In this document: positions 1 to 35,782 of the stretch, piece after piece
Layout of the letters: every line of letters begins with the position of its first letter
Position numbering within the stretch: the first letter of the stretch is position 1
Source of the DNA: a virus
Lineage: Duplodnaviria; Heunggongvirae; Uroviricota; Caudoviricetes
Reading direction: 5' to 3' (one strand)
Virus record (IMG/VR): IMGVR_UViG_2651869830_000003
Length of the DNA stretch: 35,782 nt
Position numbers and translations under genes: made by a program
The notes under the pieces: model-generated
Databases searched by the model: none
What the model saw: only the letters and a program-made list of their open reading frames with translations
Told to the model about the DNA's origin: nothing

Positions 1-333
1 ATGGGGGAAGGTGAGGTGAATAAAATAGCTGCTATATCATTAATTAGTGTTTTTCTTATGTCTGGTTGTGCTGTGCATAATGATGAGACAAGTATCGGTA
101 AATTTGGCCTTGCATATAAAAGTAATATTCAGCGTAAACTCGATAACCAATACTACACCGAAGCCGAAGCTTCTTTAGCCAGGGGTAGAATATCTGGTGC
201 AGAAAATATAGTAAAAAATGATGCAACTCATTTCTGTGTTACTCAGGGCAAAAAAATGCAAATAGTTGAGCTGAAGACAGAAGGTGTAGGATTACATGGT
301 GTCGCTCGTCTGACATTCAAATGTGGAGAGTGA
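1..333 (+). CDS. Small putative lipoprotein, host gene flanking the prophage; possibly yegR by position only. Start uncertain: ATG at 1 or GTG at 16, which would give 105 aa.
   Basis: ORF track 110 aa. N-terminal hydrophobic stretch ending in a lipobox-like LMSGC. Moderate GC. Lies outside attL. Confidence 0.4.
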   Translation: MGEGEVNKIAAISLISVFLMSGCAVHNDETSIGKFGLAYKSNIQRKLDNQYYTEAEASLARGRISGAENIVKNDATHFCVTQGKKMQIVELKTEGVGLHGVARLTFKCGE

Positions 334-492
334 GAATATTTTTTGGTAAGCGTCAAATATGCGCGTTCTGGCTGTGCGTAGCCGGAACCTGTGGGAGCAC
401 GATGCCGATAAGTGAAAGGCATCGTGCTATGAAGGAGGATTCTATCGATGTGGTCAATGGAAGACGGTTACCAGAGATAGGGCTTATGCATA

Positions 493-519
493 AAAAAATA
501 AGCCCGTGTAAGGGAGATT
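493..519. repeat. attL core, 27 bp: aaaaaataagcccgtgtaagggagatt.
   Basis: Identical 27-mer at 34260-34286. Sits 80 bp from the 3' end of the integrase gene. Confidence 0.85.
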
Positions 520-598
520 TAGGGTGTCACCAGTAGGGGCTTTCAACGGTACAATGCGGGTTTGAGCGGCATAAATTACCACTGAAAGCCCTTAAACG

Positions 599-1612
599 TT
601 ACTCTACTGTGGACACTGTGTGGACACTCTCGGCCTCAGTGCCACCTCTTAGCGGATTAAGAGAAATGGCGTCCTGAAGGTACTCTGGCGCAAAATGAGC
701 GTAAACCATAGTTTGCTCAATCCGCGTGTGACCTAGTATCCGTTGTAGCGTGATAATACTTCCTCCATTAATCATGAAATGAGTGGCAAAGCTGTGCCTT
801 AGTGCATGTGTGGCTTGCCCCATTGGCAAATCCGGTTTTATTGCTTTCATTGTTCGTCTGAAGCGAGGGTAATCAGCATCAGGGAATAAAAAACCTCGTT
901 TGTTATCCGCGATCATTTTGGCAACAGCCTCTGAGATCGGGACGGTGCGTGGTTTGTTTGTTTTCGTTTTAACAAACGTGACGCGGTTATGGATGATATT
1001 TTCTGCTTTCAAACGAGCTGCTTCTCCCCAACGTGCTCCAGTACTCAGGCAAAGAATCGCAATCTTTTTATTGTCGCCGTCAAGAGCAGCAAGCAGTAAG
1101 GCAATTTCTTCCTGCGTGAGATAGCCTGTGTCTGGTTTTTCCTCCTTAAGCCTTTTTGTCCCTCTGATAGGGTGCTCACCAAAGAATAACTCCGCTTCAA
1201 TCAGGGCTGTAAACATGCCGCTAATACATGTTAAATCACGATTGATACTCGAAGGTTTAATACCCTGACTTCTTCGGGTGGCGCAGTACTGGCTGATAAG
1301 CGATTTCGTAATTTGAAATGCGCATGGGTCATTCGTTATTTTTGTGAAGATTTCAATTTTTCCAAGATTAGATTTCCCATGCTCTTCGTGTTTACCCTTT
1401 AAATCCCACCAGATCTGTGTCAGCTCCGACAGACGTCGCTTGTCTGTTGGTTTTGATAGCCATTCTTTATTGTGGTGGTTGTACAACGTGTATTTCTCGA
1501 AAGCGACAGCTTCGCTTTTCTTATCAAACTTCCTACGGATGCGTTTTCCATTACGTCCAGTAGGGCGGATGTCCACTTCATATCGACCATCATCGAGTTT
1601 TTTGATTGCCAT
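599..1612 (-). CDS. int: Tyrosine site-specific integrase, P2 Int-like, 337 aa.
   Basis: ATG start confirmed (cat at 1610-1612). Length equals P2 Int. C-terminal HxLRHxxAT...Y catalytic region visible (ATHALRHSFATHF...VYAHF). Adjacent to att core. Confidence 0.9.
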   Translation of the reverse strand: MAIKKLDDGRYEVDIRPTGRNGKRIRRKFDKKSEAVAFEKYTLYNHHNKEWLSKPTDKRRLSELTQIWWDLKGKHEEHGKSNLGKIEIFTKITNDPCAFQITKSLISQYCATRRSQGIKPSSINRDLTCISGMFTALIEAELFFGEHPIRGTKRLKEEKPDTGYLTQEEIALLLAALDGDNKKIAILCLSTGARWGEAARLKAENIIHNRVTFVKTKTNKPRTVPISEAVAKMIADNKRGFLFPDADYPRFRRTMKAIKPDLPMGQATHALRHSFATHFMINGGSIITLQRILGHTRIEQTMVYAHFAPEYLQDAISLNPLRGGTEAESVHTVSTVE

Positions 1613-1727
1613 CAGAAAACCCTCCGAGTGGTGTGTTTTTTGGCGACTACTAATCGCTTTTTTCGTGGTGGCTGAAATTTAGCCACCAATAGTAGGCACT
1701 TGTGATGAATATATTCACGATGAATTG

Positions 1728-2027
1728 TTAACCAGTCTTTTGACCGGAGTGGGGCGACGTTGTTTCGTTTTGCCCAAAGTGTGCGAGAGCGGGCGCAATT
1801 TGCCCGGACTCAGGAGCGATCTGATTGGTCATGAACCATAAAGTGTATTTGGTGAATTGTGGGGTCTGCAGGATGTTCATCATGACATCTGTTGGAGGTG
1901 TTGAACGACCACTTTCATAGTAACTCAGCGTGCCATACGGAACCCCTGTTAAATCAGCAAGTTGTTGTCTGCTCAAATACTCTGATTTTCGCATTAAGAC
2001 TATCTTCTCGCTTATCGTGTTTGACAT
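1728..2027 (-). CDS. C: Immunity repressor C, 99 aa, helix-turn-helix.
   Basis: Length and position match P2 C. HTH-like segment LSRQQLADLTGVPYGTLSYYESG. Divergent from cox. Confidence 0.85.
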   Translation of the reverse strand: MSNTISEKIVLMRKSEYLSRQQLADLTGVPYGTLSYYESGRSTPPTDVMMNILQTPQFTKYTLWFMTNQIAPESGQIAPALAHFGQNETTSPHSGQKTG

Positions 2028-2063
2028 GGTGTTTAGATCTCAATAGTATTTAGTTTAGATGTA
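2021..2063 (+). promoter_or_regulatory. Early promoter Pe: -35 TTGACA (2021-2026), 17-bp spacer, -10 TAGTAT (2044-2049). Direct-repeat operator half-sites TTTAGAT at 2032-2038 and 2054-2060, 22 bp apart, flank the -10.
   Basis: Sequence read directly. The layout matches the known P2 C operator (direct repeats flanking the Pe -10). Confidence 0.55.
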
Positions 2064-2141
2064 GATTGTTTAGTGCTTGGATGTGGGCACTAAAAGGCAT
2101 TATAAGGCATTAAACGCAATTCATGAGGGCTGGAGGACGAC

Positions 2142-2417
2142 ATGAGCAAGCAAGTAACACTCATGACTGATGCGATTCCTTATCAGGAGTTCGCAAAACT
2201 AATAGGAAAATCGACAGGAGCGGTTCGTCGGATGATCGATAAAGGAAAGCTGCCTGTAATTGATATGACCGATCCACAATCAGCTTCAGGTCGTGCTGGT
2301 GAATATTGGGTATACCTTCCGGCATGGAATAACGGACTAAAACTGGCTTATGAAAGCCGTCCTAAAGAGATTCGTGACGTCTGGTTGATGTGGTTAGGTC
2401 TCGGTGAACCACGTTAA
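2142..2417 (+). CDS. cox: Cox excisionase and transcriptional regulator, 91 aa.
   Basis: First gene of the rightward early operon. Length equals P2 Cox. SD ggagga upstream. Confidence 0.85.
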   Translation: MSKQVTLMTDAIPYQEFAKLIGKSTGAVRRMIDKGKLPVIDMTDPQSASGRAGEYWVYLPAWNNGLKLAYESRPKEIRDVWLMWLGLGEPR

Positions 2418-2427
2418 GGAGAACCGT

Positions 2428-2598
2428 ATGAATGAGCCTCGTTGTATTGCTCAGTTATTGCGTAACGAAAGCCCCAGGGCAATTGACTTCACAATCACCC
2501 ACGGTAAGGGGCGTAAGGGAATCATTATCCGCACCAAAAAACAGAGTCCGTTAAAAAAGGCTCTGACCTTTCTGAAAAGCCGGAGGGTCTGGAAATGA
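2428..2598 (+). CDS. Small early-operon protein, 56 aa, P2 orf78-like.
   Basis: ATG at 2428 preceded by aaggag. Track ORF 2404-2598 trimmed to the SD-supported start. Confidence 0.5.
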   Translation: MNEPRCIAQLLRNESPRAIDFTITHGKGRKGIIIRTKKQSPLKKALTFLKSRRVWK

Positions 2599-3095
2599 CA
2601 GTGATGACGCTCAATCTCGTTGAAAAACAGCCAGCAGCTATGCGCCGGATAATTGGTAAGCATCTGGCCGTCCCTCGCTGGCAGGAGACATGCGATTATT
2701 ATAATCAGATGATGGAACGCGAACGGCTAACGGTTTGCTTCCATGCGCAGTTAAAACAGCGTCACGCAACGATGCGTTTTGAAGAAATGAACGACGTCGA
2801 ACGTGAACGGCTGGTTTGTGCAATTGATGAATTGCGTGGGGCATTCTCAAAACGCCGTCAGGTTGGCGCAAGTGAGTATGCATATATTAGTTTTTTAACA
2901 GTCAGTCAGCGTCGTACTTTATTTATGCATGCCGGATTGACTGAAAAAGAATTCAACCAGCCATACTGGCGAATTAATGAAGAATCATGTTACTGGCGTG
3001 ATGCTTTATTCCGTGCATTACGTGAATTATTCAGCCTGTTTGAGTATGCACCGACAATTCTGACGTCGGTAAAACCAGAGCAATATCTGCATTAA
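2595..3095 (+). CDS. B: Replication protein B-like, 166 aa (helicase-loader function in P2).
   Basis: Position after cox. Length identical to P2 B. SD ggaggg upstream. Confidence 0.65.
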   Translation: MTVMTLNLVEKQPAAMRRIIGKHLAVPRWQETCDYYNQMMERERLTVCFHAQLKQRHATMRFEEMNDVERERLVCAIDELRGAFSKRRQVGASEYAYISFLTVSQRRTLFMHAGLTEKEFNQPYWRINEESCYWRDALFRALRELFSLFEYAPTILTSVKPEQYLH

Positions 3096-3158
3096 GTAAT
3101 TAACCAGCGTTTTTAACGCACTTAATTGTGCGGGGCTTCTTTTTGCCTGGAGAAAGTC

Positions 3159-3383
3159 ATGCATACAGTTTCTGAAAATCAGTGCGGTAAATACGCATTA
3201 CTGCTGCAACAGGCCAGAACCGAAGCACAGGCCGACGCGGCGACGCGCTTTTCTTCTCATCTTGACGCCATGATTCGCCACATCACAAAGGCGGAGTTAT
3301 CCCGCGTGGAGATAGTCGAGCTGCTCAGTCAGGAGTCGGAAAAATTTCACAATATCGGATTGTCTCGCGGGGAGGTACTTTGA
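3159..3383 (+). CDS. Early hypothetical protein, P2 orf80-like.
   Basis: ATG at 3159 with ggaga SD. Part of the tightly packed early operon. Confidence 0.5.
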
Positions 3384-3682
3384 TGTCCTGTTCTCATTCA
3401 GTTGTATTACTGAATAACGCCTTAAAAATCGCCGTTATGAAAAATGGCGATTTGTCTCTTATTCAACTTTGTCTTGATAAAGAAAAACGCGACATCACTG
3501 AATCTATTATCGCGATTTATCAGAATGAATTAAACCTCCTGTCTGATGTGGTCAATTTACTTGTTAAACGCGCTGTATTCCACAAGCAAATTTCCTCAGT
3601 GGATGAACTGACAAAATTAACGACAGAACTTGCCAGTTATTGCGCTGATGTATCCAGGAAACTTAACGATAAAAGGAGCTGA
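3383..3682 (+). CDS. Early hypothetical protein, 99 aa, P2 orf81-like.
   Basis: ATG at 3383 with ggggagg SD. The track start at 3380 is TTG. Confidence 0.5.
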   Translation: MSCSHSVVLLNNALKIAVMKNGDLSLIQLCLDKEKRDITESIIAIYQNELNLLSDVVNLLVKRAVFHKQISSVDELTKLTTELASYCADVSRKLNDKRS

Positions 3683-3684
3683 TA

Positions 3685-3909
3685 ATGCCGGACAACGTAG
3701 ATTTTATTCAGGAACAACAGGCTGAATTACTGGAGCGCCAGATTAACGCGGCAAGGGTAAAACATTGCGGTGCTTCTGCGCTGGTTTGCGAAGAGTGTGA
3801 CGCGCCAATACCTGCTGCCCGTCGTGCGGCTTATCCGTCAGCCACGCGTTGTGTTTCCTGTCAGTCAGTCTTTGAAGCAAAAAACAAACATTACCGGAGA
3901 ACGGCATGA
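3685..3909 (+). CDS. TraR/DksA-family C4 zinc-finger protein, 74 aa, P2 orf82-like.
   Basis: CxxC...CxxC motif (CEECDAPI...RCVSCQ). aaggag SD. Confidence 0.6.
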   Translation: MPDNVDFIQEQQAELLERQINAARVKHCGASALVCEECDAPIPAARRAAYPSATRCVSCQSVFEAKNKHYRRTA

Positions 3910-4181
3910 GTATTCGTATTGAAATTGGCGAACGTTATGTCGTTACCAGTGACAGCTTCCAGTTTATTCTCCACGAGAAAAAGAGAGCGGAAAGCGGTAA
4001 AAACGCCGGTCAGGAATGGCTGGCGGTGGTTGGTTATTACCCGAAATTAAGCCAGCTTGTTTCCGGCCTGATGCATCACGATATTCTGACCGGAAGCGCA
4101 AAGTCTTTTGCTGATTTAAACGCGCAGGTTGAGCAACTCAGCAGGCGTTGTTCAGAGGCTTTTGGCTCATATGGCCGTTAA
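3906..4181 (+). CDS. Early hypothetical protein, 91 aa, P2 orf83-like.
   Basis: Overlapping-stop operon organisation with ggaga SD. Confidence 0.5.
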   Translation: MSIRIEIGERYVVTSDSFQFILHEKKRAESGKNAGQEWLAVVGYYPKLSQLVSGLMHHDILTGSAKSFADLNAQVEQLSRRCSEAFGSYGR

Positions 4182-6456
4182 AGCCTCCGGGCGTTTTGTC
4201 CCTCCGTCAGCATTTTCCGCAGGCACCGGTAAGACGTTTGCCGGTGCTTATGCATGGAACGCGCCACGCGAGGCTGTCGGGCGCGAAAGACCCCTTACAC
4301 GTGACGAGATGCGTCAGGTGCAAGGTGTTTTATCCACGATTAACCGCCTGCCTTACTTTTTGCGCTCGCTGTTTACTTCACGCTATGACTACATCCGGCG
4401 CAATAAAAGCCCGGTGCACGGGTTTTATTTCCTCACATCCACTTTTCAGCGTCGTTTATGGCCGCGCATTGAGCGTGTGAATCAGCGCCATGAAATGAAC
4501 ACCGAAGCGTCGATGCTGTTTCTGGCTGAGCGTGACCACTATGCGCGTCTGCCGGGGATGAATGACAAGGAGCTGAAAAAGTTTGCCGCCCGTATCTCAT
4601 CGCAGCTTTTCATGATGTATGAGGAACTCTGCGATGCCTGGGTGGATGCGCATGGCGAAAAAGAATCGCTGTTTACGGATGAGGCGCAGGCGCATCTGTA
4701 TGGTCATGTTGCTGGCGCTGCACGTGCTTTCAATATTTCCCCGCTTTACTGGAAAAAATACCGTAAAGGACAGATGACCACGAGGCAGGCATATTCTGCC
4801 ATTGCCCGTCTGTTTAACGATGAGTGGTGGACTCATCAGCTTAAAGGCCAGCGTATGCGCTGGCATGAAGCGTTACTGATTGCTGTCGGGGAGGTCAATA
4901 AAGACCGTTCTCCTTATGCCAGTAAACACGCCATTCGTGATGTGCGTGCGCGCCGCCAGGCAAATCTGGAATTTCTTAAATCGTGTGACCTTGAAAACAG
5001 GGAAACCGGCGAGCGCATCGACCTTATCAGTAAGGTGATGGGCAGTATTTCTAATCCTGAAATTCGCCGGATGGAGCTGATGAACACCATTGCCGGTATT
5101 GAGCGTTACGCCGCAGCAGAGGGTGATGTGGGGATGTTTATCACGCTGACCGCGCCGTCAAAGTATCACCCGACACGTCAGGTCAGAAAAGGCGAAAGTA
5201 AAACCGTCCAGCTAAATCACGGCTGGAACGATGAGGCATTTAATCCAAAGGATGCGCAGCGTTATCTCTGCCGTATCTGGAGCCTGATGCGCACGGCATT
5301 CAAGGATAATGATTTACAGGTCTACGGTTTGCGTGTCGTCGAGCCACACCACGACGGAACGCCGCACTGGCATATGATGCTTTTTTGTAATCCACGCCAG
5401 CGTAACCAGATTATCGAAATCATGCGTCGCTATGCGCTCAAAGAGGATGGTGACGAAAGAGGAGCCGCGCGAAACCGTTTTCAGGCAAAGCACCTTAACC
5501 GGGGCGGTGCTGCGGGATATATCGCGAAATACATTTCAAAAAATATCGACGGCTATGCACTGGATGGTCAGCTCGATAACGATACCGGTAAGCCGCTTAA
5601 AGATACTGCCGCGGCTGTTACCGCATGGGCGTCAACGTGGCGCATCCCGCAATTTAAAACGGTTGGCCTGCCGACAATGGGGGCTTACCGTGAACTACGC
5701 AAATTGCCTCGCGGCGTCAGTATTGCTGATGAGTTTGACGAACGCGTCGAGGCTGCTCGCGCTGCCGCAGACAGTGGTGATTTTGCGTTGTATATCAGCG
5801 CGCAGGGCGGGGCAAATGTCCCGCGCGATTGTCAGACTGTCAGGGTCGCCCGTAGCCCGTCGGATGAAGTTAACGAGTACGAGGAAGAAGTCGAGAGAGT
5901 GGTCGGCATTTACGCGCCGCATCTCGGCGCGCGTCATATTCATATCACCAGAACGACGGACTGGCGCATTGTTCCGAAAGTGCCGGTCGTTGAGCCTTTG
6001 ACTTTAAAAAGCGGCATCGCCGCGCCTCGGAGTCCTGTCAATAACTGTGGAAAGCTCACCGGTGGTGATACTTCGTTACCGGCTCCCACACCTTCTGAAC
6101 ACGCTGCAGCAGTGCTTAATCTGGTTGATGACGGTGTTATCGAATGGAATGACACGGAGGTCGTGAGGGCGCTCAGGGGGGCATTAAAACACGACCTGAG
6201 AACACCAAATCGTCAGCAAAGAAACGGAAGCCCGTTAAAACCACATGAAATTGCACCATCGGCCAGACTGACCCGGTCGGAAAGAATGCAAATTACCCGT
6301 ATCCGCGTTGACCTTGCTCAGAACGGTATCAGGCCGCAGCGATGGGAGCTTGAGGCGCTGGCGCGTGGCGCGACCGTAAATTATGACGGGAAAAAATTCA
6401 CGTATCTGGTAGATGAGGAGTGGCTGGAGGATATAACGGATATTAAGTGGAGCTAA
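4171..6456 (+). CDS. A: Rolling-circle replication initiator A (HUH endonuclease), 761 aa.
   Basis: ATG at 4171 gives exactly 761 aa as in P2 A (the track start at 4129 is TTG). HUH-like HWHMMLF and paired-tyrosine GYIAKYISK motifs. Confidence 0.9.
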   Translation: MAVKASGRFVPPSAFSAGTGKTFAGAYAWNAPREAVGRERPLTRDEMRQVQGVLSTINRLPYFLRSLFTSRYDYIRRNKSPVHGFYFLTSTFQRRLWPRIERVNQRHEMNTEASMLFLAERDHYARLPGMNDKELKKFAARISSQLFMMYEELCDAWVDAHGEKESLFTDEAQAHLYGHVAGAARAFNISPLYWKKYRKGQMTTRQAYSAIARLFNDEWWTHQLKGQRMRWHEALLIAVGEVNKDRSPYASKHAIRDVRARRQANLEFLKSCDLENRETGERIDLISKVMGSISNPEIRRMELMNTIAGIERYAAAEGDVGMFITLTAPSKYHPTRQVRKGESKTVQLNHGWNDEAFNPKDAQRYLCRIWSLMRTAFKDNDLQVYGLRVVEPHHDGTPHWHMMLFCNPRQRNQIIEIMRRYALKEDGDERGAARNRFQAKHLNRGGAAGYIAKYISKNIDGYALDGQLDNDTGKPLKDTAAAVTAWASTWRIPQFKTVGLPTMGAYRELRKLPRGVSIADEFDERVEAARAAADSGDFALYISAQGGANVPRDCQTVRVARSPSDEVNEYEEEVERVVGIYAPHLGARHIHITRTTDWRIVPKVPVVEPLTLKSGIAAPRSPVNNCGKLTGGDTSLPAPTPSEHAAAVLNLVDDGVIEWNDTEVVRALRGALKHDLRTPNRQQRNGSPLKPHEIAPSARLTRSERMQITRIRVDLAQNGIRPQRWELEALARGATVNYDGKKFTYLVDEEWLEDITDIKWS

Positions 6457-6526
6457 TGATAATTTAACTCCTCGGAATAGAATGTTATGTTCGTTCTTGA
6501 TAACTGATAATGAGTGATTTAAAAAA

Positions 6527-6552
6527 AGCCATGTTATGTTACTAACATGGCT
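6527..6552. terminator. Bidirectional rho-independent terminator between the convergent A and reverse transcriptase genes.
   Basis: 10-bp perfect stem agccatgtta/taacatggct with a 6-nt loop, A7 tract on one side and T tract on the other. Confidence 0.55.
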
Positions 6553-6560
6553 TTGGGATA

Positions 6561-8108
6561 TTAATTGCTGTGCTCTTTAAAGAATAGATTAACTTCTTCA
6601 GGTGTTATATTGTCATCCATTTTATCAAATTTATCTGTGTCAACGATTTTTGTTTTTCTTAGCAAGGATAATATCTTGGCTTTATTGGGACTCGTTTCTT
6701 TTCCTTGGATCCAGTCAATATTCCATAAATTATTTACAGAAAATGTTTTCTCTTTTGTGAGTTCATCATTTATACGGACGCATAGAGCTGACTTATAAGA
6801 TTTATTCCACTCTAGGTTTATTTTTGCTTGAGTTCGCTGAAACCATATCTCAAGCATTTCTGTATTGGGTTGTTTATCCAGTTTTTTATGGAGTTGTTCT
6901 AGCTTTGTTAATTTTTTTTGGGTGTCATCACCATAAAGAAAACTGAGGAGTTTTGAGAAAATTGCCGTTCCTACTGGGTACGTTGTAGGGTTTTTTGCCA
7001 TGATGCTTGAAATAATACCAAGCATGGCATCAACCTGTTGGCCGTTATCTTTAATTGCCTTTCGCTTAAACAAATTCCTAAGAAAATCATTTAGATATCT
7101 AACGGTTGTTTTCGAGTTTGGATGCTTAAGTGAAAATAAATATATTGAATAGAGCATTTTCTGGAGTGACTTATGTCTTTTTTCTTTGATGTAGTCTTTT
7201 TTGGCTTGTTTCAACGAATGAAGTATGATGTCTTCATATAGTTCAGTTTTTTTTGAGTTTAGATCTAAACCAAAATCGCCCAACACATTGACTAAACATT
7301 TTGATATTATGTCTAAATCATCTTTGCTATTAGAGAAGATCCGGTAATCATCACGGTAGCGTACTACCTTGTAGTTTATTATTTTAAGTTCGTTAGTTTT
7401 TTTTCTTAATTCTATATCGATTTGACCCAAGATAAGCTCAGCAAATGTATCCATCAATGTGCTGCCGAGTGGAATACCATTTGTCTGGTTGTTCATCATC
7501 ATTTGAATGTGGCTGTCAATTAATCCCCCTGGGTTATTTTTGTTTTTTTTCTTCTTAGCATCTTCTTTTGATATGAATACCCATTCAAAACTATGAGTAT
7601 ATATTGATGGGTAGAAGTTTGAGATGTCAGTGCTGAACATGAATTCGTATTCAAGAGCAAGGGCAAGGCTTTTTTGTTCAAAATCTTCCCACCAATTCAT
7701 TACAGACGCAGCAATGTTTGACGAGTTGTCTTTTCTGACGGGGATGCTTGAACATGTAAAAAGATCGTTTGATTCAAAAGATTTGAATTTTTCTGTTATG
7801 ATTTCCCAGGTTGTTGGTGCTGTGATTTTTCTACAGAAGTAGACATAATAAAGGGGATTTATAAGTGTTATCCTACGCCAGCTATATAGACCATCTTTAC
7901 TGAGAAGCACCTCATAATTGATATCTTTACCCATCAGCTCCTTGGCGGTTGGTTCAATTTTAATTTTTTTGTTATGGATAGATGAATTAATATCATTTAA
8001 TAATGTGGTGAAATTAATATAAGCCGGTAATTCTAAGGTTGTGTAGGAGTCATGGCGAAGAAAATATGACAGTGCTTCTTCACTGGTTAGTTCATATACT
8101 TTTTTCAT
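6561..8108 (-). CDS. Reverse transcriptase, 515 aa, single-gene Abi-type (probably Abi-P2 class), with a C-terminal alpha-helical domain of unknown function.
   Basis: RT motifs in the N-terminal half: FSTDISNFYPSIY, GIPLGSTLMDTFAELILG, and YRDD catalytic box at 7347-7358 on the minus strand. Strongly AT-rich. Occupies the P2 tin/old site. Confidence 0.8.
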   Translation of the reverse strand: MKKVYELTSEEALSYFLRHDSYTTLELPAYINFTTLLNDINSSIHNKKIKIEPTAKELMGKDINYEVLLSKDGLYSWRRITLINPLYYVYFCRKITAPTTWEIITEKFKSFESNDLFTCSSIPVRKDNSSNIAASVMNWWEDFEQKSLALALEYEFMFSTDISNFYPSIYTHSFEWVFISKEDAKKKKNKNNPGGLIDSHIQMMMNNQTNGIPLGSTLMDTFAELILGQIDIELRKKTNELKIINYKVVRYRDDYRIFSNSKDDLDIISKCLVNVLGDFGLDLNSKKTELYEDIILHSLKQAKKDYIKEKRHKSLQKMLYSIYLFSLKHPNSKTTVRYLNDFLRNLFKRKAIKDNGQQVDAMLGIISSIMAKNPTTYPVGTAIFSKLLSFLYGDDTQKKLTKLEQLHKKLDKQPNTEMLEIWFQRTQAKINLEWNKSYKSALCVRINDELTKEKTFSVNNLWNIDWIQGKETSPNKAKILSLLRKTKIVDTDKFDKMDDNITPEEVNLFFKEHSN

Positions 8109-8298
8109 GAGGATAATGCTCTTGTTAGGGATGATGTTTTTTTATCATGAAATTGAAGGTATTGCGAGAGGCAGTAGTGCATTTGACTGCGTCTATTTGC
8201 ATGTGTTTTTGATAACGGTTTTTGTAATCAGGATGGAGCGCAGCACTGAGGAGCGGAACATAATGCAACTGCATTAAAACCGACCCATGAAGCGGGCG

Positions 8299-8317
8299 GG
8301 CGAGGCGGGGAAAGCAC
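8299..8317. other. cos site: 19-nt cohesive-end sequence ggcgaggcggggaaagcac.
   Basis: Matches the P2 cohesive-end sequence as I recall it. Lies at the expected place between the tin/old-equivalent island and Q. Confidence 0.55.
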
Positions 8318-8467
8318 TGCGCGCTGGCGGTGGTGCTGATTTTATTTTTTCAGCGTCTCAGCGTCTCAGCGCGTCGTGACGGCGTTTGGATTGTGCGCCG
8401 GGGCGTTGGTGTGTCTGCGGGGTGTTTTGTGCGGTGGTGAGCGTGTGAGGGCGTGATGACGGGGTGT

Positions 8468-8489
8468 AAAAAAGCCGCCCGCAGGCGGC
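8468..8489 (-). terminator. Rho-independent terminator of the P-Q operon.
   Basis: gccgcc-cgca-ggcggc hairpin immediately after the Q stop, followed on the minus strand by a U6 tract. Confidence 0.55.
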
Positions 8490-8494
8490 GATGT

Positions 8495-9529
8495 TCAGCC
8501 GTTGTCAGTGTCCAGTGAGTAGTTTTTAAAGCGGATGACCTCCTGACCGAGCCAGCCGTTTATCTCGCGGATCCTGTCCTGTAACGGGATAAGCTCATTG
8601 CGGACAAAGACCTTTGCCACTTTCTCAATATCACCCAGCGACCCGACGTTCTCCGGCTTGCCGCCCATCAACTGAAAGGGGATGCGGTGCGCGTCCAGCA
8701 GGTCAGCGGCGCTGGCTTTTTTGATATTAAAAAAATCGTCCTTCGTTGCCACTTCACTGAGCGGGATAATTTTAATGCCGTCAGCTTTCCCCTGCGGGGC
8801 ATAGAGAAACAGGTTTTTAAAGTTGTTGCGGCCTTTCGACTTCACCATGTTTTCGCGGAGCATTTCGATATCGTTGCGATCCTGCACGGCATCAGTGACG
8901 TACATGATATATCCGGCATGAGCGCCGTTTTCGTAATACTTGCGGCGGAACAGCGTGGCCGACTCATTCAGCCAGGCAGAGTTAAGGGCGCTGAGATATT
9001 CCGGCAGACCGTACAGCTCCTGATTAATATCCGGCTCCAGCAGGTGAAACACGGAGCCGGGCGCGAAAGGTGTCGGCTCGTTGAAGGACGGCACCCACCA
9101 GTAAACATCCTCCTCCACGCCACGGCGGGTATATTTTGCCGGTGAGGTTTCCAGTCTGATGACCTTACCGGTGGTGCTGTAACGCTTTTCCAGAAACGCA
9201 TTACCGAACACCAGAAAATCCAGCACAAAGCGGCTGAAATCCTGCTGGGAAAGCCACGGATGCGGGATAAATGTTGAGGCCAGAATATTACGTTTGACGT
9301 AAATCGGTGAGCTGTGATGCACGGCAGCACGCAGGCTTTTTGCCAGACCGGTAAAGCTGACCGGTGGTTCATACCATCTGCCGTTACTGATGCACTCGAC
9401 GTAATCCAGAATGTCACGGCGGTCGAGTACCGGTACCGGCTCGCCAAAGGTGAATGCTTCCATTTTCGGGGCGCTGGCGGTCATTTTTTTGGCCGCAGGT
9501 TGCGGTGTTTTCCCTTTTTTCTTGCTCAT
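8495..9529 (-). CDS. Q: Portal protein, 344 aa.
   Basis: Length equals P2 Q. Directly downstream of the terminase gene on the same strand. Confidence 0.9.
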   Translation of the reverse strand: MSKKKGKTPQPAAKKMTASAPKMEAFTFGEPVPVLDRRDILDYVECISNGRWYEPPVSFTGLAKSLRAAVHHSSPIYVKRNILASTFIPHPWLSQQDFSRFVLDFLVFGNAFLEKRYSTTGKVIRLETSPAKYTRRGVEEDVYWWVPSFNEPTPFAPGSVFHLLEPDINQELYGLPEYLSALNSAWLNESATLFRRKYYENGAHAGYIMYVTDAVQDRNDIEMLRENMVKSKGRNNFKNLFLYAPQGKADGIKIIPLSEVATKDDFFNIKKASAADLLDAHRIPFQLMGGKPENVGSLGDIEKVAKVFVRNELIPLQDRIREINGWLGQEVIRFKNYSLDTDNG

Positions 9530-11301
9530 CAGTAAAACTCCAGAATGGTGGATGTCAGCGGGGTGCTGATACCGGCGGTGAGTGGCTCATTTAACAGGGC
9601 GTGCATGGTCGCCCAGGCGAGGTCGGCGTGGCTGGCTTCCTCGCTGCGGCTGGCCTCATACGTGGCGCTGCGTCCGCTGCTGGTCATGGTCTTGCGGATA
9701 GCCATAAACGAGCTGGTGATGTCGGTGGCGCTGACGTCATATTCCAGACAGCCACGGCGGATGACGTCTTTTGCCTTGAGCACCATTGCGGTTTTCATTT
9801 CCGGCGTGTAGCGGATATCACGCGCGGCGGGATAGAACGAGCGCACGAGCTGGAACACGCCGACACCGAGGCCGGTGGCATCAATACCGATGTATTCGAC
9901 GTTGTATTTTTCGGTGAGTTTGCGGATGGATTCCGCCTGAGTGGCAAAGTCCATGCCTTTCCACTGGTGACGCTCAAGTATTCTGAATTTGCCACCGGCC
10001 ACCACCGGCGGTGCCAGCACCACGCATCCGGCACTGTCGCCACGGTGTGACGGGTCGTAACCAATCCATACCGGGCGGGAGCCGAACGGATTGGCGGCAA
10101 ACGGCGCATAGTCTTCCCATTCTTCCAGCGTGTCGACCATGCAGCGTTGCAGCTCCTCGAACGGGAACACCGACGCCTTGTCGTCAACAAATTCACACAT
10201 GAACAGGTTTTTAAAATCGTCGGCGCTGTTTTCACGTTTGAGCTGCTCAATGTCGAACAACGTGCAGCCGCCTTTCAGGGCGTCCTCAATGGTGACAATC
10301 TGCCGCCACTGACCGTCCGCACAGAGAAGCCCACCGGCAAGGGCGTTATGACTGACGTCGATTTCCACGCGTTCAGCGGCGCTGGCGCGGCCCCGGTTGA
10401 ACAGTTCACCCGACCAGAACGGGTAGGCGTCGTGCGCCAGCGTGGACGGGGTGGAGAAATAGGTCGAACGCAGGTGACTCTGTGAGGCCATACCTGATGC
10501 CACCTTACGCAGTACCTGAAAATTCGGGATCCAGAAAATCTCGTCGACGTACAGGTCGCCGTTATGGCTCTGCGCGGTGTTGGAGTTGGTGCCGAGAAAA
10601 ATCAGTTTTGCGCCGTTATTGCCCAGGACAATCGGGTCACCGGTCAGGTCAACGTCAACCAGCCGGGCAAAGGCGATGATGTATTCGCGGAACACATACG
10701 CCTGCGTTTTACTGGCCGACAGAAAAATCTGGTTATGACCGGTTTTCAGGGCGCGCAGCAGCGCCTCGCGGGAAAAATAAAACGTCGCGCCAATCTGGCG
10801 GGATTTCAGGATATCGCGGATGCGGTGCTCAAGCCCGGCGCGATACCAGTGCAACTGATATTCGAAAGACTGCTCAAAGAAAATCTGCTCCAGCTTTTCG
10901 ATGGCCTCGTCACTGAAAAAATTCTTTTTCGGTTTGCGCCGCCCGCCTTTGTTGCGGTTAGCGACGTTCGGATTAAGGTCTGCCTCGTTGCCGGTCTGAC
11001 TGTAACGGTTGACCCGTGCCAGTCGTTCAATCTGGCGTCCGAGCAGGTCAATTTCCTTGAAGTCACCGCCGGTTTTCTGCGGTTTGATGATGAGCTGGGT
11101 CAGCCGCGCTTCCAGACTCATTTCGACACGGCTGATGGGGGCAACGCTGTCCCAGCCGTCGCGCTGTTTCCAGCTCTGCACCGTCGGGCGTTTCATCTGC
11201 AACATGGCGGCAATCTGCGGCACGGAAAATCCCTGCCAGTACAGCAGCGCCGCCTGACGACGCGGGTCGTGTAAAAGAGTGGTGTCTGTGGTGATGGTCA
11301 T
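9529..11301 (-). CDS. P: Terminase large subunit (ATPase/nuclease), 590 aa.
   Basis: ATG at 11301 gives 590 aa as in P2 P (the track start at 11331 is TTG). Divergent from the O operon. Confidence 0.9.
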   Translation of the reverse strand: MTITTDTTLLHDPRRQAALLYWQGFSVPQIAAMLQMKRPTVQSWKQRDGWDSVAPISRVEMSLEARLTQLIIKPQKTGGDFKEIDLLGRQIERLARVNRYSQTGNEADLNPNVANRNKGGRRKPKKNFFSDEAIEKLEQIFFEQSFEYQLHWYRAGLEHRIRDILKSRQIGATFYFSREALLRALKTGHNQIFLSASKTQAYVFREYIIAFARLVDVDLTGDPIVLGNNGAKLIFLGTNSNTAQSHNGDLYVDEIFWIPNFQVLRKVASGMASQSHLRSTYFSTPSTLAHDAYPFWSGELFNRGRASAAERVEIDVSHNALAGGLLCADGQWRQIVTIEDALKGGCTLFDIEQLKRENSADDFKNLFMCEFVDDKASVFPFEELQRCMVDTLEEWEDYAPFAANPFGSRPVWIGYDPSHRGDSAGCVVLAPPVVAGGKFRILERHQWKGMDFATQAESIRKLTEKYNVEYIGIDATGLGVGVFQLVRSFYPAARDIRYTPEMKTAMVLKAKDVIRRGCLEYDVSATDITSSFMAIRKTMTSSGRSATYEASRSEEASHADLAWATMHALLNEPLTAGISTPLTSTILEFY

Positions 11302-11474
11302 GAATACCTCGCCGTGATGAATACACGGCAAGGCTACTGAGTCGCGCCCCGCGATTCGCTAAGGTGCTGTTGTGTCAGTGATAAGCCATCCGGGACTGAT
11401 GGCGGAGGATGCGCATCGTCGGGAAACTGATGCCGACATGTGACTCCTCTAATCACTATTCAGGACTCCTGACA

Positions 11475-12329
11475 ATGGCAAAAAAAGTCTCAAAATTCTT
11501 TCGTATCGGCGTTGAGGGTGACACCTGTGACGGGCGTGTCATCAGTGCGCAGGATATTCAGGAAATGGCCGAAACCTTTGACCCGCGAGTCTATGGTTGC
11601 CGCATTAACCTGGAACATCTGCGCGGCATCCTGCCTGACGGTATTTTTAAGCGTTATGGCGATGTGGTCGAACTGAAGGCCGAAAAGATTGACGATGATT
11701 CGGCGCTGAAAGGCAAATGGGCGCTGTTTGCGAAAATCACCCCGACCGATGACCTTATCGCGATGAACAAGGCCGCGCAGAAGGTCTATACCTCAATGGA
11801 AATTCAGCCGAACTTTGCCAATACCGGCAAATGTTATCTGGTGGGTCTGGCCGTCACCGATGACCCGGCAAGCCTCGGCACGGAATACCTGGAATTCTGC
11901 CGCACGGCAAAACACAACCCCCTGAACCGCTTCAAATTAAGCCCTGAAAACCTGATTTCAGTGGCAACGCCTGTTGAGCTGGAATTTGAAGACCTGCCTG
12001 AAACCGTGTTCACCGCCCTGACCGAAAAGGTGAAATCCATTTTTGGCCGCAAACAGGCCAGCGATGACGCCCGTCTGAATGACGTGCATGAAGCGGTGAC
12101 CGCTGTCGCTGAACATGTGCAGGAAAAACTGAGCGCCACTGAGCAGCGCCTCGCTGAGATGGAAACTGCCTTTTCCGCTCTTAAGCAGGAGGTGACTGAC
12201 AGGGCGGATGAAACCAGCCAGGCATTCACCCGCCTGAAAAACAGTCTCGACAGCACCGAAAGTCTGACCCAGCAGCGCCGCAGCAAGGCCACCGGCGGTG
12301 GCGGTGACGCCCTGATGACGAACTGCTGA
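11475..12329 (+). CDS. O: Capsid scaffolding protein, 284 aa.
   Basis: ATG at 11475 (MAKKVSKF) gives 284 aa as in P2 O. Immediately upstream of the capsid gene. Confidence 0.85.
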   Translation: MAKKVSKFFRIGVEGDTCDGRVISAQDIQEMAETFDPRVYGCRINLEHLRGILPDGIFKRYGDVVELKAEKIDDDSALKGKWALFAKITPTDDLIAMNKAAQKVYTSMEIQPNFANTGKCYLVGLAVTDDPASLGTEYLEFCRTAKHNPLNRFKLSPENLISVATPVELEFEDLPETVFTALTEKVKSIFGRKQASDDARLNDVHEAVTAVAEHVQEKLSATEQRLAEMETAFSALKQEVTDRADETSQAFTRLKNSLDSTESLTQQRRSKATGGGGDALMTNC

Positions 12330-12387
12330 CCGGCGTCAGCCAGTCCGGGCAAACCTTCACGATTAACCCTTAATTTCAGGAAAAACT

Positions 12388-13461
12388 ATGCGCCAGGAAA
12401 CCCGCTTTAAATTTAATGCCTACCTGTCCCGTGTTGCCGAACTGAACGGCATCGACGCCGGTGATGTGTCGAAAAAATTCACCGTTGAACCGTCGGTCAC
12501 CCAGACCCTGATGAACACCATGCAGGAGTCCTCTGATTTTCTGACCCGCATCAACATTGTGCCGGTCAGCGAAATGAAAGGGGAAAAAATTGGTATTGGT
12601 GTCACCGGCTCCATCGCCAGCACCACCGACACCGCCGGTGGCACCGAGCGTCAGCCGAAGGACTTCTCGAAGCTGGCGTCAAACAAGTACGAATGCGACC
12701 AGATTAACTTCGATTTTTATATCCGCTACAAAACGCTTGACCTGTGGGCGCGTTATCAGGATTTCCAGCTCCGTGTCCGTAACGCCATTATCAAACGCCA
12801 GTCCCTTGATTTAATCATGGCCGGTTTTAACGGCGTGAGGCGTGCCGAAACCTCTGACCGCAGCAGTAATCCGATGCTACAGGATGTGGCGGTCGGCTGG
12901 CTGCAGAAATACCGCAATGAAGCACCGGCGCGCGTGATGAGCAAGGTCACTGACGAGGAAGGGCATACCACCTCTGAGGTTATCCGCGTGGGTAAGGGCG
13001 GTGATTATGCCAGCCTTGATGCACTGGTGATGGATGCGACCAACAACCTGATTGAGCCGTGGTATCAGGAAGACCCTGACCTTGTGGTGATTGTGGGGCG
13101 TCAGCTACTGGCGGACAAGTATTTCCCCATCGTTAACAAAGAGCAGGACAACAGCGAAATGCTGGCCGCTGACGTCATCATCAGCCAGAAACGCATCGGT
13201 AACCTGCCGGCGGTACGCGTCCCGTACTTCCCGGCGGATGCGATGCTCATCACGAAGCTGGAAAACCTGTCCATCTACTACATGGATGACAGCCATCGCC
13301 GCGTGATTGAGGAAAACCCGAAACTCGACCGCGTGGAGAACTACGAGTCAATGAACATTGATTACGTGGTGGAAGACTACGCCGCCGGTTGCCTGGTGGA
13401 AAAAATTAAGGTCGGTGATTTCTCCACACCGGCCAGGGCGACCGCAGAGCCGGGAGCGTAA
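12388..13461 (+). CDS. N: Major capsid protein, 357 aa.
   Basis: Length and position match P2 N. Confidence 0.9.
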   Translation: MRQETRFKFNAYLSRVAELNGIDAGDVSKKFTVEPSVTQTLMNTMQESSDFLTRINIVPVSEMKGEKIGIGVTGSIASTTDTAGGTERQPKDFSKLASNKYECDQINFDFYIRYKTLDLWARYQDFQLRVRNAIIKRQSLDLIMAGFNGVRRAETSDRSSNPMLQDVAVGWLQKYRNEAPARVMSKVTDEEGHTTSEVIRVGKGGDYASLDALVMDATNNLIEPWYQEDPDLVVIVGRQLLADKYFPIVNKEQDNSEMLAADVIISQKRIGNLPAVRVPYFPADAMLITKLENLSIYYMDDSHRRVIEENPKLDRVENYESMNIDYVVEDYAAGCLVEKIKVGDFSTPARATAEPGA

Positions 13462-13464
13462 CCG

Positions 13465-14208
13465 ATGACGAGTCCCGCACAGCGCCACATGATGCGGGTC
13501 TCGGCAGCGATGACCGCGCAGCGGGAAGCCGCCCCGCTGCGACATGCAACTGTCTATGAGCAGATGCTGGTTAAGCTCGCCGCAGACCAGCGCACACTGA
13601 AAGCGATTTATTCAAAAGAGCTTAAGGCCGCGAAAAAGCGCGAACTGCTGCCGTTCTGGTTGCCGTGGGTGAACGGCGTGCTGGAGCAGGGCAAAGGTGC
13701 ACAGGATGACATTCTGATGACGGTCATGCTGTGGCGTCTGGATACCGGCGATATTGCCGGTGCGCTGGAGATTGCCCGTTATGCCCTGAAGTACGGTCTG
13801 ACCATGCCGGGTAAACACCGCCGCACCCCGCCGTACATGTTCACCGAGGAGGTGGCGCTCGCGGCCATGCGCGCTCACGCTGCCGGTGAGTCTGTGGATA
13901 CCCGCCTGCTGACGGAGACCCTTGAACTGACCGCCACGGCTGACATGCCTGATGAAGTGCGCGCAAAGCTGCACAAAATCACCGGTCTGTTTCTGCGTGA
14001 CGGTGGTGATGCCGCCGGTGCGCTGGCACACCTGCAACGTGCGACACAGCTCGACTGTCAGGCAGGCGTCAAAAAAGAGATTGAACGACTGGAGCGGGAG
14101 CTGAAACCGAAGCCGGAGCCGCAGCCAAAAGCGGCCACCCGCGCCCCGCGTAAGACCCGGAGCGTGACACCGGCAAAACGTGGACGCCCGAAAAAGAAAG
14201 CCAGTTAA
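13465..14208 (+). CDS. M: Terminase small subunit, 247 aa.
   Basis: Length and position match P2 M. Basic lysine/arginine-rich C-terminal tail. Confidence 0.85.
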   Translation: MTSPAQRHMMRVSAAMTAQREAAPLRHATVYEQMLVKLAADQRTLKAIYSKELKAAKKRELLPFWLPWVNGVLEQGKGAQDDILMTVMLWRLDTGDIAGALEIARYALKYGLTMPGKHRRTPPYMFTEEVALAAMRAHAAGESVDTRLLTETLELTATADMPDEVRAKLHKITGLFLRDGGDAAGALAHLQRATQLDCQAGVKKEIERLERELKPKPEPQPKAATRAPRKTRSVTPAKRGRPKKKAS

Positions 14209-14307
14209 CAACCGAATGCGCCCCGCGCCAGGGCGGCACGCCGGTCAGTGAGGGTGAATCACCTGACACTGCACCGGCGTCCACCGCCCGACTTTTCAGA
14301 GGTAGTC

Positions 14308-14817
14308 ATGATGACGCTGATTATTCCGCGAAAGGAGGCTCCCGTGTCCGGTGAGGGTACGGTGGTCATCCCGCAACCGGCAGGCGACGAGCCGGTGATT
14401 AAAAACACGTTCTTTTTTCCCGATATCGACCCGAAGCGCGTCCGGGAACGTATGCGCCTTGAGCAGACCGTCGCCCCCGCCCGTCTGCGTGAGGCCATCA
14501 AGTCAGGCATGGCTGAAACAAATGCGGAGCTGTACGAGTACCGCGAACAGAAAATTGCCGCCGGTTTTACGCGTCTGGCGGACGTTCCGGCGGACGACAT
14601 CGACGGTGAAAGCATCAAAGTTTTTTACTACGAGCGCGCTGTGTGTGCGATGGCGACCGCGTCGCTTTATGAGCGTTACCGCGGCGTGGATGCCAGTGCC
14701 AAGGGCGACAAGAAGGCCGACAGCATTGACAGCACCATTGATGAGCTGTGGCGGGATATGCGCTGGGCGGTGGCGCGCATCCAGGACAAGCCGCGCTGCA
14801 TCGTGAGTCAAATCTGA
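14308..14817 (+). CDS. L: Capsid completion protein, 169 aa.
   Basis: ATG at 14308 gives 169 aa as in P2 L. Confidence 0.8.
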   Translation: MMTLIIPRKEAPVSGEGTVVIPQPAGDEPVIKNTFFFPDIDPKRVRERMRLEQTVAPARLREAIKSGMAETNAELYEYREQKIAAGFTRLADVPADDIDGESIKVFYYERAVCAMATASLYERYRGVDASAKGDKKADSIDSTIDELWRDMRWAVARIQDKPRCIVSQI

Positions 14818-15020
14818 TGAAGACCTTTGCGCTACAGGGCGACACGCTCGACGCCATTTGTGTCCGGTATTACGGGCGCACTGAGGGCGTGGTTGAGACC
14901 GTGCTCGCCGCAAATCCGGGACTGGCTGAACTGGGTGCGGTGCTGCCACACGGCACCGCCGTCGAACTGCCCGACGTTCAGACCGCGCCCGTGGCTGAAA
15001 CTGTCAATCTGTGGGAGTAA
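14817..15020 (+). CDS. X: Tail protein X, 67 aa.
   Basis: ATGA stop/start overlap with L. Length equals P2 X. Confidence 0.7.
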   Translation: MKTFALQGDTLDAICVRYYGRTEGVVETVLAANPGLAELGAVLPHGTAVELPDVQTAPVAETVNLWE

Positions 15021-15023
15021 CGC

Positions 15024-15305
15024 ATGACAGCAGAAGAAAAAAGCGTCCTGTCGCTTTTCATGATTGGGGTGCTGATTGTTGTCGGCAAGGTGCTTGCCGG
15101 TGGTGAACCCATCACCCCGCGTCTGTTTATCGGGCGCATGTTGCTTGGTGGTTTTGTCTCGATGGTTGCCGGTGTTGTTCTGGTGCAGTTTCCTGACCTG
15201 TCACTGCCTGCGGTGTGCGGCATTGGCTCCATGCTGGGTATCGCCGGTTATCAGGTGATTGAGATTGCCATTCAGCGCCGCTTTAAGGGCAGGGGGAAAC
15301 CGTAA
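15024..15305 (+). CDS. Y: Holin, 93 aa.
   Basis: Small protein with hydrophobic helices immediately upstream of the endolysin gene. Length equals P2 Y. Confidence 0.75.
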   Translation: MTAEEKSVLSLFMIGVLIVVGKVLAGGEPITPRLFIGRMLLGGFVSMVAGVVLVQFPDLSLPAVCGIGSMLGIAGYQVIEIAIQRRFKGRGKP

Positions 15306-15802
15306 TGCCGGTAATTAACACACATCAGAATATCGCCGCCTTTCTCGACATGCTGGCCGTGTCCGAAGGGACGGCGAATCATCCGCTGACGAAAAACCGG
15401 GGCTATGACGTGATAGTCACCGGACTGGACGGGAAGCCGGAAATTTTCACCGACTACAGTGACCACCCGTTCGCGTATGGCCGACCGGCGAAGGTGTTTA
15501 ACCGTCGCGGTGAAAAATCCACGGCCTCCGGTCGCTATCAGCAGCTTTACCTGTTCTGGCCGCATTACCGCAAACAGCTTGCCCTGCCGGATTTCAGTCC
15601 GTTGTCACAGGACAGACTCGCCATTCAGTTGATCCGCGAACGCGGTGCACTGGATGACATCCGGGAGGGACGCATTGAGCGCGCCATTTCACGCTGTCGC
15701 AATATCTGGGCGTCCCTGCCGGGTGCCGGTTACGGTCAGCGTGAGCATTCACTGGAAAAACTGGTCACCGTCTGGCGTACCGCTGGCGGCGTACCGGCTT
15801 AA
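15305..15802 (+). CDS. K: Endolysin (lysozyme family), 165 aa.
   Basis: Length and position match P2 K. Conserved LAVSEGT region typical of phage lysozymes. Confidence 0.8.
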   Translation: MPVINTHQNIAAFLDMLAVSEGTANHPLTKNRGYDVIVTGLDGKPEIFTDYSDHPFAYGRPAKVFNRRGEKSTASGRYQQLYLFWPHYRKQLALPDFSPLSQDRLAIQLIRERGALDDIREGRIERAISRCRNIWASLPGAGYGQREHSLEKLVTVWRTAGGVPA

Positions 15803-15816
15803 ACGGAGTAAACACC

Positions 15817-16242
15817 ATGAAGAAATTATCCCTTTCACTGATGCTGAACGTGTCGCTGGCGCTGATGCTGGCACTGTCCCTGATTTACCCGCAGAGCGTG
15901 GCCGTCAGTTTTGTCGCTGCCTGGGCGATTCTGGTGACGGTTATCTGTGTGGTTGCCGGTGGTGTCGGCGTGTATGCCACTGAGTATGTGCTGGAACGCT
16001 ACGGGCGGGAGCTGCCGCCGGAATCGCTGGCCGTGAAGATTGTCACGTCGCTGTTTTTGCAGCCGGTGCCGTGGCGCAGACGGGCGGCGGCTCTGGTAGT
16101 GGTGGTGGCGACGTTTATCTCGCTGGTCGCTGCCGGGTGGATTTTTACCGCGCTGATTTATCTTGTGGTGTCGCTGTTTTTCCGGCTGATACGTAAAGCC
16201 TGTCGTCAGCGTCTTGAGGGGCGGGAACTATGTCAAAGCTGA
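15817..16242 (+). CDS. lysA: Lysis regulator LysA, 141 aa, multi-pass membrane protein.
   Basis: Several hydrophobic helices. Length and position match P2 lysA. Confidence 0.7.
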   Translation: MKKLSLSLMLNVSLALMLALSLIYPQSVAVSFVAAWAILVTVICVVAGGVGVYATEYVLERYGRELPPESLAVKIVTSLFLQPVPWRRRAAALVVVVATFISLVAAGWIFTALIYLVVSLFFRLIRKACRQRLEGRELCQS

Positions 16243-16655
16243 TGATTGTGCTGGTCGTGTTGCTATCGCTGGCGGTGGCCGGTCTGTTTCTGGCGAAGCA
16301 TGAAAACGCCAGGCTGCGCGTCTCGCTGGACAGGGCGAACAATGTCGCCAGCGGGCAGCAGACGACCATCACCATGCTGAAAAATCAGCTTCATGTTGCG
16401 CTCACCAGGGCAGACAAAAACGAGCTGGCGCAGGTGGCACTGCGTCAGGAACTGGAGAACGCCGCGAAGCGTGAAGCACAGCGCGAGAAAACCATCACGA
16501 GGTTACTTAATGAAAACGAAGATTTTCGCCGCTGGTACGGTGCTGACCTGCCTGATGCTGTGCGCCGGTTGCACCAGCGCCCCGCCTGCACCGACGCCAG
16601 TGATTGTCGCCAACGCCTGCCCGAAAGTGAGTCTTTGCCCGATGCCGGGCAGTGA
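16230..16655 (+). CDS. lysB: LysB, inner-membrane spanin (Rz-like), 141 aa.
   Basis: N-terminal transmembrane helix followed by a charged coiled-coil region. Length equals P2 lysB. Confidence 0.7.
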   Translation: MSKLMIVLVVLLSLAVAGLFLAKHENARLRVSLDRANNVASGQQTTITMLKNQLHVALTRADKNELAQVALRQELENAAKREAQREKTITRLLNENEDFRRWYGADLPDAVRRLHQRPACTDASDCRQRLPESESLPDAGQ

Positions 16656-16800
16656 CCCGGAGACGAACGGCGATTTAAGTGCCGATATCCGGCAGCTTGA
16701 GAACGCGCTGGCACGCTGTGCCAGCCAGGTAAAAATGATTAAACACTGTCAGGACGAAAACGATGCTCAAACCCGACAGCCTGCGCAGGGCGCTGACTGA
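16510..16800 (+). CDS. lysC: LysC, outer-membrane lipoprotein spanin (Rz1-like), 96 aa, in a different frame overlapping the 3' end of lysB.
   Basis: Signal peptide with lipobox (LTCLMLCAGC), proline-rich. ATG at 16510. Confidence 0.6.
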   Translation: MKTKIFAAGTVLTCLMLCAGCTSAPPAPTPVIVANACPKVSLCPMPGSDPETNGDLSADIRQLENALARCASQVKMIKHCQDENDAQTRQPAQGAD

Positions 16801-17230
16801 TGCCGTCACGGTGCTGAAAACCAGTCCAGAGATGCTTCGGATATTCGTGGATAACGGGAGTATTGCCTCCACGCTGGCGACGTCGCTGTCGTTCGAAAAG
16901 CGTTACACGCTCAATGTGATTGTGACCGACTTTACCGGTGATTTTGACCTGCTCATCGTGCCGGTGCTGGCGTGGCTGCGGGAAAATCAGCCCGACATCA
17001 TGACCACCGACGAAGGTCAGAAAAAAGGTTTCACGTTTTATGCAGACATCAACAATGACAGCAGCTTTGATATCAGCATCAGTCTGATGCTGACCGAGCG
17101 AACGCTGGTCAGTGAGGTGGACGGCGCACTGCATGTGAAGAATATCCCGGAACCTCCGCCGCCGGAGCCGGTCACCCGCCCGGTGGAGCTTTATATCAAT
17201 GGCGAACTGGTGAGCAAGTGGGATGAATGA
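16763..17230 (+). CDS. R: Tail completion protein R, 155 aa.
   Basis: Length and position match P2 R. Confidence 0.8.
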   Translation: MLKPDSLRRALTDAVTVLKTSPEMLRIFVDNGSIASTLATSLSFEKRYTLNVIVTDFTGDFDLLIVPVLAWLRENQPDIMTTDEGQKKGFTFYADINNDSSFDISISLMLTERTLVSEVDGALHVKNIPEPPPPEPVTRPVELYINGELVSKWDE

Positions 17231-17675
17231 GTTTAAGCGTTTTGAAGACCGGCTGACCGGACTTATTGAATCGCTGTCACCGTCAGGGCGTCGGCGACTG
17301 AGCGCCGAACTGGCGAAACGTCTGCGGCAGAGTCAGCAGCGCCGGGTGATGGCACAGAAAGCCCCGGACGGCACACCCTACGCACCACGCCAGCAGCAGA
17401 GCGCCAGAAAAAAGACCGGTCGCGTTAAGCGAAAAATGTTTGCGAAACTTATCACCAGTCGTTTTTTGCATATCCGCGCCAGCCCGGAACAGGCAGCAAT
17501 GGAATTTTACGGCGGGAAGTCACCGAAAATCGCCAGTGTGCATCAGTTTGGTCTGCCGGAAGAAACCCGGAAAGACGGTAAGAAAATTGATTATCCGGCG
17601 CGTCCTCTGCTCGGCTTTACCGGTGAGGATGTGCAGATGATTGAAGAGATTATTCTGGCTCACCTGAATCGCTAG
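17223..17675 (+). CDS. S: Tail completion protein S, 150 aa.
   Basis: Length and position match P2 S. Confidence 0.8.
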   Translation: MNEFKRFEDRLTGLIESLSPSGRRRLSAELAKRLRQSQQRRVMAQKAPDGTPYAPRQQQSARKKTGRVKRKMFAKLITSRFLHIRASPEQAAMEFYGGKSPKIASVHQFGLPEETRKDGKKIDYPARPLLGFTGEDVQMIEEIILAHLNR

Positions 17676-17751
17676 CTTTATTGATCTGAGAATATAAGAA
17701 TGAAATTATTTGATTTAGTATGATTTATTTTGAATCTTTACGTTAATAAAT

Positions 17752-17777
17752 AAAAGGCCAGTTATTGGCCTTTTATC
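17752..17777. terminator. Bidirectional rho-independent terminator between S and the convergent accessory gene.
   Basis: Stem aaaaggcca/tggcctttt with loop gttat. A tract on one side and T tract on the other. Confidence 0.55.
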
Positions 17778-17778
17778 A

Positions 17779-18852
17779 TTACTTGCCATTTTTCAATGCG
17801 TTGATTAACGATGCTATTTGTTCAATACCATCAAATGTAGATGGTATCTTATCATCGGATAGCATGATGTTTGAAAATACTACGTCTTCAAATTTTGAAA
17901 GCGCTTCCGGATTGTTTTTCCTTATCTCTGAGGAATAGTCGCTATAACTCTGAATGAACTGACAAAGGCTCTTTCTGAGTTCTATTTGCATAATCTGAGT
18001 TCGTAACGATATATGATTTATCAGTACAACTCTAAAGTAATACATGAAAATCAATGTAACTGATGCAAAAGGTAGTGCTGACATAAAATATGTGGCAGCA
18101 TTTGTCGTTTCGAGAGTTGGTAATTTATGCATTCCATAGTATATCAGCGGGGAGGGAATGATTATAGCCAAGATGATAAGAATTATTCTTGATAGCATGA
18201 TTTCACTTTCTTTCTTTTTGCCAAGTGAATTAAAGCCATCAAACAATCCAACAAAATTAAATGCGACCTCATACCCTTTTAATGACTCTTTAATTGACTC
18301 TATTTTGGCATGTTGCTCCTTTAAGAAGGAGTCGCACTTTTCGAAAAATTGACGCCCTTCGTTTAAACTATCAATGTATTTTTTATATGTGTCAACATTG
18401 CTGGAGCTTAAAACTTCTTTAACCATTGCTAATGGCAGTTCTCTAAGAGAAAAGTCTATCTGTGCTCTGCTCCGCTCATCGAATTCATTATAGTTATACA
18501 GAGCAAAATCCTTGATGGTTCTTAGTGGTGAAAAGTGAGACTCTATTTCCGGAGAGAGAATGCTTGGTTCAATGATAAATCTAAAAAAGCAAGTGAATAT
18601 AAGGTTGATGCTGTTGTTATCTTCTCCCTTTTCTCTTAAGAAACTTTTAAAGGTGTCGCCAATCATAGCAATGTTGTACTGGGATTTTTTGTCCCAATCT
18701 TCAGGGTTTTCGGAAATGAAGTTTATTGCTTGAGCAATTATTTTGTTTCTGTTTGATTCAAAGTTTGTGCCGGGAGTCAGCGTGTTCAAAAAGACCAGAT
18801 AATCTTTGAACAATTCTTTCATTGTTTCTGACGAGAAAAAGTAAGTACTCAT
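17779..18852 (-). CDS. Hypothetical membrane protein with two predicted transmembrane helices in its C-terminal third; AT-rich accessory (moron) gene at the P2 orf30 site. Start uncertain: ATG at 18852 preferred over GTG at 18948.
   Basis: Strong AT-rich compositional break inside a GC-rich tail operon. Opposite strand to neighbours. Hydrophobic segments ILSRIILIILAIIIPSPLIYYG and ATYFMSALPFASVTLIFMYYFRVVLI. Confidence 0.6.
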   Translation of the reverse strand: MSTYFFSSETMKELFKDYLVFLNTLTPGTNFESNRNKIIAQAINFISENPEDWDKKSQYNIAMIGDTFKSFLREKGEDNNSINLIFTCFFRFIIEPSILSPEIESHFSPLRTIKDFALYNYNEFDERSRAQIDFSLRELPLAMVKEVLSSSNVDTYKKYIDSLNEGRQFFEKCDSFLKEQHAKIESIKESLKGYEVAFNFVGLFDGFNSLGKKKESEIMLSRIILIILAIIIPSPLIYYGMHKLPTLETTNAATYFMSALPFASVTLIFMYYFRVVLINHISLRTQIMQIELRKSLCQFIQSYSDYSSEIRKNNPEALSKFEDVVFSNIMLSDDKIPSTFDGIEQIASLINALKNGK

Positions 18853-18938
18853 AATGGATTTTGTTGTCCCTTGTTGTTCTGTGCACCAGAAATCGTGGTG
18901 TGATTTACTTCGAGATTGTACAGAATCATTATTATCGA

Positions 18939-19568
18939 ATGAATGCACAATACAATGAAATTCTTCGCTTTATACGCAATATGATTCGCACTGGCATTAT
19001 CGTCGAAACCGACCTTAATGCCGGTCGCTGCCGTGTGCAGACCGGCGGCATGTGCACCGACTGGCTTCAGTGGCTGACCCATCGCGCTGGGCGTTCGCGC
19101 ACATGGTGGGCACCTTCCGTGGGGGAACAGGTGCTGATTCTGGCCGTGGGCGGTGAACTCGACACGGCGTTCGTTCTGCCGGGGATTTATTCCGGCGATA
19201 ACCCAGCGCCGTCTGCGTCGTCTGATGCCCTGCATATCCGTTTCCCTGACGGGGCGGTGATTGAGTATGAACCCGAAACCAGTGCACTCACGGTAAGCGG
19301 AATTAAAACGGCCAGCGTGACGGCTTCTGATTCTGTTACTGCCACGGTGCCGGTGGTCATGGTGAAAGCATCAACCCGCGTCACCCTGGACACACCGGAG
19401 GTGGTCTGCACCAACAGGCTGATTACCGGCACGCTGGAAGTGCAGAAGGGCGGGACGATGCGCGGCAACATTGAACACACCGGCGGTGAACTCTCATCAA
19501 ACGGTAAGGTACTGCATACCCATAAACACCCCGGCGACAGCGGCGGCACAACCGGGAGCCCTCTATGA
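18939..19568 (+). CDS. V: Baseplate spike/assembly protein V, 209 aa.
   Basis: ATG at 18939 (MNAQYNEIL). Length close to P2 V (211 aa). First gene of the V-W-J-I-H-G operon. Confidence 0.85.
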   Translation: MNAQYNEILRFIRNMIRTGIIVETDLNAGRCRVQTGGMCTDWLQWLTHRAGRSRTWWAPSVGEQVLILAVGGELDTAFVLPGIYSGDNPAPSASSDALHIRFPDGAVIEYEPETSALTVSGIKTASVTASDSVTATVPVVMVKASTRVTLDTPEVVCTNRLITGTLEVQKGGTMRGNIEHTGGELSSNGKVLHTHKHPGDSGGTTGSPL

Positions 19569-19912
19569 CAGCGCGTTATCTCGGAATGAATCGCAGTGAT
19601 GGCCTGACTGTCACTGACCTTGAGCATATCAGCCAGAGTATCGGCGATATCCTGCGCACACCGGTCGGCTCACGGGTGATGCGTCGTGATTACGGCTCGT
19701 TGCTGGCGTCAATGATTGACCAGCCGCAGACCCCGGCGCTTGAGTTGCAGATTAAGGTCGCCTGTTACATGGCGGTGCTGAAATGGGAACCCCGCGTCAC
19801 CCTGTCATCCGTCACCACTGAGCGCAGTTTTGACGGGCGAATGACAGTTACGTTAACCGGCCAGCACAACGACACCGGCCAGCCACTTTCGTTAACCATC
19901 CCTGTGAGTTGA
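19565..19912 (+). CDS. W: Baseplate protein W (gp25-like), 115 aa.
   Basis: Length and position match P2 W. Confidence 0.85.
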   Translation: MTARYLGMNRSDGLTVTDLEHISQSIGDILRTPVGSRVMRRDYGSLLASMIDQPQTPALELQIKVACYMAVLKWEPRVTLSSVTTERSFDGRMTVTLTGQHNDTGQPLSLTIPVS

Positions 19913-19916
19913 AACC

Positions 19917-20825
19917 ATGCCGATTATCGACCTGAACCAGCTACCTGCACCGGATGTGGTCGAGGAGCTGGACTTTGAAACCATTCTTGCCGAACGCAAG
20001 GCGACACTGATTTCTCTTTACCCGGAAGACCAGCAGGAGGCGGTCGCCCGTACCCTGACGCTGGAATCCGAGCCTCTCGTCAAACTGCTGGAGGAAAATG
20101 CTTATCGTGAGCTTATCTGGCGTCAGCGTGTGAATGAGGCCGCACGGGCGGTGATGCTGGCCTGTGCCGCGGGTAATGACCTTGATGTGATTGGTGCCAA
20201 TTACAACACCACGCGTCTGACTATCACCCCGGCAGATGATTCGACCATCCCGCCGACACCGGCAGTGATGGAATCTGATACCGATTATCGTCTGCGTATT
20301 CAGCAGGCGTTTGAAGGTTTAAGCGTCGCCGGGTCGGTGGGTGCCTATCAGTATCATGGTCGCAGTGCTGACGGGCGTGTCGCGGATATCTCTGTCACCA
20401 GTCCGTCTCCGGCCTGCGTCACCATCTCTGTGCTGTCACGTGAGAATAACGGTGTCGCATCCGAAGACCTGCTGGCGGTGGTGCGTAACGCCCTGAATGG
20501 CGAGGACGTCAGACCGGTGGCCGACCGCGTGACCGTGCAGTCTGCCGCCATTGTTGAATACCAGATAAACGCCACGCTTTACCTTTACCCTGGTCCCGAA
20601 AGTGAACCCATCCGCGCGGCCGCCGTGAAAAAACTGGAAGCATACATCACGGCACAGCACCGGCTGGGGCGCGACATCCGTCTGTCTGCCATTTATGCCG
20701 CTTTGCATGTGGAAGGCGTGCAGCGTGTCGAACTGGCTGCACCACTGGCCGACATCGTGCTCAACAGTACGCAGGCGTCTTTCTGCACCGAATACCGCGT
20801 CGTGACCGGAGGCTCGGATGAGTGA
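19917..20825 (+). CDS. J: Baseplate protein J, 302 aa.
   Basis: Length and position match P2 J. Confidence 0.85.
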   Translation: MPIIDLNQLPAPDVVEELDFETILAERKATLISLYPEDQQEAVARTLTLESEPLVKLLEENAYRELIWRQRVNEAARAVMLACAAGNDLDVIGANYNTTRLTITPADDSTIPPTPAVMESDTDYRLRIQQAFEGLSVAGSVGAYQYHGRSADGRVADISVTSPSPACVTISVLSRENNGVASEDLLAVVRNALNGEDVRPVADRVTVQSAAIVEYQINATLYLYPGPESEPIRAAAVKKLEAYITAQHRLGRDIRLSAIYAALHVEGVQRVELAAPLADIVLNSTQASFCTEYRVVTGGSDE

Positions 20826-21348
20826 TTCGCGACTGCTGCCGACCGGCTCATCACCGCTTGAAGTTGCCGCCGCAAAAGCCTGTGCGGAAATTGAAAAAAC
20901 ACCGGTCAGTATTCGTGAGCTGTGGAACCCGGACACCTGTCCGGCAAATCTGCTGCCGTGGCTGGCGTGGGCGTTTTCGGTCGACAGGTGGGATGAAAAG
21001 TGGCCGGAAGCGACAAAACGCGCCGTTATCCGCGATGCGTATTTCATCCACTGTCATAAAGGCACAATAGGTGCAATCCGGCGTGTGGTGGAGCCGCTCG
21101 GCTATCTCATCAACGTGACGGAGTGGTGGGAAAACAGTGACCCGCCCGGCACCTTCCGGCTTGATATTGGTGTACTGGAAAGCGGCATCACAGAGGCAAT
21201 GTATCAGGAAATGGAACGGCTGATTGCTGATGCCAAACCTGCAAGCCGTCACCTTATTGGCCTGAACATTACCCGGGACATTCCCGGCTACCTGTTCGCC
21301 GGTGGTGTGGCTTACGACGGCGATGTAATTACGGTTTACCCCGGATAA
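20818..21348 (+). CDS. I: Baseplate protein I, 176 aa.
   Basis: Length and position match P2 I. Confidence 0.85.
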   Translation: MSDSRLLPTGSSPLEVAAAKACAEIEKTPVSIRELWNPDTCPANLLPWLAWAFSVDRWDEKWPEATKRAVIRDAYFIHCHKGTIGAIRRVVEPLGYLINVTEWWENSDPPGTFRLDIGVLESGITEAMYQEMERLIADAKPASRHLIGLNITRDIPGYLFAGGVAYDGDVITVYPG

Positions 21349-21358
21349 GTGAGGAATA

Positions 21359-23404
21359 ATGAGCACAAAATTCAGAACCGTTATCACCACTGCCGGTGCA
21401 GCAAAGCTGGCAGCGGCAACCGCACCGGGAGGGCGGAAGGTCAACATTACCACGATGGCCGTCGGGGATGGCGGTGGTAAATTGCCTGTCCCGGATGCCG
21501 GACAGACCGGACTTATCCATGAAGTCTGGCGACATGCGCTGAACAAAATCAGCCAGGACAAACGAAACAGTAATTATATTATCGCAGAGCTGGTTATTCC
21601 GCCGGAGGTGGGCGGTTTCTGGATGCGTGAGCTTGGCCTGTACGATGATGCGGGAACATTAATTGCCGTGGCGAACATGGCCGAAAGTTATAAGCCAGCT
21701 CTCGCCGAAGGCTCAGGGCGTTCGCAGACCTGTCGCATGGTCATCATCGTCAGCAGTGTGGCCTCAGTGGAGCTGACCATTGACACCACAACAGTGATGG
21801 CGACGCAGGATTACGTTGATGACAAAATTGCAGAGCACGAACAGTCACGACGTCACCCGGACGCCTCGCTGACCGCCAAAGGTTTTACTCAGTTAAGCAG
21901 TGCGACCAACAGCACGTCTGAAACACTGGCCGCAACGCCGAAAGCGGTAAAGGCCGCGTATGACCTTGCTAACGGGAAATATACTGCGCAGGATGCCACC
22001 ACAGCGCGAAAAGGTCTTGTCCAGCTCAGTAGTGCCACCAACAGCACGTCTGAAACGCTCGCTGCAACACCAAAAGCCGTTAAGACGGTAATGGATGAAA
22101 CGAACAAGAAAGCGCCATTAAACAGCCCTGCACTGACCGGAACGCCAACGACGCCAACTGCGCGACAGGGAACGAATAATACTCAGATCGCAAACACGGC
22201 TTTCGTTATGGCCGCGATTGCCGCCCTTGTAGACTCGTCGCCTGACGCACTGAATACGCTGAACGAGCTGGCGGCGGCGCTGGGCAATGACCCGAATTTT
22301 GCTACCACCATGACTAATGCGCTTGCGGGTAAGCAACCGAAAGATGCTACCCTGACGGCGCTGGCGGGGCTTGCTACTGCGGCAGACAGGTTTCCGTATT
22401 TTACGGGGAATGATGTTGCCAGCCTGGCAACCCTGACAAAAGTCGGGCGGGATATTCTGGCTAAATCGACCGTTGCCGCCGTTATCGAATATCTCGGTTT
22501 ACAGGAAACGGTAAACCGAGCCGGGAACGCCGTGCAAAAAAATGGCGATACCTTGTCCGGCGGGCTTACTTTTGAAAACGACTCAATCCTTGCCTGGATT
22601 CGAAATACTGACTGGGCAAAGATTGGATTTAAAAATGATGCCGACAGCGATACTGATTCATATATGTGGTTTGAAACAGGTGACAACGGCAATGAATATT
22701 TCAAATGGAGAAGTCGCCAGAGCACCACAACAAAAGACCTGATGAATCTTAAATGGGATGCTCTGTATGTTCTTGTTAAAGCCCTTTTCAGCAGTGAAGT
22801 AAAAATATCTACAGTCAATGCGCTGAGGATATTTAATTCATCTTTTGGTGCTATTTTTCGCCGTTCTGAAGAAAACCTGTATATCATTCCTACACGAGAA
22901 AATGAGGGTGAAAATGGAGATATTGGGCCATTAAGGCCATTCGGCATCAACTTAAGAACAGGAGTTGTGTCTGTTGGTAATGGTGCCAGGATTGATGGCG
23001 GGCTGGCACTTGGCACGAATAACGCGTTGGGTGGGAACTCTATTGTTCTTGGTGATAACGACACCGGATTTAAACAAAATGGCGATGGTAATCTGGATGT
23101 TTATGCTAATAACGTCCATGTTATGCGCTTTGTTTCCGGAAGCATTCAAAGTAATAAGACCATAAATATTACGGGGCGTGTTAATCCCTCGGATTACGGT
23201 AACTTTGATTCCCGCTATGTGAGAGATATCAGACTTGGCACACGTGTTGTCCAGACCATGCAGAAAGGGGTGATGTATGAGAAAGCAGGGCACGTAATTA
23301 CCGGGCTTGGTATTGTCGGTGAAGTCGATGGTGATGACCCCGCAGTATTCAGGCCAATACAAAAATACATCAATGGCACATGGTATAACGTCGCACAGGT
23401 GTAA
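21359..23404 (+). CDS. H: Tail fiber protein H, 681 aa.
   Basis: Position matches P2 H. Conserved N-terminal region, then repeated QLSSATNSTSETLAATPKAVK motifs and a lower-GC C-terminal part. Confidence 0.85.
   Translation: MSTKFRTVITTAGAAKLAAATAPGGRKVNITTMAVGDGGGKLPVPDAGQTGLIHEVWRHALNKISQDKRNSNYIIAELVIPPEVGGFWMRELGLYDDAGTLIAVANMAESYKPALAEGSGRSQTCRMVIIVSSVASVELTIDTTTVMATQDYVDDKIAEHEQSRRHPDASLTAKGFTQLSSATNSTSETLAATPKAVKAAYDLANGKYTAQDATTARKGLVQLSSATNSTSETLAATPKAVKTVMDETNKKAPLNSPALTGTPTTPTARQGTNNTQIANTAFVMAAIAALVDSSPDALNTLNELAAALGNDPNFATTMTNALAGKQPKDATLTALAGLATAADRFPYFTGNDVASLATLTKVGRDILAKSTVAAVIEYLGLQETVNRAGNAVQKNGDTLSGGLTFENDSILAWIRNTDWAKIGFKNDADSDTDSYMWFETGDNGNEYFKWRSRQSTTTKDLMNLKWDALYVLVKALFSSEVKISTVNALRIFNSSFGAIFRRSEENLYIIPTRENEGENGDIGPLRPFGINLRTGVVSVGNGARIDGGLALGTNNALGGNSIVLGDNDTGFKQNGDGNLDVYANNVHVMRFVSGSIQSNKTINITGRVNPSDYGNFDSRYVRDIRLGTRVVQTMQKGVMYEKAGHVITGLGIVGEVDGDDPAVFRPIQKYINGTWYNVAQV
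21890..22084 (+). repeat. Two copies of a 63-nt imperfect direct repeat (21890-21952 and 22022-22084) encoding the tail-fiber motif QLSSATNSTSETLAATPKAVK.
   Basis: Repeat seen at both nucleotide and protein level within H. Confidence 0.7.
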
Positions 23405-23407
23405 TTT

Positions 23408-23935
23408 ATGCAGCATTTAAAAAATATTACTGCGGGTAATCCAAAAACTGTTGCCCAATATCAACTGACAAAAAATTTTGATGTTATCTGGTTATGGTCC
23501 GAAGAGGGAAAAAACTGGTATGAGGAAGTAAGTAATTTTCAGGAAGACACGATAAAGATTGTTTACGACGAGAATAATATAATTGTCGGCATCACCAGAG
23601 ATGCTTCAACGCTTAACCCTGAAGGTTTCAACGTTGTCGAGGTTCCTGATATTACCTCCAACCGACGTGCTGATGACTCAGGTAAATGGATGTTTAAGGA
23701 TGGTGCCGTGATTAAGCGGATTTATACGGCAGATGAACAGGAGCAACAGGCAGAATCACAAAAGGCAGCTTTACTTTCCGAAGCTGAATCCGTGATTTTG
23801 CCGCTGGAACGCGCTGTCAGGCTGAATATGGCGACGGATGAGGAACGCAGCCGACTGGAAGCATGGGAACGCTACAGCGTTCTGGTCAGTCGTGTGGATC
23901 CTGCAAATCCCGAATGGCCGGAAATGCCGCAATAA
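23408..23935 (+). CDS. G: Tail fiber assembly chaperone G, 175 aa.
   Basis: Length and position match P2 G, immediately after H. Confidence 0.8.
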
Positions 23936-24218
23936 GTTGTATGATCTCTGGTGTGAGCTTACATATCTATAGCACAGAGTAAAGCCTAATCTGACAGTCC
24001 GCTATGTGCCAGGAGCGGAAGTAGCAAACCAGATTTTACTGAAGCTTGAGCAGAGATACCACCAACTGATGCCTATCAGTAATGGGGCTCTTGATGATTC
24101 AAATAAAAAAGATTAAATTGATTAAGATTATTCTTACTTGATTAATTGTTTTGCGCATGGGCTTGGAAAACCATGAATCAGATCTTCACTAGATAAAACA
24201 ACGAACTATGGAGGAAGC

Positions 24219-25310
24219 GTGGGCGGCGAAACTAAGAATATTGATGAGATTGCAGGTATCATTTCCAGTAGAATTTTTGATGAGTTAGGCTGGAAAACCC
24301 AAAATACAACGGATATAAGTTGGGACTGTTGTTTGAGATCTCATCTAAACGCTAAACAACTTTTATCTGAAAACCCAAAAAAAACTCATCCTACGGATGT
24401 AGTCTTCAAATATAAAGATCCTTATTCAGATATAACTCAGTATATACAAACAGATTTAAAATCTTATTGTGCCAGCACGCTTGACGGTACAAAATCAATA
24501 TTGAACACTGTACGAAGTTTATCACAACAGGTAGCTTGCGCGCCAAGAAGTCCTGAGTGGCGGCGTCTATTTGTTGACAGCACAAATGAGAAATATCAAG
24601 TTAACGGCCTACTTTTTATATATAATCATGACAATAAATATGACTCTGATTTAATTGAGAAATTAAATGGAGCAGCCACAGCAAGTTATGATTTTCCAGA
24701 GAACTCTGTGATTGCCGTTTTTGACCCAACTATGATCAGATTTTTACTAGATGTTACAGAACACATCGAGACTAGAAGAGGAATTACTGACAAAGTAACA
24801 CAAGAAACAAATATGTTATGGCAAAAAATTCCTGAGATAGAGAACTGTACATATTTTTACCCTGACAAACATAATAAAATAGCAACGAAAGGGAAAATCC
24901 TTCCAGCCACAATTGAAATGATAACATCTGGGATGATTTTTTACTCATATGAACACGAATATATTAGAAATGATGGTGGCGATAGAATAAGAAATAAAAT
25001 ATTGAATATATTCTGGAAGGAAGAGGTTGATTCCAGTAACCACTTTATATTTCTTTTAGAGTATATATTTAACTATCAATTACTCAATCAATTTGACAAA
25101 ATATTTGTTATAACTCCGTTCTCATCACACTCAAGCATTCATTTGCAATCCGCCATTAATGATTACATAGGAATATATTCTTTCACTCAATCTCATATAG
25201 AAACGTTAAAGGAAAAAATAGTATCCATTCCTTTTGTTAATCAAAAGCTATCTATATTTGAGTACCAGGTTGCCAGCAAGCAGGTGAATAGAAAATGTCA
25301 CTTTTCATAA
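24219..25310 (+). CDS. Hypothetical protein, 363 aa, first gene of an AT-rich three-gene accessory operon; GTG start. No recognisable domain; a weak PD-(D/E)xK-like pattern sits near the N-terminus.
   Basis: Strong SD ggagga 5-10 nt upstream of GTG at 24219. AT-rich. In the P2 Z/fun slot between G and FI. Confidence 0.7.
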   Translation: MGGETKNIDEIAGIISSRIFDELGWKTQNTTDISWDCCLRSHLNAKQLLSENPKKTHPTDVVFKYKDPYSDITQYIQTDLKSYCASTLDGTKSILNTVRSLSQQVACAPRSPEWRRLFVDSTNEKYQVNGLLFIYNHDNKYDSDLIEKLNGAATASYDFPENSVIAVFDPTMIRFLLDVTEHIETRRGITDKVTQETNMLWQKIPEIENCTYFYPDKHNKIATKGKILPATIEMITSGMIFYSYEHEYIRNDGGDRIRNKILNIFWKEEVDSSNHFIFLLEYIFNYQLLNQFDKIFVITPFSSHSSIHLQSAINDYIGIYSFTQSHIETLKEKIVSIPFVNQKLSIFEYQVASKQVNRKCHFS

Positions 25311-25320
25311 GGAGTATGAC

Positions 25321-26568
25321 ATGAATAAATATCAAGCTACGTTGTTTTCAAACGAAAGTGACATTTATACCGCCCTCCACTCTAACAGTGCAAAAATCAC
25401 AGATGTTACATTAAGGAAAATCGCCTTCAATAGAGGGATAATTTTCCCATCTAACTTATCAAAAGAGGTATTGATAGAAAAATTATCAGACCTGCCATTT
25501 TCATATAATCACATCAGAGAAGTACAAGATAAACTGGCAACCAAACCCAGCCAAGACGTCTTCTCAGTAAAACGTATATATGAAGAATTTGATATAGAGA
25601 AACTCTATGACGTTGTAAACAAAGTGAAAGAAAATAGACCCAAGTTGCTAGGGCATGAGAAAATTGATCATTACTCAGGCTTGCAAACCTATCATATATC
25701 TATTGATTATACTGAGTTTGATTTTAGAAGGGGTAAGTTTCAGCAGAAAAAATTGTACAGTGGGAGTATAGTTTTTATAGTAAAAAAAGGATATGTTTCA
25801 GTAAGATATAACTATACGCCACGCATTTCAGAAATTCTCAAGCAAATAATTGATACATATTCATCAACAGTTTGTAACAACATAGTTGTCAACGAAATAG
25901 ATTTATCAAGTATCGTCGATACAGATCTTAGGAATATTTTTGCTGTTCATCTTTATGATTTTGATGGAAATTATAAAAAAACAGGACTTGAATATGCTGG
26001 TCTTGAAAAGGTTAGAGTAAGCAGAATAAAAACATCTCTGGATATTAATGGAGATAATCTCGAAGGAAATAATAACGAAGAAACACAAGAGTTATTAAAC
26101 AAGATTTCACCTTCTACAGATAACGAAAATGATGATGACATTAATAATCAGGAAATGGCATCTGACGATGATGAAAACCTAACTTTTAACATTAACAATG
26201 CCGCGTATGATGGCCTATCATTAGTGAACGCACCTCAAATTAAGGAACTGTGCCGTGATGGGTTTTATCGAAGCTTAATTCGATGGAAGTCATTTTCCTC
26301 AGTAGTTAAGAATCATACTATAACTTTTGAACTTAGTTTCGATGATAAATATCTTGGGAAAAATATAAAATTCAGAGCGTTATACAAAGAAAGCAACTCT
26401 GCATCCGCAGAGAGAGAAAAACTCAGTGACGCAGACTTTGATCAAGTCATGAAACAATTAGAAGATAAAATATTTTTGATTAATGACTTTATTATCGAAG
26501 AGCATACCAAGCGATACCCAGTAACGAAAGCTATGTCTTGCGAGACTTTGAATCAGGAGGCTGGATGA
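25321..26568 (+). CDS. Hypothetical protein, 415 aa, second gene of the accessory operon; contains a roughly 45-aa acidic low-complexity linker.
   Basis: aaggag SD 7 nt upstream of ATG at 25321. Same strand and composition as the flanking cassette genes. Confidence 0.7.
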   Translation: MNKYQATLFSNESDIYTALHSNSAKITDVTLRKIAFNRGIIFPSNLSKEVLIEKLSDLPFSYNHIREVQDKLATKPSQDVFSVKRIYEEFDIEKLYDVVNKVKENRPKLLGHEKIDHYSGLQTYHISIDYTEFDFRRGKFQQKKLYSGSIVFIVKKGYVSVRYNYTPRISEILKQIIDTYSSTVCNNIVVNEIDLSSIVDTDLRNIFAVHLYDFDGNYKKTGLEYAGLEKVRVSRIKTSLDINGDNLEGNNNEETQELLNKISPSTDNENDDDINNQEMASDDDENLTFNINNAAYDGLSLVNAPQIKELCRDGFYRSLIRWKSFSSVVKNHTITFELSFDDKYLGKNIKFRALYKESNSASAEREKLSDADFDQVMKQLEDKIFLINDFIIEEHTKRYPVTKAMSCETLNQEAG

Positions 26569-27221
26569 TGATAAAGGTAAAAATTTATAAAGCAGAAAAG
26601 GATATAACTAAAAGTGAGTTATTACATAAAGTAAATGACAACCTCTATGATGAAGATAAAGGATATGGTTTTCAAATCATTAATAACTCTGAAGTGCTTA
26701 AACTAAGATTTACCATGAGAAGCATTAGCAAGCAAAGCTTAGAATATGCTAATGGCGAGCGTTCAGAGGTTGAAATAGCAACTTACTTAAATGTGGACTT
26801 TGGCGTCAGACAAGGGAAAAAAATCATACTATATGCCACTAATCCTCCATTAAGTATGAAAGTGCCTTATACTATGGTGCAAAAACTATTTGGTGAAGAT
26901 AGTGGCTTGAGACCAGTAGAATTTGATCTGAGAAAAATTGTAAATGGTCTTTCTGAGGGCTTTGACATCAAGATAAAATCCATGTCTCTATCTAATATCT
27001 CTGTTGATCCTTTTACTTTAGCAAAGACAAAAATAGTAAGCTCAAAGAATCTCCAAGAAATTTATCAGAATAAATACATGAATAGTTCGGCCGTTTTTGA
27101 TTCCGTACATTTCTTCGTTAACGGAATTGAAACGGAATTATCTAGGACGGGTAGATTCCGTGTGAGAGAGAGTCAGCTTCCAACACTTTTATCCATCTTA
27201 GAAACTCTCAGAATTTTGTGA
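26565..27221 (+). CDS. Hypothetical protein, 218 aa, third gene of the accessory operon.
   Basis: ATGA stop/start overlap with the upstream gene (translational coupling). ggagg SD. The track start at 26538 is trimmed to the ATG at 26565. Confidence 0.65.
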   Translation: MMIKVKIYKAEKDITKSELLHKVNDNLYDEDKGYGFQIINNSEVLKLRFTMRSISKQSLEYANGERSEVEIATYLNVDFGVRQGKKIILYATNPPLSMKVPYTMVQKLFGEDSGLRPVEFDLRKIVNGLSEGFDIKIKSMSLSNISVDPFTLAKTKIVSSKNLQEIYQNKYMNSSAVFDSVHFFVNGIETELSRTGRFRVRESQLPTLLSILETLRIL

Positions 27222-27238
27222 AATATATAAGGAACTCA

Positions 27239-27265
27239 GGCCTACTTCGTCAGTAGGCCCCTTTT
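27239..27265 (+). terminator. Rho-independent terminator of the three-gene accessory operon.
   Basis: Perfect 8-bp stem ggcctact/agtaggcc with loop tcgtc, followed by ccttttcc, 18 nt after the stop at 27221. Confidence 0.55.
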
Positions 27266-27426
27266 CCGGTTTGTACTTATCTAGTCATCGATTTGATCGT
27301 AATGATTCACACAGGATGCTGTTAGCAATGTCCGCTCTTCGCTCAAAGCAGACTGTCAGATTTGATAGCGTTTTGGCTATGTAAATTGTCAGTCGGGAAA
27401 TAAGTGAGTACAAATCATGACAGGCG

Positions 27427-27449
27427 GGCGGATTGTCCGCCTTTTCTTT
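27427..27449 (+). terminator. Second hairpin plus T-tract on the plus strand upstream of FI; possibly the ancestral G-operon terminator.
   Basis: ggcgga-ttg-tccgcc followed by ttttcttt. Confidence 0.35.
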
Positions 27450-27545
27450 ATCTGTTGTTTCATCCACTGACCAGCCAGGTCAAATAGCGTCTCATGCTCT
27501 GCACAACAGAAAATAATTGCACCCATTAACCACGGAGTTAAACGG

Positions 27546-28736
27546 ATGAGTGACTATCATCACGGCGTGCAGGTGCTGGAGATTAACGAGGGCACCCGCG
27601 TCATTTCCACTGTATCCACGGCCATTGTCGGCATGGTCTGCACGGCCAGCGATGCGGATGCGGAAACCTTCCCCCTCAATAAACCTGTGCTGATTACCAA
27701 TGTGCAGACCGCAATTGCAAAGGCCGGTAAAAAAGGCACGCTGGCGGCATCGTTGCAGGCCATCGCCGACCAGTCAAAACCAGTGACTGTTGTTGTGCGC
27801 GTGGAAGACGGCACCGGCGACGACGAGGAAACGAAACTCGCGCAGACCGTTTCCAATATCATCGGCACCACTGACGAAAACGGTCAGTACACCGGACTGA
27901 AAGCCCTGCTGGCGGCGGAGTCGGTAACCGGTGTTAAACCGCGTATTCTCGGTGTGCCGGGACTGGATACCAAAGAGGTGGCTGTTGCACTGGCATCCGT
28001 CTGTCAGAAGCTGCGCGCTTTCGGGTATATCAGCGCATGGGGCTGTAAGACCATTTCCGAGGTGAAAGCCTACCGCCAGAATTTCAGCCAGCGTGAGCTG
28101 ATGGTCATCTGGCCGGATTTCCTCGCATGGGATACGGTCACCAGTACCACCGCCACCGCGTATGCCACCGCCCGTGCGCTGGGTCTGCGCGCTAAAATCG
28201 ACCAGGAGCAGGGCTGGCATAAAACGCTGTCCAATGTCGGGGTGAACGGTGTTACCGGCATCAGCGCATCCGTCTTCTGGGATTTGCAGGAGTCCGGCAC
28301 CGATGCTGACCTGCTTAACGAGTCAGGCGTCACTACGCTGATTCGCCGCGACGGTTTCCGTTTCTGGGGTAACCGTACCTGCTCTGATGACCCGCTGTTC
28401 CTCTTTGAAAACTACACCCGCACCGCGCAGGTGCTGGCCGACACGATGGCTGAGGCGCACATGTGGGCGGTGGACAAGCCCATCACTGCAACGCTGATTC
28501 GCGACATCGTTGACGGCATCAATGCCAAATTCCGTGAGCTGAAAACAAACGGCTATATCGTGGATGCGACCTGCTGGTTCAGCGAAGAATCCAACGATGC
28601 GGAAACCCTTAAGGCCGGAAAACTGTATATCGACTACGACTATACCCCGGTGCCTCCTCTTGAAAACCTGACCCTGCGCCAGCGTATTACCGATAAATAT
28701 CTGGCAAATCTGGTCACCTCGGTTAACAGCAATTAA
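27546..28736 (+). CDS. FI: Contractile tail sheath protein, 396 aa.
   Basis: Length and position match P2 FI. Confidence 0.9.
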   Translation: MSDYHHGVQVLEINEGTRVISTVSTAIVGMVCTASDADAETFPLNKPVLITNVQTAIAKAGKKGTLAASLQAIADQSKPVTVVVRVEDGTGDDEETKLAQTVSNIIGTTDENGQYTGLKALLAAESVTGVKPRILGVPGLDTKEVAVALASVCQKLRAFGYISAWGCKTISEVKAYRQNFSQRELMVIWPDFLAWDTVTSTTATAYATARALGLRAKIDQEQGWHKTLSNVGVNGVTGISASVFWDLQESGTDADLLNESGVTTLIRRDGFRFWGNRTCSDDPLFLFENYTRTAQVLADTMAEAHMWAVDKPITATLIRDIVDGINAKFRELKTNGYIVDATCWFSEESNDAETLKAGKLYIDYDYTPVPPLENLTLRQRITDKYLANLVTSVNSN

Positions 28737-28748
28737 GGAGCCTGACCG

Positions 28749-29267
28749 ATGGCAATGCCGCGCAAACTCAAGTTAATGAACGTCTTTCTGAACGGCTACA
28801 GCTATCAGGGCGTTGCAAAGTCCGTCACGCTGCCAAAACTGACCCGTAAGCTCGAAAACTATCGCGGTGCGGGGATGAACGGCAGCGCACCGGTAGACCT
28901 CGGCCTTGATGACGATGCGCTGTCAATGGAGTGGTCGCTCGGGGGCTTCCCGGATTCGGTTATCTGGGAGCTTTACGCCGCAACCGGCGTGGATGCCGTA
29001 CCGATTCGTTTTGCTGGCTCTTACCAGCGCGACGATACCGGCGAAACGGTGGCCGTCGAGGTGGTCATGCGTGGCCGTCAGAAAGAAATCGACACCGGCG
29101 AGGGTAAACAGGGAGAAGACACCGAGTCGAAAATCTCCGTGGTCTGCACCTATTTCCGGCTGACGATGGACGGTAAGGAGCTGGTCGAAATCGACACCAT
29201 CAACATGATTGAGAAGGTGAACGGCGTCGACCGGCTGGAGCAACACCGCCGCAATATCGGCCTGTAA
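28749..29267 (+). CDS. FII: Tail tube protein, 172 aa.
   Basis: Length and position match P2 FII. Confidence 0.9.
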   Translation: MAMPRKLKLMNVFLNGYSYQGVAKSVTLPKLTRKLENYRGAGMNGSAPVDLGLDDDALSMEWSLGGFPDSVIWELYAATGVDAVPIRFAGSYQRDDTGETVAVEVVMRGRQKEIDTGEGKQGEDTESKISVVCTYFRLTMDGKELVEIDTINMIEKVNGVDRLEQHRRNIGL

Positions 29268-29323
29268 TTTTCATCCGGTCAGCCTGGCTGACCGGTTAAC
29301 CCCGATTCAGAAGTGAGAAAACC

Positions 29324-29599
29324 ATGAACAAAGAAAATGTGATTACCCTGGACAATCCGGTCAAGCGTGGTGAGCAGGTTATCGAACAGGTCACGCTGAT
29401 GAAACCCAGTGCGGGGACGCTGCGCGGTGTCAGTCTGGCTGCGGTCGCAAACTCAGAAGTCGATGCACTGATTAAGGTGCTGCCGCGCATGACGGCACCG
29501 ATGCTGACCGAGCAGGAAGTCGCCGCGCTGGAACTGCCTGACCTTGTGGCGCTGGCCGGTAAGGTGGTCGGTTTTTTGTCGCCGAACTCGGTGCAGTAA
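29324..29599 (+). CDS. E: Tail assembly chaperone E, 91 aa.
   Basis: Length and position match P2 E. Confidence 0.8.
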   Translation: MNKENVITLDNPVKRGEQVIEQVTLMKPSAGTLRGVSLAAVANSEVDALIKVLPRMTAPMLTEQEVAALELPDLVALAGKVVGFLSPNSVQ

Positions 29600-29751
29600 C
29601 GTTCCCGAAAAATCTGTCGGTCGATGACCTGATGGCGGATGTGGCAGTGATATTTCACTGGCCGCCATCAGAACTGTATCCCATGAGCCTGACCGAACTC
29701 ATCACATGGCGCGAAAAGGCGCTACGGCGAAGCGGAAACACGAATGAGTAA
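29324..29751 (+). CDS. E': E+E' frameshift product, 142 aa, made by a programmed -1 ribosomal frameshift at the slippery T6G (29572-29578) and terminating at TAA 29749-29751, overlapping the T start.
   Basis: T6G heptamer near the end of E. The -1 frame stays open to 29751. Predicted 142 aa equals the P2 E+E' length. Confidence 0.7.
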
Positions 29752-32191
29752 CAATGTAAAATTACAGGTATTGCTCAGGGCTGTTGACCAGGCATCCCGC
29801 CCGTTTAAATCCATCCGCACAGCGAGCAAGTCGCTGTCGGGGGATATCCGGGAAACACAAAAATCACTGCGCGAGCTGAACGGTCACGCATCCCGTATTG
29901 AGGGATTTCGCAAGACCAGCGCACAGCTCGCCGTGACTGGTCATGCACTTGAAAAGGCACGGCAGGAGGCCGAAGCCCTTGCCACACAGTTTAAAAACAC
30001 TGAACGTCCGACCCGTGCTCAGGCGAAAGTGCTGGAATCCGCAAAGCGTGCGGCGGAGGACTTACAGGCGAAATATAACCGCCTGACGGATTCCGTTAAA
30101 CGCCAGCAGCGGGAACTGGCCGCTGTGGGAATTAATACCCGCAATCTTGCACATGATGAGCAGGGGCTGAAAAACCGTATCAGTGAAACCATCGCACAGC
30201 TTAACCGGCAGCGTGACGCGCTGGCGCGTGTCTGTGCGCAACAGGCAAAACTTAACGCAGTAAAACAGCGTTATCAGGCAGGAAAGGAGCTGGCCGGAAA
30301 TATGGCCTCAGTGGGCGCTGCCGGTGTGGGGATTACTGCTGCGGGAACGATGGCCGGAGTTAAGTTGCTGATGCCCGGTTATGAGTTTGCGCAGAAAAAC
30401 TCAGAATTACAGGCTGTGCTCGGTGTGGCAAAAGACTCCGCCGAAATGGCTGCACTACGCAAGCAGGCGCGTCAGCTCGGCGACAATACCGCAGCCTCGG
30501 CAGATGATGCAGCCGGTGCGCAGATTATCATTGCGAAAGCCGGTGGGGATGTTGATGCCATTCAGGCGGCAACGCCGGTCACGCTGAATATGGCGCTGGC
30601 GAACCGTCGCACAATGGAAGAAAACGCCGCCCTGCTGATGGGGATGAAATCCGCCTTTCAGCTTTCAAACGATAAGGTCGCTCATATCGGGGATGTTCTC
30701 TCCATGACGATGAACAAAACCGCCGCCGATTTTGACGGCATGAGCGATGCGCTGACCTATGCCGCACCTGTGGCAAAAAATGCCGGTGTCAGCATTGAAG
30801 AAACCGCCGCAATGGTCGGGGCGCTGCATGATGCAAAAATCACAGGCTCAATGGCGGGGACGGGAAGCCGTGCCGTGTTAAGTCGCCTGCAGGCACCAAC
30901 GGGAAAAGCATGGGATGCACTCAAAGAGCTTGGCGTGAAAACCTCAGACAGTAAGGGGAATACCCGACCAGTATTTACCATTCTGAAAGAAATGCAGGCC
31001 AGTTTTGAGAAAAACCGGCTCGGTACTGCCCAGCAGGCTGAATACATGAAAACTATTTTCGGGGAGGAGGCCAGCTCAGCCGCCGCCGTGCTGATGACTG
31101 CCGCCTCAACCGGAAAGCTGGACAAACTGACCGCTGCGTTTAAAGCCTCAGACGGGAAGACCGCCGAGCTGGTAAATATCATGCAGGACAACCTCGGCGG
31201 TGACTTTAAGGAGTTTCAGTCCGCTTATGAGGCGGTGGGGACTGACCTGTTTGACCAGCAGGAAGGCGCGCTGCGTAAGCTCACTCAGACGGCCACAAAG
31301 TATGTGTTAAAACTCGACGGCTGGATCCAGAAAAACAAATCACTGGCGTCAACCATCGGCATCATTGCCGGTGGCGCGCTGGCGCTGACTGGCATCATCG
31401 GTGCAATTGGTCTTGTAGCCTGGCCGGTTATCACCGGCATCAATGCCATCATCGCGGCAGCAGGCGCAATGGGGGCAGTCTTCACGACGGTTGGCAGTGC
31501 CGTTATGACTGCTATCGGGGCGATTAGCTGGCCGGTTGTGGCAGTGGTGGCCGCAATTGTCGCCGGGGCGTTGCTTATCCGTAAATACTGGGAGCCTGTC
31601 AGCGCATTCTTTGGCGGTGTGGTGGAAGGGCTGAAAGCGGCATTTGCGCCGGTGGGAGAACTGTTCACGCCACTGAAGCCGGTGTTTGACTGGCTGGGGG
31701 AAAAGTTACAGGCTGCGTGGCAGTGGTTTAAAAACCTGATTGCACCGGTCAAAGCCACCCGGGACACCCTGAACCGTTGCCGTGACACGGGCGTCATGTT
31801 CGGGCAGGCACTGGCTGACGCGCTGATGCTGCCGCTTAATGCGTTCAACAAATTGCGCAGCGGCATTGACTGGGTACTGGAAAAGCTCGGGGTCATCAAC
31901 AAAGAGTCAGACACACTTGACCAGACCGCCGCCAGAACTCATGCAGCCACGTATGGCACCGGTGATTATATTCCGGCGACCAGCTCTTATGCAGGCTATC
32001 AGGCTTATCAGCCGGTCACGGCACCGGCTGGCCGCTCTTATGTGGACCAGAGTAAAAACGAATATCACATCAGCCTGACGGGTGGTACTGCGCCGGGGAC
32101 ACAGCTTGACCGCCAGTTACAGGATGCGCTCGAAAAATACGAGCGGGATAAACGTGCGCGCGCCCGTGCCAGCATGATGCATGACGGTTAA
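29744..32191 (+). CDS. T: Tail tape measure protein, 815 aa.
   Basis: Length equals P2 T. Coiled-coil and alanine/glycine-rich hydrophobic segments typical of tape measure proteins. Confidence 0.9.
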   Translation: MSNNVKLQVLLRAVDQASRPFKSIRTASKSLSGDIRETQKSLRELNGHASRIEGFRKTSAQLAVTGHALEKARQEAEALATQFKNTERPTRAQAKVLESAKRAAEDLQAKYNRLTDSVKRQQRELAAVGINTRNLAHDEQGLKNRISETIAQLNRQRDALARVCAQQAKLNAVKQRYQAGKELAGNMASVGAAGVGITAAGTMAGVKLLMPGYEFAQKNSELQAVLGVAKDSAEMAALRKQARQLGDNTAASADDAAGAQIIIAKAGGDVDAIQAATPVTLNMALANRRTMEENAALLMGMKSAFQLSNDKVAHIGDVLSMTMNKTAADFDGMSDALTYAAPVAKNAGVSIEETAAMVGALHDAKITGSMAGTGSRAVLSRLQAPTGKAWDALKELGVKTSDSKGNTRPVFTILKEMQASFEKNRLGTAQQAEYMKTIFGEEASSAAAVLMTAASTGKLDKLTAAFKASDGKTAELVNIMQDNLGGDFKEFQSAYEAVGTDLFDQQEGALRKLTQTATKYVLKLDGWIQKNKSLASTIGIIAGGALALTGIIGAIGLVAWPVITGINAIIAAAGAMGAVFTTVGSAVMTAIGAISWPVVAVVAAIVAGALLIRKYWEPVSAFFGGVVEGLKAAFAPVGELFTPLKPVFDWLGEKLQAAWQWFKNLIAPVKATRDTLNRCRDTGVMFGQALADALMLPLNAFNKLRSGIDWVLEKLGVINKESDTLDQTAARTHAATYGTGDYIPATSSYAGYQAYQPVTAPAGRSYVDQSKNEYHISLTGGTAPGTQLDRQLQDALEKYERDKRARARASMMHDG

Positions 32192-32205
32192 GGAGGTGAC
32201 GAAAA

Positions 32206-32685
32206 ATGATGCTCGCGTTAGGTATGTTTGTTTTTATGCGCCAGACGCTGCCACACCAGACCATGCAGCGTGAATCAGATTATCGCTGGCCGTCAAATTC
32301 CCGTATCGGTAAACGGGATGCCTTTCAGTTTCTCGGTGTTGGCGAGGAAAACATCACGCTTGCCGGTGTGCTTTATCCCGAACTGACCGGCGGAAAGCTG
32401 ACGATGACCACGCTCAGGCTGATGGCAGAGGAAGGTCGGGCGTGGCCGTTGCTGGATGGCACTGGCATGATTTACGGCATGTATGTCATCAGCAGGGTGA
32501 GTGAAACAGGGAGTATTTTCTTTGCAGACGGCACACCCCGGAAAATTGATTTTACGCTGTCGCTCACCCGCGTTGATGAATCACTGGCCGCACTTTATGG
32601 CGATATCGGTAAACAGGCGGAATCGCTCATCGGTAAGGCTGGCAGTATGGCGACTAAATTCACGGGTATGACGGGGGCGGGATAA
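32206..32685 (+). CDS. U: Tail protein U, 159 aa.
   Basis: Length and position match P2 U. Confidence 0.85.
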   Translation: MMLALGMFVFMRQTLPHQTMQRESDYRWPSNSRIGKRDAFQFLGVGEENITLAGVLYPELTGGKLTMTTLRLMAEEGRAWPLLDGTGMIYGMYVISRVSETGSIFFADGTPRKIDFTLSLTRVDESLAALYGDIGKQAESLIGKAGSMATKFTGMTGAG

Positions 32686-33848
32686 TGCTGGATGCGCTGA
32701 CATTTGATGCAGGCAGTACACTGACGCCGGATTACATGCTGATGCTCGACAGCAGGGATATTACCGGCAATATCAGCGACCGTCTGATGAGCATGACCCT
32801 GACGGATAACCGGGGCTTTGAGGCTGACCAGCTTGATATTGAACTGAACGACGCCGACGGGCAGGTAGGGCTACCGGTTCGTGGCGCTGTCCTGACGGTG
32901 TATATCGGCTGGAAAGGTTTTGCCCAGGTATGCAAAGGGAAATTTACCGTTGATGAGGTTGAACACCGGGGCGCACCGGATGTGGTCACCATCCGCGCCC
33001 GGAGTGCAGATTTTCGCGGGACGCTCAATTCCCGCCGGGAAGGCTCCTGGCATGACACCACGCTCGGTGCGATTGTTGAGGCGATAGCCACCCGTAACAG
33101 GCTGGAAGCCAGTGTCGCTCCGTCACTGGCCGGAATTAAAATCCCGCACATCGACCAGTCGCAGGAGTCCGATGTGAAATTCCTGACCCGTCTTGCTGAA
33201 CGCAACGGCGGTGAGGTGTCGGTAAAAATGGGAAAACTGCTGTTTCTCAAAGCGGGGCAGGGGGTGACGGCCAGTGGTAAAAAAATCCCGCAGATCACCA
33301 TCACCCGCAGCGACGGTGACCGTCATCATTTTGCGATTGCTGACCGTGGAGCCTATACCGGCGTAACGGCAAAGTGGTTACACACCAAAGACCCGAAACC
33401 GCAAAAGCAGAAGGTAAAACTGAAACGCAAAAAGAAAGAGAAACACCTGCGCGCACTGGAGCACCCGAAAGCAAAACCGGTCACGCAGAAGAAAGCGCCA
33501 AAAGTACCGGAAGCGCGCGAAGGTGAATACATGGCCGGTGAGGCTGACAACGTTTTTGCCCTGACTACGGTATATGCCACGAAAGCGCAGGCCATGCGCG
33601 CCGCTCAGGCGAAGTGGGATAAACTGCAACGGGGTGTGGCGGAGTTCTCCATCAGCCTGGCTACCGGTCGGGCAGATATTTACACGGAAACACCGGTTAA
33701 AGTGTCAGGCTTTAAGCGCGTCATAGACGAGCAGGACTGGACAATCACTAAGGTGACACATTTTCTGAATAATAGCGGCTTCACGACGTCCTTGGAGCTT
33801 GAGGTCAGGCTTTCTGATGTGGAGTACGAAACAGAAGATGATGAGTGA
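32685..33848 (+). CDS. D: Tail protein D, 387 aa.
   Basis: Length and position match P2 D. Confidence 0.85.
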   Translation: MLDALTFDAGSTLTPDYMLMLDSRDITGNISDRLMSMTLTDNRGFEADQLDIELNDADGQVGLPVRGAVLTVYIGWKGFAQVCKGKFTVDEVEHRGAPDVVTIRARSADFRGTLNSRREGSWHDTTLGAIVEAIATRNRLEASVAPSLAGIKIPHIDQSQESDVKFLTRLAERNGGEVSVKMGKLLFLKAGQGVTASGKKIPQITITRSDGDRHHFAIADRGAYTGVTAKWLHTKDPKPQKQKVKLKRKKKEKHLRALEHPKAKPVTQKKAPKVPEAREGEYMAGEADNVFALTTVYATKAQAMRAAQAKWDKLQRGVAEFSISLATGRADIYTETPVKVSGFKRVIDEQDWTITKVTHFLNNSGFTTSLELEVRLSDVEYETEDDE

Positions 33849-33929
33849 TGTTTTTATTTTATCTATTTGTTTTATAAGGATAAATTAACTAAAATGGCAC
33901 CATCAACAAAACCGGAAGAGGTGCTCGCG

Positions 33930-34148
33930 ATGTTTCATTGTCCTTTATGCCAGCATGCCGCACATGCGCGTACAAGCCGCTATATCACTGACACGACAAA
34001 AGAGCGTTATCACCAGTGTCAGAACGTGAATTGCAGCGCCACGTTCATCACTTATGAGTCGGTACAGAGATACATCGTGAAGCCGGGAGAAGTCCACGCC
34101 GTAAGGCCGCACCCGTTGCCGTCAGGGCAGCAAATTATGTGGATGTAA
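33930..34148 (+). CDS. ogr: Ogr late-gene transcriptional activator, zinc finger, 72 aa.
   Basis: ATG at 33930 (MFHCPLCQ). CxxC...CxxxxC zinc-binding motif. Last phage gene before attR, as in P2. Confidence 0.8.
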   Translation: MFHCPLCQHAAHARTSRYITDTTKERYHQCQNVNCSATFITYESVQRYIVKPGEVHAVRPHPLPSGQQIMWM

Positions 34149-34160
34149 TTACAAACAGGA

Positions 34161-34186
34161 AGCCCCTCAGTCGAGGGGCTTTTTTG
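34161..34186 (+). terminator. Rho-independent terminator after ogr.
   Basis: 8-bp perfect stem agcccctc/gaggggct with loop agtc, followed by a T6 tract. Confidence 0.65.
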
Positions 34187-34259
34187 TCGATGTGGTCAAT
34201 GTGTGGACGTGACCAGAAATAAATCCTTTTATTTCATTGTATTACGCGTAAAAAATAAG

Positions 34260-34286
34260 CCCGTGTAAGGGAGATTACACAGGCTA
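34260..34286. repeat. attR core, 27 bp, identical to attL.
   Basis: Exact match to 493-519. Downstream of the ogr terminator. Confidence 0.85.
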
Positions 34287-34420
34287 AGGAGGTGGTTCCT
34301 GGTACAGCTAGCATTTTATGGGTTATGTTTTTCAGCGAAACGGATGATAACCTTAATAAATGCAGCTGTATGTGATCGGTTTCTAAGAATTTTCCATCCG
34401 GGAAAAATAATCGAAATTAA

Positions 34421-35782
34421 TCACTTACCGTGTGGGTTACGCGTGGTTTCCCCGGAGAAATTACGCATCAGCAGAGCGTAATTGAGCTCAAGATCCTGCG
34501 GGACCGGGAGCCACACAGTATAACCATCGCCTGGTGCGACCGGCATCGCTTCACCTTTGGCGTTTTCCATGTGCTCAAGGGTAAAGTTAATGTTGCCTTG
34601 CGGCGTCATCAGCTCAAGGCTGTCGCCAACGGAGAATTTATTTTTCACCGCTACCGCCGCGAGGTCCCCCTTGCGCTCACCGGTAAACTCACCAACAAAC
34701 TGCTGGCGGTCAGAAACTGAATAACCGTATTCGTAGTTCTGATAATCGTCGTGAGTATGACGACGCAGGAAACCTTCGGTATAGCCACGATGCGCCAGAC
34801 CTTCCAGAGTTTCCAGCAGGCTGGTATCGAACGGTTTGCCCGCAGCGGCGTCATCGATAGCTTTACGGTAAACCTGTGCGGTGCGTGCGCAATAGTAGAA
34901 AGATTTAGTACGGCCTTCGATTTTCAGCGAATGCACGCCCATTTTGGTCAGGCGTTCTACATGGGCGATGGCGCGCAGATCTTTCGAGTTCATGATGTAA
35001 GTGCCGTGCTCATCTTCAAACGCGGTCATATACTCGCCCGGACGCTGGGCTTCTTCGATCATAAACACTTTGTCGGTTGGCGCGCCGATACCCAGCGTCG
35101 GCTCAACATTTTGCACCGGAATCGGCTCGTACTTGTGTACGATGTTGCCAACGTCATCTTCTTTCCCTTCCTGGACGTTGTACTCCCAGCGGCAGGCGTT
35201 GGTGCAGGTACCCTGGTTCGGATCGCGCTTGTTGATATAGCCAGAGAGCAGGCAGCGACCGGAGTAGGCCATGCACAGTGCGCCGTGAACGAAGATCTCG
35301 ATCTCCATATCCGGCACCTGATTGCGGATCTCTTCAATCTCTTCCAGCGACAGCTCGCGAGAGAGGATCACGCGGGTCAGGCCCATTTGCTGCCAGAATT
35401 TCACCGTCGCCCAGTTTACGGCGTTAGCCTGCACCGAGAGGTGGATCGGCATTTCAGGGAAGTGCTCACGCACCAGCATAATCAGCCCTGGATCGGACAT
35501 AATCAGCGCATCCGGCCCCATTTCCACCACCGGTTTCAGGTCACGGATAAAGGTTTTCAGCTTGGCGTTGTGCGGTGCAATGTTGACCACGACATAAAAC
35601 TTTTTCCCCAGCGCGTGGGCTTCATTGATGCCGAGCTGAAGATTTTCGTGGTTGAATTCGTTGTTGCGCACACGCAGGGAGTAACGCGGCTGGCCCGCAT
35701 AAACAGCATCTGCGCCATAAGCGAAAGCGTAACGCATATTTTTCAGCGTTCCCGCCGGGGAAAGGAGTTCCGGTTTAAACAT
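34421..35782 (-). CDS. yegQ: Peptidase U32-family protein YegQ (TrhP-like), 453 aa; host gene flanking attR.
   Basis: N-terminal sequence MFKPELLSPAGTLKNMRYAFAYGADAVYAG recognised as YegQ. Host-like GC content. Outside the prophage. Confidence 0.7.
   Translation of the reverse strand: MFKPELLSPAGTLKNMRYAFAYGADAVYAGQPRYSLRVRNNEFNHENLQLGINEAHALGKKFYVVVNIAPHNAKLKTFIRDLKPVVEMGPDALIMSDPGLIMLVREHFPEMPIHLSVQANAVNWATVKFWQQMGLTRVILSRELSLEEIEEIRNQVPDMEIEIFVHGALCMAYSGRCLLSGYINKRDPNQGTCTNACRWEYNVQEGKEDDVGNIVHKYEPIPVQNVEPTLGIGAPTDKVFMIEEAQRPGEYMTAFEDEHGTYIMNSKDLRAIAHVERLTKMGVHSLKIEGRTKSFYYCARTAQVYRKAIDDAAAGKPFDTSLLETLEGLAHRGYTEGFLRRHTHDDYQNYEYGYSVSDRQQFVGEFTGERKGDLAAVAVKNKFSVGDSLELMTPQGNINFTLEHMENAKGEAMPVAPGDGYTVWLPVPQDLELNYALLMRNFSGETTRNPHGK

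What the first reader, a model, noticed from the sequence alone, without database searches (positions are those of the whole stretch)
445..519. Host-side flank of attL resembles the phage-side arm of attR beyond the 27-bp core
A 15-bp string tcgatgtggtcaatg occurs at 445-459 (33 bp left of the attL core, on the bacterial side) and again at 34187-34201 (just after the ogr terminator, on the phage side, 58 bp left of the attR core). The intervening sequences show patchy similarity. A bacterial flank resembling a phage attP arm suggests the target site is itself the scar of an earlier P2-like element, or that tandem or replacement integration occurred.
Basis: seen in the sequence. Interest (0 to 1): 0.4.

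Follow-up and report, generated by a model that had tools for sequence, protein, structure and literature searches.

The report
Fossil P2 prophage arm beside attB
The bacterial DNA next to this P2-like prophage resembles the phage's own attachment-site arm because nearly all E. coli carry, just downstream of the cyaR small-RNA gene, the decayed end of a much older P2-like prophage; this is an ordinary kind of genomic scar, though an unusually well delimited one.

Summary
TCGATGTGGTCAATG occurs at 445-459 and 34187-34201, each left of a copy of the 27-bp core (493-519, 34250-34276). The gap to the attR core is 48 nt, not 58.

The 15-mer is the left half of the annotated P2 Int P-arm binding site. 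The core is the terminator of the cyaR sRNA gene.

The host flank pre-dates this prophage. It is 100% identical in empty sites and present in 5366 of 5426 complete E. coli genomes, including K-12.

In about 55 other Enterobacteriaceae species, including Escherichia sp. E1V33, yegS starts roughly 70-130 nt from the core and no arm motif is present.

E. coli instead carries a 0.8-1.0 kb island at exactly the att position:
- a degenerate second core (17/27; 20/27 in a sister lineage);
- 30 nt resembling the P2 P' arm (20/30);
- yegR;
- a degenerate P arm containing the 15-mer.

Rarer E. coli haplotypes keep 12 more P-arm-like bases.

So the flank is the attR end of a collapsed ancient P2-like prophage. 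Each new P2 phage integrates to its right. Tandem or replacement integration in this strain is not supported.

This is a new example of a known kind; interest is modest.

The parts
16..333 (+). yegR, a small lipoprotein gene almost confined to E. coli. It lies inside the fossil island, between the old degenerate core (outside the window, to the left) and the fossil P arm.
   Evidence: RefSeq annotation of the identical empty site. The YegR family is almost only E. coli. No yegR occurs in the cyaR-yegS interval of outgroups.
334..492 (+). Host-side flank of attL. It is the right-hand part of the fossil island and is inherited, not created by the resident prophage.
   Evidence: 100% identical in empty sites. 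Window 334-519 (this flank plus the 27-bp attL core) was found in 5366 of 5426 E. coli genomes.
396..428 (+). Strong hairpin (11-bp stem, 11-nt loop) with no T-run. Possibly a decayed terminator that preceded the ancient P arm; its function is unknown.
   Evidence: strand folding gives z = -4.55 for 385-492. No terminator-like site was called.
440..479 (+). Fossil P arm: a degenerate copy of the P2 Int arm-site region. The first repeat is intact, the second repeat is 5/8, and the ACCAGAGATA tail is retained.
   Evidence: D13 (75% ungapped); P2 annotation.
445..459 (+). The 15-mer TCGATGTGGTCAATG. It is identical to the first 15 nt of the annotated P2 Int P-arm binding site and contains the arm repeat TGTGGTCA.
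   Evidence: Arm consensus tgTGGaCa from PMC3448106.
493..519 (+). attL core, the 27-bp copy of the cyaR 3' end.
   Evidence: D16.
520..633 (+). P' arm of the resident prophage. By transfer from the P2 annotation, the Cox region is about 536-609 and the Int P' arm repeats CTGTGGACACTGTGTGGACA lie at 607-633.
   Evidence: P2 coordinates shifted by -9.
599..1612 (-). Integrase gene of the resident P2-like prophage (337 aa).
   Evidence: P2 int annotation.
33930..34148 (+). ogr, the late-gene activator and last gene of the resident prophage.
   Evidence: Translation. It is 98.6% identical to the E. coli and E. ruysiae copies.
34159..34182 (+). ogr / F-operon rho-independent terminator.
   Evidence: Transferred from the P2 annotation; sequence.
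34187..34214 (+). Int arm-type binding site of the live P arm (two direct repeats). Its first 15 nt are the second copy of the 15-mer.
34218..34251 (+). IHF site of the live P arm, by transfer from the P2 annotation.
34250..34276 (+). attR core. It is also the terminator and 3' end of cyaR.
   Evidence: D16.
34253..34338 (-). cyaR (RyeE) small RNA gene. Its 3' terminator is the P2 att core.
   Evidence: Rfam RF00112, 100.7 bits, E = 3.4e-19.
34421..35782 (-). yegQ / trhP, the host gene upstream of cyaR.
   Evidence: Annotation of identical empty sites.

Best explanation
**What the flank is.** The host flank of attL is the attR-side end of a collapsed, ancient P2-like prophage that lies immediately downstream of cyaR in essentially all E. 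coli.

**Proposed sequence of events.**
1. An early P2-like element integrated by Int-mediated recombination into the 27-bp cyaR terminator, upstream of yegS. (The insertion relative to outgroups is shown; that Int carried it out is inferred.)
2. The element was then deleted internally down to about 0.8-1.0 kb. (Shown by the surviving structure.)
3. What remains is: a decayed left core, about 30 nt of P'-arm-like sequence, an AT-rich spacer, yegR (possibly former cargo; inferred), a hairpin, a degenerate P arm, and the intact right core that still terminates cyaR.
4. That intact core is today's attB (the classical P2 site locI; this identification is from memory).
5. Every later P2-like phage, including the one in this window, integrates at that core, to the right of the fossil. 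Its attL is therefore flanked on the host side by the fossil P arm. Its own live P arm sits at attR.

**Why the 15-mer survives perfectly.** The 15-mer is the first Int arm-type repeat. This is the most conserved part of the arm among P2-type phages, so the ancient and modern phages were probably identical there. The E. coli copy simply has not mutated. (Inferred.)

**Function.** The fossil arm most likely has no function now. Its second arm repeat and IHF site are degenerate, and its spacing to the core differs from the live arm by 16 nt.
For: 1. **The 15-mer is part of a known Int site.** It is the first 15 nt of the annotated Int P-arm binding site of P2 (NC_001895).

2. **The arm is a phage module, not cyaR-linked.**
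- The arm architecture follows the ogr terminator in P2-like phages with unrelated cores (Wphi, L-413C, R18C, ENT4, YPM-4, phiT5282H).
- The identical arm is joined to at least 4 different cores in viral contigs.

3. **The flank pre-exists the prophage.**
- A synthetic empty site matches as one piece in 4565 of 5426 genomes, at 100% identity in strain Ecol_AZ155.
- Window 334-519 (flank plus attL core) is present in 5366 of 5426 genomes, across K-12, O157:H7, UTI89, Nissle and Shigella flexneri.
- K-12 has the flank plus the known D'-ogrK remnant, and therefore two copies of the 15-mer.

4. **Outgroups lack it.** In about 55 of 117 Enterobacteriaceae species representatives, including Escherichia sp. 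E1V33, yegS starts about 70-130 nt from the core. Their arm-motif scores are at background.

5. **The island begins exactly where the outgroup core begins.** Homology with the outgroup B arm (about 85%) runs up to that point. It is followed by a degenerate core:
- 17/27 in E. coli (p about 4e-4);
- 20/27 in the sister lineage L096 (p about 3e-6).

6. **P'-arm-like sequence follows the old core.** The next 30 nt in E. coli match the P2-type P' arm at 20/30 in nearly the same register. Only 3 of 20000 random genomic positions reach this.

7. **Rarer haplotypes are more arm-like.** Haplotypes L130, L131 and L161 keep 12 more nt, matching the P2 segment TAAATCCTTTTA. Their B arm is 59 nt against 63 nt for the P arm, and 0 of 5000 shuffles reach the similarity beyond the 15-mer.

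8. **Other species have similar remnants at the same site.** Examples are E. albertii (an IS-truncated arm), Enterobacter soli, Enterobacter sp. Bisph1 (with an int fragment) and Citrobacter sp. Awk 4.
Against: - No recognisable phage gene survives in the island.
- YegR has no homologue in 50,697 phage records, apart from records that include host flank. Its rare distant homologues are not P2-linked.
- The P'-arm-like stretch is not preserved in L096. A free-end global alignment of the whole P' arm against the island's left end is not significant.
- The right-hand flanks of E. coli and L096 are far more diverged from each other than yegR is. A single shared scar is therefore not proven; layered or independent scars remain possible.
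- A perfect 15/15 match beside a left core that is only 63% preserved is somewhat uneven decay.
- The outgroup sampling of Escherichia is thin. E. fergusonii was not retrieved, E. marmotae was not retrieved under that name, and L028 is unnamed.
Confidence: 0.85

Rival explanations
1. The fossil arm site is maintained because it still works. The host-side TGTGGTCA repeat binds the N-terminal arm-binding domain of P2 Int. This would influence site preference for locI, or the assembly and excision behaviour of attL. This rival is compatible with a scar origin.
For: - The 15-mer is a perfect copy of a footprinted Int site.
- It is invariant in 11 of 12 sampled E. coli flank haplotypes.
- It is better preserved than the old left core, which is 17/27.
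Against: - The second arm repeat (5/8) and the IHF site are degenerate.
- Spacing to the core varies between haplotypes, 48 versus 59 nt from the start of the 15-mer, against 63 nt in the phage.
- L096 and Shigella flexneri have lost or mutated the motif.
- With about 13% variable sites in the flank, an invariant 15-nt stretch is expected about 12% of the time (my calculation).
- The accepted model is that attB is the core only (PMC3448106).
Confidence: 0.1
2. The direction of transfer is reversed. A P2 ancestor picked up E. coli DNA downstream of cyaR, for example by aberrant excision, and that DNA became its P arm.
For: Phages that integrate into RNA genes do carry host-derived 3' gene ends. 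Here the core is the cyaR terminator.
Against: - The two-repeat arm directly after the ogr terminator is shared by P2-like phages with unrelated cores and hosts.
- It matches the P' arm repeats of the same phages.
- The host motif is absent from the cyaR-yegS interval of about 55 other species.
- The host copy is the degenerate one.
Confidence: 0.03
3. A recent event occurred in this strain. Tandem or replacement integration, or imprecise excision of a previous P2 prophage, left an arm fragment beside the present attL.
For: K-12 shows that partial P2 remnants can persist at this site.
Against: - The flank is 100% identical to that of prophage-free strains and is species-wide.
- There is only one prophage and one pair of cores in the window.
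- No hybrid of flank plus a full P2 arm occurs in one piece in 5426 genomes.
Confidence: 0.01
4. The resemblance is chance.
For: About 0.6 exact 15-nt repeats are expected in a window this size, and three others exist.
Against: - The two copies share strand and offset relative to the two cores.
- 0 of 2000 shuffles reach the arm-versus-flank score.
- Longer haplotypes extend the colinearity.
- A degenerate core lies at the other end of the island.
Confidence: 0.01

Closest known systems
The cryptic P2 remnant of E. coli K-12 (yegZ/D' - ogrK - attR) at the locI position.
   Same: It lies at the same att site (the cyaR terminator). It is the same kind of object: the attR-proximal end of a P2-like prophage left behind after internal deletion. 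In K-12 the left deletion end lies inside the attL core.
   Different: The K-12 remnant still has ogr, part of D and a perfect P arm, and it is strain-specific. The fossil described here is older and nearly species-wide. It has lost all recognisable phage genes and lies to the left of the K-12 remnant. K-12 therefore carries both layers.
P2 attP P arm (Int arm-type repeats plus an IHF site).
   Same: The flank carries an identical first arm repeat with its left context. It is colinear with the arm through to the core in the long haplotypes.
   Different: The second repeat and the IHF site are degenerate. The spacing is shortened by 4-16 nt. No ogr or terminator lies upstream. Binding was not tested.
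Degraded prophages and integrative-element scars at tRNA, tmRNA or sRNA genes (general phenomenon).
   Same: It is an insertion at the 3' end of a small RNA gene. It is bounded by a decayed direct repeat of the att core and contains an orphan gene.
   Different: It is unusually small. It still serves as the flank of an actively used attB. The surviving piece includes a recognisable recombinase arm site.

Membership tests
Prophage remnant (scar) bounded by att repeats | An insertion relative to the orthologous locus of related species, located exactly at the att site. | tested here: met
   In about 55 of 117 species representatives, including Escherichia sp. E1V33, yegS starts about 70-130 nt from the core. 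In E. coli the colinearity breaks exactly at the core position.
Prophage remnant (scar) bounded by att repeats | Direct repeats of the att core at both ends. | tested here: met
   The right core is intact (27/27). The left core is 17/27 in E. coli and 20/27 in L096, in a fixed register (p about 4e-4 and 3e-6).
Prophage remnant (scar) bounded by att repeats | Phage-derived sequence inside, in the correct orientation: P' next to the left core and P next to the right core. | tested here: met
   P arm: 0 of 2000 shuffles and 0 of 5000 for the long haplotype. P' proximal 30 nt: 20/30, reached by 3 of 20000 random positions. The P' signal is absent in L096.
Prophage remnant (scar) bounded by att repeats | Residual phage genes. 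| tested here: not met
   Only yegR remains. It has no phage homologue outside records that include host flank, and no Pfam hit in the local library.
Functional P2-type P arm | Two direct repeats matching tgTGGaCa. | tested here: not met
   The first repeat, TGTGGTCA, is identical to that of P2. At the second position the flank has GGAAGACG against TGTGGACG, 5/8.
Functional P2-type P arm | An IHF site between the arm repeats and the core, with phage-like spacing. | tested here: not met
   The window haplotype lacks 16 nt of the region and is dissimilar there. The long haplotypes keep a degenerate version, 59 nt against 63 nt.
Functional P2-type P arm | Bound by the Int N-terminal domain. | not testable with these tools
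   Requires a gel-shift or footprinting experiment.
P2 attB (locI type) | A core identical to the attP core that overlaps the cyaR terminator. | tested here: met
   The 27/27 core lies at 493-519 and 34250-34276, and cyaR at 34253-34338. Empty sites carry one copy.
Tandem or replacement lysogen | A second prophage copy, or an attP-like hybrid junction created in this strain. | tested here: not met
   There is a single pair of cores and one prophage. The flank is identical in empty sites. No hybrid junction occurs in 5426 genomes.

The most novel reading that the evidence does not exclude
The fossil Int arm repeat on the bacterial side is not inert. It recruits the arm-binding domain of P2 Int at attB and attL. 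This would contribute to the strong preference of P2 for this site, or to the poor and Cox-dependent excision of P2 from it. Flank haplotypes (48-nt versus 59-nt spacing) would then differ in lysogenisation or curing frequency. On this reading a phage would have shaped its own landing pad through an earlier integration.
Probability: 0.1. Interest if true: 0.55.

Novelty: new member of a known kind. Interest (0 to 1): 0.3.

Why it matters
- It explains a puzzling resemblance without invoking anything exotic.
- It shows that the classical P2 attachment site in E. coli is not pristine host DNA. It is the live end of an old, collapsed P2-like prophage.
- It suggests that the E. coli-specific orphan gene yegR arrived with that element.
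- Practically, prophage-boundary and attB-calling software may be misled by arm-like sequence on the host side of attL. Two public 'phage' records already include this host DNA.
- It offers natural flank variants for testing whether arm-type sites next to an attB affect a tyrosine integrase.

Tried and rejected
- **Phage match to the flank.** I searched 50,697 phage records with the host flank (distant mode, E up to 10) for a phage whose arm matches it better. Only two records that contain host DNA matched, plus spurious Vibrio hits.
- **Refreshed scar.** I searched 5426 E. coli genomes for flank + 15-mer + full P2 arm, as would arise from recombination between the two 15-mers. None occurs in one piece. 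The top hits are K-12-type two-piece matches.
- **yegR as phage cargo.** YegR has no phage homologue and no Pfam hit in the local copy. Distant homologues sit in an IS-rich region of an Enterobacter genome or among housekeeping genes, not in P2 contexts. Cargo genes between ogr and the P arm do exist in other prophages at this site, so the idea stays an inference.
- **Whole P' arm alignment.** A free-end global alignment of the whole P' arm against the island's left end collapsed to a trivial alignment and was not significant. Only the fixed-register test of the first 30 nt is significant.
- **Literature.** The primary P2 att-site paper and the CyaR paper are not held. Searches for cyaR/ogrK/yegQ/P2-like and for yegR with prophage found no description of this fossil.
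- **My own error.** My first Ogr query was out of frame. It was corrected; ogr is 33930-34148.

Full report
**1. Layout of the window**

The window runs from yegR to yegQ/trhP, with one P2-like prophage between them.

| Feature | Coordinates | Evidence |
|---|---|---|
| yegR (RefSeq start at 16) | 16-333 | |
| Host flank | 334-492 | |
| attL core | 493-519 | |
| int | 599-1612, minus strand | |
| ogr | 33930-34148 | |
| P arm | 34187-34249 | |
| attR core | 34250-34276 | |
| cyaR (Rfam CyaR_RyeE, 100.7 bits) | 34253-34338, minus strand | |
| yegQ/trhP | 34421-35782, minus strand | |

The 27-bp core is therefore the terminator and 3' end of the cyaR small RNA gene.

**2. The observation**

- TCGATGTGGTCAATG occurs exactly twice, at 445-459 and 34187-34201, both on the + strand.
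The gap to the attR core is 48 nt, not 58.
- Similarity extends beyond the 15-mer. A 40-nt ungapped stretch (440-479 against 34182-34221) is 75% identical. A gapped alignment reaches ACCAGAGATA / ACCAGAAATA.
- With the cores excluded, the arm-versus-flank local score is 38 against a shuffle mean of 14.7. None of 2000 shuffles reaches it.
- A bare 15-nt repeat is not remarkable in 35.8 kb. About 0.6 are expected by chance, and three others of 15-20 nt exist. The matching position and orientation relative to the two cores are what count.

**3. What the 15-mer is on the phage side**

- The P2 reference record annotates TCGATGTGGTCAATGTGTGGACGTGACC as the Int binding site of the P arm. An IHF site and then the core follow it. 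The 15-mer is the left half of that site and contains the first arm repeat, TGTGGTCA.
- PMC3448106 gives the arm consensus tgTGGaCa. It describes attB as identical to the attP core only.
- The same architecture is found in P2-like phages that have unrelated cores: Wphi, L-413C, R18C, ENT4, YPM-4 and phiT5282H. The architecture is a terminator, two direct repeats, an A/T-rich IHF-like stretch and then the core.
- The arm is therefore a phage module. It is not something tied to cyaR.

**4. The host flank pre-dates this prophage**

- A synthetic empty site (1-519 joined to 34277-35000) matches as a single piece in 4565 of 5426 complete E. coli genomes. It is 100% identical in strain Ecol_AZ155, which carries the 15-mer and one core.
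- Window 334-519 (the flank plus the attL core) is found in 5366 of 5426 genomes.
- In twelve sampled sequences the 15-mer is invariant except in the Shigella flexneri sequence, which has TCCATG. The twelve include the window itself, K-12, O157:H7, UTI89 and S. flexneri. A Nissle-type flank, seen only as a BLAST row, scores the same as the UTI89-type flank.
- K-12 has the flank, a truncated core, the known D'-ogrK remnant with a perfect P arm, and then the live core. It therefore also carries the 15-mer twice.
That criterion is not met.

**5. The flank is not ancestral host DNA**

- A scan of one genome per species for cyaR returned 117 loci.
- In about 55 of them yegS starts about 70-130 nt from the core. 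These include Klebsiella, Enterobacter, Kosakonia, some Citrobacter, Leclercia and Escherichia sp. E1V33. The intervening sequence has no arm-like motif, with scores at background.
- E. coli is colinear with Escherichia sp. E1V33 from the yegS start up to the exact position where the outgroup core begins, at about 85% identity.
- At that position E. coli has AAAAAGTCAGTTCAAGCATGGGTAATT. This matches the P2 core at 17/27 in a fixed register (p about 4e-4).
- A sister lineage, L096, is labelled E. coli SCPM-O-B-8794 but is a separate species representative. It has AAACCGTCAGTCTGCATAAGAGAGATT, which matches the outgroup core at 20/27 (p about 3e-6).
- In E. coli the next 30 nt match the P2-type P' arm at 20/30 with a 1-nt shift. 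Only 3 of 20000 random genomic positions reach that.
- After that come about 300 nt of AT-rich DNA, yegR, a 170-nt segment in some lineages, the hairpin, the fossil P arm and the live core. The 170-nt segment is present in B2-type strains and L096 and is deleted in the window's lineage.
- The island is 0.8-1.0 kb long. It has the layout attL' - P' ... P - attR.

**6. Rarer flank haplotypes strengthen the homology**

- Strains JNE23-011 and ECOCN22 keep 12 extra nt, TCAATCCGTCTC, which correspond to TAAATCCTTTTA in P2. 149 genomes fall in the same 80-90% identity band as these two.
- In these strains the host arm is 59 nt against 63 nt in the phage. 46 of 68 alignment columns are identical. None of 5000 shuffles reaches the similarity beyond the 15-mer.
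- A third long variant appears in viral contig L161.
- L096 keeps the IHF-proximal half well: GGGCGTAACCAGAAACAAATCTTTTAATTCAATT against GGACGTGACCAGAAATAAATCCTTTTATTTCAATT, with 0 of 2000 shuffles. It has lost the 15-mer half.

**7. The phenomenon is general at this site**

- Species representatives with an arm-like sequence but only a short insert between cyaR and yegS include Enterobacter soli FFMG-34-3-21 (1.8 kb), Enterobacter sp. Bisph1 (2.3 kb, with an int fragment) and Citrobacter sp. Awk 4 (2.8 kb).
- E. albertii has an arm truncated next to IS-like DNA.
- Full or larger P2-like elements sit at the same core in E. ruysiae, Citrobacter youngae and others. Some of them carry cargo genes between ogr and the P arm.

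**8. Mechanism**

Shown:
- The core is the cyaR terminator.
- The island is an insertion at the att position and is bounded by core repeats.
- Its right end is colinear with a P2 P arm.
- The flank is inherited and is not strain-specific.

Inferred:
- An ancient P2-like phage integrated at cyaR by Int-mediated recombination and then collapsed by deletion. K-12 shows an intermediate stage of the same process.
- yegR may be former cargo.
- New phages integrate at the surviving right core, so the fossil arm always ends up on the host side of their attL.
- The 15-mer is perfect probably because it is the most conserved part of the arm among P2-type phages, and the host copy has not yet mutated.

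**9. Rivals**

- **Host-to-phage transfer.** This is contradicted by the distribution of the arm in phages with other cores and by its absence from outgroup chromosomes.
- **A recent tandem or replacement integration in this strain.** This is contradicted by the identical empty sites. In addition, no hybrid of flank plus a full arm occurs in 5426 genomes.
- **A retained function for the host-side arm repeat.** This cannot be excluded but has little support. The second repeat and the IHF site are degenerate, the spacing varies, and an invariant 15-nt stretch is expected about 12% of the time given the variability of the flank.

**10. Weak points**

- No phage gene survives in the island.
- YegR has no phage homologue, and its distant relatives are not P2-linked.
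- The P'-like stretch is not seen in L096.
- The E. coli and L096 right flanks differ far more than yegR does. The present arm fossil could therefore be a younger layer than the left core.
- Sampling of the Escherichia outgroups is thin.
- I could not read the original P2 att-site papers, so I cannot rule out that the flank homology was noted before.
- yegR inactivation had no phenotype in one chemostat study (PMC3708739).

**11. Verdict**

The scar extends to a whole yegR island. It is a further example of a known kind, a degraded prophage at an RNA-gene att site. It has modest interest and a low-probability functional twist.

Noticed in passing
window 34250-34338 (minus strand): The P2 27-bp att core is the terminator and 3' end of the cyaR (RyeE) sRNA gene, and the phage-borne core reconstitutes it. 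Variants of the same core, differing by 1-3 nt, are used by P2-like elements in Citrobacter, Enterobacter and other genera.
   Followed up: partly
L003 639-808 (strain NE88); the same segment is inferred for UTI89- and Nissle-type B2 strains from their alignments. It corresponds to window position about 339.: A 170-nt AT-rich segment lies directly after the yegR stop in these strains. It is homologous to a longer segment in the sister lineage L096, so it is ancestral and has been deleted in the window's lineage.
   Followed up: partly
window 396-428: A very stable hairpin (11-bp stem, z = -4.55 for 385-492) without a T-run lies between yegR and the fossil arm, and it is conserved across E. coli. 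It may be a decayed terminator; its function is unknown.
   Followed up: partly
L130 and L131 (strains JNE23-011 and ECOCN22); L161: Flank haplotypes with 12 extra nt between the 15-mer region and the core. They are closer to a full P2 arm than the common haplotype. About 149 genomes fall in their identity band.
   Followed up: partly
L143 4683-6330 (IMGVR_UViG_2084038018_000015): A P2-like prophage end with two tandem terminator-plus-P-arm units, 1.5 kb apart. The inner unit is followed by a non-cyaR core and two unknown ORFs. The outer unit is followed by the cyaR core and cyaR. It may be an att-specificity switch intermediate or a layered remnant.
   Followed up: no
L137 (E. coli NCTC9100), 1501-3052: In this strain the flank matches only for its first 53 nt. 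It then runs into an 'oxidoreductase' pseudogene and a tail-fibre gene, which is a different rearrangement at the same locus.
   Followed up: no
L055 2900-3010 (E. albertii NBRC 107761): An independent P-arm scar lies next to the cyaR core: CAGTGGACGCGATCAGAAATAAACCCTATTATTTCATTAAATTACGCGT. It is truncated on its left beside transposase-like DNA.
   Followed up: partly
GenBank AY639599 (L005) and ON470606: The record 'Phage TP' is a K-12-type chromosomal remnant: partial yegR, the flank, ogr and yegQ, with yegQ annotated as a protease. The phage record vB_EcoM-720R8 includes host yegR and the flank. Both are host DNA filed under phage names.
   Followed up: partly
L058, L046 and L119 (prophages at cyaR in Citrobacter youngae and an Enterobacter species): ogr ends about 0.5-2.4 kb from cyaR. 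That leaves roughly 0.4-2.3 kb between ogr and the P arm, so this position appears to hold cargo in some P2-like phages.
   Followed up: no
window 21878-22084; 19947/32973; 28295/29493: Other direct repeats occur in the prophage. One is a 75-nt repeat at 80% identity, spaced 132 nt apart and with a 20-nt exact core, probably a repeated domain in a tail-fibre-region gene. Two are isolated exact repeats of 15 and 17 nt.
   Followed up: no
window 321-536 (+): A 71-aa ORF spans the yegR stop, the flank and the attL core. It is most likely spurious.
   Followed up: no

Follow-up and report, generated by a model that had tools for sequence, protein, structure and literature searches.

A P2-type prophage at locI (3′ end of cyaR) with three cargo islands at P2 accessory loci

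The DNA analysed here (IMG/VR record IMGVR_UViG_2651869830_000003; "the window" is this whole stretch of 35,782 nt) contains a P2-type (Peduovirus) prophage of 33.76 kb, bracketed by exact repeats and flanked by chromosomal genes (Table 1). The repeat, AAAAAATAAGCCCGTGTAAGGGAGATT, occurs in exactly two copies, at 493-519 and 34250-34276 of the + strand; it is exactly 27 bp long, because the neighboring bases differ between the copies on both sides (a/t before, t/a after), and both copies equal the annotated P2 attP core (27/27). A preliminary description of this DNA had reported a prophage bounded by these att cores, with the 27-mer at 493-519 and 34260-34286; the repeat, the bounding of the prophage and the first position hold, while the second coordinate was off by 10. 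It had also set int beside attL and the ogr terminator beside attR, as is the case (int begins 80 nt from attL, and ogr with its terminator lies just inside attR), and had pointed to additional copies of the 27-mer as what could redefine the boundaries: the window holds no third copy with up to 3 mismatches allowed, and 0 are expected by chance.

Table 1. Features of the prophage and its chromosomal flanks (window coordinates)
Feature	Position	Strand	Evidence
yegR, small lipoprotein, left chromosomal flank	16..333	+	region 98.8% identical to K-12; yegR annotation in matching genomes
Chromosomal DNA resembling decayed phage P arm, possible fossil attR	396..492	.	hairpin, then TCGATGTGGTCAATG, then degenerate second Int arm repeat
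attL core, 27 bp	493..519	+	exact repeat; 27/27 to P2 attP core
Cox-binding region	536-609	+	74/74 identical to annotated P2 site
int, P2-type tyrosine integrase	599..1612	-	99.7% to P2 Int, 337/337 aa; Pfam Int_N + Phage_integrase
Int P′ arm sites	607-633	+	27/27 identical to annotated P2 sites
C repressor	1728-2027	-	100% identical to P2 C
Pe/O1/O2 and Pc	2021-2124	.	Pe-O1-O2 40/40, Pc 25/26 vs P2
cox	2142-2417	+	Cox 98.9% vs P2
Early operon: orf78, B, orf80, orf81, orf82, orf83, A (4171-6456)	2428..6456	+	full length, 88-100% aa identity to P2
ori nick site, within A	near 6029	+	surrounding 31 bp 31/31 to P2
Cargo 1, putative AbiP2 reverse-transcriptase abortive-infection gene, replaces P2 orf91/tin/old	6561..8108	-	34% GC
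cos, 19-nt cohesive end sequence	8299..8317	+	19/19 to P2 cosL/cosR
Q (portal), P (large terminase)	8495..11301	-	99.1% and 99.8% aa identity to P2, full length
pO/pP activator site	11365-11395	+	31/31 vs P2
O operon: O, N, M, L, X, Y, K, lysA, lysB, lysC, R, S	to 17675	+	full length, 94-100% to P2
Cargo 2, gene for 357-aa protein, replaces P2 orf30	17779..18852	-	predicted two-TM, all-helical; phrog_9373; 34% GC
V operon: V, W, J, I, H, G	18939..23935	+	V 94.7%, W/J/I 99-100%, G 91% vs P2
Cargo 3, three-gene 3HP-like system, replaces P2 fun(Z)	24219..27221	+	Hp1 24219-25310, Hp2 25321-26568, Hp3 26565-27221
F operon + ogr: FI, FII, E, E+E′, T, U, D, ogr (33930-34148)	27546..34148	+	98.7-100% aa identity, full length
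ogr/F terminator	34159-34182	+	23/24 vs P2
Int P arm	34187-34214	+	28/28 vs P2
IHF site	34218-34251	+	29/34 vs P2
attR core, 27 bp, also the last 27 nt of cyaR	34250..34276	+	exact repeat; overlaps Rfam CyaR match
cyaR (RyeE) sRNA gene, intact	34250..34338	-	Rfam RF00112 100.7 bits, model positions 1-85/85
yegQ, now trhP, right chromosomal flank	34421..35782	-	Pfam Peptidase_U32 5e-89; yegQ/trhP annotation in matching genomes

The site is locI, which P2 prefers for attachment in E. coli; work by Barreiro and Haggard-Ljungquist in 1992 reportedly deals with its history. There the core makes up the last 27 nt of cyaR, an sRNA gene, a point that the preliminary description had overlooked; the gene stays intact at attR, since the phage brings its own copy of those 27 nt. 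Phage 186 (at ileY) and Fels-2/SopE-phi (at ssrA) likewise carry a copy of a small structured-RNA gene's 3′ end, and their integration regenerates the gene (186 annotation; PMC3448106). Unlike the target of such tRNA- and tmRNA-integrating phages, the one here is an Hfq-type regulatory sRNA, and the shared part is limited to terminator loop, 3′ stem and U tail; the terminator hairpin is seen in the predicted fold. The cyaR RNA has been named as the insertion site of P2-type prophages, among them the ogr-D′ element of K-12, Wphi2 of E. coli W and P2*B of E. coli B (PMC3032704 Table 2).

The preliminary description had stated that K-12 carries a P2 remnant beside yegQ, and ogrK and a D fragment do lie there (PMC3032704 Table 2). 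This cryptic remnant (ogrK, yegZ/D′), between yegR and cyaR-yegQ, occupies the same site in the same orientation; its D′-to-attR segment is 98% identical to window positions 33634-34528 and has the same P-arm variant. Everything from inside the attL core (window position 510) to inside D (33634) is missing from K-12, whereas the whole prophage is present here. The K-12 remnant derives by deletion from such a prophage.

Relative to P2 (NC_001895), which occupies locI of E. coli C, the prophage shares the core, Int, C, Cox, arm sites, cos, ori and Ogr (100% identical), and keeps the order and sequence of the replication, head, lysis and tail genes, identical or at 94-100%. All of the conserved P2 proteins (37/37) are full length and ungapped, at 88-100% identity, and the earlier claim that no essential gene is disrupted agrees with this, no conserved P2 gene being truncated or frameshifted; point mutations may inactivate a protein. 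The E/E′ slippery site is conserved, and the E+E′ (-1 frameshift) product is identical to that of P2. Outside the three cargo slots and the tip of H, the DNA runs collinear with that of P2 at 96-97.5% identity. H is a mosaic tail fiber: global alignment shows it near-identical to that of P2 as far as about aa 470 and diverging beyond; its C-terminal ∼200 aa differ, and the tip DNA aligns in part only, at 85.9%. The pF region also departs from P2, being identical to that of phage Wphi, which, unlike this prophage, lacks a gene between S and V and carries orf44 in the G-FI slot; the attP core of Wphi is unlike that of P2 (PMC3448106). In total, ∼26.9 kb of the 33.76 kb (about 80%) aligns to P2, mostly at 96.5-97.5% identity, for roughly 77% overall. 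The species cut-off in ICTV practice is a whole-genome nucleotide identity of about 95%. Judged by sequence, the element lies outside the strict-sense species Peduovirus P2 as represented by NC_001895 and is a homoimmune, mosaic relative within the same genus.

The three cargo islands, each of 34% GC, take the place of P2 old/tin, orf30 (together with the pV region) and fun(Z), a swap that went unremarked in the preliminary description. Two of the three are recognisable as putative anti-phage systems. The product of the first matches the PADLOC AbiP2 model over its full length (1.3e-161, residues 1-513), Pfam RVT_1 and PDB 7R08 (1127.7 bits), and is assigned on these matches to AbiP2 (Abi/UG reverse transcriptase), in the P2 A-cos hotspot; AbiP2 has been described as a P2-specific system (PMC9122126; PMC13586616). 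The third island looks like a divergent variant of a three-gene system, with three adjacent, co-oriented genes that match PADLOC models Hp1 (5e-41), Hp2 (7.5e-11) and Hp3 (4.2e-11) in order; we call it divergent because the Hp2 and Hp3 matches are modest. The PADLOC names Hp1-3 we take to stand for Rst_3HP, an anti-phage system of three genes known from P2-like prophages. The proteins of the island fall in PHROGs without assigned function and have no sequence relatives in the PDB. Rst_3HP is mostly prophage-encoded (PMC9090908). The island is found at ≥80% coverage in only 11 of 5426 complete E. coli genomes. A sibling prophage at the same site in MDK9L1, with no pseudogenes flagged, has a 100% match to this G-FI cargo and differs in the other two slots.

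The protein of the second island has no Pfam, PADLOC or NCBIfam match, a PDB profile search with it was empty, and a permissive Pfam scan of 40 members of its family yielded nothing useful; its AlphaFold model (pLDDT 79.5) gave only generic long-helix matches to the PDB in Foldseek (TM ≤0.30). The family numbers at least 348 clusters and is spread over P2-like prophages of several genera and one satellite-like island, and homologues fill the same slot in P2-like phages of Kosakonia and Yersinia, lying antisense in the plaque-forming Yersinia phages. We tentatively raise the possibility, which we regard as doubtful, that this protein is an undescribed single-gene anti-phage or superinfection-exclusion determinant, and that the S-V slot is a third working defense hotspot of P2-like phages. 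Rousset et al. 2022 (PMC9122126) and Moura de Sousa et al. 2026 (PMC13586616) describe defense hotspots of P2-like prophages in which, as here, low-GC cargo lies in the interval from A to Q/cos and among the tail genes; near-identical cores with different cargo, as in the MDK9L1 sibling, typify these hotspots. There is no difference in kind from such prophages; here three slots are filled at once, one by a gene of unassigned function.

With a probability of about 0.9, we take the element to be a complete P2-type temperate myovirus (Peduovirus, with P2 immunity) at locI, inserted by Int and IHF into the 3′ end of cyaR, held in lysogeny by C and carrying three cargo islands. The phage tyrosine integrase, with IHF, would have recombined the attP core with the identical 27 bp at the chromosomal cyaR 3′ end; the phage-borne copy would thereby rebuild cyaR at attR, with a 27-bp duplicate staying at attL. 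C would hold lysogeny by acting at Pe, escape, which we expect to occur spontaneously and rarely rather than through SOS, would require Cox and Int, and the accessory genes of the low-GC islands, at known variable slots (A-to-cos, S-to-V and G-to-FI), would be expressed from the prophage.

The core belongs to an intrinsic terminator, and such sequences can recur, so that the repeats might be two copies of a terminator-like element that flank phage genes by chance and are not recombination products. We give this reading next to no weight: there are just two copies where chance predicts 0, the repeat is the mapped attP core of P2, with the P and P′ arms of P2 flanking it, and an attB rebuilt from the left flank, one core and the right flank is 100% identical over 1219 nt to the natural unoccupied site of NZ_CP019005, a match that contradicts chance placement. 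This is the empty-site comparison that the preliminary description had proposed. The same description judged the prophage likely inducible and suggested mitomycin C. Read as SOS inducibility, this would mean excision and lysis after mitomycin C, as with 186 or lambda. The wider family does include mitomycin-inducible members, as some "P2" prophages of natural strains, such as that of E. coli HS, carry tum and respond to mitomycin (PMC11195241), but the switch here is a poor fit. Its repressor, of 99 aa and P2-identical, is unrelated to the 192-aa CI repressor of 186; no homologue of the 186 proteins Tum, CI, CII or Apl was matched in the prophage; scans for a LexA box (CTGT-N8-ACAG) and for AT-rich CTG-N10-CAG sites found none; and P2 lacks an SOS-inducible phenotype (PMC7708051). 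With neither a LexA-controlled tum nor a CI/CII/Apl switch, the element falls outside the 186-type (Eganvirus-like) SOS-inducible class. Mitomycin C induction is therefore unsupported, and we think it very improbable.

Less far-fetched, though still unlikely, is that the prophage is structurally complete but defective, either locked in the chromosome or without infectious particles, for example through loss of the V late promoter with the S-V cargo or through missense changes. Among the four Ogr-dependent late promoters of P2-type phages (pP, pO, pV and pF), the pO/pP site is fully kept and pF is that of Wphi, whereas the Ogr-responsive pV region has been replaced together with orf30: the sequence upstream of V, to 18938, is non-P2, the P2 pV activator site is absent (best match elsewhere in the window 18/28), and neither a clean TGT-N12-ACA element nor a canonical dyad is seen in the replaced region. 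Expression of the essential V operon can thus only be presumed. Moreover, at megablast sensitivity, no sequenced phage isolate has the S-V segment or the G-FI cargo. Set against this are intact ORFs throughout, a TGTTGT half-site at a P2-like distance from the V start, conservation of the S-V arrangement in 60 complete genomes at 90-99.9% identity (one genome having two copies), and the homologous antisense genes in the slot of the plaque-forming Yersinia phages. As no isolate carries these segments, we infer the viability of this exact mosaic from the 60 genomes and the Yersinia isolates. On the preferred reading, that of a complete P2-type temperate phage, the prophage would be viable and released by the Cox- and Int-dependent route, and its cargo would serve in defense.

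Earlier work already documents how P2 integrates at locI, along with the 27-bp core, cyaR as the target and the ogr-D′ remnant of K-12, and the element is ordinary apart from its anti-phage cargo genes. The prophage itself thus offers little new biology, and its practical value is in annotation: its boundaries are fixed, cyaR is shown to be preserved, and the K-12 remnant gains a full-length counterpart with defined deletion end points. The prophage is predicted to have P2 immunity and to show no induction by mitomycin C. P2 is a helper for P4-type satellites, and the same helper capacity is predicted here. AbiP2, the 3HP-like system and the 357-aa membrane protein probably shape the phage sensitivity of the strain.

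The identical yegR-attL-int junction is present in 812 of the 5426 complete E. coli genomes (about 15%). Just outside attL, the 15-mer TCGATGTGGTCAATG is identical to positions 34187-34201 of the phage P arm, and the bases downstream of it are partly conserved. This P-arm-like sequence, possibly a fossil attR, is also present in unoccupied sites and in K-12.

Two copies of the 27-mer AAAAAATAAGCCCGTGTAAGGGAGATT, and no more, are present in the window, both on the plus strand: 493-519 and 34250-34276. The preliminary description had placed the first copy correctly, whereas its second position, 34260-34286, was ten bases too high. A search of the window allowing up to three mismatches gave no third copy, the chance expectation being none. 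The adjoining bases are different at either end of the copies, which sets the repeat length at exactly 27 bp; the annotated attP core of phage P2 has the identical sequence.

The insertion had been described as next to yegQ; more exactly, the core forms the 3′-terminal 27 nt of cyaR (RyeE), an sRNA gene that Rfam CyaR matches over its full length on the minus strand (34338-34253; 100.7 bits, gathering score 47). Within cyaR, the core accounts for the loop, the U tail and the 3′ half of the terminator stem, and because the phage brings an identical 27 nt, cyaR is intact at attR. When the two flanks were joined in silico through a single core, the resulting empty attB matched the unoccupied yegR-cyaR-yegQ site of strain Ecol_AZ155 at 100% over 1219 nt. 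The element has the anatomy of the canonical Int/IHF-mediated attP × attB product. The site is commonly occupied; the yegR-attL-int junction is common to 812 of 5426 complete E. coli genomes, and the E. coli W genome paper tabulates “cyaR RNA” as an insertion site, with Wphi2 (P2) in W, ogr-D' in K-12 and P2*B in B (PMC3032704). The P2 remnant (ogrK/yegZ) that the preliminary description mentioned for K-12 does lie at this site: the K-12 left flank aligns with the window to position 510, inside the attL core, then jumps to 33634 in gene D, from where it runs at 98% identity across ogr, the P arm, attR and cyaR. The remnant thus derives by deletion from a similar prophage. Read on the minus strand, downstream of int, the core at 493-519 gives CCCTTACACGGG then CTTATTTTTTT, a small hairpin and a T run; this partial cyaR terminator at attL may also terminate the C-int transcript.

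Megablast matches to the interval between the repeats are P2-like phages (Peduovirus) at 95-97% identity, and the element measures 33,757 bp (one core counted) as compared to 33,593 bp for P2. When the 42 annotated P2 proteins were used gene by gene as tblastn queries, 37 were found full length and ungapped in the window, with 88-100% amino-acid identity; the E+E' frameshift product does not differ from P2's. The full P2 set of recombination, switch, replication, packaging and morphogenesis parts is present, and P2 and the window are collinear apart from three cargo slots and the tip of H.

Conservation of P2 features in the element, and its three cargo slots
Feature	Window position	Strand	Relation to P2
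Int			99.7% identity
C repressor			100% identity
Cox			98.9% identity
A			96.3% identity
Ogr			100% identity
Head, lysis, tail genes			94-100% identity
cos	8299-8317		19/19
ori nick region			31/31
Pe-O1-O2			40/40
Pc			25/26
Cox site			74/74
P' arm			27/27
P arm			28/28
IHF site			29/34
ogr terminator			23/24
pO/pP activator site			31/31
A-to-cos slot	6561-8108		AbiP2 in place of orf91/tin/old
S-to-V slot	17779-18852	minus	357-aa protein in place of orf30
G-to-FI slot	24219-27221		three genes matching PADLOC Hp1, Hp2, Hp3, in place of fun(Z)

Judged by its sequence, the element matches P2 in every defining respect but the pV promoter, where the signals are mixed; the pF promoter region is unlike that of P2 and instead shares its exact sequence with the viable phage Wphi. 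Whole-genome nucleotide identity to P2 is ∼77% with coverage counted, and we classify the element as a mosaic relative, predicted to be homoimmune, rather than the P2 type species in the strict sense. For the tail fibre H, BLAST showed the C-terminus only; global alignment revealed near-identity to P2 over the first ∼470 residues, while the distal receptor-binding part is different. Distal H (window 22770-23200, codons ∼470-610) is a mosaic of insertions, deletions and ∼50% identity to P2, and G is 91% identical, which together suggest a receptor specificity different from that of P2. The least conserved early gene is orf81 (3383-3682), at 87.9% amino-acid identity to P2 as compared to 97-100% for its neighbours, a divergence that hints at a local recombination patch.

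All three cargo islands have a GC content of 34%, versus 48-57% in the core modules. The AbiP2 assignment is based on PADLOC (1.3e-161), an RVT_1 domain and 1127.7 bits to PDB 7R08. The trio of Hp1, Hp2 and Hp3 matches we take to be the Rst_3HP system. Rst_3HP is mostly prophage-encoded (PMC9090908); the exact G-to-FI cargo is rare, being found in only 11 of 5426 complete genomes and in none of the sequenced phage records, and the 3HP-like proteins have no sequence relatives in PDB. One of the three genes is annotated by NCBI, in one genome, as a PD-(D/E)XK nuclease domain protein. In strain MDK9L1 (NZ_CP081333.1, positions 1-30000 of our sequence L014), the cyaR/trhP site is likewise occupied by a sibling P2-like prophage, with identical 3HP cargo and an H gene of the same length (2046 nt), but with a DEAD/DEAH helicase instead of AbiP2 in the A-to-cos slot and an empty S-to-V slot. 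The pair is a natural example of independent cargo swapping per slot, and fits the rapid modular swapping reported for P2-like prophages (PMC13586616, PMC9122126).

The S-to-V protein has two hydrophobic helices (predicted two-TM), and AlphaFold models it as all-helical (pLDDT 79.5). Searches of Pfam, PADLOC, NCBIfam and PDB gave no relative, and Foldseek gave generic matches only, with no fold match for the model. Its family comprises at least 348 clusters, every one annotated “hypothetical”. Its members travel in P2-like prophages of other genera, occupying this slot in P2-like phages of Yersinia and Kosakonia, and also in a satellite-like integrase/AlpA/primase island of Sedimenticola. Published work already covers the att core, the site in cyaR, the remnant in K-12 and the hotspot cargo; the function of this predicted membrane protein is the sole thread with some novelty.

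The replaced S-to-V DNA includes the pV activator site of P2, the V-upstream region (18853-18938), which in P2 holds the Ogr-dependent pV promoter, having been swapped together with the cargo gene. The new region retains a TGTTGT half-site at a P2-like distance from the V start, and contains no clean TGT-N12-ACA dyad, whereas in the Yersinia phage whose cargo gene is homologous, a canonical TTGT-N12-ACAA lies upstream of V. The loss of the P2 pV site and the lack of a clean dyad, together with the absence of the S-to-V segment from sequenced phage isolates, would favour a defective prophage; we nevertheless consider this improbable, given that 60 complete genomes share the segment at 90-99.9% identity and that isolated P2-like phages of Yersinia carry a gene of 38% identity there, also in antisense orientation. 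We favour an intact prophage, and the earlier wording, “fully intact”, is borne out by the full-length, ungapped P2 proteins but needs a caveat for pV.

From established P2 biology, C would repress Pe and so keep lysogeny, excision would require Int plus Cox, and Ogr would switch on the late operons. The suggestion that the prophage is likely inducible, with mitomycin C as the test, does not fit a C repressor identical to that of P2, the lack of any match in the window to 186 antirepressor Tum, 186 CI, CII or Apl, or the lack of a LexA box there. P2 itself is described as not SOS-inducible (PMC7708051). Where “P2” prophages do respond to mitomycin, as in E. coli HS, induction depends on tum (PMC11195241), a gene that the HS prophage has and our element lacks. 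Spontaneous low-level release is the behaviour we would expect instead.

A minor curiosity is an apparent fossil P arm in the chromosomal flank. Just left of the attL core, window 396-492 resembles a decayed phage attR arm, with, in order, a terminator-like hairpin, TCGATGTGGTCAATG as a perfect match to the P2 P arm at 34187-34201, then a degenerate second Int arm repeat, and finally a spacer to the core that is ∼16 bp shorter. The same sequence is present in “empty” sites and in K-12 (∼1895-1992 of our K-12 sequence L002), and locI, the preferred P2 attachment site, may therefore itself be the remnant scar of an older P2-like prophage. In a scan of species representatives, E. coli showed both spacings; the fossil one was also seen in Shigella, and the phage one in E. 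ruysiae and an Escherichia sp.

Follow-up and report, generated by a model that had tools for sequence, protein, structure and literature searches.

The stretch of DNA analysed here (the window, 35,782 nucleotides) carries the gene abi-P2 on the minus strand at positions 6561-8108. The gene starts with ATG and encodes 515 amino acids plus a stop codon. Given the base composition of its strand, an open frame of 515 codons would arise by chance with a probability of about 4e-18. In-frame stops lie immediately 5′ of it in the upstream translation, so 515 amino acids is the maximum length of the product within the window. The gene is rich in A and T, with 33.7% GC for the gene itself and 34.1% for positions 6457-8262, against 50.9% for the remainder of the window. 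The first-pass annotation, made from the letters alone, had described a 515-residue minus-strand protein in a sharply AT-rich island, and both parts of that description are borne out.

The gene is flanked by landmarks of a P2-like prophage. To its left lies the P2-type replication gene A (4129-6456, plus strand). To its right lies a P2-type cos core (8299-8317, plus strand), an exact match to GGCGAGGCGGGGAAAGCAC, which we take to be the P2 cohesive end, followed by the portal gene Q (8495-9529, minus strand) and then the terminase gene P. In a sister prophage that uses the same attachment site, yegR, this slot holds a gene for an 864-aa SIR2-family protein instead of abi-P2. Similarity between the two prophages ends at 6429 and restarts at 8263, which delimits the swapped module as 6430-8262, a 1.83-kb cargo segment of about 34% GC. 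Its left junction falls inside gene A, in the final nine codons, and its right junction 36 nt short of cos. The interval originally proposed, 6457-8298, corresponds exactly to the distance from the gene A stop to cos; the exchanged segment itself is the one given by the sister comparison. The slot between gene A and cos is where P2 has old and tin, and is a documented hotspot for anti-phage cargo (PMC9122126), just as the first-pass annotation had placed it.

The protein has the features of a reverse transcriptase (RT) followed by a helical domain. An RT-like domain comprising fingers and palm, without a thumb, occupies approximately residues 1-300 (7209-8108, minus strand), as delimited by the Pfam family RVT_1 and by identity to the solved structure 7R08. 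The RVT_1 match spans residues 142-300 and scores 40.7 bits against a cut-off of 29.6. Asp161, in the motif STDISNFY (codon at 7626-7628, minus strand), is by the general RT motif pattern presumably the metal-binding aspartate of motif A. The YRDD catalytic box that had been noticed at the outset lies at residues 251-254 (7347-7358, minus strand). A conserved arginine in Y-x-DD, at the position that a hydrophobic residue takes in other RTs, is the hallmark of Abi-P2 (PMC2602772), and the window protein carries it. Residue mapping places the priming tyrosine of Abi-P2, Tyr61 in the numbering of the P2-EC30 protein, at native Tyr30 (8019-8021, minus strand), in the fingers loop where Abi-P2 has it. 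In the same native numbering Tyr15 corresponds to the non-essential Tyr46 of EC30, and Tyr251, the tyrosine of YRDD, to Tyr282, the DNA-stacking residue that is the counterpart of Tyr245 in AbiK (PMC9508834). Tyr30, Asp161, the YRDD box and Tyr251 are all preserved.

The remainder of the protein, approximately residues 301-515 (6564-7208, minus strand), is assigned to a C-terminal helical (alpha-solenoid, or alphaRep) domain through its identity to 7R08. This part had been described as a domain of about 250 residues with no recognisable motif and of unclear function. No Pfam family scores above its cut-off in residues 301-515, so the absence of a motif stands; the domain is nearer to 215 residues long, and its fold is known, being an 11-helix alpha-solenoid in the 98.8%-identical protein of 7R08 (PMC9508834). 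Residues 301-510 align to the helical domain of that structure without gaps and with two substitutions. By this correspondence, an all-helical domain is confidently predicted to replace the thumb in the window protein, as it does in Abi-P2.

The identity of the gene follows from several searches. Among solved structures, residues 1-510 match residues 32-541 of the chain in PDB 7R08, without gaps and at 1128 bits; the protein crystallised in that entry is Abi-P2 of the E. coli prophage P2-EC30 (PMC9508834). Within that construct 504 of 510 residues are identical (98.8%), and over the whole protein 509 of 515. The six differences from the EC30 protein (L69V, T99A, D183E, N189S, A351T and E420D) are all conservative and all distant from the catalytic and priming residues, and two of them (EC30 positions 214 and 220) belong to the loop of EC30 residues 214-222, which is not ordered in the crystal. 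At the DNA level the gene is 98.6% identical to GenBank AM157365, annotated as "ORF570, reverse transcriptase" (protein CAJ43154). The PADLOC profile AbiP2 scores 536.7 bits (1.3e-161), with residues 1-513 covering profile positions 4-487 of 489, and the next profiles fall far behind (Drt6 150.7, UG14 144.3, Drt4 about 134 and AbiK 101.5 bits). The 514-position profile phrog_12132 matches residues 1-515. The suggestion that the gene probably belongs to the known Abi-P2 group, rather than to a new class, can accordingly be sharpened: the window gene is essentially the type member. We put at about 95% the probability that it is a functional-looking allele of Abi-P2, carried as swappable cargo of a P2-like prophage between gene A and cos; no observation speaks against the identification. 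The literature already covers the gene and the slot it occupies, along with its phenotype, enzymology and structure.

Of 5426 complete E. coli genomes, 10 have a full copy of abi-P2, and every copy inspected occupies this slot; one further copy is interrupted by an IS21-family element. A 2026 survey lists AbiP2 among the systems found in P2 and not in P4 (PMC13586616). In two genomes retron Ec48, consisting of an RT and a membrane effector, stands beside abi-P2 in the same hotspot.

A good deal is known about the enzyme from the EC30 allele. The EC30 protein is trimeric and could potentially assemble into hexamers; it has palm and fingers and no thumb, and the 11-helix alpha-solenoid at the thumb position forms one wall of the channel for nascent DNA and part of the trimer interface (PMC9508834). 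Given dNTPs alone, the enzyme yields DNA of about 40 nt as well as DNA longer than 100 nt (PMC9508834). Synthesis is primed by the protein on the hydroxyl of Tyr61, yields single-stranded DNA (ssDNA) with neither a template nor a nucleic-acid primer, and is abolished by the substitution Y61F (PMC9508834). Abi-P2 is purified free of nucleic acid, unlike AbiK and DRT4 (PMC9508834). According to secondary sources, EC30 orf570 excludes phage T5 (PMC9508834, PMC8632793) and resistance to T5 is lost when the YRDD region is deleted (PMC8632793); the latter source also credits the original Abi-P2 report with RNA-templated RT activity. In view of that activity, untemplated synthesis may be an incomplete account of what the enzyme does in vivo. 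The protein-priming and catalytic-site experiments proposed in the first-pass annotation have thus largely been published for the EC30 allele. With 98.8% identity and all key residues intact, the window protein can be expected with high confidence to share the biochemical properties of its EC30 counterpart, and we assume, from this similarity, that the window allele would synthesize ssDNA in a protein-primed, untemplated manner; it may likewise exclude T5.

The DNA around the gene was searched for companions. An intrinsic terminator with a 12-bp stem, a 6-nt loop and a T run (6525-6554, minus strand) starts 7 nt past the stop codon, and the 3′ spacer that contains it (6457-6560) folds far better than shuffled versions of itself (z = -3.8, 0 of 200 shuffles as good). 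On the other side, between the ORF start and the module boundary, lies an island-specific leader or promoter region of 154 nt (8109-8262, minus strand). Scanning the coding strand of this leader with the sigma-70 consensus gave no promoter match, and its folding does not stand out from that of shuffled sequences (z = -1.5). An Rfam search over 6000-8800 at a permissive E-value returned no match, whether to a retron RNA, an intron RNA or any other family. A protein scan of genome contigs gave one partial locus, in a Martelella alba assembly, where a 76%-identical N-terminal fragment lies at a contig end; one such fragment does not suffice for statistics on covariation or context. Its leader has no similarity to that of the window. 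With one credible gene in the 1.83-kb module by the ORF list, no Rfam match and an unremarkable leader, abi-P2 appears to stand alone, neither a partner gene nor a non-coding RNA (ncRNA) having been seen, although an undescribed small RNA may lie within the module. This agrees with the published placement of Abi-P2 among the stand-alone Class 1 UG/Abi RTs, in which an RT domain is fused to an alpha-helical repeat domain (PMC9226505).

These observations bear on the best-surviving alternative, namely that in vivo the protein is a true RNA-templated RT that copies host, phage or local RNA, as DRT2, DRT9 and retrons do, and that untemplated synthesis is a side activity. Several UG/Abi systems use neighbouring ncRNAs as templates, which gives the idea some footing, as does the RNA-templated activity mentioned above. 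We nevertheless regard it as improbable. The region from 6000 to 8800 offers no ncRNA candidate; the 154-nt leader, with its ordinary folding score, is not conserved in the 76%-identical homologue, and the 3′ spacer amounts to a terminator only. The enzyme, moreover, has no thumb with which to bind a duplex and works with dNTPs alone (PMC9508834), and the ncRNA-dependent systems belong to class 2, whereas Abi-P2 belongs to class 1.

The start of the gene deserves a closer account, as it is here that the window allele departs from the published one. Upstream of the ATG, at a distance of 29 nt, lies a homopolymer run of seven adenines (A7; 8137-8143, minus strand); in P2-EC30 and in four further genomes the run has six (A6). 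Among the six other copies examined, A6 was found in five (EC30 and these four genomes) and A7 in one, whose protein differs from that of the window by one amino acid. A6 keeps the upstream frame open as far as an ATG 55 codons upstream, which explains both the 546-aa coding sequence in GenBank and the name "ORF570"; A7 closes the frame, so that the 31- or 55-codon N-terminal extension annotated in EC30 cannot be made from the window allele. What is left of the extension is a frame-shifted remnant, an upstream ORF of 49 amino acids (8125-8274, minus strand) that has no PHROG match and is probably not a gene. A phase-variable switch at the A-tract, alternating between long and short isoforms, was considered but not adopted: A6 and A7 track two protein haplotypes and are not independently variable, and a run of six or seven bases is short for efficient slippage.

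Four lines of evidence suggest that the conserved protein is the 515-aa form. In 7R08 the first 31 residues of the 546-aa construct cannot be seen (PMC9508834); RefSeq annotates the same 1548-nt coding sequence (515 aa) in the sister genomes, those with A6 included; the PHROG profile has 514 positions; and the distant Martelella alba homologue shares the start codon and begins with the same Met-Lys-Lys. This entails a small correction, in that the conserved protein begins at Met32 of the 546-aa GenBank/PDB numbering and its priming residue is native Tyr30.

A slightly less probable alternative than RNA templating is that the gene, though intact, is silent or inactive in the window prophage, through its A7 leader or its six substitutions, and is cargo in decay. 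The A7 run does rule out the 546/570-aa form used in published experiments, the coding strand of the leader lacks a consensus promoter, and in one E. coli genome the IS21-family element interrupts the gene. Decay of this kind would sit poorly with a reading frame that is fully open in AT-rich DNA and with substitutions that are conservative only and spare the catalytic and priming residues. The lost extension coincides with the crystallographically invisible residues of the long form, the same Met start is shared by the 76%-identical homologue, the PHROG profile and RefSeq, and a second genome maintains the A7 allele with a single amino-acid difference. We therefore favour, at a far higher probability, the reading of the gene as a functional-looking Abi-P2 allele.

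The remaining alternative, that the gene is no defence gene but a retroelement in decay, its RT left over from a retron or group II intron whose RNA is gone, is refuted for practical purposes. The weak RT-domain similarity to retron St85 (29.3 bits) and to the group II RT/maturase TIGR04416 (39.1 bits) falls far below the respective NCBIfam cut-offs, 235 and 300. PADLOC's model of retron RTs reaches 38 bits, while AbiP2 and 7R08 match over the full length. Rfam found neither msr/msd nor intron RNA, and, although two E. coli genomes have retron Ec48 next to abi-P2, the window has no retron and such neighbouring retrons elsewhere have an RT gene of their own. The profile scores supply the phylogenetic placement that the first-pass annotation had asked for, and put the RT with AbiP2 and away from the retron and group II clades, which that annotation had named as an outcome that would overturn its assignment.

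How Abi-P2 recognizes infection and stops it is a question about the family rather than about the window locus, and the literature searched reports neither a trigger nor an escape mutant. A possible answer comes from DRT4 and DRT6, which make ssDNA constitutively; the host exonuclease ExoI/SbcB trims it until the T5 protein ORF55 shields its 3′ end, whereupon toxic ssDNA accumulates (PMC12783706). The authors of that study explicitly ask if the mechanism extends to Abi RTs (PMC12783706). By analogy with DRT4 and DRT6, Abi-P2 would make protein-linked ssDNA constitutively, and host 3′-5′ exonucleases such as ExoI/SbcB would keep it short. Upon infection, a phage ssDNA-binding protein would shield the 3′ end of the ssDNA, which would then accumulate and lead to cell death or arrest ahead of phage release. 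The outcome would be protection of the lysogen population and of the resident prophage.

That Abi-P2 follows this DRT4/DRT6-type axis (also that of DRT9), with trimming by ExoI/SbcB and stabilisation by the SSB-like ORF55 of T5, is a tentative proposal, to which we give clearly less than an even chance. A trigger of the DRT4 type is suggested because DRT4 and DRT6, class-1 relatives of Abi-P2, also protect against T5, and because their profiles rank among the next-best PADLOC matches of the window protein. Against it stand the low identity between Abi-P2 and DRT4 (the NCBIfam Drt4 model scores 117.6 bits against a cut-off of 450), the nucleic-acid-free state of purified Abi-P2 (PMC9508834) and the RT activity on RNA described in the original report (PMC8632793). 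If the proposal were true, a mechanism already described would gain one more family, itself already known, and no new kind of system would be established; the A7 allele would then show, in addition, that the 515-aa core is active without the N-terminal extension present in all published constructs. Experiments in the style of those on DRT4 and DRT6 can now be applied to the family.

As an annotation, the result is useful in marking the window as a P2-like prophage with Abi-P2 in the gpA-cos hotspot. As a discovery it carries little weight, being a correct but ordinary find.

Its place among known systems can be summarized as follows. Nearest is Abi-P2 of P2-EC30 itself, which shares with the window gene the YRDD box, the priming tyrosine, the gpA-cos hotspot and the AT-rich composition. 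AbiK of Lactococcus lactis (plasmid pSRQ800; PDB 7R07) is likewise a Class 1 UG/Abi RT built of an RT-like and a helical domain, performs tyrosine-primed untemplated ssDNA synthesis and assembles on three-fold symmetry (PMC9508834). The two resemble each other at about 32% identity in the RT domain only, their helical domains being without sequence similarity, and the AbiK profile of PADLOC scores 101.5 bits on the window protein where AbiP2 scores 536.7. AbiK, in addition, is a hexamer purified with attached DNA (PMC9508834), whereas Abi-P2 is a nucleic-acid-free trimer; it is plasmid-borne in Gram-positives and is countered by mutations in the phage protein Sak, an SSAP (PMC9508834).

DRT6 (UG12) and DRT4 (UG15), class 1 RTs that each consist of a single gene, confer protection against T5, synthesize random ssDNA by protein priming and are oligomeric (PMC12783706). 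They are families distinct from Abi-P2, though among its next-best PADLOC matches, and the scores of the window protein against NCBIfam equivalog models (Drt4 117.6 against 450, Drt3b 111.8 against 350, and Drt5 likewise far below its cut-off) indicate a class-level relation only. The priming tyrosine of DRT4 lies in the palm (PMC12783706), that of Abi-P2 in the fingers, and for DRT4 and DRT6 the trigger is established as T5 ORF55 acting with host ExoI (PMC12783706). Finally, old and tin of P2 occupy the same slot as abi-P2 and play the same role, the prophage-encoded exclusion of competing phages (PMC9122126), through proteins and mechanisms unrelated to Abi-P2. The slot between gpA and cos is a site of exchange, in which abi-P2 gives way to a SIR2 protein in the yegR sister prophage and is joined by retron Ec48 in others.

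The integration site of the prophage lies between yegR and a gene for a 453-aa U32-family peptidase (window positions 1-333 and 34421-35782), the latter being probably yegQ, judging by its size and position. Since host genes are present at both flanks, the P2-like prophage, about 34 kb long, is contained in the window in full. A sister prophage (locus L009) shares both the backbone and the yegR attachment site, and in it an 864-aa SIR2-family protein (L009 11149-13743) replaces Abi-P2, the 515-aa reverse-transcriptase-like defence protein of the window. This exchange of cargo on a shared backbone defines clean module boundaries. Comparison with the sister prophage places the left junction of this module within the replication endonuclease gene A, and the swapped segment takes in the last ~9 codons of that gene (6430-6456). 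Therefore, the end of gene A varies between prophages that carry different cargo.

An A-tract shortly before the start codon of abi-P2 (8137-8143) is polymorphic in length (A7 or A6). The A6 allele leaves a 31/55-codon N-terminal extension of abi-P2 open, and the A7 allele, which is the one found in the window, closes it. The opening of this extension by A6 accounts for the 546-aa numbering used in GenBank and PDB, as well as for the name ORF570 given to the published protein of prophage P2-EC30.

Abi-P2 genes were also found in several other E. coli genomes. In strains PSS-11 and UPEC-245U, the retron Ec48 reverse transcriptase and its membrane effector come next after the Abi-P2 gene in the gpA-cos hotspot, the slot between gene A and cos (L002 4479-6367 and L006 4692-6580, respectively), and these two hotspots thus hold two RT-based defences in tandem. 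In strain PCP06022 (L008 4104-8404), the Abi-P2 gene is split by an IS21-family element (ISEc12 istA/istB), and it is annotated as two fragments. An assembly that bears the name of the alphaproteobacterium Martelella alba contains an Abi-P2 homologue with 76% identity (L004 170-4681). Only the N-terminal 227 aa of this homologue are present, the rest being cut off by the contig end. It does not lie in a P2 hotspot, and genes for an AAA ATPase and an S8 subtilase are located upstream of it. The gene could have entered a defence island by horizontal transfer, or the assembly could be contaminated.

A third cargo island of the window prophage, besides the Abi-P2 module and the three-gene cluster described below, is formed by an AT-rich ORF of 389 aa (17779-18948, minus strand, 35% GC), which sits among tail and baseplate genes running on the opposite strand, at what we take to be the orf30 position of P2. 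Searches of Pfam, PADLOC and NCBIfam returned no match for this ORF, and its sole match was phrog_9373 (8e-134), a family of unknown function.

Three further AT-rich genes on the plus strand (24219-25310, 25321-26568 and 26538-27221; 33-35% GC) form a cluster at 24219-27221 that separates the sheath gene FI from a gene for tail-fibre assembly, presumably at the Z/fun position of P2. In profile searches, none of the three matched Pfam or NCBIfam, and the PADLOC models matched were Hp1 (5e-41), Hp2 (7.5e-11) and Hp3 (4e-11). Hp1/Hp2/Hp3 probably represent a known three-gene anti-P1 system. That system, which is domain-less, was described from a P2 hotspot other than the Z/fun position (Rousset 2022; PMC9122126). 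Given how weakly Hp2 and Hp3 are matched, the cluster may be a divergent variant of the three-gene anti-P1 system, residing in a different hotspot.

Follow-up and report, generated by a model that had tools for sequence, protein, structure and literature searches.

Does a P2-like prophage with AT-rich cargo at all three of its accessory sites owe that cargo to repeated, independent exchange, and does the cargo make it a multi-system defence island for its host? The original prediction, made from the letters of a 35,782 bp stretch of viral DNA (IMG/VR record IMGVR_UViG_2651869830_000003; the window), proposed both. Three moron regions of P2 have been described (PMC6823313), and their turnover and defence content are published (Christie and Calendar, 2016; Rousset, 2022; Moura de Sousa, 2026; Nilsson, 2004, as cited in PMC8987985); P2 cargo turns over rapidly, and systems at several hotspots are found in 10% of defence-carrying P2 (PMC13586616). 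The exchange interpretation is right and it is not new, being the documented behaviour of these three regions. Taken as a whole, the reading that the window holds a complete Peduovirus prophage whose three classical slots carry independently swapped cargo, moved by the routes proposed below, is one in which we have high confidence.

The prophage and its islands

Thirty-seven of 42 P2 proteins were matched in the window by tblastn, in P2 order and at 88-100% identity, which bears out the predicted, nearly gene-for-gene P2 backbone; divergence in gene H is confined to the C-terminal ~200 aa. At the DNA level the window shares 96-97% identity with P2, Wphi, L-413C, and pro147. The prophage occupies the cyaR/trhP attachment site between two exact copies of the P2 att core, and cos lies between A and Q, as expected for a P2-like prophage (Table 1). 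It measures 33,757 bp with 6.45 kb of cargo, vs 33,593 bp and 6.31 kb for P2. The three slots are in positions identical to the P2 moron regions (orf91-tin-old, or TO region; orf30; Z/fun) and share the conserved flanks A/cos, S/V, and G/FI, and the cargo of both phages is AT-rich, non-essential, and transcribed separately from the late operons; the five P2 cargo genes, however, are all replaced by unrelated ones. None of P2 orf30, fun(Z), orf91, tin, and old was matched in the tblastn search with the 42 P2 proteins. These five missing genes are P2's own occupants of the three classical slots. Having all three sites filled is not unusual, being seen likewise in P2 itself and in prophages such as WP4-W18-ESBL-09.

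Sliding composition gave G+C fractions of 0.33-0.36 at ~6500-8250, 0.34-0.36 at ~17750-19000, and 0.30-0.36 at ~24000-27250, vs 0.53-0.63 for the backbone. Third-position G+C (GC3) is 0.34 for the reverse transcriptase (RT) gene, 0.38 for the S-V gene, and 0.29-0.31 for Hp1-3, vs 0.55-0.72 for backbone genes A, Q, P, N, S, V, J, FI, T, and D. Sliding-window GC, which had been suggested as a check, and GC3 both set the islands apart from the backbone; the G+C fraction of the three islands is 0.33-0.35, vs ~0.55. At A-cos, homology to P2, MDK9L1, and WP4 stops at 6423-6427, within the final ~30 nt of gene A, and restarts at 8261-8270. At S-V, P2 homology stops at 17681 and restarts at 18975, and the island extends through the region of the pV promoter and 36 nt into gene V, whose first 12 codons have an AT-rich form common to the window and WP4.

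Table 1. Features of the prophage, by position in the window.
Feature	Position	Strand	Basis
attL, 27-bp core identical to P2 attP core	493..519	+	exact match to L001:24356-24382
A-cos island, 1842 bp	6428..8269		stands in for P2 orf91-tin-old
Intrinsic terminator of RT gene	6525..6554	-	12-bp stem then U7; -16.2 kcal/mol, z -6.85
Abi-P2 reverse transcriptase, 515 aa	6561..8108	-	PADLOC AbiP2, Pfam RVT_1, PDB 7R08
cos, right limit of A-cos slot	8299..8317	+	aligns with P2 cosL 1-19, cosR 33575-33593
S-V island, 1293 bp	17682..18974		stands in for P2 orf30
Bidirectional terminator hairpin, S / S-V gene	17750..17776		-16.2 (-), -14.3 (+) kcal/mol
S-V all-helical protein, 357 aa, two transmembrane helices, PHROG 9373	17779..18852	-	hydropathy, PHROG, AF2
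L site GTCCGCTATGTGCCAGGAGCGGAA, left cassette boundary	23997..24020	+	homology breaks
G-FI island	24020..27330		limits by comparison with P2 DNA
Hp1, 363 aa, GAPS4-type PD-(D/E)xK nuclease domain	24219..25310	+	PADLOC Hp1 5e-41; PF26115
Hp2, 415 aa, acidic disordered insert 244-290	25321..26568	+	PADLOC Hp2 7.5e-11; PHROG 6531
Hp3, 218 aa	26565..27221	+	PADLOC Hp3 4.2e-11
Terminator-like hairpin after Hp3, within cassette	27239..27260	+	-17.1 kcal/mol, z -2.85, then CCUUUUCC
R site GTCCGCTCTTCGCTCAAAGCAGAC, right cassette boundary	27330..27353	+	homology breaks
attR, second exact copy of P2 att core	34250..34276	+	overlaps cyaR 3' end

Exchange across relatives and at the L and R sites

The three cargoes were surveyed in 5,426 complete E. 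coli genomes, with counts taken among genomes having the slot flanks. The RT cargo was found in 10 of 2194 genomes with A-cos flanks, the S-V cargo in 60 of 1586, and the G-FI cargo in 1 of 2186; no surveyed E. coli genome held two or three of them together. Close relatives with backbones 96-98% identical differ in cargo at each site: MDK9L1 has a 100% identical G-FI cassette, with a DEAD/DEAH helicase in the A-cos slot and no cargo at S-V; Combat13F7 shares the RT and has different S-V and G-FI cargo; and WP4-W18 shares the S-V gene and has Shedu at G-FI and, at A-cos, a retron together with an FRG-domain protein. The S-V site is empty in 57 of 81 IMG/VR loci whose S is at least 97% identical. 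Because relatives differ site by site, the cargo counts are low, and no genome has more than one of the cargoes, the same content is not a property of all close relatives; the slots assort independently, and the repeated, independent exchange on a conserved backbone that had been proposed is observed directly.

At A-cos and S-V, whole segments would have been replaced via homologous recombination between P2 relatives, with breakpoints in the conserved genes on either side (at A-cos, within the 3' end of A and close to cos; at S-V, just past the S stop and within 36 nt of the start of V), and at G-FI a discrete cassette between L and R would be exchanged. L and R are two conserved 24-bp palindromic sites. 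At L, homology to P2, Combat13F7, and WP4 stops at 24019-24020 and homology to a Rac-like prophage begins at 23997; at R, the Rac-like homology stops at 27354 and P2 homology restarts at 27331. Positions 23997-27354 are 99.9% identical to the Rac-like prophage segment, the flanks being unrelated, and an ICE-like region carries a segment that is 96.8% identical.

At least 120 IMG/VR contigs contain the L motif, and R-type sites are on the strand of L in 86 of 94 cases. Between 80 and 88 L..R units were sorted into 52-55 cargo types, two of which were found in both P2 and lambdoid contexts, and at 22 of 28 tandem junctions R and the next L are 40-42 bp apart. PADLOC matches among the cargo ORFs span many families, CBASS cyclases, PD-T7-1, PD-T7-5, and RT_UG17 among them. 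In lambdoid prophages L and R mark a site of variable content within the early region; in one annotated Rac-like example they lie between a DUF977 gene and DUF1971/DUF1367/DUF1364/DUF1133 genes. Since the same sites bound cassettes of lambdoid prophages, cargo also moves between phage families.

In P2, L and R lie at 15334-15357 and 17433-17456, on either side of fun(Z), a gene whose flanking inverted repeats are described as permitting site-specific recombination (Nilsson, Karlsson and Haggard-Ljungquist, 2004, as cited in PMC8987985). In the window the sites flank a three-gene cassette instead, and beyond the fun(Z) repeats as summarised there, L and R enclose no fewer than 52 types of cargo, can follow one another in R-L tandem arrays, and are present in lambdoid prophages as well.

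Like integron cassettes, the L..R units are promoter-independent, have imperfect palindromic bounds, form head-to-tail arrays, and are enriched in accessory functions; integron cassettes, however, have one attC each, whereas cassettes of the window type carry two sites. None of the three annotated contexts examined has an IntI-type integrase annotated beside the cassette, and in the Rac-like context the prophage integrase is ~7 kb away. To our knowledge, L and R do not resemble the integron attC consensus. Integron membership was rejected on the two sites per cassette and the lack of an adjoining integrase in the P2 or Rac-like context. In TD225-C4, a 200-aa CDS annotated as a 'site-specific integrase' lies ~40 bp downstream of R.

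G-FI exchange may instead have proceeded without special sites, L and R being short conserved stretches for Red/RecT-type 'relaxed' homologous recombination, an account that we take seriously but on balance doubt. Relaxed recombination acting on a 24-bp stretch of identity could yield the same pattern, but the loops (TGTGCCA in L, TCGCTC in R) are conserved over 52-55 unrelated cargoes and several flank types, as is L/R polarity across those cargoes. The hairpins are weak and not thermodynamically notable (z +0.9 for L, +0.7 for R), a C-A mismatch is found in the R stem of 25 of 103 variants, and no dedicated recombinase gene is consistently adjacent to L and R in the three annotated contexts examined; against this stand the fixed 40-42 bp spacing at R-L tandem junctions, homology breaks that, in three contexts, coincide with the outer edges of the sites, and the attribution of fun exchange to site-specific recombination at inverted repeats (Nilsson, 2004, as cited in PMC8987985). 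We favour exchange of a discrete cassette by an enzyme that would act at L and R.

Cargo of the three slots

The cargo (an RT, a membrane protein, and a three-gene operon) was found as first described, and hairpins were found at all three islands, the one on the Hp3 side being the weaker, given its z of -2.85. The three non-essential slots would carry lysogenic-conversion cargo while the essential genes stay those of P2.

On sequence grounds, the RT is identified as the known Abi-P2 protein, an abortive-infection RT of the UG/Abi class. It matches PADLOC AbiP2 at 1.3e-161 (residues 1-513 on profile positions 4-487 of 489), a full-length match that includes the C-terminal helical domain, as well as Pfam RVT_1 (2.8e-10), has a YxDD box (VVRYRDDYRIF), and is near-identical to PDB 7R08 (1128 bits, residues 1-510). 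With the Abi-P2 RT of P2-EC30 it shares near-identical sequence, a locus adjoining cos, and single-gene organisation, with no notable difference here. Abi-P2 carries out protein-primed, untemplated DNA synthesis (published work on PDB 7R08). The A-cos slot thus holds a single-gene abortive-infection RT that would make such DNA. An abortive-infection/exclusion phenotype of Abi-P2 against T5 was reportedly described by Odegrip in 2006.

The G-FI operon is probably a divergent form of the 3HP system (Rousset, 2022), if the PADLOC Hp1, Hp2, and Hp3 models are, as their names suggest, that system. A three-gene system of hypothetical proteins from the P2 A-Q hotspot guards against P1 (Rousset, 2022, PMC9122126); the window operon resembles it in its three co-oriented genes, matching sizes, separate model match for each gene, and P2-like carrier, but lies in the G-FI rather than the A-Q slot and is divergent, the Hp2 and Hp3 models matching only at ~1e-11. 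A 10-nt gap separates Hp1 and Hp2, followed by an ATGA overlap of Hp2 stop and Hp3 start, and the Hp3 CDS is called identically by RefSeq in MDK9L1 and LD39-1. PHROG families match the operon's proteins over their full length (PHROG 6531 for Hp2, 5e-27), and the PADLOC Hp2 model covers residues 8-213 of 415, the N-terminal half only. A Foldseek search with the AF2 model of Hp2 (pLDDT 76) returned the CENP-N/Chl4/Iml3 fold (E 3e-5, TM at most 0.38).

The Pfam domain PF26115 (PDDEXK_GAPS4) is recorded on 70 homologues and on P0121, whose sequence is 100% identical to that of Hp1, and H57-P58-x-D60 and D79-L80-K81 are invariant in 21 sequences, down to 26% identity. GAPS4 is an a2b2 DNase set off by DNA breaks (Mahata et al., bioRxiv 10.1101/2025.09.07.674715). 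Hp1 shares its nuclease domain, with the catalytic H..D and xK at the matching N-terminal position, but has the motif HPxD...DxK rather than the published HGxD...SxK, and GAPS4 is two genes or one fused gene whereas the window operon has three, a layout also present in Vibrio, Pseudomonas, and Leclercia (every homologue examined). By analogy with GAPS4, Hp2 and Hp3 would restrain the Hp1 nuclease, and a phage cue such as DNA ends would free it, leading to DNA degradation and aborted infection.

The S-V protein was taken from its first ATG, which gives 357 aa, and the 389-aa length of the GTG ORF was rejected. Its hydrophobic helices lie at about 214-242 and 255-282 (Kyte-Doolittle peaks above 1.6 in windows starting at 214-224 and 259-260), and the AF2 model (pLDDT 80) has long helices across both peaks. 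It matches PHROG 9373 at 5.6e-134, and all 348 homologues are labelled 'hypothetical'. No match was found to PADLOC, Pfam, or NCBIfam defence models, nor a specific match in the PDB by either sequence or fold, and it shows no relation to P2 Orf30 (hhalign probability 0.2%). The bidirectional hairpin beside its gene (z -5.5 and -3.8) is flanked on both sides by U-runs. The proposed multi-system defence island thus stands for A-cos (Abi-P2) and G-FI (3HP match), where this prophage's own copies would be expected to confer a defence phenotype, and does not extend with the same firmness to S-V, where the protein carries no defence annotation and might be an inner-membrane effector of superinfection exclusion or abortive infection.

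That the cargo serves chiefly for something other than phage defence, with the S-V protein in particular acting for phage or host in another way (lysis timing, envelope modification, virulence or fitness conversion), seems to us unlikely. The S-V gene sits directly after the lysis and tail-completion genes, but it runs opposite the late operons with its own terminator, like P2's known exclusion genes, and is missing from 70% of close relatives, hence dispensable. P2 hotspots also hold partition systems and cytolethal distending toxin (PMC9122126), yet the remaining two slots here carry recognised defence families. The absence of a defence-family match is set against a non-P2 context in which the gene has resolvases around it and a putAbiC gene 1 kb away. 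Homologues are kept in the identical slot of Citrobacter, Pantoea, and Yersinia P2-like prophages at 36-50% identity, which leaves a role in the phage's own biology a candidate beside the defence role that we prefer.

That retention across genera suggests long residence of the gene family, but it is very improbable that the islands are old, vertically inherited, AT-rich through function only, and never exchanged, given that relatives with near-identical backbones or S genes hold other cargo or an empty S-V site, that no genome combines two of the three cargoes, and that the G-FI cassette stands almost unchanged in an unrelated prophage type; for A-cos and G-FI, the cargo differences among relatives and the cassette in the unrelated prophage refute it. 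The S-V cargo seems to be a long-standing accessory gene of the P2 lineage that P2 relatives have exchanged by homologous recombination, rather than a fresh capture of foreign DNA.

Prophage backbone and island limits

The window consists of a complete P2-type prophage and short stretches of host DNA at either end, the prophage being bounded by two exact copies of the P2 att core. Because the right copy (attR) overlaps a host sRNA gene, cyaR, the att core of the prophage restores the cyaR 3' end. By tblastn of the 42 annotated P2 proteins against the window, 37 are present in P2 order at 88-100% identity, and the only ones without a match are orf30, fun(Z), orf91, tin, and old. At the DNA level the backbone matches P2, Wphi, L-413C, and pro147 with 96-97% identity, and the phage genome without the duplicated core is 33,757 bp vs 33,593 bp for P2, bearing out the original prediction of a backbone almost gene-for-gene and length-for-length that of P2. 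The cargo sums to 6.45 kb here and 6.31 kb in P2, although it is entirely different, and the near-equal cargo sums and genome lengths are consistent with a packaging-size constraint.

Coordinates of features in the window (nt)
Feature	Position	Strand	Remarks
att core	493-519 and 34250-34276		P2 core, 27 bp, two exact copies
A-cos island	6428-8269		cargo slot
Abi-P2 reverse transcriptase	6561-8108	-	PADLOC AbiP2, 1.3e-161, full length
S-V island	17682-18974		cargo slot
S-V protein gene	17779-18852	-	two-TM protein
H C-terminus	22770-23404		GC drops to 0.39-0.47
G	23408-23935		chaperone, 91% identical to P2
L	23997-24020		GTCCGCTATGTGCCAGGAGCGGAA
G-FI island	24020-27330		cargo slot
Hp1	24219-25310		PADLOC Hp1, 5e-41
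Hp2	25321-26568		PADLOC Hp2, 7.5e-11
Hp3	26565-27221		PADLOC Hp3, 4e-11
R	27330-27353		GTCCGCTCTTCGCTCAAAGCAGAC
cyaR (CyaR/RyeE)	34253-34338	-	host sRNA gene, Rfam, 100.7 bits; overlapped by attR
trhP	34421-35782		follows cyaR

The limits of the three islands, which occupy the P2 moron regions, were set by aligning the window to P2 and to four related prophages. GC falls from about 0.55 to 0.30-0.36 at these three places, and GC3 is 0.29-0.38 in the cargo genes vs 0.55-0.72 in the backbone genes, as expected of the AT-rich foreign islands that had been proposed. The claim that each carries its own terminator also holds: a hairpin with a U-run lies downstream of each cargo gene or operon, strong in the case of the reverse transcriptase (RT; -16.2 kcal/mol, z -6.9) and the bidirectional S-V hairpin (z -5.5) and moderate for the three-gene operon (z -2.9). 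The last ~10 codons of gene A (6400-6456) and the first 12 of baseplate gene V (18939-18974) differ from P2 and move with the adjoining cargo, and the same A end and V start are seen in the P2-like prophages of E. coli Combat13F7 and WP4-W18-ESBL-09, respectively, placing recombination breakpoints inside essential genes.

The C-terminus of tail-fibre protein H is a receptor-binding-domain swap and forms a fourth mosaic region, which adjoins the G-FI slot. In a global alignment H is ~99% identical to P2 until residue ~470 and then only ~50%, so the swap is confined to the C-terminus. The orf81 homologue (3383-3679) is 88% identical to P2 Orf81, with neighbours at 98-100%, and may be a small mosaic patch of the early region. 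A Yersinia enterocolitica P2-like prophage (1532-2832 of locus L214) has a PIN-domain gene and small partner ORFs between V and W, which suggests that some P2-like phages use this interval as an additional cargo slot.

Cargo exchange among relatives

Repeated independent exchange of cargo was supported by a survey of 5,426 complete E. coli genomes. Of these, 2,194 have the A/Q flanks, with the RT of the window in only 10; 1,586 have the S/V flanks, with its S-V cargo in only 60; and 2,186 have the G/FI flanks, with its cassette at that site in a single genome. When the genomes were searched with a 22-kb query covering the three slots together, none of the 5,426 had two or more of these cargoes. 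Reshuffling is directly visible in three relatives. In MDK9L1 the G-FI cassette is 100% identical, A-cos carries a DEAD/DEAH helicase, and the S-V slot is empty; Combat13F7 shares the RT and differs in its S-V and G-FI cargo; and WP4-W18-ESBL-09 shares the S-V gene and has Shedu at G-FI and, at A-cos, a retron together with an FRG-domain protein. Vertical inheritance predicts the same content in close relatives, and the differing content found there argues for exchange.

Such three-slot swapping, correctly read in the original prediction, is a known phenomenon, and its novelty here is low. The A-Q hotspot, with the defence systems it carries, has been catalogued across 18,150 loci (PMC9122126), and the old/tin and Z/fun hotspots were recovered by iLund4u (bioRxiv 10.1101/2024.10.15.618418). 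A survey of 1,511 P2 prophages found further hotspots inside tail genes and systems in several hotspots in 10% of defence-carrying P2, with non-homologous defences in 99% of pairs (PMC13586616). The cargo combination of the window is unique among the genomes searched, as expected given such turnover. The prophage is a clean textbook case that illustrates defence-system turnover, one more P2-like phage with three independently acquired cargoes, and leaves understanding unchanged; worth following are the family of S-V membrane proteins and the pool of L/R-bounded cassettes also found in lambdoid prophages.

Cargo genes of the three slots

The cargo was correctly described as an RT, a membrane protein, and a three-gene operon, except that the membrane protein, given as 389 aa, has 357 aa counted from the first ATG at 18852. 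A defence role agrees with the PADLOC matches of Abi-P2 and Hp1-3. Abi-P2, a single-gene system, has an RVT_1 domain and a YRDD box and aligns to PDB 7r08 with 1128 bits over 510 residues; it is the reverse transcriptase that Odegrip et al. (2006), as cited in a passage of PMC9122126, placed in this P2 locus. No Rfam RNA lies beside it, CyaR being the only Rfam match in the whole window.

The G-FI operon is read as the three-hypothetical-protein system of Rousset et al., which comes from the P2 A-Q hotspot and protects against P1 (PMC9122126). In precomputed annotations, Pfam PF26115 (PDDEXK_GAPS4) is assigned to Hp1 and all 70 homologues, and 21 sequences, the most distant at 26% identity, share H57, P58, D60, and D79-L80-K81 without exception; this family and its catalytic-motif residues predict that Hp1 is very probably a nuclease effector. 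A search of Hp1-3 at E up to 10 against a local Pfam set that lacks PF26115 gave only noise. GAPS4 itself is a two-protein a2b2 DNase turned on by DNA breaks (bioRxiv 10.1101/2025.09.07.674715), whereas the Hp system always has three genes, also in Vibrio, Pseudomonas, and Leclercia, and is thus a relative rather than a member of GAPS4. The predicted Hp2 structure (pLDDT 76) contains a 47-residue acidic disordered insert (244-290), variable among homologues, and the kinetochore proteins CENP-N, Chl4, and Iml3 match its fold best (Foldseek E 3e-5, TM <=0.38), a likeness weakly suggestive of DNA binding.

The S-V protein is all-helical in its predicted structure (AF2 pLDDT 80), with hydrophobic helices at ~214-242 and ~255-282 and its best-conserved stretch at ~261-342, after both of them. 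It belongs to PHROG 9373 and has 348 homologues, mostly in Enterobacterales and every one annotated as hypothetical. No match was found in PADLOC, NCBIfam, or Pfam (only noise at E up to 10), nor a specific one in PDB, and kinship to P2 Orf30 was rejected (hhalign probability 0.2%). In P2-like prophages of Citrobacter, Pantoea, and Yersinia, the S-V slot likewise carries homologues (36-50% identity), also in the opposite orientation. Two further homologues come from small islands that are integrative or rich in recombinases, and in one case a putAbiC gene is 1 kb away. We tentatively infer a membrane-level exclusion or abortive-infection role, and for this protein the proposed defence function stands as a prediction.

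The S-V slot was surveyed in 81 loci: IMG/VR P2-like sequences whose S has 97% identity or more, together with two references, the window and P2. It is empty (66 bp) in 57, and holds orf30-type cargo in 13, the S-V protein gene in nine (window included), and a 268-aa ORF in two; every cargo has a GC of 0.34 and is encoded on the minus strand. The pV promoter region and an AT-rich form of V codons 1-12 are part of the exchanged segment, which indicates homologous recombination between P2 relatives rather than insertion of a naked gene. PHROG 9373 is a widespread membrane-protein family tied to a slot that published defence-hotspot surveys largely skip.

L and R sites and the cassette pool

The G-FI cassette is bounded by two 24-bp palindromic sites, L (consensus GTCCGCT-yTGTGCCAnn-AGCGGA) and R (GTCCGCT-cTTCGCTCaa-AGCrGAC), in direct orientation. 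About ten genomes have the cassette (23997-27354) at 99.8-99.9% identity in a Rac-like lambdoid prophage, where a DUF977 gene lies on one side and DUF1971/DUF1367/DUF1364/DUF1133 genes on the other and the flanks are unrelated. A 96.8% identical three-gene copy lies in an ICE-like region of TD225-C4 (5786-10999 of locus L012), directly after IS3 and directly upstream of a 200-aa 'site-specific integrase' gene, with ~15 bp of P2-like flank kept upstream of L. Homology ends at L and R in every context, and P2 and other relatives keep both sites around different cargo of their own.

The L motif occurs in at least 120 IMG/VR contigs; among the matches listed, 35 have P2 G upstream, and in the remainder a lambdoid-type left flank leads into variable sequence. 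Among the matches listed (loci L013-L132), 80-88 L..R units represent 52-55 cargo types of 0.5-7.5 kb, R is on the strand of L in 86 of 94 cases, L follows R at exactly 40-42 bp in 22 of 28 tandem junctions, and two cargo types are found behind both P2 and lambdoid flanks. Matches of the cargo ORFs span many PADLOC families, among them CBASS cyclases and E1-E2, PD-T7-1, PD-T7-5, PDC-S33, and RT_UG17.

Membership of the integron family was rejected, there being no IntI and no attC. The idea that L and R act as terminators or form stable RNA hairpins was likewise rejected, as their energies are no better than those of shuffled sequence, and the whole-window Rfam scan assigned them to no family. 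The loop sequences are conserved, and conserved loops in unstable hairpins fit recognition by a protein better than structure alone. No L- or R-like site marks A-cos or S-V: besides 23997 and 27330, the window has only chance-level matches, with 2-3 mismatches.

According to a review that summarises Nilsson et al. (2004), inverted repeats on either side of fun allow it to recombine site-specifically (PMC8987985); the sites as such are thus already described, and the breadth of the L/R pattern may go beyond that report. Tentatively, the G-FI cargo could come from a large, integron-like, defence-rich pool of head-to-tail L/R cassettes that is common to P2-like and lambdoid prophages and served by a putative recombinase; independently of this, PHROG 9373 would be a new single-gene exclusion system. 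We hold these readings to be possible but rather doubtful. If true, L/R cassettes would supply a mechanism for the exchange of defence genes between unrelated mobile elements, left open in a 2026 NAR study. The boundaries common to cassettes of the G-FI slot and of the lambdoid early-region variable site point to a concrete, testable route for such genes between unrelated phages. In strain 30COLEC (hit H72), ISApl1 is inserted in the Rac-borne copy of the cassette.

Follow-up and report, generated by a model that had tools for sequence, protein, structure and literature searches.

The P2-like prophage analysed here has, in its G-FI (fun/Z) hotspot, a 3.3-kb AT-rich insert between the P2 genes G and FI. 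This cargo very probably belongs to the three-gene 3HP (Hp1-Hp2-Hp3) anti-phage family as a divergent member. The window, that is the whole stretch of DNA analysed, is 35,782 nucleotides long. Family membership, three-gene synteny and mobility of the cassette are demonstrated for this locus. Anti-phage defence is the most likely role of the cassette. A divergent 3HP system working as a clamp-gated DNase is, on balance, the best explanation as a whole, and is held with modest confidence.

The backbone has a GC content of 0.55-0.59, which drops to 0.30-0.36 over about 24.2-27.2 kb, where three genes (363, 415 and 218 aa) lie close together on one strand; in phage P2 the place between G and FI is taken by fun(Z). 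The original prediction had described such an insert, with strong ribosome binding sites and an ATGA by which genes 2 and 3 overlap, and it is borne out by the GC drop and the flanks, by the open reading frames and by the same three CDSs annotated in RefSeq for an identical prophage. The ATGA overlap suggests translational coupling of Hp2 and Hp3. A sigma70-like promoter, already called weak when it was proposed around 24090-24150, was not recovered, as a promoter scan gave no sigma-70 consensus match upstream of Hp1. The terminator attributed to the cassette is real as a hairpin (27239-27259; 8 bp stem, -13.4 kcal/mol, z = -3.0); the terminator consensus scan made no call here, since the tail has four T only. 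The stem-loop is a probable weak-tailed intrinsic terminator. No transmembrane segments were seen in Hp1, Hp2 or Hp3 (Kyte-Doolittle maximum 1.04 in 19-residue windows, threshold 1.6), in agreement with the prediction. Coordinates of the features are collected in Table 1.

Table 1. Features of the G-FI insert and its surroundings (positions are those of the window; residue numbers are those of the protein).
Feature	Position	Strand	Remarks
Tail fibre H	21359-23404		Upstream of insert
P2 gene G (tail fibre assembly)	23408-23935	+	Left border of hotspot
Mobile cassette block	23997-27354	+	Megablast borders, query 62-3419 of 23936-27545
Leader moving with cassette	23997-24218	+	Strong RBS; weak promoter candidates only, 8/12 matches around 24086-24147
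Hp1	24219-25310	+	363 aa, GTG start; RBS GGAGGA at 24208-24213, 6 nt upstream
Hp1 candidate catalytic residues	E4, H57, D60, D79, K81		Codons of D60 24396-24398, D79 24453-24455, K81 24459-24461
Hp2	25321-26568	+	415 aa
Hp2 predicted SAP/HeH-like helical domain	about residues 12-72		N-terminal
Hp2 predicted RdgC-fold body	about residues 81-235 and 286-400
Hp2 predicted disordered acidic linker	residues 243-282 (nt 26047-26166)		12 D/E vs 1 K/R
Hp3	26565-27221	+	218 aa; start overlaps Hp2 stop (ATGA)
Stem-loop	27239-27267	+	GGCCUACU / AGUAGGCC, 5-nt loop, then CCUUUUCC; within mobile block
Backbone terminator-like hairpin	27422-27442		5' of FI
P2 gene FI (tail sheath)	27546-28736	+	Right border of hotspot; then tube FII

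The three proteins were compared with the hp+hp+hp system of E. coli E1114, which is named Rst_3HP in DefenseFinder. When cloned with its native promoter, the E1114 system (plasmid pFR109) protects against P1, 1 of 8 phages (Rousset et al. 2022, PMC9122126). The PADLOC models were matched in gene order by Hp1 (PDLC03004, E = 5e-41, profile positions 1-273 of 333), Hp2 (PDLC03005, E = 7.5e-11, coverage limited to positions 6-209 of 359) and Hp3 (PDLC03006, E = 3.8e-11, positions 2-190 of 227), these being matches to the individual HMMs. BLASTP against the E1114 proteins gave 33% identity over 318 aa for Hp1 (E = 9e-49), 24% over 202 aa for Hp2 (E = 7e-12) and 22% over 206 aa for Hp3 (E = 2e-12). 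The homology of Hp2 is real, and its partial coverage might fall below a tool's coverage cut-off. In both loci three genes run in one direction and in the same order, their products being of similar length (333/359/227 aa in E1114 vs 363/415/218 aa), and both are cargo of P2-like prophages; the differences are that Hp2 similarity is detectable in the N-terminal half only and that the validated copy occupies the other P2 hotspot (A-Q, old/tin). The best 150 matches listed in an exhaustive representative search with Hp1 were all of 3HP type. Since the Hp1 family forms 580 clusters at 50% identity, and the Hp1-Hp2-Hp3 order is kept in 66 of the 67 viral loci with enough downstream sequence, the three-gene arrangement is not due to chance; the junctions are overlapping or near-abutting.

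The operon is thus not the undescribed system that had been predicted, as all three proteins match 3HP. The accompanying hedge, that it could be a poorly characterised multi-gene system from P2 hotspots, was well placed: the locus is distantly homologous to the 3HP described by Rousset et al. (2022). Confident homology of the whole set of proteins to a well-characterised system had been named as an outcome that would refute the prediction; it was found by half, in that defence by 3HP is validated and no mechanism is reported for it in the searchable literature. The PADLOC 3HP models are narrow and essentially single-sequence (that for Hp2 is essentially the E1114 protein), and divergent branches like this locus are therefore likely under-counted.

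Hp1 is the predicted effector, a putative PD-(D/E)xK nuclease of the PDDEXK_GAPS4 family whose homology to GAPS4a extends over most of the protein. It carries the invariant PD-(D/E)xK signature H57-P-x-D60 ... D79-L-K81; of 218 family members, 195 have HPxD...DxK, which reads HPTD...DLK in Hp1 itself. The claim that none of the proteins has an assignable motif thus fails for gene 1. Pfam PF26115 (PDDEXK_GAPS4) is found on all 71 Hp1 homologues, including a 100%-identical cluster, in a precomputed assignment that was not reproduced here, the Pfam copy scanned being without the PF26115 model; with this copy Hp1, Hp2, Hp3 and GAPS4a itself were all unmatched. An NCBIfam scan gave no match for Hp1, Hp2 or Hp3, and their family profiles gave nothing significant against PDB sequences. 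Alignment of Hp1 with GAPS4a(RiKo) by hhalign extended over 208 columns (96.5% probability, E = 8e-10), and GAPS4a cross-matched the PADLOC Hp1 model (E = 2.9e-5). D60 of Hp1 aligns with D49 of GAPS4a, and a D-to-A change at D49 abolishes defence (Mahata et al. preprints, bioRxiv 10.1101/2023.03.28.534373, 10.1101/2025.09.07.674715).

The RdgC fold (base and centre domains) is present in the predicted structures of both Hp2 and Hp3, and the models place the two proteins in the RdgC/RexA/Chl4-Iml3 DNA-clamp fold. Hp3 is predicted to be a compact RdgC/Iml3-fold protein; it had six significant Foldseek matches in all, every one of them RdgC or Iml3/CENP-L. In a paralogy test no relation between Hp2 and Hp3 was detectable by sequence. 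RdgC and the Iml3-Chl4 heterodimer bind DNA via a basic pore or cradle, and RexA has the same fold (PMC11077077). RdgC (E. coli, PDB 2owl; P. aeruginosa, PDB 2owy), which is toroidal and binds double-stranded DNA without sequence specificity, is the top structural match of both proteins. It differs in having no sequence similarity to them (7-10% identity in structural alignments, no Pfam RdgC match) and in being a stand-alone homodimer that regulates RecA outside any nuclease operon, whereas Hp2 has, in addition, a SAP-like domain and an acidic linker. Chl4-Iml3 and CENP-N-CENP-L, with the same fold, are heterodimers in which a large (about 460 aa) and a small (about 220-245 aa) subunit cradle DNA. 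The Chl4-Iml3 size ratio mirrors that of Hp2 (415 aa) and Hp3 (218 aa), and Iml3 is among the best Foldseek matches of Hp3; the eukaryotic pair, however, has no nuclease partner and resembles Hp2 and Hp3 in fold only.

A relation to GAPS4 was also seen for Hp2, using GAPS4 sequences from the preprint's supplementary files. Hp2 matched the GAPS4b profile co-linearly from residue 1 (E = 1.2e-5, vs E = 0.5-0.7 for reversed-profile controls); by part, the N-terminal domain gave E = 1.8e-6, the middle domain a weak E = 2e-4 and the C-terminal domain no match. The Hp2 match appeared after both profiles had been broadened, the Hp2 and Hp3 profiles giving no signal against a single GAPS4b sequence, and Hp3 never matched any part of GAPS4b, broadened profiles included. 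These profile matches point to an N-terminal domain common to Hp2 and GAPS4b. The possibility that Hp3 arose by splitting off the C-terminal part of GAPS4b was rejected, as there is no similarity and GAPS4b (about 370-385 aa) is already of the size of Hp2. With the NCBIfam models, antiphage_GapS4a (NF047933) did not match Hp1 at E <= 1 (control GAPS4a(RiKo) 291 bits, cut-off 270) and antiphage_GapS4b (NF047934) matched neither Hp2 nor Hp3 (control GAPS4b(RiKo) 324 bits, cut-off 300).

GAPS4 is reported in the same preprints, which are not peer reviewed, to be a DNA-break-triggered DNase in which a ring dimer of GAPS4b carries GAPS4a. The two systems share a homologous PD-(D/E)xK nuclease as the first gene (about 210 residues, catalytic Asp aligned) and, directly next to it, a second gene with the common N-terminal domain, GAPS4b being a ring and Hp2 having a predicted ring-forming fold. 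They differ in that GAPS4 consists of two genes or one fused gene (an Hp3-like third gene was absent in ten GAPS4 loci examined), that its motif is HGxD...SxK rather than HPxD...DxK, and that the C-terminal halves of GAPS4b and Hp2 have no detectable similarity. The 3HP-GAPS4 connection appears in none of the searchable papers.

By analogy with these relatives, a mechanism in which an Hp2-Hp3 clamp licenses Hp1 is put forward tentatively. Hp2 and Hp3, probably paired as the large and the small subunit of a heterodimer like Chl4-Iml3, would enclose double-stranded DNA in a clamp or horseshoe, with the SAP-like N-terminus of Hp2 as a further DNA contact, and Hp1 would dock on this scaffold. Engaged by free ends of DNA, or by DNA in an aberrant state that arises in infection, the clamp would license Hp1 to degrade DNA, and the outcome would be destruction of the invader or abortive infection. 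The heterodimer is suggested by analogy; alternatively, Hp2 and Hp3 might each be a homodimeric ring. Complex formation, toward which the conserved gene order in viral loci and the ATGA overlap were counted, is a step that we infer, as are DNA binding, the nature of the trigger and of the DNA substrate, and defence by this variant. Several observations stand against the explanation as a whole: the variant is 22-33% identical to a validated system that protected against 1 of 8 phages, the leader has no convincing promoter, the GAPS4 mechanism comes from a preprint, the match of Hp2 to GAPS4b lies mainly in the N-terminal domain, and Hp3 has no sequence counterpart in GAPS4. RexA, moreover, shows that exclusion may do without DNA binding by this fold (PMC11077077).

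RexA of lambda (RexAB; PDB 8twq) is, like Hp2 and Hp3, prophage-encoded and of RdgC fold; it is a DNA-binding exclusion protein. RexB is a membrane protein and the effector of the Rex system. Membership of the cassette in a RexAB-like class was rejected, there being no RexB-like multi-pass membrane partner among Hp1, Hp2 and Hp3. A RexA-like reading, in which Hp2 and Hp3 respond to a protein-DNA complex specific to the phage, or to an intermediate of replication or recombination, instead of to generic DNA ends, and Hp1 replaces RexB as effector, is unlikely: the structural match to RexA is weak beside those to RdgC and Iml3, and by sequence the nearest homologous system is GAPS4, which yielded no phage escape mutants and could be triggered by DNA breaks alone (Mahata et al. 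preprint).

The ecology of the cassette is defence-like in its AT-rich composition, its range of contexts and the other genes of its slot. The mobile block is 99.8-99.9% identical to copies in Rac-type lambdoid prophages, and a copy with similar borders (96.8% identity) lies in an element with trbJ/trbL, IS3 and an integrase. The same cassette is thus found in P2-like, Rac-type and conjugative-element contexts, and is mobile, travelling as a unit among unrelated mobile elements. G-FI is described as a second P2 defence hotspot (Vassallo et al. 2022), and the prediction of a self-contained, horizontally acquired cassette in a documented P2 defence hotspot is upheld. In P2 the position is occupied by fun(Z), an exclusion gene that blocks T5; it is unrelated to the cassette, a single 528-aa gene on the opposite strand. 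Other occupants of the slot include restriction and HNH nucleases, and the characterised GAPS4(RiKo) system occupies it in E. coli strain EH01-18-02. One P2 slot is contested by related nuclease systems. The copies in Rac-type prophages are placed in the early region, with recE, racC and kilR a few kb away. This location, together with the role of RdgC itself as a recombination regulator (PMC11077077) and the resemblance of a nuclease restrained by partner proteins to a toxin-antitoxin arrangement, would suit a module that is not primarily defensive, either a DNA-metabolism module benefiting the prophage (an RdgC-like RecA/recombination modulator with a nuclease) or an addiction module stabilising the mobile element. 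Such a role is improbable, since the homologous three-gene system with its native promoter gave phage resistance (Rousset et al. 2022, PMC9122126) and the slots of the cassette otherwise hold defence genes, GAPS4 included. Its movement as a unit between unrelated elements also argues against this role, as do the viral-contig loci of the Hp1 family, of which only one has P2 H-G surroundings and one Rac-type surroundings.

PD-(D/E)xK enzymes include RNases and structure-specific nucleases, and the acidic linker of Hp2 (12 D/E in 40 residues) might serve autoinhibition as a DNA mimic, or bind protein. A substrate of Hp1 other than bulk double-stranded DNA (RNA, tRNA or a DNA structure), with Hp2 and Hp3 as scaffolds or inhibitors only, is nevertheless the least probable reading, as GAPS4a, the nearest characterised homologue, degrades phage and host DNA in vivo (Mahata et al. 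preprint) and all characterised proteins related to Hp2/Hp3 in fold bind double-stranded DNA (PMC11077077).

The 3HP system as such, with its anti-P1 defence in E1114, was already known. New here are the Hp1-GAPS4a homology, the predicted RdgC fold of Hp2 and Hp3, the N-terminal domain that Hp2 shares with GAPS4b, and GAPS4(RiKo) in the same slot. Each 3HP gene now has a predicted structural identity, a GAPS4a-type nuclease and two RdgC-fold proteins, and with these identities and the GAPS4 link a black-box system is made testable. More speculatively than the clamp-gated nuclease itself, 3HP and GAPS4 may belong, as two branches, to a single larger family of nuclease systems that sense the state of DNA; in the 3HP branch the homodimeric GAPS4b ring would be replaced by a heterodimeric Hp2-Hp3 RdgC-fold clamp gating a PD-(D/E)xK DNase. 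If so, Hp2-Hp3 would be a bacterial counterpart of Chl4-Iml3/CENP-N-CENP-L, and 3HP would have its first mechanism. RexA, RdgC, GAPS4b, Hp2 and Hp3 would then be instances of one module, a 'DNA clamp as infection sensor', that recurs in phage-encoded immunity.

The window carries a P2-like prophage with integrase, gene A, portal, terminase, capsid, lysis, baseplate and tail genes. The ORF, GC and folding data bore out the layout of the original prediction: three plus-strand ORFs, AT-rich, lie between genes G and FI, with an ATGA overlap and a hairpin after gene 3. This G-FI position is occupied by fun(Z) in phage P2 and has been described as a second defence-enriched P2 locus (Vassallo et al. 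2022, PMC9519451). The GC content of the three-ORF stretch is 0.30-0.36 versus 0.55-0.59 outside, and the low-GC span coincides with the insert. The hairpin was unlisted by a consensus terminator scan because its T tail is short, and no promoter was found upstream of gene 1 by consensus scan.

Coordinates of the G-FI cassette, its neighbours and other cargo of the prophage
Feature	Position	Strand	Description
Putative defence gene at A-Q hotspot (old/tin)	6561-8108	-	515-aa reverse transcriptase
Virion-morphogenesis gene	17223-17675
Additional gene (~1.2 kb)	17779-18948	-	389 aa; between virion-morphogenesis gene and baseplate gene V
Gene G, tail-fibre assembly	23408-23935		left neighbour of insert
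Cassette block	23997-27354		3.36 kb
Gene 1 (Hp1)	24219-25310	+	363 aa, GTG start, GGAGGA ahead of start
Gene 2 (Hp2)	25321-26568	+	415 aa
Gene 3 (Hp3)	26565-27221	+	218 aa, ATGA overlap with gene 2
Hairpin 3' of gene 3	27239-27259		8-bp GC-rich stem, -13.4 kcal/mol, z = -3.0
Gene FI, sheath	27546-28736		right neighbour of insert

The three proteins matched PADLOC models in gene order (Hp1, E = 5e-41; Hp2, 7.5e-11; Hp3, 3.8e-11). These models derive essentially from three E. coli E1114 proteins, cloned as pFR109 ('hp + hp + hp', 3HP) by Rousset et al. 2022, with protein sequences in their Table S2A. Direct BLASTP against the E1114 proteins gave 33% identity for Hp1 (E = 9e-49), 24% for Hp2 (E = 7e-12, N-terminal half only) and 22% for Hp3 (E = 2e-12). 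The PADLOC and BLASTP matches together indicate, at the level of sequence, that the cassette is a distant homologue of the validated, catalogued 3HP system. An undescribed system had been proposed here; that proposal falls because the cassette belongs to a known, validated family, of which it is a new, divergent member. The E1114 type system lies at hotspot A-Q, whereas the window cassette lies at G-FI, for which no earlier report of 3HP was found in searchable papers. An E1114 protein scored E = 1e-239 against the 3HP model and the window variant only 5e-41 to 4e-11. The PADLOC Hp1-3 models thus behave as single-sequence models and may for that reason miss some divergent 3HP branches.

Among 5,426 complete E. 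coli genomes, 11 contain the cassette block; besides the window, only MDK9L1 has it in a P2 G-FI slot. Nine copies share the same block borders; the two inspected, ES5 and LD39-1, lie in a Rac-type lambdoid prophage, flanked by the immunity/DUF977 region and nin-like genes. The cassette in Rac-like lambdoid prophages (loci L001 and L023) is 99.9% identical, and a copy at 96.8% (L022) adjoins trbJ/trbL, IS3 and an integrase in a conjugative-element-like region. From these near-identical copies in different contexts it follows that the cassette travels as one unit among unrelated mobile elements. In strain 30COLEC the copy is split by an ISApl1 insertion and would be a natural knock-out. Cassette-flanking sequence, chiefly FI-proximal, was detectable in 1,022 of the 5,426 genomes. 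In E. coli genomes the G-FI slot is also filled by, among others, HNH endonucleases, a restriction endonuclease accompanied by two hypothetical genes, a gene pair of DUF2971 and transglutaminase-like type, an S1 family peptidase and numerous hypothetical proteins.

At A-Q, the reverse transcriptase of the window prophage matches PADLOC AbiP2 (DRT class, E = 1.3e-161) and Pfam RVT_1. Together with the G-FI cassette, this AbiP2-type gene brings the defence cargoes of the prophage to two or more. In MDK9L1, whose prophage is nearly identical in other respects, a DEAD/DEAH helicase gene takes the place of the reverse transcriptase, and the ~1.2 kb with the 389-aa gene is missing. The 389-aa product is hydrophobic around residues 246-310 (Kyte-Doolittle score up to 2.40) and has no Pfam or PADLOC match; the gene is a moron and possibly another candidate for exclusion or abortive infection.

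Clustered at 50% identity, the Hp1 family falls into 580 groups (E <= 1e-3), 266 of them at E <= 1e-30. The three-gene layout is kept where Hp1 is just 28-30% identical (Pseudomonas, Psychrobacter, Vibrio) and 43% identical (Leclercia), mostly in prophages or integrase-bearing islands. Among 75 viral-contig loci, 67 had at least 2.1 kb downstream; Hp1-Hp2-Hp3 occur in order in 66 of these, and the gene junctions range from about -31 to +14 nt. The sole exception is a marginal partial match.

Gene 1 had been held to lack an assignable motif, but a recognisable one is present. Precomputed Pfam annotation places PF26115 (PDDEXK_GAPS4), a model absent from the Pfam release used for scanning here, on every Hp1 homologue, and recent RefSeq annotation of a protein identical to Hp1 reads 'PD-(D/E)XK nuclease domain-containing protein'. 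Independently of Pfam, the Hp1 family profile aligned with GAPS4a of RiKo, the characterised GAPS4 version, at 96.5% probability (E = 8e-10, 208 columns, Hp1 residues 5-251). In a joint MAFFT alignment, W25, C37, H57, D60, C107, L132 and F133 are invariant in both families, and D60 is aligned with GAPS4a D49, whose change to alanine abolished GAPS4 defence. Where GAPS4a has S-x-K, Hp1 has the canonical D79-L-K81, with the register within one residue; 195 of 218 family members carry the HPxD...DxK motif. The gene 1 product is thus a predicted nuclease.

GAPS4 is a two-gene system reported in a 2025 preprint (bioRxiv 10.1101/2025.09.07.674715) to form an a2b2 complex, its pair of GAPS4b subunits closing into a ring that bears GAPS4a, and to sense DNA breaks and then degrade phage and host DNA, acting abortively. 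Ten GAPS4 loci from diverse genomes showed the two-gene layout without an Hp3-like gene. A broadened Hp2 profile was co-linear with the GAPS4b profile from residue 1 (E = 1.2e-5; reversed-profile controls, E = 0.5-0.7). The signal came mainly from the N-terminal domain (E = 1.8e-6), weakly from the middle (E = 2e-4) and not at all from the C-terminal domain in profile comparison. The NCBIfam GapS4a and GapS4b models matched neither Hp1 nor Hp2, though RiKo proteins match both. This similarity and the failure of the models argue that 3HP is a relative, not a member, of GAPS4. The RiKo pair (WP_028132563.1 and WP_028132564.1) lies at G-FI in a P2-like prophage of E. coli EH01-18-02 (L018, NZ_CP063518.1, 2675-4748), the same slot and orientation as the window cassette; this context goes unmentioned in the main text of the GAPS4 preprint. 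No paper in the searchable literature names both systems. A Kiritimatiellae MAG locus (L004, 5968-8110), which has a large methyltransferase and a PLD-helicase as neighbours, contains an Hp1 and Hp2-like pair with no recognisable Hp3. This pair may represent either a two-gene intermediate linking 3HP with GAPS4 or a copy that has decayed.

Foldseek with the predicted Hp3 structure returned six significant matches only, to RdgC of two species and Iml3/CENP-L. [quoted passage not shown] Hp2 and Hp3 are predicted RdgC-fold proteins; similarity between them, or of either to RdgC, was undetectable by sequence. An Hp2-Hp3 heterodimer is one idea, since genes 2 and 3 co-occur invariantly with overlapping junctions, Chl4-Iml3 offers a size analogy, and GAPS4 needs just a homodimer of one such protein.

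No mechanism for 3HP is given in the searchable literature. In the best-supported model, Hp2 and Hp3 would build a DNA-encircling or DNA-cradling module onto which Hp1 would dock; once this module engaged DNA ends or aberrant DNA in the course of an infection, DNA degradation would be licensed. Rival readings are that the trigger is a specific one, as with RexA, that the cassette serves addiction or some purpose other than defence, or that Hp1 has a substrate other than DNA. What is added to the 3HP family is a structural and evolutionary reading, offered as a hypothesis.

Follow-up and report, generated by a model that had tools for sequence, protein, structure and literature searches.

A short stretch near the N-terminus of Hp1, the first protein encoded by a 3HP cassette in a P2-like prophage, very probably forms the active-site hairpin of a nuclease domain of divergent PD-(D/E)xK type, and by analogy with the GAPS4 system Hp1 would act as a DNase effector. 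The stretch, HPTDVVFKYKDPYSDITQYIQTDLK, is the translation of positions 24387-24461 on the plus strand and covers residues 57-81 of the 363-aa protein; the minus strand opposite to it is interrupted by stop codons. Positions refer to the window, by which we mean the whole stretch of 35,782 nucleotides of viral DNA that was analysed (Table 1). A sequence-only reading of the window had pointed to a possible PD-(D/E)xK-like signature in this gene, a suggestion that is now supported by residue conservation, the predicted fold, the Foldseek neighbours, membership of PF26115 and the alignment with D49 of GAPS4a. Its numbering of D60, D79 and K81 is exact, since the GTG start and the translation fix the peptide at residues 57-81, and the distance of 19 residues that it gave between D60 and D79 is correct. 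Homologues of Hp1 begin with MGGET or MAET at the matching start position.

Table 1. Features of the 3HP cassette and of the predicted Hp1 active site (positions in the window)
Feature	Position	Strand	Remarks
Mobile low-GC cassette	23997..27354	+	GC 30-38%, compared with ~55% in the flanks
Ribosome-binding site GGAGG	24210..24214	+	4 nt upstream of the gene 1 GTG start
Gene 1, Hp1 of 3HP	24219..25310	+	363 aa; GAPS4a-family; N-terminal PD-(D/E)xK nuclease domain (predicted)
N-terminal nuclease domain, residues 1-190	24219..24788	+	Predicted alpha-beta-beta-beta-alpha-beta core (AlphaFold2, Foldseek, BFVD)
E4 codon	24228..24230	+	Conserved Glu in helix 1; candidate additional active-site acid, putative role
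Flagged stretch, residues 57-81	24387..24461	+	Strand 2, hairpin and strand 3; H57-P-x-D60 and D79-L-K81
D60 codon	24396..24398	+	Strand 2; predicted metal-binding Asp
D79-L-K81 codons	24453..24461	+	(D/E)xK element on strand 3
Gene 2, Hp2	25321..26568	+	415 aa; PADLOC Hp2, E 7.5e-11; phrog_6531
Gene 3, Hp3	26565..27221	+	218 aa; PADLOC Hp3, E 4.2e-11; phrog_5850; RefSeq start

Conservation and predicted fold of the Hp1 N-terminus

The weight of the flagged residues comes from their conservation and not from the bare pattern. A strict form of the pattern (D-hydrophobic-hydrophobic-x12-26-(D/E)xK) arose in 35% of 2000 shuffles of Hp1 and a loose form (D-x10-30-(D/E)xK) in 91%, and the strict form also occurs in 9 of the window's 50 long ORFs. 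The shuffle test thus agrees, for the pattern taken alone, with the original caveat that a motif of this length could occur by chance, and we accordingly dropped the motif as statistically meaningful by itself.

A word-indexed search recovered 71 homologues of Hp1 with identities down to 26%, in Enterobacterales, Vibrio, Aeromonas, Shewanella, Pseudomonas, Psychrobacter and one Kiritimatiellae MAG. When 1.84 billion representative proteins were searched exhaustively with a profile, 583 clusters were obtained at E<=0.001, with 266 at E<=1e-30 (clusters counted as 50%-identity representatives). In an alignment of 214 Hp1 sequences, extending down to ~26% identity, H57, D60 and K81 are each found in 214 of 214 sequences, D79 in 212 and P58 in 210, and E4 is present in all 203 non-gap rows, i.e. 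in every row that reaches the N-terminus. The family signature can be written THPxD(V)VF.Y.DPY......TDLKSY. The sequence-only reading had allowed that homologues might not keep the residues it singled out; D60 and K81 turn out to be invariant, and D79 is kept in all but two of the aligned sequences.

Family assignments point in the same direction. All 71 homologues, and distant ones as well, carry a precomputed match to the Pfam family PF26115 (PDDEXK_GAPS4), an assignment that rests on the precomputed table together with a separate hhalign comparison with GAPS4a. Some homologues bear the UniRef name "GAPS4 PD-(D/E)XK nuclease domain-containing protein", and in one recent genome RefSeq gives WP_001625141.1, which is exactly Hp1, the product name "PD-(D/E)XK nuclease domain-containing protein". 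Hp1 also matches phrog_7059 (E 3.8e-91). Scans of all three cassette proteins with NCBIfam and with a Pfam-A release that lacks PF26115 returned nothing useful, and the Hp1 profile, run against the sequences of the PDB, gave matches at chance level, with no nuclease among them.

AlphaFold2 modelled full-length Hp1 from a 40-sequence alignment with a mean pLDDT of 83.6 and a pTM of 0.84, and residues 1-190 with a mean pLDDT of 82.1. The elements predicted for the N-terminal domain (helix 3-22, strands 26-36, 56-66 and 73-83, helix 91-118, strand 126-136) succeed one another as in the restriction-endonuclease fold (alpha-beta-beta-beta-alpha-beta), the very core whose absence would have spoken against the initial suggestion. 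The two segments earlier described as beta-like correspond to predicted strands 56-66 and 73-83, with D60 in the former, the second of the fold, and D79 and K81 in the latter, the third. According to these strand limits the turn lies at residues 67-72 and places residue 60 opposite residue 79 in an antiparallel hairpin, so that, inferred from the same limits, the side chains of D60, D79 and K81 would point to the same face, the arrangement known from canonical enzymes.

Structural comparison gave neighbours of a consistent kind. When the isolated N-terminal domain was compared with the PDB using Foldseek, the best match was HamA (8vx9_A, E 3.2e-4, prob 0.98), followed by FokI, EcoT38I, MspJI, EcoO109I, SduA, Cap4, BsmI, BamHI and Mus81. 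The named matches are mostly PD-(D/E)xK nucleases. However, these results should be read with some caution, since just one PDB match reached E<0.001 and the TM-scores are low (0.3-0.37); the structural evidence therefore consists of a consistent kind of neighbours and not of one close match. Named matches in BFVD were exonucleases, restriction endonucleases, PD-(D/E)XK proteins and herpesvirus UL24/UL76. Results for the full-length model were noisy, with no match at E<=0.001 and unrelated large proteins in the top ranks, and its local matches of higher probability were to Can2, Cap4, Avs3, HamA, MspJI and EndoMS. Trimming the Hp1 model to the N-terminal domain sharpened the Foldseek result.

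HamA of the Hachiman system (PDB 8vx9, 8vxy), to which the Hp1 domain is structurally closest, is a PD-(D/E)xK defence nuclease restrained by a partner protein. It differs from Hp1 in that the TM-score is ~0.3, the identity is 11% with no relation at the sequence level, and the partner of Hp1 is not a helicase. With FokI, EcoO109I, MspJI and BamHI, Hp1 shares the core topology and a D...(D/E)xK arrangement on strands 2 and 3, but it has neither a recognition domain nor a methyltransferase partner, and in addition displays the conserved H57, a Cys/His set and a C-terminal domain of ~150 residues.

The cassette as a divergent 3HP system

The sequence of the window is that of a P2-like prophage, with 100% identity to E. 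coli MDK9L1. Its cassette contains three tightly packed, co-oriented genes, the start of the third overlapping the stop of the second (ATGA), and it lies between a tail-fibre assembly gene (23408-23935) and a tail sheath gene (27546-28736). The same cassette is present in other E. coli genomes at 99.8-99.9% identity. Judged by gene order alone, its site appears to be the Z/fun locus of P2, which the literature names as a defence hotspot (PMC13586616). Promoter-like sites within the cassette showed no excess over shuffled sequences (11 compared with 14.9), and we claim no promoter. The cassette moves between prophages.

By its protein matches, the cassette is a 3HP (Rst_3HP) system, and a divergent member distinct from the one that has been tested. 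In gene order, the three proteins are recognised by the PADLOC models Hp1, Hp2 and Hp3 (E 5e-41, 7.5e-11 and 4.2e-11, respectively), and BLASTP against the validated proteins, which we took from the supplement of PMC9122126, gave E-values of 9e-49, 7e-12 and 6e-4. The validated system comes from E. coli E1114 and protects against P1, as reported by Rousset et al. 2022 (PMC9122126). Both systems consist of three co-oriented genes in the order Hp1-Hp2-Hp3 carried by a P2-like prophage, and the validated Hp1 likewise contains THPSD...TDLKSY. In contrast, the window's Hp1, Hp2 and Hp3 are only 33, 24 and 24% identical to their E1114 counterparts, they measure 363, 415 and 218 aa compared with 333, 359 and 231 aa (the first two being longer in the window), and the window's cassette sits between tail-fibre assembly and tail sheath genes. 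At this degree of identity to the validated 3HP, the anti-phage activity of the cassette is an extrapolation. The three-gene order is nonetheless kept in a homologue from Vibrio fluvialis at ~27% identity.

In the original paper the 3HP genes were described as being without a clear predicted domain, and among its HHpred results is a weak match of HP1 residues 4-94 to PF08878 with a probability of 83.4 (PMC9122126), which counts as a further likeness to HamA. A 2024 survey still placed Rst_3HP among the unclassifiable systems. Neither Hp2 nor Hp3 showed a relative in Pfam, NCBIfam or the PDB, where the profile search gave chance-level matches for both, and phrog_6531 and phrog_5850, to which they belong, are PHROGs without assigned function.

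Relationship to GAPS4

The GAPS4 system was described by Mahata and co-workers (bioRxiv 10.1101/2023.03.28.534373 and 10.1101/2025.09.07.674715) as an a2b2 complex that degrades host and phage DNA upon sensing DNA breaks (10.1101/2025.09.07.674715). GAPS4a carries a non-canonical HGxD...SxK motif; replacement of its aspartate in the two systems tested (D59A and D49A) abolished defence, and DNA degradation in vivo depends on the same residue (10.1101/2025.09.07.674715). We aligned six GAPS4a sequences taken from File S1 of the preprint and compared the resulting profile with that of Hp1. The two proteins are homologous over ~220 residues (hhalign probability 98.2, E 3.6e-14, 217 columns), with THPTD of Hp1 aligned to THGID and D60 aligned to D49 of E. 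coli GAPS4a.

Features common to the two proteins comprise the N-terminal E, W25, C37, H42, H57-x-x-D60, K81, C107 and an LF...N.D strand. The place of E4 in Hp1 is taken in GAPS4a by E3, which is invariant, and the near-invariant C37, H42, H57 and C107 are common to both families. The motifs themselves differ, HGxD...SxK in GAPS4a compared with HPxD...DxK in Hp1, which possesses the canonical second acid; both retain H, D and K, Hp1 has P where GAPS4a has G and D where it has S, and the match between the two lysines requires a one-residue indel. Since the hairpin of GAPS4a is one residue longer, both MAFFT and hhalign leave K81 and the K71 of GAPS4a in adjacent columns; when the indel is set in the hairpin turn, D79 falls on S69 and K81 on K71. 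The serine of GAPS4a at the position of D79 implies that the second acid is dispensable in the sister family.

The gene content of the two systems also differs, insofar as GAPS4 comprises either two genes or a single fused one, and 3HP contains a third. Three genes were found in the window and in distant relatives, and not the two-component architecture of GAPS4. Conversely, when GAPS4 loci were fetched and read downstream of GAPS4a, no conserved third gene and no counterpart of Hp3 was seen.

For the second component the relation is weak, and Hp2 is probably a remote homologue of GAPS4b to judge from profile comparisons. The GAPS4b proteins (367-397 aa) begin with ...LPSGD.LK.LL..S.I.K.....LR.RGVF, which resembles the N-terminus of Hp2. 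Comparison of the Hp2 family profile with GAPS4b gave hhalign probabilities of 19-31% (P 1.2e-3 to 5e-4, 137-180 columns), which rose to 56% when E1114 Hp2 was added (P 1.1e-4, 202 columns) and to 76.8 with the validated E1114 Hp2 alone (P 2.1e-5, 245 columns); every one of these alignments is collinear from the N-terminus. Hp3, considered as a split-off piece of GAPS4b or as a relative of Hp2, was rejected in both roles (probability <1%).

We tentatively suggest, at somewhat less than even confidence, that 3HP is a three-component offshoot of GAPS4, in which Hp1 would represent a DNase of the GAPS4a type whose canonical D-x-K was either retained or recovered, Hp2 a remote GAPS4b homologue and Hp3 an added subunit that alters the trigger or the restraint, with C37, H42, H57 and C107 forming a metal (possibly zinc) site beside the active site. 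The GAPS4 preprint does not mention 3HP, and in the portion of its homologue dataset covered by our search there was no 3HP-bearing E. coli accession and no HPTD motif. In the searchable literature we found no explicit statement that 3HP is a relative of GAPS4, and neither the metal site at C37/H42/H57/C107 nor the reading of 3HP as a three-component GAPS4 offshoot.

Proposed function, alternatives and significance

Because DNA degradation by GAPS4 depends on the equivalent aspartate, we infer that Hp1 is the effector nuclease of the cassette. The conservation of the residues, the predicted fold, the family to which Hp1 belongs and the identity of the system are shown by the analysis, and analogy with GAPS4 likewise guides what we propose for catalysis, for DNA as the substrate, for complex formation and for the trigger. 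Going by the fold topology, D60 on strand 2 would face D79 and K81 on strand 3 across the beta-hairpin, and the three residues, probably together with E4, could bind a divalent metal and activate water for cleavage of the phosphodiester bond. Hp1 might be kept inactive in a complex with Hp2, the probable GAPS4b-like scaffold, and with Hp3 as an extra subunit. Upon infection Hp1 would then degrade DNA, and either the infection would be aborted or the phage genome destroyed.

It could be argued that Hp1 has the PD-(D/E)xK fold but serves as a sensor or nucleic-acid-binding subunit, or as an RNase or other phosphodiesterase, and that killing is the task of Hp2 or Hp3. PD-(D/E)xK folds include RNases and inactive DNA-binding modules, GAPS4a tolerates a serine at the second acid, and Hp2 and Hp3 have no recognisable domains, hence an effector role is possible for them. 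We nevertheless regard this as unlikely, insofar as the full canonical E...D...DxK set is kept over 214 sequences, which argues for catalysis, the aspartate is needed for DNA degradation in vivo in the sister system, and no further enzymatic domain is detectable in the cassette. That the D...DxK spacing arose by mere coincidence in a protein of non-nuclease function is far less credible still, and we give it next to no weight: the frequency of the pattern in shuffled sequences and in the other long ORFs, and the low TM-scores, speak in its favour, but the exact residues are invariant down to ~26% identity, the fold topology is right with named structural neighbours that are mostly nucleases, and Hp1 is homologous to a protein whose equivalent aspartate has been mutagenised.

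The cassette as a whole could also be a prophage moron with a role other than defence, such as a toxin-antitoxin-like addiction module or a function directed at the DNA of its own prophage. Its mobility between prophages and the identity of only 24-33% to the validated 3HP would fit such a role. Against this, the models of 3HP recognise all three proteins in the expected order, the three-gene operon is kept in relatives of similar divergence, the cassette appears to lie in a P2 locus known from the literature as a defence hotspot (PMC13586616) and the validated homologue protects against P1 (PMC9122126), and we therefore hold a non-defence role to be quite improbable. All three alternatives are much less likely than the reading of Hp1 as a nuclease effector.

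The nuclease reading is right, yet it is already known: Pfam, UniRef and RefSeq annotate the domain and PADLOC recognises the system. Its practical value is modest, since Pfam and RefSeq already apply the label of a PD-(D/E)XK nuclease. Only the link between 3HP and GAPS4, the canonical DxK of Hp1, the extra subunit and the conserved Cys/His set are mildly new. Our results provide 3HP with a concrete predicted catalytic centre (E4, D60, D79 and K81), and they tie it to a system with a reported trigger, DNA breaks, and a reported effect, non-selective DNA degradation. Owing to this tie the experiments performed on GAPS4, i.e. aspartate mutants, sensitisation to nalidixic acid and qPCR of DNA loss, become transferable to 3HP.

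Transfer of the 3HP cassette between prophages

Among 5426 complete E. coli genomes, only 11 carried copies of the three-gene cassette, at 99.8-99.9% identity. In ten of these the shared part was confined to 23997-27354, and the P2 flanks were shared in MDK9L1 only, which matches the window exactly. Both other copies examined (loci L001 and L017) are housed in a Rac-type lambdoid prophage, not P2, as indicated by the surrounding marker genes recE, racC, kilR, sieB, ydaF and DUF1367. Since the carriers are of Rac type in some cases and P2 in another, and only this segment is common to them, the cassette has moved between unrelated prophage types.

A strong terminator-like hairpin about 200 nt 3' of Hp3, the third gene, belongs to the P2 backbone, because it falls outside the sequence that the Rac-borne copies have in common with the window. 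On the other side, GC content is 0.40-0.46 at 22400-23900, a stretch that takes in the tail-fibre assembly gene and the 3' portion of the tail-fibre gene before it, whereas the rest of the tail module is at about 0.55. Judged by base composition, this stretch fits an exchanged host-range segment adjoining the defence cassette.

A probably interrupted copy and a possibly mislabelled contig

In one genome, E. coli 30COLEC (NZ_CP070930.1), the cassette match comes as two segments instead of one, and the annotation beneath it includes an IS30-like ISApl1 transposase; together these observations suggest that the 3HP system of this strain has been knocked out by insertion. A further locus concerns the related two-gene system GAPS4. 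Contig URND01000141.1 (locus L005) is labelled uncultured Clostridiales; it encodes GAPS4a, the Hp1 homologue, at 99% identity to the E. coli protein, with an integrase immediately before it and a truncated GAPS4b reading frame of 278 aa. Despite the Clostridiales label, this contig resembles a P4-type satellite from Escherichia.

Conserved residues and C-terminal half of Hp1

Four potential metal ligands of Hp1 (C37, H42, H57 and C107) are near-invariant in the alignment of 214 family sequences, and all four are also retained in GAPS4a. Together these residues may make up a metal site of the Cys2His2 type adjoining the active site; alternatively, H57 could have a catalytic role. No description of this set was found in the literature searched.

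Coding positions of the conserved Hp1 residues and the hairpin downstream of the cassette
Feature	Position	Strand	Remarks
C37 codon	24327-24329		conserved in 212/214 of the Hp1 family
H42 codon	24342-24344		conserved in 208/214
H57 codon	24387-24389		conserved in 214/214
C107 codon	24537-24539		conserved in 214/214
Terminator-like hairpin	27422-27442	+	strong; 9 pairs, 6 G-C, then T-rich tail

Residues ~195-340 of Hp1 (24804-25240) make up a separate alpha/beta domain in the AlphaFold2 model (pLDDT about 90), and YPD and ATxEMxxS motifs are conserved within this C-terminal half in the alignment of homologues. According to hhalign, GAPS4a has a counterpart of it as far as about residue 247. Because GAPS4a docks onto GAPS4b in the AlphaFold3 model of GAPS4 (10.1101/2025.09.07.674715), this C-terminal domain may offer a docking surface to Hp2.

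Directly 5' of the H57 codon, and thus just ahead of the catalytic motif, lies a run of eight A at 24376-24383 (CCA AAA AAA ACT, encoding P-K-K-T). Such a homopolymer is slippage-prone, and its presence may merely reflect low GC content.
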